A stretch of 47,500 nucleotides of DNA, the filler included, from Jimgerdemannia flammicorona (lineage: Eukaryota): assembly GCA_003990765.1 (NCBI GenBank). It is 2 parts of 2 records of this genome, joined end to end, with 100 filler letters (N's around TTAATTAATTAA, not from the genome) between each part and the next. Parts side by side here need not be neighbours in the genome. Positions count along the whole stretch, not along the records: positions 23,804 to 47,500 come from RBNJ01001077.1; 1 more part is not named here. One strand, given 5' to 3'. Every line of letters starts with the position of its first letter. Position 1 is the first letter of the stretch. Below, one piece after another: positions 1-47,500 of the stretch. The translations under genes were made by a program, and so were the position numbers. Under the pieces are notes generated by a model. It searched no databases. It saw only the letters and a program-made list of their open reading frames with translations, and was not told the origin of the DNA.

Positions 1-206
1 ACGCATGCAAAAAAAAAAAAAAAGAGAACTGCATGTAACCCAAATTATAACTAGAAATCCTATATCTAAGGAATTTTTTGTGGGTCGAAAAGGGTTCCGA
101 AATACCCGAAATATCCGAATTACCCACAGAAATGCAATGTATGTAATCTACTCATAGATGAGGGATGTAACTAACGTATGTAAAATGTATATGCGGTACG
201 AGGCTT

Positions 207-3200
207 TTAACAGCCTGAAAAGTCTCGTGACCTGCTCGTAAGACCCATTCCTTTGGTGCATAGCTTGAACTTCGGCTTTGGAAGGGCTTTCGTAAGTGAA
301 TCGGTAATCATATACTCCGTGGGGATGTATTCCAAGTGTATACTTCCACACTCTACACATTCTCGAACGAAATGATGGAGTATATTGATATGCTTCATTC
401 TACTGTGGTGTACTGGGTTCTTAGCAAGCGCTATCGTCGATTGGTTGTCTTGCCTTATCAGCATAGGGTACCATTCCTGAGTGAAGCCGAGTTCTTTTAA
501 TAGCTCGCAGAGCCAAACAGCCTCCTTTGTTGCCAATGACAATGCCTGATACTCCGCCTGCATTGAAGATGTCGCCACGGAACTCTGCTTGCGTGTTTGC
601 CATGAAACAATGGACCCTTTGTCTTCGTTCAAGCTGATGTGAAAGAGATACCTGGTCGTAGACCAGCGATCATCCAAGTCTCCAGCCCAATCGGCATCAC
701 ATGCGCCAAATAGCCAGATGCCTTTGTTCTTGTTCTTGCTCCTGCTCAATCCATTGTCACCACCCAATGTGAGCGTATAGTACGCTGATCCCTTTAGGTA
801 CCTGAAAATCCTCTTGATTGCCGTCCAATGCAAGTTGTCATAGTATGAGCAATACTGCGCTACCTTATTGACGGCGTAGGATAGGTCTGGCCTCGTTCCA
901 ATCATTAAATACATGAGGGAACCGACGGCTTGATGGTAGGGAATGTTGTTGGCAGGTTCGAGCGTAGTATCGGGCTTCCTTAACTTCACGGAAGTCTCCA
1001 TCGGGGTGCCAACGGGCTTACATTCACTCATATGAAATCTTTCGAGGATGGCCTTGGTGTACGTTTCTTGCAAGAGATGTATGGCGCGCGCACTCCTGTT
1101 ACGTGTAATCGATATTCCCAAAAGGAAGGACGCATCGCCCATGTCGATCATCTTGAATTCTCAGCATAGAGTTTCCTTTACTCCATTGAGCCTATTCTTG
1201 CTGGCAACGATGATGATATCATCCACCCATATGCCAATGAATACTACGCCATCGTCATAATGCCGGACATATACGCAATTATCTGCTTCGCAACGCGTGA
1301 ACCCATCGTCAAGGAGATATTTATCAATCCTTTTGTTCCATAATCGCGCTGCCTGTTTGATGCCGTATAGTCCTTTACGCAATTTGCATACGAATTCTCC
1401 ATCTACGTATCCTTGCAGTTGACGGACGTATAGTTCAGTGTCTACATCACCATTCAGGAACGCTATCTTCACATCCATTTGATGGACTTCCAGGTTGTAT
1501 AGCGCGCCGATCGCAAGGAGTATTCTAAGCGATGTAAGCTTGAACACCGGCGAGAATGTTTTGTCATAATCTACGCTGTAATCCTGCGAATAACCCTTAG
1601 CAACGAAATGAGCTTTATACCGCTCTACATTTCCTTTGGCATTGCGCTTTATCTTATACACCCATTTGGATCCTATTGCTTGACGGTTTTGCAGAAGAAT
1701 TACCAAGTCCCAGATACCATTTTTGATGAGCGAATTATATTCCTCATCCATCGTGCGTTCCTATTTCTTGCTGTCCGGACATTGCATAGCCTTGTCGTAT
1801 GTGTATGGCTCCCCAGATGTGGCCATATACGCGCATTCATATGTGTCGGCGTAGCTCATGTGATCCTTATGTTGCCGCCTGGGGCTTGTAGGCACATCCC
1901 AATAACTTCCTAAATTGGAGCGCGTCTCATTCTTGGGTTTACGCTTTGGCTTGCCTTTGCCCTTTTTGGATTCCTCATCGCCAGAGGAGGATTCATTGTC
2001 ATCATTGATCTCGGTAATTTTTGGTTCTTCGAACGTTGGCTCATCTCCATATAGTGGTTGATAATAATTTTGATTCGCTGCTGGAGCCTTCGGAGATGGA
2101 GGCATCGGTTGTTGCGCTGGCTGGAATATAGAGGTCTCAACCGGTACTTCCACACGAGTCTCCGAGCTATTTCCTTTTTCTCTGAATTGTACGTCACGCG
2201 AAATCACCACGCATCCCGTATGTGGATTCCAGAGCCTATATGATGTCCCGCTATACCCTAGAAGGACGTGCTTGCTCGCCTTTGACTCGAATTTATGCCG
2301 ATTAATGTTGCTTTTGTCGAGAACGTATGCCTCGCAACCGAAAATCCGTAGATGAGATACATCCGGCTTCGTTCCACTCCATAATTTCTCGGGGGTACGA
2401 TCAGCATCCCTGGAATGCTCGTTGCCGGAATTCTTGCTTAGTGATCGAGATACGCACCGGTTGCGGATGTATACCGCCGTATTCACAGCTTCTCCCCAAT
2501 AGGAGTATCCCAATCTGGCTGCATTGATCATTGTACATGCCATTTCTACGGCCGTACGGTTAAATCGCTCGGCCACGCCGTTTTGCTGAGGCGTATAGGG
2601 AGCCGTTGTCTGATGACGTATACCGTGCTTCGTCAGGAATTGCCTAAATTGGCCATTCACATACTCCTGACCATTGTCTGAGCGTATAGTGTGTATTCTA
2701 CGTCCCATTTCATTTTCAGCGATCGCCTTGAATTCTTTGAATTTCTCCAAGGCTTCACTTTTTGCCGATAGCATATATATATACACCTTGCGCGTATTAT
2801 CGTTGATAAACGTGAGGAAATACCTCTTGCCAGAATGTGACGGGGTTCGCATCGGGCCGCAGATGTCGGTGTGGATTAAATCAAGGATCCCCGAAGCGCG
2901 TTTCCACCATTCTTCGAACAGACGCCGGGATGCCTTATTTGCCATGCAATCCTCACAGAAGTTATCATCTGGATGTATATGCGCCGGTAGTCCACTCACC
3001 GAAGCGTTCCTTATCATTCTTTCAAGGCTCGATTTGCCGATATGCCCCAAACATTTATGCCATGTGTTATACACGTCAGGGGTAGTTGTTGTCGTATATG
3101 CAAAAGTTTTTGCTCCATTTGGTGTACCGTCGATCATATACAGATTACCTCGCTTCAAGGCTGTCATCAACATCTTGTTGTATTTGCTGCCATGCAGGCC

Positions 3201-4670
3201 ATATATGGTTGCGCCTTTTGGATGTATATACATCTCCTTATTGCCTCGACCCATCATCTTGCCTATGGAGAAGAGATTCTTTCCTATCTCCGGAGTGTAT
3301 AGTATGTCCCCAAGAGCGGCTGCAGGCTCGACGACATTCCTGTGGAGATGTATCCCTACATTTTCTTTGCCTTGGGCGTAGATTACGTTGTTGTTTCCTA
3401 ATTTGATAGGTACCGGGTGTTCAAACGATTCATACGTAGAGAACCACTCCCAGTGGGCTGTCATGTGTTGCGTGGCTCCTGAATTCATGAGCCAGACATT
3501 GTTGTCGTCGGCTGTGTTGGCCCATTCGCTGGAATTGCTGTTGTCACCACTTTTCGTCGGCCCAAAAGTATTCTGCCGACCGGTTGTAGATGACGGATTG
3601 GTGGATCTGGCGGAACTGACATTATCTTGTACAAAAAATAGATCACCGCTTTCATCAGTTTCGGCAGTATTTGCATTGCCATGTTTCCCTTTGCTACGGT
3701 AGTTCCCTCCACTCTTTTCTTTTCCACGCTTATTTTCACCGCTTTCCTTATGATAGCAATCATTTTGCTTATGTCCATACTTCCCACAGTAATGGCAATA
3801 GCCGTCAAACTTAGCTGGACTGCTTTGATTTTGGGTTTGGGTTTGTCCCGTTTGCCCTTGTTGGCCTCGCTGATAATGCTGGTTTTGGCCTTGTTTGCCG
3901 CCGCGTCCTCGGAAACCGTAGAACGCCCTTTCGTCGTCGTTGTTGGGACCATTCTGGCGCATCTCTTCATTTATAAGGCTCGTTGTCATGTGGGCATAGT
4001 CCATAAGTCTGTCGCCCCCGCGCATGGCTGCGATGACTATGTCATACCCTTCGGGAAGGCCTCTTATAAGCGCCAGGACCTTATCTTCATCGCTGATGGC
4101 TTCGGCCAGAGTCGTAGTGAGCAAATTCACCTGATTCACCAGATCGTCAACGTGATCGGCGTATTCGCGGATGCTTTCCCTATTGTTGGACTTCATTCGT
4201 AAATTGAATAACTGAGTTTTTAGGTGAAATCGATTCGATGCGGATGCCTGCACATGATGACCGTGTAGAGTTTCCTATGCGTCGTTCGCTGTCGTAGCAT
4301 GCATTATAAGCTTCGCTTGCGAGTTCGCAAGCGTGAACGCGATCTCCCTCAATGCTCGGCAATCGTTCGTGGTATTGTAATCTTCAATTTGCCACTGTGG
4401 CTTCGTATACTCCGCTAAGCCGCATTTGTCGAGGAGATTTGTCATATGGAACGCCCAAATGGCATAGTCTTTCCCATCGAAGATTGGGATGGACCTCTTG
4501 ACTGTATTTATGCTTACAACTGGGACTGCGTTTCCCGTACCTGTGGTTACAACAGGGACTGTTTCCGTTGCCGGAGCACTCGTAATTGGCGTACCCATGT
4601 TGCCTGGCTGTTCTTCGCTCATCTTTGAGTGTAGCATATATTTTAAAGAGGTGTTTTTTGTTATAGCCAC
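207..4670 (-). pseudogene. copia gag-pol polyprotein, one reading frame broken by three in-frame stops
   Basis: ORFs 4275-4670, 1761-4253, 1161-1751 and 207-1151 share a frame (gaps of 21, 9 and 9 nt). Stops: TAG 4275-4277 (DA*ETL), TAG 1761-1763 (KK*ERTMDEE), TGA 1161-1763 region at 1161-1163 (TLC*EFKM). Likely start ATG at 4622. Confidence 0.93.
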
Positions 4671-4682
4671 TTAGCGCTAGCG

Positions 4683-4694
4683 GGGCTCATAACC
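4683..4694 (-). promoter_or_regulatory. primer-binding site complementary to the initiator tRNA-Met anticodon arm
   Basis: Minus strand GGTTATGAGCCC lies 2 nt inside the LTR end. The plus strand GGGCTCATAACC is the fungal tRNAi-Met anticodon stem-loop sequence. Confidence 0.85.
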
Positions 4695-4696
4695 TT

Positions 4697-4872
4697 TGTT
4701 GTATATATTCGTATATATATATATCCTTATAAGAGGAAGAGAGCAATTTTATTGATAAAATGTATAGCACGAATTTATGTATTACTGATGGATGGCGGAT
4801 GATGTAAGACTGATGAAAGAAACGTCGGCATAGAAAGGTCACGTGGATACATGTCAAGTTGTCATCTCAACA
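4697..4872 (-). repeat. copia 5' LTR (176 bp)
   Basis: Bounded by TGTTG...CAACA inverted termini, abuts the PBS, and is followed by unrelated decayed sequence at 4873. Confidence 0.85.
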
Positions 4873-5818
4873 ATACATATAAGTATACAGATATAACTAT
4901 AATATGATTGCACTACTAGATGGCTGCATTTTCTTAGAGAAGTGTGGCAGCAAATTGAACTTATATGTCATCTTCTATTCTTGTAAGCTCAAAGTATTGA
5001 TCCAATTGGAAGATTCATGTATCTGTAGATAGTCCTTCTTGATGGCCATTGAAGGTATCTGGCTTGAGTAGCTTGAAACTAACTGGTACTACAGCAGGAT
5101 GTGATGTACCTATAGTTTGTATTTTCTGCTATTCTAGTTATACTTGAAGTTCTTGAATTTGGTAGACCATAGCATTAATCATATCTTCTATGTTGAGCTA
5201 TGATCTTCCTGCTTCTTCTATAGCAGAGGGGTCTGGCTAGTAGACTAACTCTTCACAGCTCATTTTAGATTCATGTGACTAGTTGTAACTGGTTTCTGAA
5301 TTCATATGAGGTTTCTTAATAAGGCAAAATATAACAATACTACTACTACTAAGTGTAACAGTTCTAGTTTCTTTAAGAGGAAGTGGCTAAATCTGAAAGT
5401 TTTGGTTGACTTAAAGTAGCTTGAAGAGATACTTAAAGGTTCAAATATTCTCAAAGGATTTTTGGGAGAAAATATTCTGAGCTTTATTCAGGCTGAGAAC
5501 AAGAATATTTATATATGATCTGAAAGAAAGATCTGGAAGGATCTTGAAAAAAAAGAGAAATACTAAGAAATAGGTTCTTGGCAAAGCTGACTAATACTAT
5601 TCTATAATGTTCTGAAAGGTTCTATGACTAGCTGAGACAAGATACTTAGTACTAAGGAAAGACAAGAATGTTCTAGTAGTATCTGTGCACTGAGAGAAGA
5701 TTTCTAAGCAAGTAGAAGATACTGGAATATAGTAAAATATTTAAGAAATAACAAGAAAAGACTGACTAAAAGATGCAAAAAATGTACTAAGACTAAATAT
5801 AACTGTGAAATTGTTATA
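4873..5818 (-). mobile_element. decayed Ty3/gypsy element 5' end (LTR ~5354-5818, PBS relic, gag fragment), interrupted by the copia
   Basis: Minus translation ~5080-4915: KLLKPDTFNG...*IFQLDQYF...VQFAATLL*ENAAI**, a gypsy capsid motif with W codons turned to stops. LTR-like termini TGTAACA (5354)...TGTTATA (5818). TAGTAGTAGTA next to the LTR may be a decayed TGGTAGCAGCG PBS. Confidence 0.7.
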
Positions 5819-5856
5819 CTCTCTATCTACACCCTCTCATCAGCAGACCCCTTATA

Positions 5857-6620
5857 TTCCCCCCCAAGCCAGGACCTCTCTTTACATATTGTTAGTCAAA
5901 TATGCTAGAGTCACTCTGCCTAGTATATACCTTAGAATATATATTAGTTGTCATATTACTAGACTCTTTTCTCTAAAAACTATATTATAAGTATTGCCAA
6001 AAGATTATATAACCTGAAAGTTACTAGAGAAAGATAGAACTATATATATACTAGATTTAGTAATATTAGAACTGAACTATATAATCTCTCTGATATTAAA
6101 CAAAGTTAAAGATAAAGAAAAAACTCTAGTAACTAATAAGAGATAGAATGAATTTATCGTAAGTAAGAAAAAGATTTATATATAAGTCTAACTAAAAAGA
6201 ACTAATATGAGAACTAAAGACTAAGATCTTTACACTCTCTTCTCAAGCCTGCAGACCTCAATTATATTACTATATTAACTTCTAGTTCTAGTTGAGTATA
6301 GCCAAGTTACTGATTACTACATTAGCCTACTATCTATCAATCAACCAGAAGGTCTCACTGAGATATATAATATCTATAATAACTCTGATAACTATCACTA
6401 ACCTGATATTAGACTAATTTATCATAATTATCTTTTCTCTTATATATCTGTAATAGTTATCTCCTCTCTCATTCTGACTCTATCTGAAAAGTAGTTACTT
6501 ATACCAGAACTATACTTACTAAAAAGCTTACCAAAGCTTAGAGGATCTATTATAAATACTAAAGACCTATTAGAACCTTTACTGATATTTGACATTCAAG
6601 ATCAGCTAACTCTCTATATA
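5857..6620. repeat. decayed dispersed repeat, unclassified (copy A)
   Basis: 5857-6035 aligns by eye with 29371-29545. About 6160-6620 aligns with the reverse complement of ~7090-7575 (e.g. aagcctgcagacctcaat vs aagcctgcaggcctcaat; tatctgaaaagtagttac vs tatctgaaaagcagttac). Confidence 0.75.
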
Positions 6621-7089
6621 GCTTATAATATACTGAGATAATATCTTATTAATAATGACAAAAAAAAGAAAGTACTATATGTATCAAAATAAATATACAT
6701 CAAATATAGTCAGCAGTATCAGAAATGAATAAAAAAAAAAAAGAAAGCACTAATTTGATACTGATAAAGGTTATCTTTTTATTGCTCCTTTCTCTGCTAC
6801 CTTACTAGTTACAATGGTTTGGTAGACAACCTTCTGAGTCTACTTCTACAATTATTACTCTCTCTACCTTGGGTTGGTTTGCTGTACCTATTGTAGAGTA
6901 GTGGGGAGAAGGCAATGGTGATGAGTTGCCCTTTTATCAGTGTCAGATTGATGTCTTCTCTACTTTTTTGCAGTTTCTATATAATACCTTCAGCTACATC
7001 TGGAGTGTATCCATTTTGGTGCAGTATCTTCTTTCTTTTGCTGTCACCAATAAGGTACTGTCTTGGTATATCTTAGGCTATGTAGAGAG

Positions 7090-7690
7090 TTGGCTAACCT
7101 TAGGCATCAAGTGCTCAGTATAGGTTATCTGCAGATTCTTGGTACCTATGGTGGGGCTCACTGGCTTTGGCAAGCTTTCCAGTGAGTGTAGTTCTGATAT
7201 AGGTAACTGCTTTTCAGATATTGTCAGGATGGGAGGAGAGATGGCCATTATAGATAGGAGGAAGGGTGATAATGGTGAACCAGTAGGGTGCTAGACTGGG
7301 GGCAGTCATTAGGGCTGGAGCAGGTGCTGCTTCAGTGGGGCCTTTTGATTAGTACAGAGCAGTTAGATAGTAGATATCACTCTTGGCTTCTTTTGGCAAT
7401 TCAGCAGGTTGAGCCCTAGTTGTTGAGGGGGTTGGGGGGCCCAAGGCTATCTATTTCAGGCATCTTGGCTATACTTAACTAGAACCAGAAGCTGATATAG
7501 CAATGTGATTGAGGCCTGCAGGCTTAAGTAGTGGGGTATTGGAGGTCTCCTCCTGCCTTATATATAAGTCCTTTACTCACCTCAACTAGGAGAACTAGGC
7601 CCTATCCACCATGATGTACTTTGATGAGAGTTTTTCTTTACCTATCATTCTCTTTGGGGTGGCAGAGACTATTTTATTCGGCTCAGGTGT
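7090..7690. repeat. decayed dispersed repeat, inverted relative to copy A (copy B)
   Basis: Reverse complement matches ~6070-6620 with mostly transition differences. Boundaries are approximate. Confidence 0.7.
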
Positions 7691-8965
7691 GGCCTTATAT
7701 ATATATTAGGGTCTCAGGCATATGCTTTCAGTCATTGGTATATGGCTGAGTTCCCTCTGATAGTAGAGAGAGTATGGTGCACAAAATGAGGTACAGACCA
7801 ACATAGGCCCTACTGTATCTGACATAGTCAAGCTACTGGACAATAGCTAGCCTAGGTTAATGGGGGGGCAGTGTTTGATAGGTGGTGGGGGGGAGTTTTA
7901 GCCTATATAGTCTAGGTTCTCTTTCAATAAAAATCCACAGGACATTAAGTCTGTTAAAAAAAAAAGGTTTATCTTTTTATTTAATTAGATTATCTTTATT
8001 ATCTTAAATTATTATTTATTAAAAAAATGATTTATACTATTTATAATATATATTATTTAAAATAAATATCTAACTTATAAATATAATAATATAATTATAA
8101 TTAAATCTATATAACATTACTTAAAAAAAAAAATCTATATTTATTATTCTATTAAAATTATATAATCTCTACTATTAAAAATATATATTTATCTAAATAA
8201 TATTATTAATAAGTTGTTAAATAATTATAATAATAATAATAATAATAATAGTATATATTATTTTTCATATTAGATAAAGTCTTTGTGAGTTAGATAAAAA
8301 TTAAAATATTTAACACCTAGTTTTTGTTTTTCTAACTTGAGTCTTTTAATTAAACTGTTAGTACTACTATTTTATTTTTTGATTTCCAACAAAGATATTT
8401 CTTTATTAAAAAATACATATCATTACTCCAAAGTTGATCAGGAATCAAAATCGGAAAAGTTGTAAATTTGATCAATCATGGATAAAGATATGATTTCACA
8501 ATTTGCAATAAGAATAACAAAAAGGCAAATCCCCACATTAAGTATAGATTATAGAAACTGTGTTTAATAAAAATGAGAATGAAATGAAACAATAACAGAG
8601 TAACAGAACATTCGGGAGCAGCCCCTAAAAACCAATTACAACAACCCCCCCAGAGCATCAAAATGGCGAGACTTTCCGACCACCAGCACAAATAAAATAA
8701 AATAAAATAAAAAATCCCAGGATAGGACCAGCGTGCGGCGATACCAACCCCCATACATACAAAGGAGAGAGCCCGAATGACGGTATAAATGTCATACAAA
8801 GCAAAAACAAAAAAAAAAAAAAAAAAAAAAAAAAAAGGTAGGGTGGGGGTATCCGATCTGCAAAAGGATGGTTCCGCAGACCATATCACATGCAATCCAA
8901 TCCAATTACCACTCCAAAGGCCCACCACCACCAAACCATACGCTCCTCACACATTCTTCGCCGCC

Positions 8966-11900
8966 TCACATAGGCACGGCCGTTTGCGCCGCGACAGGCG
9001 CAGGTACTGATGCCGCTGCCACTGGTGCCGTGAGCGGCGCCTCAGACTCCACCTCCTTGAGGCTATTGACGGAATTGGCCGACGATCCCCTGGCAGGTAT
9101 GATGGGCCTGATGGGTGCGGCCGGCCCTGCGGCCGCTTCTACCATGGCGATGGTGGAGGGCTGGAGTTGTGCTTTTGTGAGTGGGGGCTCCATGAGGGCA
9201 GTTGTACCTGTGGAAGACGAGCCCGTATGGGCGGGGGCATTCGATTGCGCCATGGTTGGAAGGCTCTGCTGCACGATGGCAGGAACACTCTGCTGCACGA
9301 CGGCAGGAACACTCTGCTGCACGACGGCAGGAACACTCTGCTGAGCGACGGCAGGAACACTCTGCTGAGCGACGGCAGGAACACTCTGCTGAGCGACGGC
9401 AGGAACACTCTGTTGAGCGACGGCAGGAACACTCTGCTGAGCGACGGCAGGAACACTCTGTTGAGCGACGGCAGGAACACTCTGCTGAGCGACGGCAGGA
9501 ACACTCTGCTGAGCGACGGTAGGAACACTCTGCTGAACGACCGCAGGAACACTCTGCCGCGCTACAGCAGGAGCACTCTGCTGCGCGACGGCAGGAGCAC
9601 TCTGCTGCGCGACGGCAGGAACACTCTGCTGCGCTTGAGCGGGGACAATTGGTTGCGCGGTGACGGGAATGCTTTGCTGCACGTGAGCGGGAACCGGGGG
9701 AGTCGGCGACGGCACCGGTGACGGAGCCGGCGAAGGAACCGGCGACGGTGTCTGCGACGTAGCTGAGGAGGACGAGTGTACACCGAATATTCGTGAGATG
9801 GTCACAAGGGTCGAACTCTTCCCCGGCGATGTTGGGGTCGAAGACGAGGCTGTAGATCCCGTAGGCGAAGACGCGTCGTTTCCCTCTCCAATCTTAGCCG
9901 CAACCCTTCCGACCTGCAGAGGTGTTACGCCATGATCCACAACTGTTGATCCCGATCCTGTGGACCCGACTGAGGTTCTCGATTCCGACCTCTTATGCCT
10001 ACCCAAGCGTTTCGCCGAATCGCTGGTTACGGGTGTGACGTCCGACGGGGTGCTCTTGGTCGGAGCGGGGACGGGCCCCGAGGCTAGTCCGGGAGGGTTG
10101 GCCTCGAAGGACTTCCTGGGCCGGAGGATGAGTTTGGGGGGCTCGGTGCCAATGGGATGCTTGCGGCGATCCCAGAAGACATTATCACGGTGATGGACGA
10201 GATCGTCGAGGACGCGGTCGGCGTGCCATTCGCCGGGCTTTTCTTGGTTGTGATCATGGAAAATAGCAGGGGTGAAGATGAGGGAGAGGTTCTGGAGGTT
10301 CATCTTGTTGTGATCGGCGTGCAAGGATACGCTGGTAAGGAGAAGTGGATGTGAGTAAAACGGTTTGGCATTCAATAATTATCGCGACTGTCGACGCATC
10401 CGTCATTGAAAAAAATCTATCAGCAAATCAAAAACCTTACTCACTTCGCCAAATGATCCACAAGAACCTTTAGCGTTTCGATATGACAGTCAGGTAGTTT
10501 AGATACCCGCTGCCACAGCTGGGTAATTCGGGTCTGATCATCGCCAATACCTAAGAAACGCCAGGGTCACAAATGAAAGATCAATCAACCCACACGAATC
10601 AATTCACTGTGCCACCTTTCATCAATCCTGACTCTTCCTCTCAATTCCTTCTGCCTCCCGCATACTCACGCGAATATTCGATCCTTTCCTCTAACGTGAA
10701 TGGGAACAGGGGCTCCGGTAGCTCTCTCAGATAGATCTTTAGGATCCCCGCGATGGCGGAAACATCTTCCGTGACACCGTTCTCGCCGAACACGCAGGCC
10801 TCCTCGTCGCGCTCGAACTGCTGCCTTAAGCGCTCGGTGGTACTCTGCCTGCCCGAGATGCGGTAGATGCCCTCGCGGTCAAGAGCGCCGCGGTCCTGCA
10901 CGGCGGCAATGCACCGTTCTACAATAAGTGGGACCATGCGCCGATGGATCCGCGAATAGTCTGACAGCGTGACGCCGAAGATCATGTCTACGAGTTCAGG
11001 GGGTGGGAGGGGCTGAGTGTGTGCGGAATTTATGTGAACGGAAGTGAGGAGAATGTAGATGATTTACCTTTAGACTCCCCAGCGTAGAAATTGACATAGT
11101 TGACGGGATTGGGCTTCTGAAAACCCTCCTTTTTGAACTCGACCCTCCACTGCTCGACGTCGATATCCGGTTTGATGCAGTCAACGTACGTGACCATGTT
11201 CTCCATAATCTGTGTGATATAGGGAAGAGTAAACCACAATAGGGTGAGAACCGACATGCCAAAAATTACAATAATAAAAAACAACAAGTCTCAACCCCGT
11301 CACTACCCGACTTCTCTCCTCCAATATACCCTCGTACACCCCACACCCAACCACCAAATTTACTCACGTCCTTTGTCGCCAACGCGCTCTTCTTCTCAGT
11401 CGTGACGTACGCCTCGAGTGCGGCCTTGGTTTGGGTGGCCTTCTCCGTCAGCACGGTGTCAAGGGTCTAAGCAGCGACCCGACGTGCAAGAAACGCATGG
11501 ACGGATCACGTTAGCAACACAGCCAATTTCACACAAACCTCCCACGCTGCCAAAGCACCATCGCCAGCCTCAAGAAGTAACCTACCTGCCCCGCCCGTTC
11601 CATCGTCATCATCTGTTTGATGCGCAGTATCTCGAGTTGCTGGATGGCCTTGCGGTACTCGGCGTCTGGGTTTTGGTTAGGGTTCGGTTAGCCGACTACC
11701 AAGATTGGAGGCAGGATCCATCAATTTTAGCCCCCCCTCAATCCCCTCCCCAACACCCACCCGCATCAGCAATCTCCTTCTTTGTCTTTGCGTTCTTCAC
11801 ATTCTGCTTCACGGGGTCTACGGTACCAAAGCTGGTCGCGACTTTGTTAATGAACCGATCAATCCTCTTCTCCTTGGTTCCGTCTGGACTCAGGACCTCG

Positions 11901-13493
11901 ACCTGAGCAGAGGGTACCATGGGGGAGGCGGGGTTTGGCATAGTCGAGGATGGTAATGGCGGCAGGTTTTTCTCGTCGACGCTGGAATGTTGAGCGTGGT
12001 GGGATGACGAGTGGGACGAGTGGGACGACTGCGACTCACCGGAGGTGGACGGGTGCGGCTGCGGGAAAGGGCTGGGGGCGGCAGCAGGGTGGGTCTTGTC
12101 ATGGGCGTCCTTGACGGCAGGGTGAGCCTTGTCATATGCGTCCTTGGCGGCCTCGAGCTCGCGGCATTTGAGCTCGTAGGTGCGGCGGAGCTGTGGGGTG
12201 GGGAGAGGAGAAATTAGGATGTGGAGCGGAAAAAAAAAAAAAAGAAAGATGAATCGAGGGCATACCTTGGGAACGACTTGCCAACGCTGTTCGATATAGG
12301 CATCATTACTCTCCTGCATGCTCTTTTTGACCTGTTTGCGGATCTTCTCGTGACGTTCCTGGGGTCGTGGGAAGAATAACGTGCAGGCAAAGAGGTTGAT
12401 GTCAATTGAGGATCACGGAACGACAGGTGGACCGAGACAACAAGTTCCACTTCAATTTCCATTCTATTCTCCACACATAAAACCGAAATCTTGGTTCGCA
12501 TCGCTACCGTATGCGCCTCAGATCTACCTTCCCACCACGTCCCCATAGCCTCGTCCTAGGGCCACCACATTTTCCGTCTCTCCTTCTTTCACTCCACCTC
12601 CTCCAGCTAACCGCATCACCAACTACCACATTTCATCTCCTCCCCTCCTTTCACCTCTCTTGATGCGCATATTTCCGCCTTTCTACTGATTCCACCCAAC
12701 ACCCGAACGCCTCGCCTAACTCCATACCCTCTCGGTCCCCTCGACGCCTACCTTCATCGCCGTCAGTGTGTCATACGAATGCCTTAGCAAGGCGATCGTC
12801 TCCTTCCGCTGCTCGGCCAACTTGGCCGTCGACATTTGGAGCTGGGTCCAAGCGTCACGCGCCGTTGTGGTGAGAACGTCGAACTCGGTGAAGTTGCGTC
12901 TGGTGGAGCGAGGAGGGTCAGTAGGGAAGCGAGGAGGGTGACGATCTGGATATGCGCGCGCGGGATAATACTGACTCTTGGGGTTGGGGATCAACCTGCT
13001 TGGTGACCTTATCGAGGCCCTTTTGGTAGGCCTCTTCGACGTCGATGCTGTGGTGGTGGTGGTGGTAGTGGTGGTGGTATTTGGGGTGGTTGAGTCGTGG
13101 TACGAATTTTTTTCGATAATTGGATGGGAGAGATCTTGCTAATCCATTACACGATCCGTGCTAACTCACCGCTCCTTGTAATACACCAAAATCCTTGCTA
13201 GGTCTTCCAGGCTCCACTTCATCACGTCTCGGATCTTGCCACTGTGCACCTCAATCTCCATGACCTGCGGATTTTTCTTCGTTCCAGAAAGAGCGCATCC
13301 AGATATGCAGTTTTGGATAGGAAATGTATACAATCTTACGAATGAGTTTTGGGATCCATGGGACTCCCGTGGCTTTCCGGACCTCTCCCCAACAAACACT
13401 TCACACCCAATGACACACCTCGCCGTCAGCGGTGGACAGGCTCTTCCTGTTGTTTGCCCTTTTCTGCGGCTGCTGTTGCTGCTGCGGCTGCAT
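8966..13493 (-). CDS. F-BAR(FCH)-RhoGAP protein, Rgd1/Rga7-like, about 12 exons
   Basis: GT-AG exons join in frame (approx.): 13493-13419, 13264-13170, 13048-12978, 12899-12752, 12358-12266, 12191-11762, 11665-11586, 11467-11368, 11210-11068, 10988-10670, 10550-10446, 10331-8966. FCH motif YYKER|IDVEEAYQKGL; RhoGAP motifs IFGVTL, VPLIVERCI, EGIYRISG, LKIYLRELPEPL, NKMNLQNLSLIFTP. Start codon uncertain; an extra upstream exon is possible. Confidence 0.9.
9248..9631 (-). repeat. coding minisatellite, 16 x 24 bp encoding QQSVPAVA
   Basis: Plus-strand unit gcgacggcaggaacactctgctga. First and last ctgctg are 360 bp apart (9266 and 9626). Confidence 0.97.
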
Positions 13494-14347
13494 CGTTTCA
13501 GTATGTGTTTATTCTGGGTAGCCTACCGAGGGGGAAAGGGGGGGGGGGTTATATAAAGCAGTTGGTCAGAGGAACAGAGGAACGTGACTGTTTGGGTCGT
13601 CCCATTTAGGAAGCTTCAGTATCAGCCCCTCGACGGGGAGACAACCCTGCTTAGGGGGTCATGCGCGAATAATGACACCATTATACCTACACTATGTGGA
13701 CTGAGCTTCTCCCGTGCCTTTCTCGTGGAGGAGACAAGGGGGCGAGGACCGTAGGGGCGAAGACCGAGGGTGAAGGGGGAGAGTCAAATGCGAGTGGCAC
13801 ACCACGTGCCACAGCCACCCAAAACCCGCCACTCCTGGGTCCCTGGCCTAATACAAAACGAGCATTCGAAAGGAGGGAAAGGCAAATTCGGGCGCTCAAG
13901 CCATATCACTACCATCTTTCCCATACGGGTGGCTTCACGGCATTCCTCGTGGCCCTCAGCCAGGCGATCTATGTAAGAGATGTCGGCAGGCCCGCCCTTC
14001 CATATCTGGTCCGGCAAAGATGTCCGTTCCCACACACACCGGCAATCAAACCACCTCGTGGAAAAGCCCTTCATTTGTACACCTCTGTCTTTAATAATCT
14101 GATAGTCGTTCTTCGCGCGCGCAACTGACTGTCGTTCTTCGCTCGCGACGCCCGTTCCTCTTCCCCGTTCGAAGTGCAACCTGTCTTCCTCCTGTTCCTT
14201 CTAAAACATATCACCATCGCGGAATTCTCCACGTAATTAGCATGGCTCCGAGCCAACAGGATGCTCGAAGCATGATGACAAAAAAATTAATGGACGCCCT
14301 CATAACCGCGGTAAGAGAATGACGGGAGCGACAAATACGATTGATTC

Positions 14348-14384
<37 letters not shown>

Positions 14385-15814
14385 AAACCTTATGTACAAT
14401 GCATTAGAGACAAATGAATTTTGGCGCGAATGCCGACAAGCTTGTGGGCAAAGCGATACATGTGGCCCCAATTGCTCGGACTTGTTCGTTATTCGTCGCA
14501 CAGTTGCAGTAGGTATGGTATACAGAAGGGTTACATCGCGAACGCCGCAGTAAAGAGGAACGCTTCGGCGACAAATCCTGAGACCTGGGGCATAACAATG
14601 GATTCTGTTGATGCTGGTCTCAGGGTGTCCAGACCTATAGCCTGACGAGCAAAGGAGAGATGGATTTCAGGTTGAATTGAGAGACTTTTCGTCTAAATGG
14701 ATGAAAACATGAAAATTGGATACAAGATGCTTCATCATTATCAGTGAAAAGGTTATACCGTTCACCTAAACATTGTTAAGGGCTATACTTTTCCACAGCC
14801 ATATTCTTCCTGGCGCCCCAACCTCACGCGAGGGTGCACTTGATGCCCGAGCAGCATCTGCGTGTGGGATCCAGGCTGTATAATTGGCTTTCCTCCTTCG
14901 ACCCAATTCCCGTAGTACTCTACCTCTTTCGCCCCTCACTGAGCTCGGCTGCGGCTCTCTCAGCTATGCTCAGTTATCTTCATCATGTCGGTCTAGCCAC
15001 CTGCTTGCTGCGTCAAAGAAGGTGGCAATGATGGCGAGGTACCTTGTAACTGCAATAATATCCATCACAGCTCCCTAATGCAGAAAAAAAAAAAAAAAAA
15101 GGCAAACAGACCCGACGATGCGGTGCGAGTGTGCAAGCCGATCCCTCGCAAGGAGTTTAGCCTCCAGGGGTGAGGACGGAGGCTCGACGACGGCCAGGGA
15201 CACGGTCGCGGAGCAAGTCAGGAGAGATCACATGATCGGTTTGGGAAGCGTGCGTACACAGTGTAGTGATGGCCGCCTGGTTTTGCGGACAGGTGCTGCG
15301 AGTCTAGGATGTGGTGGCGAGCATCGCTGTTGCGAGTGGTGTGAGTTTGGCTTTTGTGGTGTTGACAGAATCGGTGCGAATGCTGCAATGAATCGTGGGG
15401 AGAGCATCACTCGGGGCTTTAGAGGAAAACTGTCATGCATGGAGAGCACTGTAATGCTCCCAGTTTAGGGTCCTTTTCGTCGAAGTAGCTCAGTCCATGC
15501 ACACTGACGTCACTCGGTTCGGAAATGAAACCTTGTCACGAATATAGATCTATATCTCACCCCAAATCCTTTCCACACCAGAAGATTATAAAAGGAGCTT
15601 TGCCAAAAGTATATATTCAACGTGTTTTGCGTAGGCTTCACCGATCCTCCTTTCACGCACGACATCGCATCGCATCCGCGCACCCAAACCCACATACAAG
15701 GTTTTCCAGAATGCCCAAATCCAAAGGGCTCTCGCGTTCGATATGAAGGGCGGCTTGCACATCCTTAAGGTTGGAGTCGACGGCTGACGGCCTGACTAAT
15801 CGCAATGGCGGTAG

Positions 15815-16083
15815 ATTGTCGCGTCAGTGTATTGTCGCGTCAGTGTATGGCGACGCGTCAAGTAGCAGAGTCCGAAGACGATTGATGCTCCGACGGTCTG
15901 TTTCTCCATGGAAGATGGCAAGGTTGATGATGAAGGGTGACAGAAAGGTTCAGCGATGAGACAAGATGGGGGAGTATGAATGGATGCTAGTCTGGACAGG
16001 CGATCCGATAAGAAGCACAAATTATGCCAACACCCGCGCTGGTTTGTCAGATATGATGCCATGGGTGGCTTATAGCCTATATC
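15815..16083 (+). promoter_or_regulatory. putative MET5 promoter elements
   Basis: 16-bp tandem duplication attgtcgcgtcagtgt (15815-15846) plus a third GCGTCA copy. ATGATGCCAT at 16053-16062 fits the CYS3/MetR bZIP consensus ATGRYRYCAT. TATA-like tatat near 16078. Confidence 0.45.
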
Positions 16084-16189
16084 AGAGCAACTTTTTTTCT
16101 CATCTGCTCCTCCTCCTCGCGTTCAATTGCGAGTGGACATATATCGTTCCTTGTACATATCCTCATCCATCCGATCGAAACTAATCTGA

Positions 16190-19100
16190 ATGTCCGGCCT
16201 GAATATTGTCAACGGTGAGACCGCCGCCGCGTCCGTCGCCTACGCAACGAGCGACGATGTCTTCGTGTTCGCACATCAAACATCCTCCCCCGCCACCCAC
16301 ACTCTCACCCGCCTCGCCCAGTCCAACACCCCCAATCTCCTGAACGCAACTCCAAAGGTTCACACCCTCCCGGCGGAGGCCGACCCAGCTTCGCGCCTTC
16401 ACGAGCCTCTGTCCGCCGGCTCGCTCGTCTCCGTCGTGGCTTCCTCGCGTTCCCTCCTGGCATCGATTCCGCACCTCTACAAGGTGGCCTCCGATGGCGC
16501 CGCCCTGGTCGTCCACGTCTCGGCCGAGCACCGCTCTGCCCACGCGTCCTCCTTCGGCGACTTTTCCGACGTCATGGCCGTTCGCCAAACAGGCTTTGCA
16601 CTCCTCTCCTCCGCCTCCGTTCAAGAAGCCCAGGACCTCGCCGCCATCGCCCACGCCGCCTCCGTCGTCTCGGGAACACCCTTCCTCCACTTCTTCGACT
16701 CCCGCCGCGTCTCCGCAGAGTCCACAAACATCGATCTCCTCTCCGCAGACATCCTGTCTAAGCTCCTCACCGACACAGACATCACAGCCTACCGCGCCGC
16801 TCTCAAATCCCGCGCAGCCGCAGCCCCGAGATCTGCATACCTCCGCTACAAGCAGAAACCAGCCGTTGACCCAGCAACCCCCTCCGTTGCCACCGCCGTC
16901 CGCGACATCATGCATCGCTTCGCAGACCTCACGGGTCGCACTTACCTCCCTCTCGAGTACAGTGGCCACCCGCACCCGCGCACCGTCATCGTCGCCATGG
17001 GCGCTGGCGCAACCGTTGTGGAGCACACCATCCACCGTATTCGCGACGACTCGGACGCACGCGTAGGCCTCATCCGTGTCAGACTCTACCGCCCTTGGTC
17101 CGACGCAGACCTGATCGCTTTGCTCCCCGACACCGTTACACGTGTGGCCGTCCTCGAGCCGACGACGGACCACGCCAGCGCGTGGAACCCCTTGTTCTTG
17201 GATGTTGCCGCTGCTGTACAGGCCGCGAGGGAGAAGGTCGTGGTTGTTGGAGGACGGTATGGCGTTGAAGAAGCAGATCTGGCACCCCATGATGTTGTCG
17301 CCGTGTTGGAGCATCTTGACGGTGAGTCCGCTCCCGCACAGAAGTTCGTCGTGGGCCGACGATCCGCGTCTGCGGATTTGGACTCGGACGTCGTGGTCAT
17401 CGTAGGCGAGTCCCGTCACGAAGTCAAGATCCTTCCTGAGGGAAGCCGTCAAGCAATTGTACTCTCTGACGCCTCCGAGCCCGACGCGCACACCTTCGCC
17501 ATCGCGTTCGCTGAGGCCATCACCGTCGGCGAGGCCAGTCACGACGCCGCCAAGCGAACCGTCCAAGCTTACAGCTTCCGCACGGGGTCCAGCCACGCAT
17601 CGCATTTGCGATACATCACGGCTCGATCGGCTCCGCTCCCGTCTCTCGTGACCCGCTCACATGTCGTCGCCATCCGACGCCCCGAGAACGCCGACGCTGA
17701 AACTACGATCAATAGGCTCGTCGAAGGTGGACTTGTCGTCTTGAACGGGCCTTGGAAGGATGTTGGTGCGCTTGGTGCCACGATCCCGGCGGCGACGAGG
17801 AGGGCCATTAGGAGTAGACGTGCCCGCCTTTTTGTCGCGGACGCGCGGGCGTATGGCTCCGAAGCCGAGGACGCCGCACTTCTCGTCGCGTTGCTCGGGC
17901 TGCATTTCCAGAAAAACAGAGAAGCGCGCGAGCGGGCCCTGGGTGTCGCGAGGGCGAACTTCCCCCTTCATTTTGATCACGTCCGTGATGCGAGTGTGAA
18001 AATGCTCGACGTACCCGAGGAATGGGCCTCGGCCGAGGACTCCTTCGATCACGCCAAACCTGCTCATTCCGCGCACGAACCCCGCGTCTCAACCAAGCTC
18101 CCCGTCGAAACTCCTTACGTCAAGCTGCTCGACCAGGTCTTTGGGCCTCGTCTCCACATCGCCAACGCCGTCAACGCCGCATCGGTATGGACTCCCTCGG
18201 CCTCCGATCCGGCATCAAGCAACCCGGAGTTTGGGTACGGATTGCTCCTCGCCCAGATCCAACGCCGTGACCGCCTCGTTGACCTCGTGCGAAACACGCT
18301 CGCCGATAACACAGTCCACACACCGCCCGACCTGCATCGCGCACTAACCCAATGGCTCCTGGCCGCCAAGCCCGCCGATGGTTCGAGGCCGGCACACAAG
18401 AAGGTCGCCGTCGCGGCTGGTGAGGCTGCTACCCTGCTCGAAAAACATCACGCAATCCACCCCCGCCTCGCAGAGATCCACACCGCAGTCGATCTGCTCC
18501 AACCCCGCTCCAACTGGCTCCTCGGATCCGACACGTGGTCCTACGACCTCGGCCAGTCAGGCCTGCACCACGTCATCACATCGGGAGAGGACGTTAACCT
18601 CCTCATCGTCGACACCACCCCCTACTCTCGCGGCGAGGTCGACCGCGAACGAAGGAAGAAGGACATCGGCCTCTACGCTATGAACTTTGGATCCGTCTAC
18701 GTCGCATCCGTCGCTCTCTACTCCTCTTTCACTGGCGTCCTCAACGTCCTCATGGAGGCCGACGCTTTCCAAGGCCCTTCCGTCGTCCTCGCTTATCTCC
18801 CGCAGCCCTCCGAAAACCCTACCGCCATTGACGTCCTCACGGAGACAAAGATTGCCGTCGACTCTGGCGCGTGGCCCCTGTACCGATGGAACCCGGCGCT
18901 CGAGCACGCGGGTCGCGAGCCCTTCTGCCTCGACTCCGAGCGCATCAAGCGCGACCTCGAGGAGTTTCTCGAGCGTGAAAACCACCTCTCTTTGCTCGTT
19001 GCCCAGCAGCCGGACCTGTCGCGCACGCTCGTCTCGTCTCTCGAGCGTGATGTTCGCGGAAGGCATGAAGAGCTTAAGCGTCGTGCTAGGGAGGATTACG

Positions 19101-21328
19101 CCCGGCTACTCTCTGGGTTGTCCGGCGAGGCCACCGGTCCGCCGCTCGCTGTGCTGTTCGGGTCCGATAACGGGAACGCCGAGGGCGTCGCGAAGAAGCT
19201 CGCCGCGCGTGCGAAGGCTCGCGGTCTCAAGACGAAGCTGATGGCGCTGGACGATTACCCGGATGTGCAGGATCTGGCGAGCGAGGGAAACGTGGTGATC
19301 GTGTGCTGCACGGCGGGACAGGGCGAGTTCCCGTCCAACGCGCGCGAGTTCTGGCGCGCACTGAACGCGCTCTCGGCTGCCGACCTGAACTTGACCGACA
19401 CCAGATTCGCTGTGTTTGGCCTAGGCGATAGTCACTATTGGCCCAGGCCCGAGGATGCCCACTACTACAACAAGCCCGCAAAGCTCATCGACGCTAAGCT
19501 CAACGCCCTCGCCGCAGGAAAGCTGACCCAGCTCGGCCTTGGTGACGACCAGGACGCAGACGGATTCGAAACTGGCTTGCAGGCCTGGACCCCCGAGCTG
19601 TGGCTGGCGCTCGGTGTCGCTGACGTGGTGGCAGAGGCCGAGCCCCCCAAGTTCAGCGATGAGAATAACAAGCTCGTGTCCAATTTCTTGCGCGGTACCA
19701 TCGCACAGGAGCTCTTGGACGAATCCACCGGCGGCATGAAGGAGTCCGATACTAAGATTCTCAAGCACCACGGGTCTTACATGCAAGACGACCGCGACCT
19801 GCGCGAGGAACGACGCAAAATGGGAGTTGAAAAGGCGTTCAGTTTCATGATCCGCGTCCGCTGCCCTGGCGGTGTTGCCACGCCTAAGCAGTGGCTCGCT
19901 ATGGACGAACTCGTTGACCAGTACGCCGGCGCCGCGCTCAAGCTGACCACACGCCAAGCCTTCCAATTCCACGGTGTGCTCAAGCGGAATCTGAAGACAA
20001 CCATCCGCGGGATCAACAAGGCCCTGCTAAGCACGCTGGCTGCGTGCGGAGACGTCAACCGCAACATCATGTTGAATCCCAACCCGCACCTTTCCAAGAT
20101 CCACAAGGTCGTCTACGACTTCAGCATCCGCCTTATGGACCACCTCGCCCCGCGCACCTCCGCCTACCACGAGATCTGGTTGGACGATAAGCAGGTGGCG
20201 GGTAACGCCGTGCAGGACTTTGAACCCTTGTACGGCCTCACCTACCTGCCGCGCAAGTTCAAGGTCGTCATCGCCGTCCCACCCAACAACGACGTGGATG
20301 TGTACGCCCACGATCTCGGTTACATCGCCATTACCGAAGGCGACGAGCTCGTCGGATATAACGTCACTGTCGGTGGTGGCATGGGTATGACCCACAACAA
20401 CGCCAAAACCTACCCGCGCACAGCAGACGTCATCGGGTTCTGCACACCTGACCAGGCCGTCGATATCGCCGAGAAGGTCATGCTCGTCCAGCGCGATTTC
20501 GGAGACCGCACCAACCGCAAGCATGCACGCCTTAAGTACACTATCGACGACCGCGGTATCGAATGGTTCAAGGCCGAGGTTGAGTCGCATCTGGGATACA
20601 AACTCCAGGAGACCCGCCCGTTCCACTTCACTGATAATGCGGACCGTTACGGATGGACCAAGGGCATTGACGACCGCTGGCACTTTGGCATGTTCATCGA
20701 GAACGGAAAGGTCAAGGACTGGCCAGATTTCCCCGTCAAGACTGGTTTGCGCGAGCTCGCTAGATGGCATAGGGGCGACTTCCGCCTCACCCCGAACCAG
20801 CATCTCGTCATTGCTAACGTACCGGAAGAGGACCTCGAGCGCACAAAGGCCCACCTTGCTCAGTACAAGATGGACAATCTCAACTTCACCGGGCTGCGTC
20901 TTAATGCTATGGCATGCGTCGCGCTCCCCACTTGCGGTCTTGCTATGGCAGAGTCAGAGCGCTACCTACCCTCCCTCGTCACCAAGCTCGAGCGCGCCGT
21001 CGAGGAGGCCGGATTGCGCGACGACGCTATCACCATCCGCATGACCGGGTGCCCTAACGGGTGCGCCAGGCCGTATTTGGCGGAGATCGCGTTCGTCGGG
21101 AAGGCACCCGGAGCGTACAATTTGTACCTTGGCGGAGGGCATAAAGGCGAGAGGTTGAATAAGCTGTATAAGGAGAGCGTGAAGGAGGCCGAGATCTTGG
21201 CGGAGCTCGAGCCAATCATTAAAAGGTATGCCAAGGAGAGGAACGACGGCGAGGTGTTCGGCGATTGGGTTATCAGGGCAGGATATGTCAAGGCTACCAC
21301 GGCAGGGAAGAATTTCCATGAGCAGTAG
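16190..21328 (+). CDS. MET5: assimilatory sulfite reductase beta subunit (PFOR-like N-terminus, flavodoxin, siroheme/4Fe-4S hemoprotein), intronless
   Basis: 1712-aa ORF. PFOR-like GDFSDVMAVRQTGFALL and RVRLYRPW; flavodoxin VLFGSDNGNAE, TAGQGEFP, FAVFGLGDSHY; SiR motifs HGSYMQDDRD, LTTRQAFQFHG, CGDVNRN, LPRKFK, CVALPTC, GCPNGC. Confidence 0.96.
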   Translation: MSGLNIVNGETAAASVAYATSDDVFVFAHQTSSPATHTLTRLAQSNTPNLLNATPKVHTLPAEADPASRLHEPLSAGSLVSVVASSRSLLASIPHLYKVASDGAALVVHVSAEHRSAHASSFGDFSDVMAVRQTGFALLSSASVQEAQDLAAIAHAASVVSGTPFLHFFDSRRVSAESTNIDLLSADILSKLLTDTDITAYRAALKSRAAAAPRSAYLRYKQKPAVDPATPSVATAVRDIMHRFADLTGRTYLPLEYSGHPHPRTVIVAMGAGATVVEHTIHRIRDDSDARVGLIRVRLYRPWSDADLIALLPDTVTRVAVLEPTTDHASAWNPLFLDVAAAVQAAREKVVVVGGRYGVEEADLAPHDVVAVLEHLDGESAPAQKFVVGRRSASADLDSDVVVIVGESRHEVKILPEGSRQAIVLSDASEPDAHTFAIAFAEAITVGEASHDAAKRTVQAYSFRTGSSHASHLRYITARSAPLPSLVTRSHVVAIRRPENADAETTINRLVEGGLVVLNGPWKDVGALGATIPAATRRAIRSRRARLFVADARAYGSEAEDAALLVALLGLHFQKNREARERALGVARANFPLHFDHVRDASVKMLDVPEEWASAEDSFDHAKPAHSAHEPRVSTKLPVETPYVKLLDQVFGPRLHIANAVNAASVWTPSASDPASSNPEFGYGLLLAQIQRRDRLVDLVRNTLADNTVHTPPDLHRALTQWLLAAKPADGSRPAHKKVAVAAGEAATLLEKHHAIHPRLAEIHTAVDLLQPRSNWLLGSDTWSYDLGQSGLHHVITSGEDVNLLIVDTTPYSRGEVDRERRKKDIGLYAMNFGSVYVASVALYSSFTGVLNVLMEADAFQGPSVVLAYLPQPSENPTAIDVLTETKIAVDSGAWPLYRWNPALEHAGREPFCLDSERIKRDLEEFLERENHLSLLVAQQPDLSRTLVSSLERDVRGRHEELKRRAREDYARLLSGLSGEATGPPLAVLFGSDNGNAEGVAKKLAARAKARGLKTKLMALDDYPDVQDLASEGNVVIVCCTAGQGEFPSNAREFWRALNALSAADLNLTDTRFAVFGLGDSHYWPRPEDAHYYNKPAKLIDAKLNALAAGKLTQLGLGDDQDADGFETGLQAWTPELWLALGVADVVAEAEPPKFSDENNKLVSNFLRGTIAQELLDESTGGMKESDTKILKHHGSYMQDDRDLREERRKMGVEKAFSFMIRVRCPGGVATPKQWLAMDELVDQYAGAALKLTTRQAFQFHGVLKRNLKTTIRGINKALLSTLAACGDVNRNIMLNPNPHLSKIHKVVYDFSIRLMDHLAPRTSAYHEIWLDDKQVAGNAVQDFEPLYGLTYLPRKFKVVIAVPPNNDVDVYAHDLGYIAITEGDELVGYNVTVGGGMGMTHNNAKTYPRTADVIGFCTPDQAVDIAEKVMLVQRDFGDRTNRKHARLKYTIDDRGIEWFKAEVESHLGYKLQETRPFHFTDNADRYGWTKGIDDRWHFGMFIENGKVKDWPDFPVKTGLRELARWHRGDFRLTPNQHLVIANVPEEDLERTKAHLAQYKMDNLNFTGLRLNAMACVALPTCGLAMAESERYLPSLVTKLERAVEEAGLRDDAITIRMTGCPNGCARPYLAEIAFVGKAPGAYNLYLGGGHKGERLNKLYKESVKEAEILAELEPIIKRYAKERNDGEVFGDWVIRAGYVKATTAGKNFHEQ

Positions 21329-21639
21329 GAAGGGAGATATTTATTTGTAATTGTTTTTATAGTTGGTTTGGCCTAGTTTATTGTATTATAATCATAGGTT
21401 TGTATTCATTCATGAGACTTTCAGTTTAGATTATGTTTTGACCGATTACTGAATGAAAATAAAACCGGTGAACTACTCATTGTTAAAACGGATGCTACCA
21501 GCCAGAGATAATTTTCTAGGACATGTCGATGAAATAGGTCCCCCAAACAGTTTAGAATGGTCAGACAATATTGGCGGGCCCAACTGGATAATCGCGGTAT
21601 CTTATTAATGCAAAGCACTCAATTCAACCAATTAACCCA

Positions 21640-21673
<34 letters not shown>

Positions 21674-22617
21674 GTTGTTGTTGTTGTTGTTGAGAGGTCT
21701 GAAAATTGGCTCTGCTTAAAGTTGAGTTGTATATAATAATAATAATATGGTTATTTCTTCATTTGGAATATCTAATACTTAGAACTTTAGAGAGATCAGA
21801 TTGAAATATATTCTTATAGAATAATGTTACAATTTATTAATATTAGATTTATATTTCTTAAATAAGCTTAGTATGCTAAAGTCCTATGGTTATAATAGCT
21901 TAGTTCTACCTCTTAATAGTTTCTAAATATAGATTTAAGAATATTTAATTTATAGATAGAATAATAACTCTACAATTTCAATTTTTTAATTATCTTAGGC
22001 AAAAATATCTTTATAACTTAAGTTTATATTATATACATACACATCGTAGAGTGAACTGATTGTATGTCTGGTTGGTGGCCTCAACTCCAAACACATTTGT
22101 AAACTAGCGAATCCGAAAAACGCATGCAGCAAATTCCAGAACTCTTCCCCCTCCCCAACTACCCCTCACTTCCCTGAAGAGTTTCCTAGGTTTCCATCCT
22201 ACCCCTTGGGCATTGTGTAGTTACAAGCTAACTATTGCCATGAAGGCCAAACAATTACATCCAGACGTAATCCTTCACATTAAATCATTTCCCTTCACCA
22301 ATTTGCGAAAATGGCCAAACTCTTCTCATACATTCGAGCCTTTCGACTTGATTGCGCACTACAACCTATACACCTCTTTCATAGCAAGTCAGACGATTGA
22401 TCTCTCTGGCTTAGCATCGATGGACATTACTAATTCAACACCGAATATACTCTTCCTGATATTGAAATCAGTGGATGGGTAGCATTTGGCTGTTAATTGT
22501 TATGCAGTGGTTGATCACCACTTAGCATAGCATCGGTACAGCTTACGGGCGGATTGCGGCGTCGCTTGCGGGAATAGGAAACACGTGCCGCATTTCCTCC
22601 TCGAACCCGCATTGCAA

Positions 22618-22730
22618 AGCACATATTGCAGAACATATTGTAGAATACGTATTGTAGAGTCCGCAGTGCACGCATACACGCACTACAGAGCACGCATTAC
22701 AGAGCACGCATTACAGAACACGCACAGAGC
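22618..22730 (+). repeat. short degenerate 12-14 bp tandem repeat
   Basis: acatattgcaga/acatattgtaga grading into cacgcattacagag units. Confidence 0.75.
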
Positions 22731-22968
22731 AAGCCGCACAAGTCACAAGCCGCCTGTCATTGTAATTCCCTGTCATAGATGCCTTTGGATCCTTCTTACA
22801 TTGCAACACAACTCTTCAGGTGAAGTATGTTTCACGACCCACCATTTTCACTCCGTCTGCCTGTTATTTCATTCGTCATTTTAACGCTTTCATTTCTGGC
22901 TTTGTCAATGTTCATGCGGTTTGGATTTGGCTGACACTTTTGATATCTTGGTCTGCCTTTCCATTAGC

Positions 22969-23380
22969 TCATGGACAAAATTACGACACAGACCAGAACT
23001 CCATCGCTGAGAAGTTTAAAGCGACTATCGACTTGGCTAGATCTTACACCATCAAGGAGTTTGAAGTGATCAACGACTGGCTCAAGTGGGGCTCGACCAA
23101 AATCAGCCAAGCAGTGGACTTGGCTGGACTGATGTTGACGGTGATGTTTTGCCAGGTTTCACGTTGAAGGTGAATATGATTGATGAAGCCCTCGCGCAGG
23201 TATGCTGTGGCTATTATTTCATCCTATTACTTATGCCTGCCACAGGATTTATCGGAACCGCCATCGTCTGGAGGAGAACCGTACGACTGCACTAAATGCG
23301 GTGCAAATTTCCCAAATATTTACGCTTATATGAAGCGCCTTGAAACTCGGCATGCACGCAAGTACCGCCGACAGCGTTAG
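22969..23380 (+). pseudogene. possible spliced gene remnant ending in a degenerate C2H2-like finger
   Basis: Acceptor ccattag before 22969 and an intron gtatgc...cacag at ~23200-23245. A frame change is needed near 23110. Ends YDCTKCGANFPNIYAYMKRLETRH, with the first His ligand absent. Confidence 0.3.
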
Positions 23381-23703
23381 TCTTAGTGGTTGAAGAGCTA
23401 CCGCATTCTTGGTATTCTCCCTTCTCTGTGACTATATCTCAATGACTAGATGACTATAGGGAACTGTCTGGTGTTAGTTAATCAATTTTCAATTCCTACT
23501 TGTATCTTTCTCGCTTTGGCGAATCGGTAATGGAGTTTCATAAGTGTCAGTGTTCTGTATTGTCGGTCCTCCGGTTAGCCAATAAGGGATATCTTGAAGG
23601 TCGAAGGAATGGCTGTATACGAGCTCCGCCTGGACATGACCGACTTGAAAAACGTTTATAATAATGTTTGCAAATATGTGGGTGTTGGTTTATGACGTTT
23701 TTT

Positions 23704-23803
23704 NNNNNNNNNNNNNNNNNNNNNNNNNNNNNNNNNNNNNNNNNNNNTTAATTAATTAANNNNNNNNNNNNNNNNNNNNNNNNNNNNNNNNNNNNNNNNN
23801 NNN
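23704..23803. other. artificial contig-joining linker
   Basis: 44 N + TTAATTAATTAA (stops in all six frames) + 44 N = exactly 100 bp. Confidence 0.97.
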
Positions 23804-23806
23804 TTT

Positions 23807-23810
<4 letters not shown>

Positions 23811-23842
<32 letters not shown>

Positions 23843-26800
23843 GTCATAAGAACTTCCACTTTATTACCAAACTGTCTATGATATATAAATACAAATGAAC
23901 CCCTCACTCAATTCTACTTAGAAGCTCTCTCTCTCTCTCACCATTCTCCTAAAACACTACCACCCCATCCACTACCCCAATTCTCCCCCTACTTTTTCTA
24001 CAGATTGTCTCTACTAGTTATCTCTAATATCTCCCACCAATACCCTCACTCTGCCACCACTCATTCAACAGATCTGTCATCAGCCACTCCTATCTAGCCA
24101 CTCTCACCCCCAATATCAACCATTAATCCTCCTTAAATACTTATAGTCAATATTCTATAAGTTCAATCCAAATCACCAGCATCCATTCTAATATCAATTA
24201 CTCATCTCTCAGCCTCCCCACCAGTCTCCTCCAGAGGTCACCCTATCTCTCTCCTACTATCAATCCTAGTAGGTATACCCCTAGCTATATCTTAATAATC
24301 CTCCAAAAGTCACCCATCACCTCACACTCTCTTAACCAATATTCAGGAGTCTGTATCACTTCTCTCTCTTGCCTAATGTTCAGATACTCCTCACACTCCT
24401 GGGTATCTCCTTCCACTAAGTGATCTGTCTGGTAGTTCAATATCATATTATACTATAGAAGTCTCTACCATACTATCTCACCACCTACTTGCCCTATAGC
24501 CAAATACTGTTTCAGTCTCACTCTTCTCCAATCTCCACCCCCTGTTATACCTCAGGCTACAGATCCCTTCTATGCTTCTGGAGGCACTCTATACTATCCT
24601 CTAAACAGAAGTCATCTACTGATACCCTGTCCAACAGAAGGCAGTCCTATCTTCACATCTGAGGTCTCTATTTCTTCTCTCCCTCATCACTCCACCATCA
24701 GAGATCAATACAGTGAGCCCCATCAACCACTCTTCACTAGAATCCCTATAGTACATCCTCTGACTCCCCTCCAAAGCCACCAGAGATAGAAGATTTTCAG
24801 TCATATTATGGAGAGAGAACTGGGCCTCCCATACTCTCTATATGAGGGGAATCTACTCTCTATCTCTCAACTTGCTTACTTACTTTAGCCACCATATCCT
24901 CAAGCAATGAAGATATTTGGGAAAATCCACCAGACCCAGGCCTTCTCAGTTTACTGACCAGGTCAATACCTCCCAACTAATCTGACTCTGTCATCCTGCC
25001 CATATTCAGATCCTAGCCATCTTCAACAGTCACTTAATCACCTATATCAGAAAGTCTAAGTAGTACTCCAAATACTACAGCTTAGGTAGCCAGTATATAT
25101 TCAGCACTGTCACCCTCTCTGCTAGAGATATATAATGACCACTCCACTCCAAGAGAGTACTCCCTCACTCTGCTAACTACTGCTCTCACTATCTATGAGG
25201 AAACAATGAGCCATATACCAAAAAGTAAATCCCCAGATAGTAAATGGCCTCTCCTGTAGGGATAATTATTCCAATCACATCTCTATCTATAATCCCTTCT
25301 CTCAATACCAAAGTCTCACACTTATGCCAGTTGAGATTAGCACCTAAGTACTCCTCATATTACTCTACTATATCTTTTAGTGCCACAACATTCTCTGCTA
25401 ACTCCAGCCTAACTACCATATTATCAGTAAAGGCCCCAACCTTTCAATTTACCCCCAGAATGTCCAACCCCCCCACCTTTCACTGTATTCTATCTAAAAG
25501 AGGCTCTAGAGACAATACATATAGGATCAGTGACAGTGGATCCCTCTGTAGCACTCCTTTATTCAGAGAGAATAAAATTCCCCTATACTTATTTATCATA
25601 ATTGCTACCCAACTCCCTTCCAGCAGACTGATCAAAATCTGCTAGACCCCAGAGGGGACTCTAATACACTTTAGTATCCCTTTCAACCACACTTACCAGA
25701 CCCTGTCATAGGCCTTCTCTTGGTCCAAGAACACTAGCCATTTATCTACTCCAATAGTATAAGCTCTCTCAATGATACTATATACCCAGGCCATCCTATC
25801 TCTGATCAGATATCCCCTTATAAATTCTCTCTGCTCAGCCCCCAGAACTTGCTGAGCCACTCCTTGCAGTCTAGCCACTAGTATCTTTATGACTAGTTTG
25901 CAGTCTATATTCAGAAGTATAATTGACCTCTAGTTTTTCCACTCCTCTCTCCTCTCCTTATTCTTAAACAGCAGAGCCATAAGACTCAAGCTCTGCCCCC
26001 CAATCTATACTCCTGAGCTAATTACTTCATTATACATTACTGTCATTTCCTCCAGAATCATCTCAACTCCTACCATCTTCTTCCAAAAATCCCACTATAA
26101 GTCATTCTCTCCTAATACTGTTCCCAAGTTTATTGTCATCAGTACCTGCTGAATCTCTTCCCCTCAGATAGCAGCACTAAGGTCACCTAAGCTCACTGCT
26201 AGATCAGAGTACCATTTCTCCAAGTATCTGTCTATGTCCAGCACCCCCACCCTCTCATTCTCCTCACTTTACAATTATCTCCACTGTTTGCTCAACTGGT
26301 CCAGAATCTCTGGTATCCCAACAACCAACTCTCCAGCCTCATCCAAGACCCCCTCCCACTGCTGCCATACTCTCCTCACCTACAGAAGCCATAACAAAAA
26401 CTTGGAAGGTCTCTCTCTCTTCTCTATTACAGCTGGACCACTATACTCTTAATCTATAGGTTCTTCTCTTACCTCAGCATACTCTTCAACACCTCCACCT
26501 CTAGTCTGATCTACTGTATCCTCTAATTCTCCTTCTCACTATCATTTAAGAGATCTGCCTAAGACACTAGCAACCTTGTCAACCTCTGGAAGATTCATCT
26601 CACTCACTTCTTTCTCTGAGTACTCTACATCCTTCCTATCTCTCCCTAGTATCATTGTACCTCAGATTTCAATCTCTTCCAGAAATCTCCAATCCCCAGC
26701 CCCTCTACTCTCCAATCAGATATTCTGAAGCAAATATCTACCACTCACACATCTCATAAGGAGACCTCCCCTAGCAAAGAGATATTTAGATACTAATGTC

Positions 26801-29350
26801 CAGGCCCCTCCCCACTTCTCCCAAAACACCCCCCTCCTAGAAGACCCCAGTGATCTGACCACAGATACCAAATAGGTTCCAAAGTTCTCTAGATATCAAC
26901 TCCTCAGTATTCAGCAGTCAACATTCAGTTAATCCTTGAGTCCAATTCTACCACTCAGTGGATATAGACTCTATGATCCCCTCATTCAAGCCTCCCAGTT
27001 TCCACTAATGAGCTCAGATGTTTAACTTTCTCCCAGGCTTCCATATCACCACTCTTATCTACTATCTCCCTTCTCTCATCAGTTCTATCTATTTTTCCAT
27101 TATATATTATATTAAAGTTCCTCTCTAAATAGTCAATCTCTACCTTCATCAATACTCTAGACTCTCATAGCCCTTGAATCCATTTCACTCTCTCTCTTCT
27201 TTCTGCTGGACAATAACATAATTCAACCATCAAGGGCCTCTAGCCTAGTCTCTTTCAAACTCCCCACACTATCCTGCTCTCCCAATATTCAATGTCCCCA
27301 ATATCTCTCTTGTCCTTTTTAACCAGAATGTCTATATGCTCACACCAAACAGCCACACTACCCCATTCCTTTGTCCAGTTCAGAATATCCAAGTTTCTAT
27401 TACACCCAACATCCTGCAGTAGAAACAAATCTGCTTCCATTCTCTTTAGCCATCCAAAGATATTTCAATATCTTACTACTCCTTAGAGTCCATTGATATT
27501 CAGAGATAAGATTCTAGTTATTCTGTTTATATTGAATAATATTATTTAAAGAACAACCATCTACTCTACAATTCTATACTTACTACATTATCAGCAACAT
27601 CTAGGTTTCTCTCTACCTCAAGCTCATCTATCTCTCCCTACTGAGTCTCTAATGTCTCCAAGATCTCTTGACAATCTGCATCATCCACAGTCTCCATATC
27701 TGTCTAGTATTCCTTGCACACTATCTGCTACTTCACTAGCACTTTCCTCAGTCCTTATATATGCAGCCCTGTCATTTGCAATCACCAGAAGTACTGCTGC
27801 CCTGCTATCATCTACTTGATATATCTCAGTCTTTAGCAAAGCCACCATTATCTCATCTCAGAGTTCCTATAGCACCTCCTTGCTATGCAGGATTTCACTC
27901 CAGTGTCTCTTGCTCAGTATCTAAAAGTCCTCTTCTCTCAGCTCCTCAGCCACCATATTCTCAAGTATTTTCCACAGTCATTTCTCCTCATCCTCAGTCT
28001 CCACTACTTTCTGGGCTACCCTCTTTCCCCCTTCCACTGGCCCACCCTCTGTATTTCTTCTTGCTGACTTATTCCAATTCTCTTTCAGTATATTTTACAG
28101 TTTATCATCTCCTCTAGCCCCATCTGGCACTCTATACTAAGGGCCCTCTCTCTCTGCCATCTTTATATTCTCTATAATAACACTCAGCCCTGAGCCTTCT
28201 TCTCTTCCCAGAGTCTTCTCTGGTGCCACTTCCTTCTCTCCTGCCCAGGCACTTGCTCTCAACCCAGCTTCTTCAGTGACAGTCCCCCCAGCTGCCCTTC
28301 CTTCCAACTTAGCTAATAGATCCTTCTGAATACATCTCCTCTACACTCTCTCCCAGACTATCTAATCCAGTCACACTCTCTTATCATTTATGATCTTTAC
28401 TATTATCTTGACCTCAAACTTCTTCCAGACTAATCTTTTCCTCTTTATGGCCTCAGCCAGATTCTCTAATACCTCCAATAAGTCCTCTTTTTCCTTCAGT
28501 GTCTTTTTTACTCTTGAGACCTTATACTCCACAGGTCCCCATTTGAGAACTGCTAGCCAGTCTCTTGCTTTCTCTGTATTCTCCTTGTCTACTAGCTATA
28601 CTCTGATGTCCACATCTCTTGTTCTGAATTTTGTACCCTCTCAGACCCAAAACTCAATATCTACAATATCCTTATACTCCTTGATGGCCTCTACAATCAA
28701 CTCTTTAGCTATCTCCTTTGATACAATAGAAATATCCAATACTGTCAGCTATACTACTTGGGGATTCCAGTATAAGCACTAGACTATGGAGATTACTACT
28801 CCCCCCACTATCACTCTCTTTTCCATTGCTTCCAATAGCATATCCTCCTTTTCAAAGCCTATCTCCACCTCTTCCAGATTCTTCAAAACTTCACTAATGC
28901 TGCTATTTTCACCTCCTGGGCCAGAAGCCCCAGAATCATTCTCACTGTCACTATCAAGCCTTGGAAACACAATGTGACAACAAATTCTGACCTCAATTTC
29001 TTAAGTAATAGTATCACCACCAGGTCTATTATACTATCTGCCAAATCTCTGGACCTTGTACCTACTCTCTGTCCTAGTTCATCATCAACTATTATATCTG
29101 GATTTTTTTTTCCAGATTAGTAGTCTCCTTGCTATTAGTAGTGCTGCTCTCTCTGGTCACTACTCTCTTAGCCCTGCTGCTCTCTACTATAGGCCACTCC
29201 ATCAGACTCTGTAGCCCTTACTATCTCCTTGCCCTTCTTCAGCCAGCTCTCCAATCCAGTTATTTGATGTCTCTCTTTTATCTTATCTATAAAGCTCATC
29301 CTTCTAGTCCTCTATCTCTCAGTACTGCCTCCTTTTCTTCCATGTCCTCT
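23811..29350 (-). mobile_element. decayed non-LTR retrotransposon (APE + RT, L1/Tx1-like) with poly(A) tail
   Basis: Minus strand: APE motifs RILSLNINGL (~27515) and ADLFLLQDV; RT motifs LVFLDQEKAYDRVW and FTDNMVV; AATAAA at 23865-23860 then poly(A) 23839-23811. ORF1 relic ~27550-29300. Many stops; 5' end approximate. Confidence 0.9.
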
Positions 29351-29370
29351 AGCTAGCAAGTCCTGTATAC

Positions 29371-29545
29371 TTCCCCCCAAGCCATAACTCCTCCCCATAT
29401 ACTGTCAGTCAAATGTACTAGGGTCACTCTGCCCAGTATACATCTCAGAATACTTATTAGTTACTATATTGCTAGTACCTATTCTCCAAAAATAATATCT
29501 TGAGTGTTGTTAGAAGTTTGTATAACTTGAATATTATCAGAGAGG
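29371..29545. repeat. further fragment of the repeat at 5857-6035
   Basis: ttccccccaagcca...gtcaaat...gtcactctgcc.agtata... is shared with 5857-6035. Confidence 0.75.
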
Positions 29546-29855
29546 CTGACAAGGTCCTTGCTAACTCTTAATATATCTATTTATCCTATTACTATTATTA
29601 TTTATAATCTTAGACTATGGAGTAATAGTACTGAATATATCTGACTTTATTACTATATCAAGCTCACCAAAGCTATCAAATAGTCTCTGGCTCTCATTTC
29701 TATATACTAGACTATTATATATATCTAACTTTAAGTATAATAGAGACCTTTTCAGCACTAAATTCATCTGCTGTTTCTACAATGTTACCAAATATCAGAA
29801 AAACTAACTCATAGTCCAAATAGCTTTCAATAAGCTCTCTGTTACCTAGAATAAT

Positions 29856-30036
29856 ATCTCTATCTATAGTAAATTTACCTTTAGAAATTATAACTGAGAA
29901 AATAGATCTAGGGGCAATCAATACTCTAACTTCTATAACTTCTAATTTAGGAGTTATAGAAGTTAGAGTATTGATTGCCCCTAGATCTATTTTCTCAGTT
30001 ATAATTTCTAAAGGTAAATTTACTATAGAAAGAGAT
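29856..30036. repeat. near-perfect palindrome, 90-bp arms around a single base (29946)
   Basis: 29856-29945 is the reverse complement of 29947-30036, with 2 mismatches seen (29941/29951 and 29862/30030). Confidence 0.95.
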
Positions 30037-30378
30037 TAGTACTTCCAAACAAATTGAATCAATTCAAATCGAATTGAATTGAGGGTCATTTGAATCAAAT
30101 TGAGGATCTGATTCAAAACCTATTTTTAGAAATATAATAACTCAACAAATACACATCCAAATTCAATAATCTTTAGCTTGTTAGATTCCCCTATATAATA
30201 GGAATCTAACAAGCTAAAGATCATTGAATTTAGATGTGTATTTGTCGAGTTATTTAATTTCTAAAAATAGAGTTCGAATCAGACCTCAAATTGAATTGGG
30301 CCTCAATTCAATTTGAAGTTTTCAAATCAAATTAAATTTGGGTCCAATTCGATTCAATTTGATTCATTGGGGGCACTA
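30037..30378. mobile_element. palindromic MITE, hAT-like (copy 1)
   Basis: Termini tagtacttccaa...ttgggggcacta, long internal inverted arms centred ~30195, subterminal (t)tgaat/attcaa repeats. Homologous to 45321-45663. Confidence 0.85.
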
Positions 30379-30419
30379 CTCCTAATAAAGCTCTCAGTAC
30401 TATATCTATAGCAATTAGA

Positions 30420-33400
30420 TGATATACTTGGAGATTATTGATAGAAGGTGAGTCTATATTGACAAGGGGCTATGAGGTTATAGGAGATAGAGAGAGTTGC
30501 TGGTGAGTCTGGAGGTGAAGAAGATGAGAGCTACTAATGAAAGTAAGGATGCTGGAAGAGCTTTGGCAAGTGTCTGGACTGGGAGATAAGGGGAGAATAT
30601 GGAGGTGGGTCTGGAGGAGGCCAGGAAGGCACTAGGTGAGGACCCATATGAGAATAGTATATTCAAAGTCTGGGAGCAGTCTCCTATATCCACTCCTCTT
30701 ATCAGGTAGGGACTGGCTGTGAGGGGCCAAGTAGTGGAGGATGTGCCCATATATAGTGCTCAGTAGGTATACTTTGGGATTCCTGAGATAGAAAAAGGTG
30801 GATAAGTAGTAGTAGTTAGTGAGAAAGAACTGGTAGATATCCCAGAGGAGAGATGAATGAGGCTGCAAGTATGGGGGAGGATATCTCAATACTGAGTAGA
30901 GGATAGCCTGCAATCTCTGAGGGAAAGAAAGTGGGGAATCTACTATAGATGTACTGGATGATAAATAACCTTATAGCTGAGGAACTAGGAGAAGTGGATC
31001 TAAGAGTGATAAGTGATGAGTACTGGGTAAGGATCTTGCATAATGATAGAGTAGTAGAGATATTAAGAGCAGAGGTACTAGTAGTTTTTCTGGAGGAGGA
31101 AGAGTATGAGGTAAACAAGGAAAGGGAGGCTGAGCTGGCAGTTGTTGCTGATGAGTGAGCCCTCTACTACTGGGAAAAGTATCATGGTTTACAGCTCTAG
31201 CAAGAGGCCTGCCTGAAGTATTATGAGGATTTTGAGAAAAAGGAGGATAGGGAAATAGCCAAGCTACTGGAGAGACTAGAAACTAAGAGAACTGAAGAGG
31301 AGGCAGTGTCTGCTAAACACAATCTGGACTTGGCAAGAGAGGTGAGGGATATGAAGTAGAGGATGTGTTTTCAATTCCATATATTTCTTATGAATAGTAT
31401 AACTAATATTTTTTCTCTCAATGTGAATGAGTTATGGGGTTCATATTGGTATTAGAATATTTTTGCTTGGCTGAAAGAACTGAAGGCAGATCTCTTTCTT
31501 TTGCAGAATATCAGATGTGAGGATGATTTGGATAGACTGGAGTGGACTAAGAAATGGGGAGGAGAGGCTATATGAAAAGGCAAGGTGGGGATTCTGATCC
31601 AAAGAGCAGAGGAGAGATACAAAAGGTAAGGAGCTGGGGTGACAGACTAGTTTGGAGAGAGTGGATTTGAGCAGGTTGAGAGCTAGCTATGGTGGGGTCT
31701 TACTACTGTCCTACTGTATGGGAAGAGTATGTGGACTGGGTGAAGGGCCTCTAGGAGAGTGGGGCCCTTACAGAGACTAGAGTGGATATACTTGACAGGG
31801 ACTTCAATATGGTCTGAGATATATTGGTGGATAGAACTGATGGAGGAAGGGGGGCTAAGGGTCAGAGTGGAGGTCTGGAAGTATAGGAGGAGGTAGAGAG
31901 ACTGAGTGCACTGGTGAATACTGGTAGGAGATTTTGAGATAATAGGAGAGTATACATGTACTGGGCCAGGGATCTGGAGATGAGAATTGACTGGGTTTTG
32001 ACTGCAGACTACTGGGGATTGGATATCTGAATATCACTAAAGGTTGAGTGGTGTCTATGGTCTGATTATTAGAGATTGTTAGGATAAGGACATTTTGGGG
32101 AGAGTGGAGATGGGCCTGGACATTGATGTCTAAATTTCTCTTTATTGGACAATAAGGGGCTGTGGGATAAGTGGGCTGTGGAAATTCAGCAGAGGGTAGA
32201 GAATTGGGTATAAGAGGGGGCTAATATGAATATCAGGTGGATGTGGCTAAAGAAGACTACTAGGGTCTACTGAAGAGAGGCTGGTAAGATAGCTGGCAGA
32301 CAGAAGAGGTGACAGGTGATATAGACTTCTACTAGACTGACTTGGCTTCTGGAGGATGAGACTGAACTGTTGGCCCTAGAGGGGGGGGGGGAGAACTGAC
32401 TATTGTTGTGGGTACAGAAGGAGGTTGAGGAGCTGTAACTAGTGGTAAGAGAGGAGGGGAAGGTACAGGTACAGAGTCTGGTGGCATGGTTGTATTGGCA
32501 GAGACTGGAGAAAGGAAAGAGGCCCTCTAAGTTCCTCATGAGGGCCCTTTAGGTAAGGAGAGTTCAGCAGAGGTGGGAGGGGGTATTGGATGCTGATGGA
32601 CATCTGGTGTATGGCATACAAGATATTCTCAGATTGTTAAAGAGGAAGTGAAGTAGTCTGTAGAGTGAGGAGGAGGGGGGGGCTGATGAGGCTGCCATTG
32701 ACCATACTTTGGAGGACTGGCACTTGCCACAGGTGGGAGGAATGGACAGCCTGGTATTGCTGGTACAGAAGGAGGAGATTTGTCAGGTTCTTGCTACAAC
32801 TTTACCAGACATAGTACCAGGAGAGGATGGCTTGCCCTAGGACTTTTGGAAGAAGATAGTGGGAATCTCCAGTATGCTAGAAGAATTGATAACAATATAT
32901 AACTTAGTACTAGGGTCAGATAGATGGGTGGGTGAACAGAATCTGAGGCTGGTGACTCTGCTCTATAAGGATAAAGGCAGGAGAGAGGACTGGAGAAACT
33001 AGCAGCCAATCATATTGCTGGATATAAACAGGAAGCTGGTTACTAAGTTAGTGGTAGTGAGGTTGTAGAAGGTGGCCCAGTAGGTATTGGGAGAGGAGCA
33101 GCAGGGCTTTGTAGATAGCTGGCTCATTAGAGATGGCACAGCTTGGATATATATTATTATTGAGAGGGTATCAGCCTGTGGACTAGATGGGTACCTGGTT
33201 TTTCTAGATCAACAGAAGGCATATAACTGTGTCTGATAGGTATGGTTGGCAAAAGTCCTGAATAGGATTGTCATCTCTCAGTTGTTTCAAGTGACAATTA
33301 TCAGTCTATTGGAAGAGAGTTGAGCAGTACTCATATGCAATGTGTACTGAGGGGGAGCTTTTTCTCTAGATAGGGGGGTCTCTCAAGGGGACCTGCTGTC

Positions 33401-35065
33401 CTCCATTTTGTATATACTCTCATTGGAGCTGTTGATGAACAGGATTCAGTAGAAGATAATAGGGCTCTCAGTATTGAGTATTGGATAGAAGGTTGGAGTC
33501 TTTACAGATAACATAGTAGTTGACCTAGAATCAATTGCTAATGTGGAGAAACTTAAGGCAACAGTAGAGTAGTATGAGGTGTATTCTGGGGCTAAACTTA
33601 ACTGGTACAAGTGTGAGACAGTGGTGTTAGATAATAGTCTGGTGGGAGGAGATATCATTGGAACAATTATCTCTACTAAGAAGGCAGTATGATACCTAGG
33701 TGTTTATATCTCAGTTTATGGATCAGTCTTACCTAGGGCTTGGTGGGAGCAGCAAGTTACAATCTAGAGAGAGGTCCTGCAGAGTTGGGGTGGCCACTAG
33801 TTGTCTCTAGCTAGGTATATTTCTATTTTGAATATCTACTGACTACTGAAGCTGTGATATTTGGCTTATTATCTAGACTTCTCAGTCTGAGTGGTGAAGC
33901 AATTGTTAAAACTGGTTAAGAGTTGGATCTGGGCTGAGAGGAGAAGTCAGATTAGCTAGAAAATCTTATCTCTGCTAGTTGCTAAAGGTGGTCTGTGGCT
34001 GGTTGACTTTCTGAAGAGACTGTACTTTCTGAGAGTATGGTGGTTGAAGAGGACAGTGGAGCTGAGAAATAGTAGCTGGGTTCTCCTGATGAAGAAGGTC
34101 TGAGAGATGAGGTCCTTACCAAGAGACTCTATAGGTGATCTACTGTCCTTAGTCAGACTTCAGAACAATAGTCATATATAGTATAAGGAATTCTGGTAGG
34201 AGGTTGTAGATAGAGCATATTGTATTAGAATTCACTAGCAGGGAGATGAAGGAGAGATGCCTTGAAGCCCTACAATATAGAGATGGGACTATATGCTATT
34301 GGGGGGTATCTCATTACTATTACTTAATTTTGATATTAGTGATAGAATAGAGTATCAGAGGGGGTTAGGACAGGGATTTGTGGCCTAGTAGATGGTAGCA
34401 GATAGATATTAGGGAGGAGTGAGATTGGAATGGGGTCTGGGCCTGGAGTATAGAGGTCAGGTGATGATTGCCACCAAAGTACTGGGTGGTCTGGTGATAC
34501 TTATTGCAGAGAAATGTCATGCTCAACTTTTACTTAGGCCATCTAGTTGAGGGAGAAAACTTTGACTGTAAGGAGTGCTATAATGTAGGGCAGGAAGGGG
34601 GTTTTGTGCAGATACCTAAATATTGGCTAGGAGAGTGTGAGATACTTGGTGACTTTTGATTAGAGGTTGAGCATCAACTGAATATTTTGTATAGGGGAGT
34701 TGATATGAGGGACTGTTGGGAGGATTTGTGAGATAGATTGATAGGGGGGATTGGGTTGGAGTGACTTACTTTAGATTGGATTATAGCTGTATGAGTGAGT
34801 TTAGCTGATCACTAGTTATTTGTTTTTAAGGATGAGAGGAGACTAGGATTGAGGACATGGTTGCTGAGATGGGAAGGGCTGATGGAGGACATCTTGATGA
34901 GCTAGTGGCTTGGATGGGGTCTATAGAGTGGTTGGTGGTATAGTTTGGTTGAGAAAATCTGTAGACAGAGTGGGGGAAGAGTTGGGGTAGTGGGCAAAAA
35001 AGTATATTTCAAGTATGAAGGTATAGAGGGAGACCCCTCTAGGGGGATTGAATAGTGGGAGGAGG
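30420..35065 (+). mobile_element. decayed LINE related to 23811-29350; its 3' end is displaced to 39565-39639
   Basis: APE motifs IFSLNVNEL (~31410) and ADLFLLQ; RT motifs LVFLDQQKAY (~33196), SQGDLLS (~33381), FTDNIVV (~33501). 5' boundary approximate. Confidence 0.9.
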
Positions 35066-35565
35066 AGAGGAAGAGGGCCCAGTGAGAGCCAAGGGAGTGA
35101 ACCCAGAGCCAGTGTCAAAGCAAACGGAAGATATGTGGAAGAGTGTGTATAAGGGGGACAAATAAAAAATGTAACCAAAAATGCATCAGCCATTTATTGC
35201 CACATAAAAACATGGTCCTTATATACAAAATATGACATCCCAAAAGGGAGAATGTGCCACAACTCGGGGCGAACCAAATTAGGAACCATATGATTGCCGG
35301 AGATAGGTGGAGATAAAGGGGGAGCCAATCCCAGTTACAGGATAAAAATCACAAACAAACACAAACAAAACAAATCCAAATCAAGATTAAAAAACATCTG
35401 CAGACCCCGGAGGGGTGAGCGTGAGTGAGGGGTGAGGCTGAAACGGAGCGAGCCGCAGCAAGCCCAAGTGAAGCGAGGGGCCGAAGGCAGTGGAGGGGAG
35501 CAGAGTAAGGCCAAGACCCCGGAGCGAGTGCAGGACCCCGGAGGGGGCAAGGATGTTTTTTAATC
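35066..35565 (-). repeat. PLE 3' pseudo-LTR
   Basis: Direct repeat of 38736-39236. It begins at the RT stop codon and runs into the first ~22 codons of ORF1. Confidence 0.93.
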
Positions 35566-37614
35566 CTCTCTGGCAGAACCGGAGGCACCAGAAGGTGACG
35601 AAAATGCAAAACGAGAGTGATGGATTGAAGAAGAGACAGAAGGAAGACATGAACAAGCAATCAGAGGGCATCGGGAAAGAGACGAAAGTCCATGGTATGA
35701 AAGAGAAGAGCGCAGGACAGTATCAGAGCATTGAGCAATCCAGCGAGCACGATCAAATGGTACGATGAGAATCAGGGGTGGGAAAGAAGAGGGGGTATGG
35801 AGAGGGTAAGGGGGGAGAGAGGGAAGGGAGGGGGGGTAAAGGGGAGAGAGCAGGGAAGAGTGAACAACAGACCATTCAACAGAAGCAAGCAGATTGCGAA
35901 TGATAGAAATAGGGTAGGCACAACAATGGACCACAAAGTTGCCAAGAACCCAAACAGCAGACACCCAATCAGAACGATGGGAGCAGCATAATGCAAGATG
36001 ACGAGCCTCACCATGAACACATTCAAGAAGAGTGCGATGAGGATGATTGGACAAGAAGTCAGGGAACTGTTGGGAATGGGAGAAATGGGAATAAACAACA
36101 GTTCGGAAGGGAGAAAGAGAAATGGAAAGGTCCAAAAAGGGAATACTAGTCATACCGCACACTCAAGTAATAGAATGATGGGGAGGGTAGATGCCCAAGA
36201 ACACACTAGGGATATCAATGCCAGTAACAGCAAAGACAATAAAGTCATCAATATATCAGTGAAAGAAGATATCCCCAGCCTGGAATGCAATGGAAAGAGG
36301 TGAAGTAATATCACATAACACACGCAATTCATGGGCCAGGCCAACGAGGTTGGCAAGGGTGGGGGCACAATTTGTACCCATGGCAATACCAGAAGTCTGG
36401 TGAAAGGAGCCAAGGGCCGACTCAAAATAATTAGAGCTGCAGATGAGGAGCATAAGCTCAACAATGGAAGCCAGCAAAACTGGGGAATCCAAAGGAAAAA
36501 CCAAGAAACCCAAGAAGCGAAGGCAATCATCAATCTCATCAAAATGAATAGCAGTATAGAAGGAAGAGAAGTCACCAGAGGCCAAATGGGAAAAACGGTG
36601 AACAGGCACAATGGTGGAGCAGAGAAGGGCAAGCTCCTGAGTATCATGAAGAATAGTATACTCAGGCCCAAGATGGTGTTGTAAGAGAGCCATCCAGGAG
36701 AGAAAGAAGCAGGATAACCACTTCGAGATCTCGGTGGTAGGAGAACTGTAAGCAGCCATAATAGAATGCCAAGCCAAAATAGGCTTGTGAACCTTAGGAA
36801 GAGTATAGAAAACCAGAAGAGAAATATCTGGGGAGGACAAAGAGTCCTGGAAGAAGTTAAAAATAGGGTTCGCGAATGGAGAATCCAAAAGCAATCTAGT
36901 GTGAGCCAGAGAAACCCGAAGAAGAATGAGAACCTCATCTAATCCAAGAGCACTAAGCTTGTAAGCCATGGCTTGAAGGAGGGCAGAAAGGCCATCAAGG
37001 TAGAGTGACTTAGGAATAAGTGCAAAACCCTGATTCTTATCAGTGACTGTGAGCAAATACATAGGCAATTGCTTGACCGATTTAAGCATGGTACACATGG
37101 CATGGTCTGAAACCAAGCAAGAGTGAGCTCGTCTAGGAATGAACAGCGAGCAAGCCATGTCGAGGAATACGCAGTGTGAAGAGACATTGGGAGGGGGGAC
37201 CCAATCGCTAGGAATAAAATAGCAAGAGGGCATCTCACCACGATCTTGAAAGAAGATGGCAAGATCAAGAGCATGATGAAAACATGTTAGACGAGCTGGA
37301 TCAGTGAAGGAGAATTGTGAGGGAGTCGCAGGAAAAACAAAGCGAGGACCCAAGGATAAGGCAAAGACTTGAAGGGGAGAAAGGGGGCAGTCAGCCGAAG
37401 AAAAAGGAGGAGACAAAAGAGTTCCAAGAGAAGAATAAACCCAAAAGTTTGAGACAAGCAACTGGGAAAGACGAAGGGTGGACAACATGAGGAACCACTC
37501 AGGGCACACCAGAAGCGATGACGGAATCCAAGAAGGGACAGGGACACCAGAGGAGAACCATGCCAGGGGGAAGTTTAAGAGCAGGAGGCCTTCCCCTTCC
37601 CTCTGACTTTTTTT
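35560..37614 (-). pseudogene. Penelope-type reverse transcriptase, two in-frame stops
   Basis: TDKNQG, FYTLPKVHKP, GDFSSFYTAI, FHQTSGIAMGTNCAPTLAN, H*YIDDFIV (TGA 36256-36258 in place of the R of RYIDD), second TGA at 36163-36165, PFLDL, SNHP. ORFs 36256-37644 and 35560-36162 share a frame. Confidence 0.92.
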
Positions 37615-38805
37615 GAAGGTGGCGAGCCCGACGAATGGGAGCACACCCCATCAGAGTGCCAGACCTTGTGGCCACAGACTTTCGTGCAGCCCTTACATTC
37701 AGGGGTATGGGTGGAGGAGGCGGAGGAGGAACCAGCAGAGGAGGCTGAAGGTGAGCAAGCAGCTGAAGGGGCAGCAGCACGAGGAACACCACCATGAGGA
37801 CAGACAGACTTGGCCGGGTGCCAGTAGGCATGGTGGAGGTGACTGGAGCAGACAGCGCAAGGCCAGGCCCTGACAGGGTGAGAACCAAGTTGGCGGCCAT
37901 ACTTGGGGGCAGGGGGAACAGAGGAGGAAGCCTTGGTGGGGGAGAGGGACCGAGAAGAGACTGACGAAGCCTGGTTGGGCTTGGCAGGGGTCTTAGCGGG
38001 GTCTTGGAGGGGGCCTTGGTGGCAGCAGCGGTGAAGGAACAAACCTTGGTATGAGCAGCGGCATGAGCTTTGGCACAGATGGCCTCAGAGACCAAAACCT
38101 CGAGAGAGGTAGGCAGGGGAGCAGTGGTGGCGGCACAAGCAGCGGCAGCAGTATGTGATGACTCCTACTCATGAAGGCGAGCAACGAAAGAGGTGCCGGT
38201 GAGGAGGAAACGACATACAGTGTCAATGTCGGCGGTGATAGAAGGAACATCTTGGATGGCGAAGCCACAGAAGGAGGCAGCATCCAAAAGGCGGGAGGAG
38301 GCAAAGGCCATGAAAGCGGCACAGGCATATTAGAAGGAGGCAGAAGTGGTGGTGGCAGAAGCAGTGGTGGCATCAGTGGCAGTGAGCTTGGCGGTGGCAG
38401 TGGTGGCACGAACCTCTTCAGAGAGGGCTTGGCAGCGGGCCTCAGAGAGAACAGAGTAGCGGATGGTGGGCAGAGTGATGACATCAATGTCACAGTGGAG
38501 ATGTCACGGCGGAGATGAGCCTCCTTGGCGGAGAGGGCAAGAACTGACCGGAACTGAGAGAGGAGCAGATGACCAGAAGGATGAAGGTCCAAGGGGAGGA
38601 AAAGGATGGCAGAAGAGACATAGGTCTCGAAGGAGACAGTGGCAGGGGTGAAGGCAGGGGGAGGGGGAGGAGGAAGTTCCTCACCCATGAGCTCGTTGAC
38701 AAGGACGGAGGCCCCGAGGGCAGGCGATACAGCAGAGGAGGAAGAGGGCCCAGCGGGAGCCAAGGGAGTGAACCCAGAGCCAGTGTCAAAGCGAACGGAA
38801 GATAT
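37575..38805 (-). pseudogene. PLE ORF1 (gag-like, about 400 codons, twin Cys/His motifs)
   Basis: Reconstructed across a 14-bp tandem duplication (38490-38517), a 1-bp deletion near 37998 and two stops. Start is ATA at 38805 here but ATG in the inverted copy (39487-39489). Confidence 0.65.
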
Positions 38806-39564
38806 GTGGAAGAGCATGTATAAGGGGGACAAACAAAGAATATAACTGAAAATGCATCAGCCATTTATTGCCACGTAAAAACACAGTCCTTATATACAAA
38901 ATATGACGTCCCAAAAGGGAGGATGCGCCACAACTCGGGGCGAACCAAATTAGGAACCACATGACCACCGGAGATAGGTGGAGATAAAGGGGGAGCCAAT
39001 CTCAGTTGCAGGATAAAAATCACAAACAATCACAAACAAAATAAATCCAAATCGAGATTAAAAAACATCCACAGACCCCGGAGGGGTGAGCATGAGCGAG
39101 GGGTGAGGCCGAAACAGAGCAAGCCACAGTGAGCCCAAGTGAAGCGAGGGGCCGAAGGCAGCGGAGGGGAGTGGAGTAAGGCTGAGACCCCGGAGTGAGC
39201 ACGAGACTCCGGAGGGGGCAAGGATGTTTTTTAATCTCGATTTGGATTTGTTTTGTTTGTGTTTATTTGTGATTTTTATCCTGCAACTGGGATTGGCTCC
39301 CCCTTTATCTCTGCCTATCTCCAGTAGTCATATGGTTCCTAATTTGGTTTGCCCCGAGTTGTGGTGCGTCCTCCCTTTTGAGATGTCATATTTTGTATAT
39401 AAGGACTGCATTTTTACATGGCAATAAACAGCTGATGCATTTTTGGTTACATTCTTTATTTGTCTCCCTTATACACACTCTTCTACATGTCTTCTGTTTA
39501 CTTTGACACTGGCTCTGGGTTCGCTCCCTTGGCTCCTGCTGGGCCCTCTTCCTCCTCTACTGTA
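38728..39564. repeat. PLE 5' terminus: pseudo-LTR plus fold-back copy (arms 38728-39070 and 39222-39564, 151-nt loop)
   Basis: Arms are reverse complements. The sense strand carries TATATAA, AATAAA and the ORF1 start. Confidence 0.93.
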
Positions 39565-39607
39565 ACTATATCTATAGACTGGTAATAAATGGTAAAGTCC
39601 AAGTGAA

Positions 39608-39639
<32 letters not shown>
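39565..39639 (+). mobile_element. displaced 3' UTR and poly(A) tail of the 30420-35065 LINE
   Basis: tatatctatagactggtaataaa + A29 resembles the 3' end of the minus LINE (tatatcatagacagtttggtaataaa + poly(A)). Confidence 0.75.
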
Positions 39640-39642
<3 letters not shown>

Positions 39643-41700
39643 CATAAATCAATTACAGAATACCAGATACTTCAACAATATGAATCTTTTTACAGAATTC
39701 CATAAGATTCCTATAGACCTCAAGGATATTCAGAAAATAGCTTTTCTTATCTTAAAAAAATTATTTAAATATCTCTGAATACCTTTTGAACTCTATAATA
39801 TACTTCTAACCTTTTAGAGAATAATGAACTCAGTCTATAGCCCACTGATCTACTATTGCCTAATTATATATATAGACAATTCTAACATCTATTTAGCAAA
39901 TTTTGAACTATATAGAAGAATTCTTTCAGCTTATCTATAAGAACTATCTGAGACTCAATACTAAGAAATGCTACTTTGGAAAACAGAAACTCAAATTTCT
40001 TAGATTTATTATTTCTAAAGAAGAAACTCATACAGACCTAAAGGAAACTGAGAAGATCAACAACTGGTCAATACTTAAGACTTTAAAGGAAATACTATTA
40101 TTTCTGATACTAGTATCCTACTATAGAAGATTTATTAAAGACTTTATTTAAGTTGCTACTCCAATTTAAATTCTTTTTAAGAAAAGAATACTATAAATAG
40201 ATGGAACTACAAGAACTAGCCTTTAGAGAACTTAAGTATTGTATAACCACAGTACTAATCCTTATATAACCTAACTGTAAAAGCTATTTATCTTATATAT
40301 ATATCTTCAAAGATAACCTTGAAATAGTCTTAGCCCAAGAAGAATCTGCCTAGTAGTATCATATGATAGCTTATATAAGTCAAGCTATAAACCAGCAGTA
40401 AGTCAATTATAGTAGCACTAAACTAAAATATCTTGCAGTTATATAGATAGTTATCTTGTTTAAACACTATCTTATTAGAAAAAGATTTACTTTAATAACT
40501 GATCATACTGTCCTCAAATAACTATTTAACTATAAGAAATTAACTAGAATTCTTGCTTACTGGATTCTTACTATATAGGATTACAAAATCACTATCATTC
40601 ATAAAGCAGAGAAAGCCTATAACAATGTTGATATACTTTTCTACCAATTTTAATAAATCAGAAGAAGAGTATATTAAGAAATTATATCCTAAAGAAAGTT
40701 TTACAACTGCTAAAGCACAATATCTCATTCAACAAGAATACCAAAAAGCCCACTAAGGACAAGTAAATATAGAGAAGAAGCTATAAACAATATATCAATA
40801 CTGGCTCTATCTCAGAATATAAGTCCAAGATATACTTAAGAAATATAACACCTGTCAGAAGTATTAAAAAAAGAAGAACTACCAAGTACTACTACAACCA
40901 ATTACACTACTAGTCTACATCTTTCAAAGATGGGAAGTAGATATTATTGGACTTCTGTCAGTTATGTATATCAAGAAGAAACAAATATATCTTAGTATTT
41001 ATAGAATATCTGACCAAATGGCCTGAAGCTTTTAGAATAGAAATTACTAATATCTTGACTATTGTTGGTCTCCTCTATAACCTTATACTCAGATATAGAT
41101 CTCTAAAAGAACTTATTTCTGACTGAGGTACAGAATTTATCAATAATATCATTATAAGTTATACTCAAATTTATAAGATTTATCTGAAATAAACTATATT
41201 ATACTATCTTCAAACTAATGATATGATAGAATGAATAAACCAGATCATCAAGAAAGGACTTACTTGAGTCAATTCTATCAATTGGGACCTCTGCTTATCT
41301 GAGATCTTATGGAAAATTCAGAATATCCCTACTATCTCTACTAAAAAAAAGTCATTCAAGATAATATTTACCAAGAAAGCCAGAACTACTGACTATGAGA
41401 ATCTTGGAGATCTCTTCAAAAAGACAGAATAATTATATAATCAAGCCTGAGCTCAGATAATTAAGGCTAAGGAAAGACAAAAGAAGTACTATGACCAGAA
41501 GCAGAAAGATCAGAAGATCAAGATTGAAGATCAAGTATTAGTTTGGAGAAATATAATCAAAACAAACTTTACTATCAAACTAAAGCCCAAATAGAAAGAA
41601 TCTTATCTTATATATGATATTAGAGGAATTAGTATCTATTTAAGAAGTATATATATATAGATAGATGTACTCTAAGGACCCCAGTTTATATTAATTATCT
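39640..41700 (+). mobile_element. heavily decayed Ty3/gypsy pol (RT, RNase H, integrase)
   Basis: FKYL*IPFELYN (cf. MPFGL), YIDN (cf. YIDD), FISYYRRFIKDF-like motif, FQRWEVDIIGLL, LISD*GTEF, YYLQTNDMIE (cf. YHPQTNG), KPK*KESY (GPY/F). Confidence 0.88.
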
Positions 41701-42542
41701 TAAGATATATCTATATACTACTTATATAATAAACTAGAAAATTGACCAGTATCTCCAGACTATTATTCTCAGTTTTTCTATACTCTATCAGTTCCCTTGT
41801 CTCAGTTCTGAGAAATAAATGGAATCTGTCTTCAATAGATCCAAATATATCAAGAAAACCTTATCTTAGTAAAACACCTATTACAGATTTACTAACTGCA
41901 GACCTATTATAAATTAGCCAACTACTGTAAAATATTTCAGCCCCAGAATAGACCTATATCTATAATATCACTGATCTGTCTCAAAGAAATACTATTACTA
42001 TAGATAGACTCTATACAATTTATAAATAAAATATTATAGTACTAATTCAGATCTAGTTCTCTCTAATGACTTTTAGAGAATGACCATATCTACCTTCCTG
42101 AGTATTATCAATTATATTAAAGTCCTATTCACTGAGAAAGAGAAAGAGCTACTAGAATAGAGTAATTCAGATATTGGAGAAGATAATGATATATGTAGGT
42201 ATAGATACTGAAGATGCCTATAGATATCACAATAATAACTAAAGGACTGTCTGGAGATAGACTACTCTTTAGTAGAGACTGATGTGATGAGTAAATAATA
42301 TATGTAGTATAGCCAGATAATATAAATACTCAATATAGTATAGCTATCTATAATATATACTACTACTATAATTAGCAAAGTATTATATCAGATTTATTGA
42401 TCCATATTTTAAGAATATACCTATTCTTATCAGACATACTTATATCTACTAGATATACTTGTATCTATCAGATACATATACCTATACTTACTAGATATAT
42501 ATATCTAGTTATCTCTTTCTCAAAATAGTATTATTATATATT

Positions 42543-45175
42543 CTATAGTTAGTTATATAGTAATTAGATAGTAATCATAACTGTATAAAATATCCTAAAG
42601 ATTTAAGTAAATAAACCTAAGTCTGAAATTGAAATCAAAAAGCAAAAGATAAGTCTATCTATTATACTTTGAGAGATATACTTACCAAGAGCTACTTAAT
42701 TTAGGAAAAATTATAATACTTAGAAGAAATATCTACATTAAAGTCACTTTTAGAAGATTGTAAGCTTGATGTCCTTTTTTACTCTAGTCTACTTTCTGAT
42801 ATAAAGAAGAGAAGTTTGCTTTATTCAAAAAGTCTGCCAATTCAGGAAACATCTGTGCTAACTCAGTAATCTGCTAATTTTGAAAGAAATTTATATTATT
42901 TAAGTTATTTGCCAAGAAGTCTACTATTTGAGAAAATTCTATACTATTTAAGAATTTACTATCTAATTAGAAAATTGCCAAAATCATCTACATTAATAAG
43001 TACTTTTAAAATATTTTATTACTTTTTGACAAAGTAACTAAGAGCTCAAGCTAATCTATATAGTAGCTCTAATCTTATAATTTGTCTCTATTGAGTTAGT
43101 ATATTATAATATCTATATATAGTTATATATATTATATTTTAGTAACTATAACTATTAGTTAGAAATTCTGTTAAATTTCCAGAAGCTTGTAGGTCTGTAA
43201 TAATTTATTATATATACTTCTTTATATATCTTAGAATGACTAAGTATTAGATAATTTCTATCTAATATATATATACTATATCTAGCTTCTCTGATAGATG
43301 TCCTATCACTCCACTATATTATAATAAGAATAATACTATATTAGATCTAAATAACTATTTAAGAAAGTTTACTTACTCTTTAATATTCTTTATTATATCA
43401 AGATAATCTACTATACTGAAATAATACTATATATTAAAGAATAATAATATATCTATTAAAAAGAAGGCTACTGAGAATTATTTATCACTATCAGAAAATA
43501 ATTCAACTACTAGATAGTAGTATATCATATATCTTTAAGATATTTTAAAATAGTATAAGATTTTATTTATTAGATATTATTTTCTTATTAGTTATCTATA
43601 TAGATTTAGCAAACTTAATATCTCCTATATTGTGTGAAACTTTGGTCTCTTAATATACTAGATTTCAGTAATTTTTATTTATCTTTAGTTTGTTTAGATG
43701 AGATATCATCATAAATGTAATAGTTTTATTTATCTTTAACTTCTTTTATTAAGATATCATTATGAACTTAGAGAGTCTGATTATCAACATATGTACTATA
43801 CTAAACTTTGATTTTACTCTCTCTTTCAGATAATATACTATACTGAATTTCTTCTTTTAAGATATTATATCACTTTGTTTTAAAATAATATATAAACTAC
43901 TAGATAAGTTTTATATATAGTTTTTGATATATATATAATATATCAAACTTTAGTAATTTGCTGTTTTTGATAATTTATTAGATAATGGTAATATATTATT
44001 TATATATTCTTTATTATTATAGTTAGTCTTATCAATAGTTTCCAATAAATAAGATTAGTCTTATGATATCATTGAAATGACTTCTTTAATAGTTTTAATT
44101 TAAGCTATTTATTTCTCTAATATTTTTAATATTATATCTCAGACCTCTTTATTGTCTTTATCTTATAGTTAGGATTTTATAAGAAAGGTTTACATAATGG
44201 TAAAATAAAAGAAAAAAGATCTCAACAAATAGATAAAAAGTTCAATAAATAGAGAAAAAACTTAAAAAATGTTTATAGAGAGAATTTTATTATAATAGAG
44301 TTTAAAGTAATTTGATTTATATAATACTTATCAATATAATAAGATTAATTAATTAATTGATTATTATAGATAATATTTTATTAGCAAATAGTGATAATTT
44401 ATTACTAGATAATACTTTTTTACTAAGTGATAATTTGTAGTTAAATAATGACTTACTACTGTGGACTGCTAGATAATAATTAATCTTACTGGCCTTACTG
44501 AGAGTGATAAATAATTATAGTAATAATTAGCTTTAAGAGATAATTATTGTAAATTCTAAATTTAATTTTATTATAACTAATTCTTAAGGACTTGAAAGCT
44601 ATATACTATAATATGTTAACTCAATAAAGGTAAATTACAAGATTGATGCTACTATATATATTGGCTTAAACTCTTAGTTACTTTGTTAAAAAGTAATAAA
44701 ATGTTCAATATTTTCTTATATATATAATATAGATAATTTTAGTAATATTTCCTAATTAGGTAAAATTAGCATAGTATAGTAGATTTAGCAGTTTTTTGAA
44801 TATTAATAGTCTTCTCAAATGGTATAGATAGTGGTAATTCTCAAAATAGTAGTTAAGTTCTTTACTTAAACTTTTAGTAGATAATTCAGACTTAATCTAA
44901 TAGTAGATCAAATTGACAGACTTCTTTATATCAGAAAGTAGACTAGAGTAGAAAGTAAGCTCATAACTTTAGTAGTAGCTTATTGATAAGTATATATATC
45001 TCTTAAATATTGCAATTCTTTTTAGATTAAGTAGCTTTTGGTAGATATTTTTCCTAAATATATCAGATAATTGGCTTTTGCTTTTTGAACTTTTTAGACT
45101 GAAGTTTATTTACTTAAATCTCTAAAGTATTTTATATAGTTATAGTTACTATCTGATTACTATAACTAACTATAG
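42543..45175. mobile_element. decayed DNA transposon-like element with ~160-bp terminal inverted repeats, unclassified
   Basis: 42543-42700 matches the reverse complement of ~45025-45175 (ctatagttagttat...gatttaagtaaataaac...caaaaagcaaaag...agctacttaat). Interior is very AT-rich with no readable ORF. Confidence 0.7.
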
Positions 45176-45320
45176 ATTGATATTTCTGATAATATTTAGC
45201 TATTTCTATTGAAAATATAAATCTCAAATTCTAGTATAGTATACTAGCTAGAAATGTTTTGTATTCTTATTTAACTATCTAGGTTATTTATACAAGTTAG
45301 TATAGTAGGGTAGTCCTGGT

Positions 45321-45663
45321 TAGTACTTCTAACAAATCAAATCAAAGGTTCAATTTAATTTAATTTAAATTATAATTCAATTTAAATACTATTTTTTAAA
45401 ATATAATAACTCAATAAATATATATTCAAATTTAATAATCTTTAGCTTATTAGATTCTCTATATAAGATAAATCCAATAAGCTAAAGACTATTAAATTTG
45501 AATATATTTTTATTAAGTTATTATATTTCTAAAAATAGGGTTCAAATCAAACTCTTAATTTGATTCAAAATTTATTTAAATTGAAAAATCTCTAATTTAA
45601 TTTAATTTGAATAACTCTTAATTTGATTTGATTCAAATTGATTCAATTTATTTAGGAGTACTA
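45321..45663. mobile_element. palindromic MITE, hAT-like (copy 2) with 8-bp TSD
   Basis: Termini tagtacttctaa...ttaggagtacta. Flanks gtcctggt (45313-45320) and gtcctaat (45664-45671) differ by two G/A transitions. Confidence 0.85.
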
Positions 45664-46130
45664 GTCCTAATTATCTAATACATCTGATATAATATATGAC
45701 TAAATTATAAAGATTAATTTAGATGATAATTTAGTATGTTTCTCTGTTAGCTTATTATAATACTTATATTATATATATATATCTCTTATTCTATAAGTAT
45801 TTTGCAGCTAAATTTAGTTACAAAAAAGTTAATTTAATTTAATTTAATTTAATTTTAATTATATATTTTTTTTTTAACTTAATATTTATTATGAAATTAT
45901 AAAATATATATATAAATTTAAAAATTTTAATGAAAAATAAAAGCAATTTTTTTAGTAATTTAATTTTAGTTATAACTAATTTTTAAATTTAAATAAGAGA
46001 GAGTGTTTTTTTATAATATAAGTTATAATTTCACCACTTTTATTAAGTATAATAGTTTTTAAAAAAAAGTGATTAGTTTTAGAGATCTAGTAAAAACTAA
46101 AGAGATTTTAAGTTAAAGTATATTTAAAAG

Positions 46131-46164
<34 letters not shown>

Positions 46165-46443
46165 TATATATTCTGAGTTTTATTTATAAAGATAAAGAGA
46201 ATATTTATATAAGTTTTAAAAGAAAGATCTAAAAAAGACTTAAAATTAATATATATATTAAGATATAATCTTAATTAAGAATGATAAATAAAGTTCTAAA
46301 ATATTCTATAAGTTTCTATAACTAGCTAATATAATCATATTGAGAGATATTTAAAAAATACTAAAATATTATAAAAAAAAAAAAAATAGAATAAGAAAAA
46401 TATATATAACTAATTAAGTAAACTATACTTAAATATTATAAAG

Positions 46444-46563
46444 AAGAATGAGAAGAATGAGAAGAATGAGAAAAATGAAGTGGGTAAGGAGAAGAATGAG
46501 AAGACTGAGAAAAATAAAGAGAATAAGAAGACTGAGAAGAATAAAAAAACTGAGAAAAATGAG
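46444..46563 (+). repeat. degenerate 9-bp tandem repeat (aagaatgag)
   Basis: aagaatgag, aagactgag and aaaaatgag units seen directly. Confidence 0.8.
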
Positions 46564-46914
46564 TAGGTCAAGAGAGATCAAGAAAACTGACTACTGTATA
46601 TAGAATCACTCGCTCTCTACAAATCACTTCTCTTATTATTTTTGATTTTTTTGATGACGGGGAAGGTTGGACATGGGGGCAGCGGGGTCGAATATGAAAC
46701 GTGTGGGGGACATCCAAAATTTTGTTTCACCTGCCCCAAATTCTGGAATCCCACAACCGCGCGCGAGGGGGGTCAAAACTAGTATTGATAAGTTGGCGTC
46801 TTCCACGTAGATTTCAAGTGTCGTTGGTAACGAGGCACTCTAAAATACGTCGACCAGCGCTTAAGGGCGGGCACGGCTTTGTGGTCGGTCCGGGCGCTTA
46901 ATAAATTCGGACCG

Positions 46915-47500
46915 GGATATAAGCCTGGCCTTCGGGCCTCTTCTTTTCCTGGGATATATTTTTTGCGACACTACTTTTCTTACATTTGATTAGGGCGTTC
47001 GAAGACCGTTTCGGTTCACAGCAACGCATTCTCATTTTGGGTCCTGGCAGTCCCAAGTGGGCAACCATGCGGTTTTGTTTATTTAGCCTCCTTACCCTTT
47101 CCCTGCCTGGCCATCACCGCGCGAGTCTTCACGAAGGCGCCGCGTTTCTGTGGACAGGCGAGCCGAAGAAGGAATGTACGCAAGCGAGGTCGTAGATGCA
47201 AGACAACGGCTTATGTTGCCTTCAATGTCCGTCTTTATTATTCCCTTCCTTTCTCTTTAGGCGCAGGAGATTTATCGATTCTATAGCTCGTATTCCCGAA
47301 TGGTGCGTCGTCCCACAGAAGCATTCACAAAAAAAAAATTATCCCCATCTTACAGCCATTCCTTTTAGTCTGGCCACGCTCGTCCCGCTCGCCGGAGTAT
47401 GCCCAGTCCAACCATTGCTTCATCAGCCCGGATGTCACAATAGGTCTTCTATTCGACCGCTGTCCTTGTTGCGCCCTCTGTCGTGCTGGGTTGCTGGACC
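46915..47500 (+). other. probable promoter and 5' part of an intron-rich host gene running off the window
   Basis: CpG content returns at ~46600, TATAAA near 46917, and short candidate exons between AG/GT sites (~47261-47289, ~47369-47396, ~47443 onward). Product not recognised. Confidence 0.3.

Follow-up and report, generated by a model that had tools for sequence, protein, structure and literature searches.

Transposons in the genome of Jimgerdemannia flammicorona were found to lose cytosines by C:G>T:A change, at CpG first and then at CpA, CpC and CpT, in a pattern that fits slow damage at methylated transposons better than it fits classical RIP (repeat-induced point mutation), and that is RIP-like by outcome, not by trigger. 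The best reading, and probably the correct one, is that transposons are targeted for methylation at CG and CH and that the deamination which follows goes unrepaired. The window (the whole stretch of DNA analysed, 47,500 nucleotides) consists of contig C1076 (1-23703), a non-biological linker of N's with a 12-base spacer (23704-23803) and contig C1077 (the remainder). The original prediction held such a mutator to be noteworthy in a host outside Dikarya, and this is where the host belongs: J. flammicorona is a mycorrhizal, early-diverging member of the Mucoromycota, and residues 1000-1700 of MET5 (sulfite reductase beta subunit; 16190-21328, plus strand) are 100% identical to a protein from that species. 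The MET5 gene was used as host marker and CpG-rich control (CpG observed/expected, o/e, 1.18).

The decay was restricted to repeats, as predicted, with genes and intergenic DNA keeping CpG o/e of 0.86-1.18. Since the two contigs are joined by the linker, the repeat block does not adjoin the CpG-rich genes; on the repeat-block contig itself, CpG-rich control DNA resumes at a sharp boundary (46611-47500, CpG o/e 1.08, GC 0.50), the first CpG after 39522 being at 46611. The old transposon blocks, ~17 kb in all, had 0 CpG against ~463 expected: 0/199 in 23840-30030, 0/177 in 30400-35050 and 0/87 in 39640-46440. The first two of these hold decayed LINEs, which had been described as virtually devoid of CpG. 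One, at the left of the CpG-free block (23811-29500, inner end approximate, minus strand), matched RVT_1 with an E-value of 2e-16 when stops were read as X, and its poly(A) tail is seen as poly-T at ~23808-23838. The other (30400-35050, plus strand; RVT_1, E 2e-15) has an endonuclease-RT layout and belongs to a family with 6638 candidates in the genome. In its RT frame (32700-33900), 8 of 17 stops fall at columns that are TGG in most other copies, in agreement with the expected TAG and TGA at tryptophan positions, and the other nine at CAG or decayed CGN columns. A decayed gypsy pol fragment without CpG (39640-42500, plus strand, GC 0.28; RT_RNaseH, E 3e-17) differed from 29 relatives, pairwise, at 51% of CpA, 43% of CpC and 22% of CpT, with 2.3% transversions. 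The region at 42.5-46.4 kb proved to consist of an element with long inverted repeats and, after it, a MITE copy. The former is an old low-copy repeat (42542-45176, GC ~0.2), whose arms of ~570 bp (42542-43115 and 44600-45176) are 70.6% alike and whose interior has counterparts on three other contigs, 160-1260 bases long and 68-89% identical. Because a Pfam search of all six frames of 42501-45300 gave no match, the claim that motifs stay collinear in both regions is shown for gypsy only.

A younger element at 35052-39569 (minus strand, CpG o/e 0.40) is about half-way through CpG loss. We take it to be Penelope-like (PLE) from its repeat layout and motifs. It holds an RT-like ORF (36256-37650); a Pfam search gave no match, and the ESM Atlas neighbours, at 0.94-0.96, include clusters in which some of the members carry DUF8422 and RVT_1. 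Its terminal repeats at 35067-35565 and 38738-39236 (both plus strand) are 90.8% identical, with 45 transitions and one transversion in 497 columns, and an inverted third copy (39222-39564, minus strand) differs from the second by 33 transitions and one transversion. In a slightly longer alignment starting at 35060 and 38731, there were 49 differences in 501 columns, 47 of them transitions and two transversions (one at the alignment edge), so that the claim of exclusively C/T or G/A changes is nearly, not strictly, true. About 33 of the 49 lie at CpG or former CpG and the rest at CpA, CpC and CpT; this mixture, and all four sequence examples given for it in the original prediction, were recovered.

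Two copies of one palindromic MITE-like family (2298 first-look candidates in the genome) allowed a comparison of ages. The younger copy (30035-30385), which keeps 4 CpG, showed 27% CpA differences and 1.3% transversions against 29 partners; the older one (45330-45665, GC 0.15) showed 75% CpA, 59% CpC, 15% CpT, 3% T>C and 5.4% transversions, also against 29. A difference in intensity alone was rejected, because the transversions differ as well. Decay in general rises along this transversion clock, and therefore the predicted age gradient is real. A second decayed block, on the gene-bearing contig (5001-8450), holds 2 CpG against 89 expected, and comparing parts of it with matching copies that are less decayed gave the same order of contexts. 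Repeats are unequally affected: a copia retrotransposon (207-4670, minus strand; Pfam gag, integrase and SH3) keeps CpG largely intact (o/e 1.06), being young or lightly hit, and served as near-unmutated partner in pairwise comparisons. Its closest relative is 82% identical, among 40 scored of 630 candidates. A process acting on CA only was considered for this element and rejected, its own losses being 44 at CG, 12 at CA, 12 at CC and 20 at CT.

Across five transposon families, C>T loss followed the order CpG >> CpA > CpC > CpT, with low T>C and transversion rates. Losses at CpG, CpA, CpC and CpT were 27, 4.5, 2.2 and 1.6% in PLE repeats (52 copies), 20, 3.1, 2.9 and 1.9% in the PLE body (30 copies), 38, 14, 6 and 2.4% in the MITE (30 copies) and, per C, 61, 28, 19 and 10% in the LINE family (30 copies), where A/T>G/C changes and rare transversions each stood at 0.7% (the latter approximately). 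The mutator thus acts beyond CpG, as had been proposed. The same 3' order was seen in copia relatives and, for CpH only, in gypsy. The main target is CpG, not CpA or CpT (20-27% against 3-4.5% at CpA in young copies), with a hazard ~7 times that of CpA. On the 5' side, losses at CpG ran ACG 34, CCG 24, GCG 22 and TCG 15%, the ranks of ACG and TCG being clear while the CCG and GCG intervals overlap; at CpA the order was A, G > C > T. A TpCpG preference was rejected on the low value of TCG, and no CHG preference was found, CAG, CTG and CCG being similar to or lower than CAH, CTH and CCH. Over the LINEs the sliding composite RIP index lay close to zero or below it, and it is misleading here, because CpG loss creates CpA/TpG.

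In RIP, mutation bursts are strand-coordinated within one passage. Here C>T and G>A were randomly interspersed, with z of +2.3 and +0.2 for runs and p of 0.63 and 0.91 for strand balance; runs were neither processive nor clustered by strand, and CpG loss showed no lag autocorrelation, a result still compatible with very many very mild rounds. Load varied between copies 7.6-fold above binomial, and the two repeats of one locus were correlated (rho 0.73, 19 pairs). A neighbourhood effect on load is marginal: the correlation with flank CpG loss was weak both for PLE (rho -0.45, p 0.036, 22 loci, three clear exceptions) and for the MITE (rho 0.36, p 0.049, 30 loci).

Homology alone triggers RIP, and it affects duplicated genes that exceed ~400 bp in length and 80% in identity. 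Two duplicated host families, both coding, under selection and chosen as top profile matches, bear on the predicted homology targeting. An HSP70 pair, 92-95% identical, had CpG o/e 1.03-1.12 and 67 transitions to 33 transversions. Kinase paralogs stand at 78-98% identity, with 40/40 scored matches 78-100% alike, and the five fetched all had open frames and CpG o/e 0.63-0.99, somewhat reduced (0.63-0.83) in four. An all-against-all comparison of fetched loci for further CpG-rich duplicates returned mostly transposons. Because duplicated host genes are spared, homology targeting is unsupported; the methylation branch of the same prediction is consistent with the context order and with the methyltransferase genes.

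Three DIM-2-type methyltransferase genes, as sought on the original prediction, are present in the genome (on C8187, C11271 and C3657). They match RFD/DUF7893, BAH and DNA_methylase, and their nearest named relatives are called Dim-2; a motif-IV scan of the C3657 paralog gave no match. Searches with PF00145, TIGR00675, the domain of DIM-2 and a motif pattern gave no RID, a weak negative given the fragmented assembly and introns, and profile, protein and motif searches of the genome gave no DNMT1 or DNMT5. The motif patterns gave 17 matches for RID/DNMT1 and 7 for DNMT5, one being DNMT2 and the others no methyltransferase on translation; extra methylase matches on C58/C2181 and C1744 were read as DNMT2-type. 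A search with a DIM-2 N-terminal exon against longer proteins gave no homologue (a weak negative), and a BAH search of the genome gave 3 matches on 2 contigs. Candidates for T:G repair, assigned at family level, are one UDG-family and three HhH-GPD loci.

We propose that DIM-2-type enzymes, the putative writers, mark transposons with cytosine methylation, which would be densest at CG, sparser at CA and CC and sparsest at CT, and that targeting would depend on transposon identity or on heterochromatin and not on duplication in itself. Deamination to thymine would be spontaneous, perhaps in vegetative nuclei or resting spores, and because the products would go unrepaired each copy may lose its cytosines one by one over long periods, CpG first and then CpA, CpC and CpT, down to TA-rich relics. 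That deamination of 5mC would mainly affect CpG, as the original prediction took it, is not supported in a genome with three DIM-2-type genes, because such enzymes, according to the cited part of PMC8016269, methylate CA and CC too, and methylated CpA deaminates to TpA if repair is missing (PMC11564873, in part). Some observations sit badly with this explanation: relative to rare transversions, by arithmetic from the spectra, the CpG hazard per C is ~200x and LINE CpA loss ~48x, very high for passive chemistry; neither a DNMT1 nor a DNMT5 that would account for CpG dominance turned up in the searches; and the CpA 5' order is unlike that of human SBS96.

Known systems resemble the present one in part, as far as the cited excerpts describe them. 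CpG loss or hypermutation in 'some lower fungi' is reportedly, from its title, the subject of Clutterbuck (2017). In Zymoseptoria tritici, a DIM-2-type enzyme is likewise linked to transposon-restricted C>T, and its Dim2-dependent 5mC order, CG>CA>CC>>CT, equals the mutation order here (the N. crassa enzyme prefers CT); however, more than 98% of its new C>T lie at CA and spare CG, and the species has rid (PMC8016269). That precedent thus fits by methylation order, not by mutation order. MBD4-knockout cells and human SBS96 share the 5' order ACG>CCG>GCG>TCG at CpG and CpA>TpA where CpA is methylated, but the process there is genome-wide and somatic, here transposon-restricted with CpC also affected, and the SBS96 order at CpA is AC>CC>GC>TC, with G raised here (PMC11564873). 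RIP in Neurospora crassa and Pezizomycotina also gives C:G>T:A only, repeat restriction, TA-rich relics and nonsense codons (PMC12543289, PMC4352252), yet here CpG goes first and many near-identical repeats persist. Basidiomycete and Tuber transposons show repeat-associated CpG loss ascribed to methylation and deamination, CpG-only and linked to DNMT1/Masc2 in the former, with a secondary CpA bias in Tuber (PMC4352252); unlike the basidiomycetes, this Mucoromycota genome has a strong CH component and only DIM-2-type DNA enzymes were found. The TpCpG hypermutation of Pucciniomycotina is CpG-centred, RID-less and transposon-associated (PMC3318451), but here TCG mutates least of all CpG contexts. 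Of the same phylum, and with DIM-2-type homologues as the nearest matches, are Phycomyces blakesleeanus, with transposon methylation at CG and CHH (LTR > non-LTR; PMC11258239), and Rhizophagus irregularis, also with transposon-directed 5mC; mutational erosion is not among the features described in the cited parts of PMC11258239 and PMC8647823.

The same targeting with enzyme-driven mutation, by DIM-2 paralogs or a partner deaminase forming a RID-independent, probably mitotic RIP-like mutator, is rather unlikely. The very high C>T to transversion ratios, the total absence of CpG over the old blocks, three divergent DIM-2 paralogs and the mitotic Z. tritici precedent speak for it; the CpG 5' context, which matches unrepaired 5mC deamination, the lack of processive runs and the sparing of CG by the Z. 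tritici mutator speak against it. Less likely again is a true RIP analogue, in which any duplicated DNA would suffer homology-triggered C>T in many mild rounds of the sexual cycle. Transition-only, repeat-restricted change led by CpA among non-CpG contexts would suit it, as would the uneven load between copies, its correlation within a locus and the damage to copia, which is the lightest of any element and goes with a lack of close relatives; but host duplicates above 85% identity are intact, strand coordination is absent, RID was not found, CpG is the main target, and a survey gives the species 37,472 repeat hits that are 1 kb or longer and 95-100% identical.

Ordinary CpG decay with general AT-biased mutation of DNA that is old and neutral, or an artefact of sequencing or assembly, is largely refuted and very improbable. 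In young PLE copies, rare C>T outside CpG (235/18179) exceeds rare T>C (77/21568) by a factor of ~3.6, a ratio that alone lies within ordinary AT bias. However, LINE CpA loss far exceeds A/T>G/C change and transversions, the bias varies with the 3' base, and intergenic DNA has GC 0.45-0.50 and CpT o/e ~0.95 against 1.5-1.7 in old transposons; artefactual damage would not spare genes, track element age or vary between copies.

Reviews treat Mucoromycota as mainly 6mA-using, and our literature search on Endogonales or Mucoromycotina found no paper describing such a pattern. Surveys, in the parts cited, assign repeat-directed hypermutation beyond CpG to ascomycetes and score J. flammicorona as 'no_rip' (PMC12543289); RIP signatures are stated as undetected in Mucoromycotina (PMC8647823). 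Here, in a Mucoromycota genome with DIM-2-type genes and RID undetected, older transposons have lost all their CpG and 30-75% of CpA. Methylation-type decay can apparently go as far as RIP at no cost to gene duplication, and k-mer enrichment screens can miss it. A role in genome defence is doubtful, because the genome measures 231 Mb and candidate copies number from hundreds to thousands in the families examined. The findings bear on the open question of whether mutation by DIM-2 enzymes is passive or active. It is conceivable, though we would not expect it, that Endogonales possess a RID-independent, DIM-2-driven active mutator of transposons, destroying them at every cytosine context, its three paralogs splitting CG and CH work without DNMT1; if so, it would be a directed-mutation genome defence outside Dikarya and a candidate ancestral state behind the origin of RIP.

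Over residues 1000-1700, the product of the MET5 open reading frame (16190-21328) matches a Jimgerdemannia flammicorona protein at 100% identity, ahead of Bifiguratus, which follows among the named matches at 78%; this identifies the host as an Endogonales fungus (Mucoromycota) outside Dikarya, a placement that the original prediction had left possible. The genome comprises 231 Mb in 35,354 contigs. Two of these meet here only through an artificial linker (23704-23803, a 12-base spacer with N's on either side), which means that the genes to its left do not physically adjoin the repeat block. This block consists, in order, of a minus-strand LINE (23811..29500), a MITE (30035..30385), a plus-strand LINE (30400..35050), a minus-strand Penelope-like element (PLE, 35052..39569), a gypsy pol fragment (39640..42500), an element with long inverted repeats and another MITE copy (45330..45665). 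The PLE was named from its repeat layout and from reverse transcriptase (RT) motifs which we take to be those of such elements; a Pfam search gave no match for it and Atlas gave leads only. At many of the PLE loci fetched (L001-L030, L041-L070) an inverted copy of the terminal repeat lies 151 bases past the direct repeat, and whole elements were found as inverted pairs on several contigs. A near-perfect hairpin at 29856-30036, with 90-base arms 98% complementary and 1 base apart, lies within old CpG-free DNA and may have arisen as a recent palindrome, by arm conversion or as an assembly artefact.

CpG is absent from 23840-30030 (199 expected), 30400-35050 (177 expected) and 39640-46440 (87 expected), and occurs twice at 5001-8450 (89 expected). 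Genes and intergenic DNA have observed/expected (o/e) CpG ratios of 0.86-1.18, so that host genes are indeed CpG-rich, and the LINEs, as anticipated, lack CpG; in the RT frame of the plus-strand LINE, 8 of the 17 stops fall at Trp positions. The PLE direct repeats (at 35060 and 38731) differ at 49 of 501 columns; the claim that the substitutions compared between them are all C/T or G/A holds for the 47 transitions but not for the remaining two differences. Motifs were also said to be collinear in the gypsy pol and in 42.5-46.4 kb; those of gypsy survive, but 42.5-45.3 kb yielded none at the protein level. Three smaller features were seen alongside. A copia element (207-4670; CpG o/e 1.06, three in-frame stops, no frameshift) adjoins a fully decayed block; none of its 40 scored relatives exceeds 82%, and it would be a recent or a lightly methylated insertion. 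Just downstream of MET5, a CpG-free island of 450 bases (21600-22044, GC 0.22) is flanked by CpG-rich DNA, found only simple-repeat matches among the fetched loci and is probably a small old relic. A 9-bp GAGAAGAAT-type tandem repeat (46433-46582), with transition differences between units, lies where the decayed block borders CpG-rich DNA, possibly a zone of spreading.

Each family was compared with its own copies elsewhere in the genome, the samples being best matches to the window copy rather than random draws. Ancestral states were inferred column by column (LINE threshold 10%), and the LTR elements were tallied pairwise only. The rates of C>T per cytosine at CpG/CpA/CpC/CpT were 27/4.5/2.2/1.6% in PLE repeats (52 copies from the best 30 loci of 1096 candidates), 20/3.1/2.9/1.9% in the PLE body (best 30 of 485), 61/28/19/10% in LINE (best 30 of 6638) and 38/14/6/2.4% in MITE (best 30 of 2298). 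The context-specific spectra proposed as a check thus give CpG >> CpA > CpC > CpT in PLE repeats, LINE and MITE, with the same order in the PLE body. Among the best 29 copia relatives of 630 candidates, the nine closest have diverged from the CpG-rich copy of the window at 44-65% of CpG cytosines, 21-39% of CpA, 8-24% of CpC and 6-16% of CpT, the reverse direction amounting to 5-9% and transversions to 1.6-3.0%. Gypsy, compared with the best 29 relatives of 1370 candidates, has lost 51/43/22% at CpA/CpC/CpT, with 2.3% transversions. Among young PLE copies, rare C>T outside CpG amounts to only about 3.6 times rare T>C, and it is the older families that carry the argument for non-CpG loss: in LINE, where A/T>G/C stands at 0.7% and rare transversions at 0.68%, CpA loss is by our arithmetic about 48 times and CpT loss about 15 times the transversion rate. 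Old transposons have CpT o/e of 1.5-1.7 and intergenic DNA near 0.95, at GC 0.45-0.50; judged indirectly by these two measures, intergenic DNA cannot share the pressure acting on old transposons.

The age gradient that had been proposed is real. Transversions served as a clock independent of C>T, and from PLE (0.12% per copy) through LINE (0.68%) and gypsy (2.3% pairwise) to the older MITE copy (5.4% pairwise) CpA loss climbs in the same order, from 3-4% to 28%, 51% and 75%. It does so within a family as well, the two window MITE copies having 1.3% versus 5.4% transversions and 27% versus 75% CpA differences. Since gypsy decay exceeds the clock-only prediction and MITE decay falls short of it, element type probably matters beyond age; in Phycomyces, LTR elements are described as the most methylated (PMC11258239).

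The pattern is like RIP in outcome. Mutation load is overdispersed 7.6-fold between copies and is common to both repeats of one locus (rho 0.73), and the copia, lacking close relatives, is nearly intact, all of which would suit classical RIP of the Pezizomycotina type; age and chromatin neighbourhood explain these points equally well. There is a weak correlation between load and the CpG loss of flanking DNA. Two of the RIP tests that could be run speak against RIP, and a third, the search for RID described below, gave a weak negative. Classical RIP acts in strand-coordinated mutation bursts, but here a single copy has C>T and G>A in random alternation (z for runs +2.3 and +0.2), the strands are balanced (p 0.63 and 0.91) and the positions of lost CpG along a copy are not autocorrelated. 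Duplicated host genes are spared as well, those tested being coding, under selection and picked as top matches. An HSP70 pair, 92% alike over ~1.9 kb, has CpG o/e of 1.03-1.12 and 67 transitions versus 33 transversions. In a kinase-like family (G000:C470:27498-28034, locus L270, and relatives), all 40 scored matches are 78-100% identical over most of 537 bases; 35 also appear in the profile search, 33 of them without stops. The five pieces fetched have open frames and CpG o/e of 0.63-0.99, with 219 transitions versus 83 transversions among the four closest. This family is large and recently expanded (572 first-look candidates for PF07714), and a mild CpG reduction in four of the five pieces (0.63-0.83) may be a sign that expanded gene families are partly methylated. 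A short tandem repeat of the host is spared too: the 24-bp coding repeat of a RhoGAP-like gene (9158-9718, QQSVPAVA-like units) keeps its CpG, and its transition/transversion ratios (15:10 to 24:16) are ordinary.

Searches with profiles and proteins turned up three DIM-2-type genes (on contigs C8187, C11271 and C3657; loci L037, L039 and L038) and two DNMT2-type genes. RID, DNMT1 and DNMT5 were not found, weak negatives in a fragmented, intron-rich assembly (for RID also without a RID query), so that of the methylation and RIP genes to be sought only DIM-2 turned up. The three paralogs are only ~30% alike; all have motif I and ENV, and two showed the catalytic PC motif. The N-terminal exon of the C11271 gene carries DUF7893 and RFD and matches only PDB 9baq/9baz/9bap, presumably Neurospora DIM-2, and proteins called Dim-2 are among its nearest named relatives. 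For Phycomyces, a single DIM-2 and a single DNMT1 are listed. DIM-2 has been placed in Phycomyces and early-diverging fungi (PMC13297926, PMC7862722).

Methylcytosine is indicated by two context orders that are independent of each other. The 3' order matches that reported for Dim2-dependent methylation of Z. tritici transposons, CG, then CA, CC and almost no CT (PMC8016269). The 5' order at CpG (545 sites in 20 longer PLE copies and 52 repeats) is ACG 34.2 > CCG 23.8 > GCG 21.9 > TCG 15.3%, which is that of MBD4-knockout human cells, a study that also describes CpA>TpA from methylated CpA (PMC11564873), and the reverse of the TpCpG bias given for Pucciniomycotina (PMC3318451). Both orders favour what we consider the somewhat probable reading, in which DIM-2-type enzymes would direct CG and CH methylation to transposons and the methylated cytosines would deaminate without repair. 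The main doubt is rate: the hazard at CpG runs at about 200 times the rate of transversions, and a value this high would also fit a mutator driven by an enzyme in place of passive deamination, an explanation we regard as rather unlikely.

The pattern itself is real, strong and well specified. J. flammicorona was scored 'no_rip' in a screen described as using scaffolds >50 kb and k-mer enrichment rather than depletion (PMC12543289), and RIP signatures are stated not to have been detected in Mucoromycotina (PMC8647823). Basidiomycetes are credited with a CpG-only bias and Tuber with CpG plus CpA (PMC4352252). The available text of PMC12574304 does not touch on RIP, on methylation or on CpG, and no description of the pattern in Endogonales was found in the literature outside subscription papers, the genome paper being one of these. 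As far as CpG is concerned, the pattern may already be known for a broader group, since a title by Clutterbuck (2017; reference list of PMC11451569) names CG deficiency with transposon hypermutation in 'some lower fungi'. On the favoured reading, methylation-linked decay of transposons would here be extreme in degree and would not stop at CpG, in a lineage that has been scored as free of RIP.

Follow-up and report, generated by a model that had tools for sequence, protein, structure and literature searches.

The Penelope-like elements (PLEs) closest to the present locus differ in whether they carry a GIY-YIG endonuclease (EN) and in where they insert. EN-bearing (EN+) members of the Penelope/Poseidon group, such as Pen2a_Av (PMC3846280) and PAc (PMC11167929), have two direct pseudo-LTRs (pLTRs) plus an inverted 5' pLTR, with a 15-bp overlap between inverted and direct copies, an ORF start inside the pLTR and a fixed internal start of reverse transcription. 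The protein of one EN+ PLE starts at an internal RNA site, from which it extends both strands, and a dimer is predicted for it (PMC11167929). Craig et al. 2021 (PMC8557442) considered that the cleavage properties of the endonuclease very likely determine tandem and inverted pLTR structures. Among EN-less elements, the rotifer-specific Athena/Terminon elements of bdelloids (PMC8557442, PMC6431247) form head-to-tail chains attached to telomeres via hammerheads and reverse-complement telomeric repeats. Coprina, which occurs in fungi and other hosts (PMC13159263), lies at chromosome ends between telomeric repeats, at approximately one copy per end, and also carries hammerheads. PLE-X, a Chlamys-related EN-less group from Chara and Selaginella, is intrachromosomal, and genome-wide in Chara, with an insertion mechanism that is stated as unknown; it has hammerheads and a CxC motif and belongs to Naiad/Chlamys (PMC8557442). 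Outside the PLEs, L1 insertion that is independent of the endonuclease has been described as leaving deletions but no duplication (PMC1920257).

The stretch of DNA analysed here (the window; 47,500 nt from Jimgerdemannia flammicorona) contains, at 35064-39557, a decayed (dead) member of a high-copy PLE family. The family has the pLTR arrangement, 15-bp overlap, ORF start and fixed reverse-transcription start of EN+ Penelope/Poseidon, but lacks the GIY-YIG domain, 8-10-bp target duplication and hammerhead reported for that group, and has an ORF1 with a frameshift and either target deletions or duplications of 0.45-1 kb. Like Coprina, for example Coprina-1_Alen (PMC13159263), it has no GIY-YIG, a DKN-RT-thumb frame, terminal repeats, a probable fungal host and an upstream ORF1 that is helical and disordered; unlike Coprina, it is internal, has hundreds of termini and two outward-facing 3' ends, and shows no telomeric repeat or hammerhead core. 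It shares its intrachromosomal position with PLE-X, but its reverse transcriptase (RT), judged against EN+ relatives, does not have the insertion in the fingers carried by Naiad/Chlamys RTs. Athena is likewise EN-less and has an ORF1 that passes into the RT by a -1 frameshift, an arrangement also predicted here; an ORF1 frameshift with a pseudoknot has been described for PLEs (PMC8557442, PMC6431247). Target deletions, microhomology, a second round of RT priming on the reciprocal end and the joining of two RT products also occur in endonuclease-independent and twin-primed L1 insertions (PMC1920257, PMC11702581). In L1 these events are rare side products of an EN+ LINE, and their internal junctions are random, whereas in the window family the two-ended route appears to be the normal one, with a dedicated hairpin as the joint. 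The combination of an EN-less, two-ORF, inverted-pLTR and genome-wide element was not found in print, although each part has a precedent: the inverted pLTR in EN+ Penelope, two ORFs in telomeric Coprina and EN-less genome-wide insertion by PLE-X in Chara. An earlier note on this DNA had set EN-less elements at chromosome ends against interstitial elements with GIY-YIG, a framing that omits two-ORF Coprina (PMC13159263) and genome-wide PLE-X (PMC8557442).

Structure and coding capacity of the element

The unit opens with a pLTR, followed by an ORF1 that has two Cys/His knuckles, then by a -1 slippery site and a TERT-like RT without GIY-YIG, and closes with a second pLTR (Table 1). The limits given in the earlier note (35066 and 39564) were wrong, the true ends being 35064 and 39557; the direct and inverted terminal repeats that it described were both confirmed, the direct ones at 35060-35359/38731-39030 (91% identity) and the inverted ones at 38728-39070/39222-39564 (90% identity), and the pLTRs have the direct and inverted arrangement of PLEs. 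The copy sits in the 3' end of a decayed LINE-like element and 2-3 nt of target were lost relative to paralogues. Among the sequencing runs listed as sharing words with the stretch there was no RNA run. In one soil metagenome run (word share 0.06), 251 contigs matched across the stretch at 85% likeness, with one weak joint skipping the element, a result given no weight here. In a separate search of metagenome contigs, no related locus was confirmed.

Table 1. Features of the window copy and its surroundings.
Feature	Position	Strand	Remark
Whole insertion, monomer, RNA-3'-type terminus on each end	35064..39557	-	Form seen in 29/37 two-ended insertions (4.3-4.6 kb)
3' pLTR, 502 nt; its terminal base is the fixed start of reverse transcription in the family	35064..35565	-	
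Hairpin module, 5' end of 3' pLTR; 15-bp basal stem, 151-nt folded loop	35385..35565	-	z = -4.2 for the family majority sequence
RT reading frame, 696 codons, PLE/TERT-like, without GIY-YIG	35560..37650	-	Open in 3/56 copies
In-phase -1 slippery heptamer A AAA AAA	37608..37614	-	Kept in 55/56 copies
Predicted stem-loop or possible H-type pseudoknot behind slippery site	37567..37603, approximate	-	Prediction only
ORF1, ~405 codons: Ala-rich helical part, low-complexity linker, two Cys/His knuckles	37575..38805	-	Open in 32/56 copies
5' pLTR, 502 nt, contains ORF1 start	38735..39236	-	
Central hairpin module, axis joining the two arms	39056..39236	-	
Inverted pLTR arm, 336 nt; 15-nt stem common with 5' pLTR; same final base as 3' pLTR	39222..39557	+	
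Host repeat: RT domain of decayed LINE-like element	33003..33707	+	Pfam RVT_1 E = 2.9e-15, stops read as X
Displaced 3' tip and poly(A) tail of same LINE-like repeat	39558..39639	+	Flanks colinear with paralogues

The minus-strand RT frame contained the motifs DKN, LPKVHK, GDF, GIAMG, YIDD, FLDL and SNHP, and its stop codon was located in the opening 6 nt of the 3' terminal repeat (start at 35565). The earlier note was right that the RT is of PLE type and ends inside the repeat, but the frame is not intact, with in-frame TGA codons at 36258 and 36165. The RT aligned over its full length with PLE RTs of both EN+ and EN-less elements (PLE/TERT group, DKN motif, PLE thumb); it ended approximately 11 residues past the conserved post-thumb segment, and its tail aligned with the segment preceding the EN linker in EN+ relatives. 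The segment between motifs 3 and 4 exceeded that of EN+ rows P0039 and P0052 by at most a few residues and thus contains no insertion-in-fingers domain. The predicted structure was a TERT-like ring without a nuclease domain.

A second family (family B, the window family being family A) with 40% RT identity and the same layout was found in the genome. Since family B is also EN-less, the loss of the nuclease is not peculiar to the window copy. The best structure matches of its RT model were telomerases (Z 16.8, rmsd 5.2, 410 aligned); RT residues 40-603 aligned to telomerase, and no nuclease fold appeared among the structure matches, which cover neither ORF1 nor the last 75 residues. Word-index searches found 1 and 8 proteins. 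A relative occurs in Racocetra fulgida (CAG8787539.1). In a tree with no outgroup and weak deep forks, whose sequences did not include the named Coprina, Athena, Neptune and PLE-X proteins, the RTs formed a well-supported branch of their own (100/100), separate both from EN+ relatives and from EN-less relatives with long N-termini. This branch was sister to short EN-less RTs, including an amoebozoan one (100/98); the separate long-N-terminus group held a Puccinia RT.

The upstream ORF1 described previously was present and overlapped the RT frame in a -1 frameshift arrangement; in the window copy it was broken by a 14-nt insertion, a 1-nt deletion and an altered start codon. A -1 frameshift from ORF1 into the RT is predicted from the in-phase slippery heptamer common to both families, family B having A AAA AAC at the matching place. 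ORF1 was predicted to be helical and disordered, with no sheet, and its structure model was poor (pLDDT 45), which leaves room for a cryptic nuclease there. The ORF1s of the two families had only the knuckles in common. No homologue was found above lead level in the ESM Atlas or in a 5.8-billion set, which is no evidence of novelty. A 450-codon proline-rich frame over ORF1 was rejected, because only the other frame has family B's knuckles and the phase of the slippery site.

Searches for nuclease, ribozyme and telomeric sequences

In agreement with the earlier note, neither Pfam nor a profile built from EN+ relatives detected GIY-YIG at either end of the element; this profile recovered 11 of 150 relatives, and not the window-family RT. 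GIY-YIG, which is C-terminal in EN+ PLEs of the Penelope/Poseidon, Neptune, Nematis and Hydra groups, was also absent from ORF1 and the RT N-terminus, the Naiad/Chlamys-type position. An extra domain was found in none of the 56 near-full-length units covered by the coding survey. Elsewhere in the genome, the best 15 of 37 GIY-YIG matches looked organellar: CpG was not depleted, and nad1- or cox3-like frames lay next to some of them. At these 15 loci tblastn found no PLE RT. PF14529 gave no match. Rfam returned no hammerhead or other credible family, and a CUGANGA core was absent from both strands of the pLTRs of both families; the pLTR may contain a non-canonical ribozyme.

Tandem TTAGGG, TTAGG and TTTAGGG occurred nowhere in the window, which bears out the statement that the junctions have no telomeric repeats, and CCCTAA or TTAGGG was absent from the pLTRs of both families. 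The host genome has TTAGGG arrays at contig ends. When copies were mapped relative to telomeres, none of 75 loci (583,280 bases) was telomere-capped, and no PLE was found in the eight telomeric contig ends tested (5 kb each, a part of the telomeric contigs). The domain survey, the RT fold and the telomere mapping support the earlier suggestion that the element inserts at internal sites without a recognisable nuclease of its own.

Insertion ends, target sites and the route of integration

The genome contained 373 exact matches to the 35-nt terminal motif. In 37 of 47 insertions the same pLTR 3' base was found at both sides, with the arms joined at the 5' hairpin; the other ten had one non-standard end, and 104 of the 114 ends in view stopped at the pLTR 3' base. 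The junction of the arms always lay inside the basal stem of this hairpin, as did the crossover in all 14 family B centres. The hairpin was strong in both families (z = -4.2 for the window-family majority sequence, 100 shuffles), also on the cDNA strand. Besides monomers, 8.1-kb head-to-head dimers were observed, the halves of which had 38-72 derived changes in common, compared with a mean of 18 and a maximum of 28 for unrelated copies. These common changes are as compatible with fold-back or subsequent gene conversion as with two RNAs from one donor. The loop was antisense to the body in 4/27 monomers; loop flips could instead stem from later recombination between arms. In family B, A-runs were present at 11/13 distinct outer ends. 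Stand-alone 825-nt mini-elements are not claimed, there being a single candidate (L068) at a contig edge and none among the 37 two-ended blocks.

No target duplication of 3-24 nt was found in any of 39 pairs of insertion flanks; three of the 39 had long duplications of about 450, 878 and 1006 nt. Comparison with paralogous empty sites, which were available for 8/39 insertions at 70-98% identity (one ambiguous), gave six clear target deletions, of 2-3, 9, 11, 15, 16 and 77 nt. Target ends showed 1-4 nt of microhomology to the RNA bases just past the terminus, the template being matched at positions +1 to +4 in 74, 45, 49 and 53 of 105 termini (p from 1e-16 to 2e-5). The microhomology was equal at both end types, with T in 17/27 inverted-arm ends and 18/27 3' ends, and no target motif other than the template-matching bases was found at the termini.

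We consider, with a probability of roughly two in three, that this is an autonomous EN-less PLE whose integration proceeds by two-ended target priming, at DNA ends made by something else; the evidence consists of decayed genomic copies throughout. An RNA running from pLTR to pLTR would give rise to ORF1 and, through a -1 frameshift during translation, an ORF1-RT fusion, and the resulting RNP would capture both 3'-OH ends of a break or of a stalled-fork or repair intermediate. Each DNA end would pair with a few template bases and prime cDNA at the pLTR 3' start site, after which the 3' end of one cDNA would anneal to the complementary stem strand of the other and repair would seal the gap. One long and one short cDNA would give the 4.5-kb monomer with its inverted arm, and two long cDNAs the 8.1-kb dimer. 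Trimmed ends would yield deletions, and ends overlapping after repair synthesis the 0.45-1 kb duplications.

It is unlikely that the breaks come instead from a specific nuclease in trans (an AP endonuclease from a LINE, or an EN+ PLE that escaped detection) recruited to the RNP, the element being a dependent passenger. AP-endonuclease domains (PF03372) are abundant in the genome (150/150 scored, among 4968 candidates), 33/39 insertions have CpG-depleted, repeat-like flanks and the window copy is itself lodged in a LINE 3' end; however, repeat-rich flanks may only mirror genome make-up and selection, the targets show neither a short duplication nor a further motif, and the best 15 of 37 GIY-YIG loci look organellar and hold no PLE RT. 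We judge it distinctly improbable that priming is one-ended and that the cDNA then folds back at the 5' hairpin, a self-primed second strand producing the inverted arm and the dimers and the far end being end-joined. The strength of the hairpin on the cDNA strand and the origin of dimer halves from one donor would suit such a route, as would the slight excess of derived changes common to the inverted and 5' arms (27, compared with 16 and 14 for either with the 3' arm). Fold-back synthesis, however, has no reason to stop at the base where the 3' end also stops, with the same microhomology, and a fold-back copy would not give the A-run found on the inverted arm of two family B monomers, at a point where the element's own sequence runs on into ORF1 (both runs lie at contig edges). 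It also predicts sense loops only, whereas a symmetric join of two cDNAs allows the antisense loops observed.

A high copy number with fixed ends is usual for elements that bear a nuclease, and ORF1 has neither a homologue found nor a confident fold; it is nevertheless very unlikely that a nuclease has gone unrecognised in ORF1 or in the 75 residues that follow the thumb, or that the hairpin RNA is catalytic, given an ORF1 predicted without sheet and conserved between families in its knuckles only, an RT that matches telomerase and ends in the segment found before the EN linker of EN+ relatives, and heterogeneous target outcomes. The same 336-nt inverted repeat on both ends could suggest a TIR-bounded unit mobilised as DNA by a transposase acting in trans, and in an assembly of 35,354 contigs the palindromes might be artefacts. 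This explanation is scarcely credible, and is already largely refuted by the duplication, poly(A) and dimer-divergence data: there is no fixed duplication, the microhomology is to internal sequence, family B has poly(A) ends, and the two halves of a dimer diverge by 3.3-5.8% at non-CpG sites, unlike what a collapsed assembly would produce.

More tentatively, two-ended priming may characterise an independent, deeply branching PLE lineage in early-diverging fungi that has lost nuclease, hammerhead and telomere dependence. Its members might be obligate break-bridging retroelements: extension by the RT would start from both ends of a chromosomal break or stalled fork, and the pLTR hairpin, whose cDNA strand has GNA-triloop motifs, would provide a built-in cDNA joint.

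Implications

Two families that are 40% alike make the inverted structure, hundreds of times, without a detectable nuclease, and leave a readable target signature of microhomology, deletions and kilobase duplications; EN-independent priming by a telomerase-like RT at internal ends is therefore testable in vitro. For annotation pipelines, such elements resemble TIR DNA transposons. The finding bears on how telomerase-type RTs use broken ends. If the more tentative break-bridging reading is correct, RNA-templated break healing would be the normal way to transpose, and the inverted-pLTR layout of Penelope would be a product of the RT and its RNA rather than of cleavage by GIY-YIG.

Structure of the element and its target

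The element in the window is a Penelope-like element (PLE), and the observation that it has two ORFs and no endonuclease (EN, GIY-YIG) is well supported. The earlier note had described a complete PLE-type RT that stops inside the terminal repeat; all motifs were present and the stop codon lies within the first bases of the 502-nt repeat (the pseudo-LTR, pLTR), but two TGA codons interrupt the frame. RT relatives were collected with phmmer, and the best 150 of 1875 found were used. A GIY-YIG profile built from the EN+ matches hit 11 of these 150 and no frame of family A, the family of the window copy, in agreement with the note's claim that the domain is lacking; the Pfam GIY-YIG was present in one of the top 60 relatives. 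In the alignment, the family A RT terminates just past the segment preceding the Cys linker and GIY-YIG of the EN+ rows, with no insertion in the fingers.

ORF1 of family A has two Cys/His knuckles and is helical and rich in Ala. Its overlap with the RT lies at an in-phase heptamer (A AAA AAA) that 55 of 56 copies retain; a stem or pseudoknot is predicted behind it, and so is an ORF1-RT fusion of ~1077 residues.

A decayed, plus-strand LINE-like element (RVT_1, E 2.9e-15) is the target of the window copy, which lies in its 3' end, ~53 nt ahead of the poly(A). Both flanks align colinearly with paralogues (71-88% identity) except for 2-3 missing nt, and there was no flank duplication within 6 kb.

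Features of the window copy and of its surroundings
Feature	Position	Strand	Basis
RT frame, 696 codons, all PLE motifs	37650-35560	minus	reading-frame analysis
Terminal repeat at RT end, 502 nt	35565-35064	minus	repeat comparison
Second occurrence of terminal repeat	39236-38735	minus	repeat comparison
Inverted arm, 336 nt; 15-nt stem common with 5' repeat	39222-39557		repeat comparison
Decayed LINE-like element, nearly CpG-free	23850-29900		
Related element, likewise decayed and nearly CpG-free, opposite orientation	30300-35060		
Palindromic repeats separating these two	29856-30036; 30093-30297		
Copia-type LTR retrotransposon	207-4670	minus	
Single-frame 1712-aa gene: pyruvate-flavodoxin oxidoreductase, flavodoxin and sulfite reductase domains	16190-21328	plus	
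Intron-containing gene, RhoGAP-like segments	8966-12412	minus	by eye
Heavily decayed fragment, RT-associated RNase H domain, LTR-retrotransposon type	39640-42500	plus	

Judged by sequence, the Copia-type element is probably young, since its long open frames hold few stops and show little CpG loss. The fused flavodoxin/sulfite-reductase gene, of a fungal type, points to a fungal host, as do the TTAGGG contig ends, the intron-type GIY-YIG loci and the nearest named RT relative. The RhoGAP-like gene carries ~15 copies of a 24-nt tandem repeat encoding an 8-residue unit.

Copies of family A and a second family

A DNA search (best 24 of 708 candidates scored) gave at least 15 near-full-length family A copies including that of the window, the others being 88-91% identical to it. 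The 35-nt terminal motif had 373 exact matches in the genome (reversed control, 0), which at three motifs per monomer would imply over a hundred insertions. A further 55 stretches were fetched; 45 of them were taken from the first 100 motif matches, in the order of their contigs. The 56 near-complete units diverge from the majority sequence by a median of 3.8% outside CpG and 27% at CpG, which points to one burst followed by decay of methylation type. The RT frame was open in 3 and ORF1 in 32 of these units. None had an insertion of >30 nt in the coding body, so an extra domain is absent from every examined copy.

A genome search with a metagenomic relative as query revealed family B, whose RT is ~40% identical to that of family A and whose DNA is alike in short RT stretches only. 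Its plan is the same: pLTR, a 399-codon ORF1 (one knuckle common with family A, E 3e-4), an in-phase slippery heptamer (A AAA AAC), a 679-codon RT without EN, and a 198-nt 5' hairpin (z -5.4); units occur as head-to-head dimers and as monomers with the inverted arm. Because family B repeats this plan, the layout is a property of the lineage. The family B RT model (pLDDT 85) best matched telomerases (E 1.4e-8; Z 16.8, rmsd 5.2, 410 aligned, residues 40-603).

The hairpins of the two families have no alignable sequence in common. In both, GCGAAGC and CCGAAGG each occur once on the cDNA strand (window 39056-39236 and 35385-35565; family B locus L161:4844-5041), sequences known as GNA-triloop DNA mini-hairpins of very high stability, and a C(UUCG)G tetraloop motif lies on the sense strand.

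Insertion ends and the route of integration

After seven redundant loci were dropped, 47 insertions had both flanks in view. Both ends were at the pLTR 3' base in 37 (29 monomers of 4.3-4.6 kb, 5 dimers of 8.1-8.3 kb and 3 compound), as were 104 of the 114 ends in view, in a sample biased toward the two-ended form by its first 20 loci, picked as best full-length matches. Target duplications of 3-24 nt were seen in none of 39 end pairs, five of which are nested self-junctions. Against paralogous empty sites, available for 8 of the 39, deletions of 2-3, 9, 11, 15, 16 and 77 nt were found, one further site being ambiguous; in one family B dimer, ~8 target bases were replaced by T9 and A10 runs, again by comparison with a paralogous empty site. 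Long duplications (878, ~450 and 1006 nt; 95-98% identical, adjoining both ends) occurred in 3 of 39, with flanks mostly 1-1.5 kb in view, so that longer ones would escape. The first four target bases matched the RNA continuation past the terminus in 74, 45, 49 and 53 of 105 termini (121 minus 16 self-joined), equally for inverted-arm and 3' ends, and no target motif was found beyond them.

A-runs were present at 11 of 13 distinct outer ends of family B; two monomers also have one on the inverted arm, in each case at a contig edge. In all 14 family B centres the crossover lies within the basal stem (12 in the outer part, 2 in the inner). The two halves of a dimer derive from a single donor, but the difference of 3.3-5.8% between them shows that dimers are not artefacts of assembly. 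Interruptions are frequent in the A-tails of family B (A8 T A7 and the like; L058:790-810 and the ends of L139, L153 and L162), which may reflect repeated slippage copying as in telomerase. At five loci (L051, L066, L073, L095, L105), one end of an element in a pLTR chain or partial tandem abuts an interior position of another copy, which suggests that new rounds can be primed by the end of an incomplete cDNA.

Since both ends resemble RT starts and are joined at a complementary stem, the simplest reading is that two target-primed cDNAs, each starting at the pLTR 3' base, would anneal to each other through the hairpin stem, whose strands are complementary between them. Varied target losses, kilobase gains and template microhomology argue for ends made and processed by the host rather than by a nuclease of fixed geometry. 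We give this reading, two-ended priming at host-made DNA ends, about two chances in three. The layout resembles canonical Penelope insertion, Pen2a_Av having the same 15-bp overlap (PMC3846280), and the target signature resembles endonuclease-independent L1 insertion (PMC1920257).

A nuclease might instead be supplied in trans, and AP-endonuclease domains are plentiful in the genome; however, the 15 GIY-YIG loci inspected, out of 37, all have an organellar look and are without a PLE RT. A cryptic nuclease could also reside in ORF1, for which protein searches (ESM Atlas and a 5.8-billion set) returned no homologues and the structural model was unreliable (pLDDT 45). Fold-back priming of the cDNA is a further rival to annealing of two target-primed cDNAs. 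Intron-type GIY-YIG gene clusters lie beside nad1- and cox3-like frames on contigs C509, C6559 and C1998 (L106-L120), which are probably mitochondrial.

Telomeres and relation to known lineages

TTAGGG arrays are present at contig ends of the host genome. The earlier note had seen no telomeric repeats at the junctions; tandem telomeric repeats are absent from the whole window, and the comparison of copies with telomeres that it proposed gave no two tandem units in 75 family A loci (583,280 bases) and no PLE in eight 5-kb telomeric ends, a part of the telomeric contigs (tblastn with nine queries, blastn). The pLTRs of both families lack, on either strand, the CCCTAA unit and the CUGANGA hammerhead core, and an Rfam search gave no match. 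Published accounts of EN-less fungal PLEs place them at telomeres and give them hammerheads (PMC4209133, PMC13159263 and PMC4522978).

In an IQ-TREE tree of 46 RT proteins, built without a named reference element and with weak deep forks, both families, three metagenomic RTs and one from Racocetra fulgida, the nearest named relative, formed one branch (100/100). Its sister comprised short EN-less RTs including one from Stenamoeba (100/98); EN+ rows and long-N-terminus EN-less rows, including a Puccinia sorghi RT, lay apart. Family A shows neither the features of the EN+ clades and of Naiad/Chlamys nor the telomeric ones of Coprina and Athena; by its RT it may belong to a broadly drawn Coprina clade. 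EN-less intrachromosomal PLEs (PLE-X, PMC8557442; MjPLE01) and a two-ORF Coprina (PMC13159263) are already known; no high-copy, internal, hammerhead-less fungal PLE was described in the full-text literature searched, which held few subscription papers, with Repbase outside its scope.

Many of the best 150 PLE RTs are RT-only frames of ~600 aa. As GIY-YIG was undetected in 139 of these 150 (P0005-P0154), some of which may be partial, there may be many EN-less PLE lineages yet to be described.
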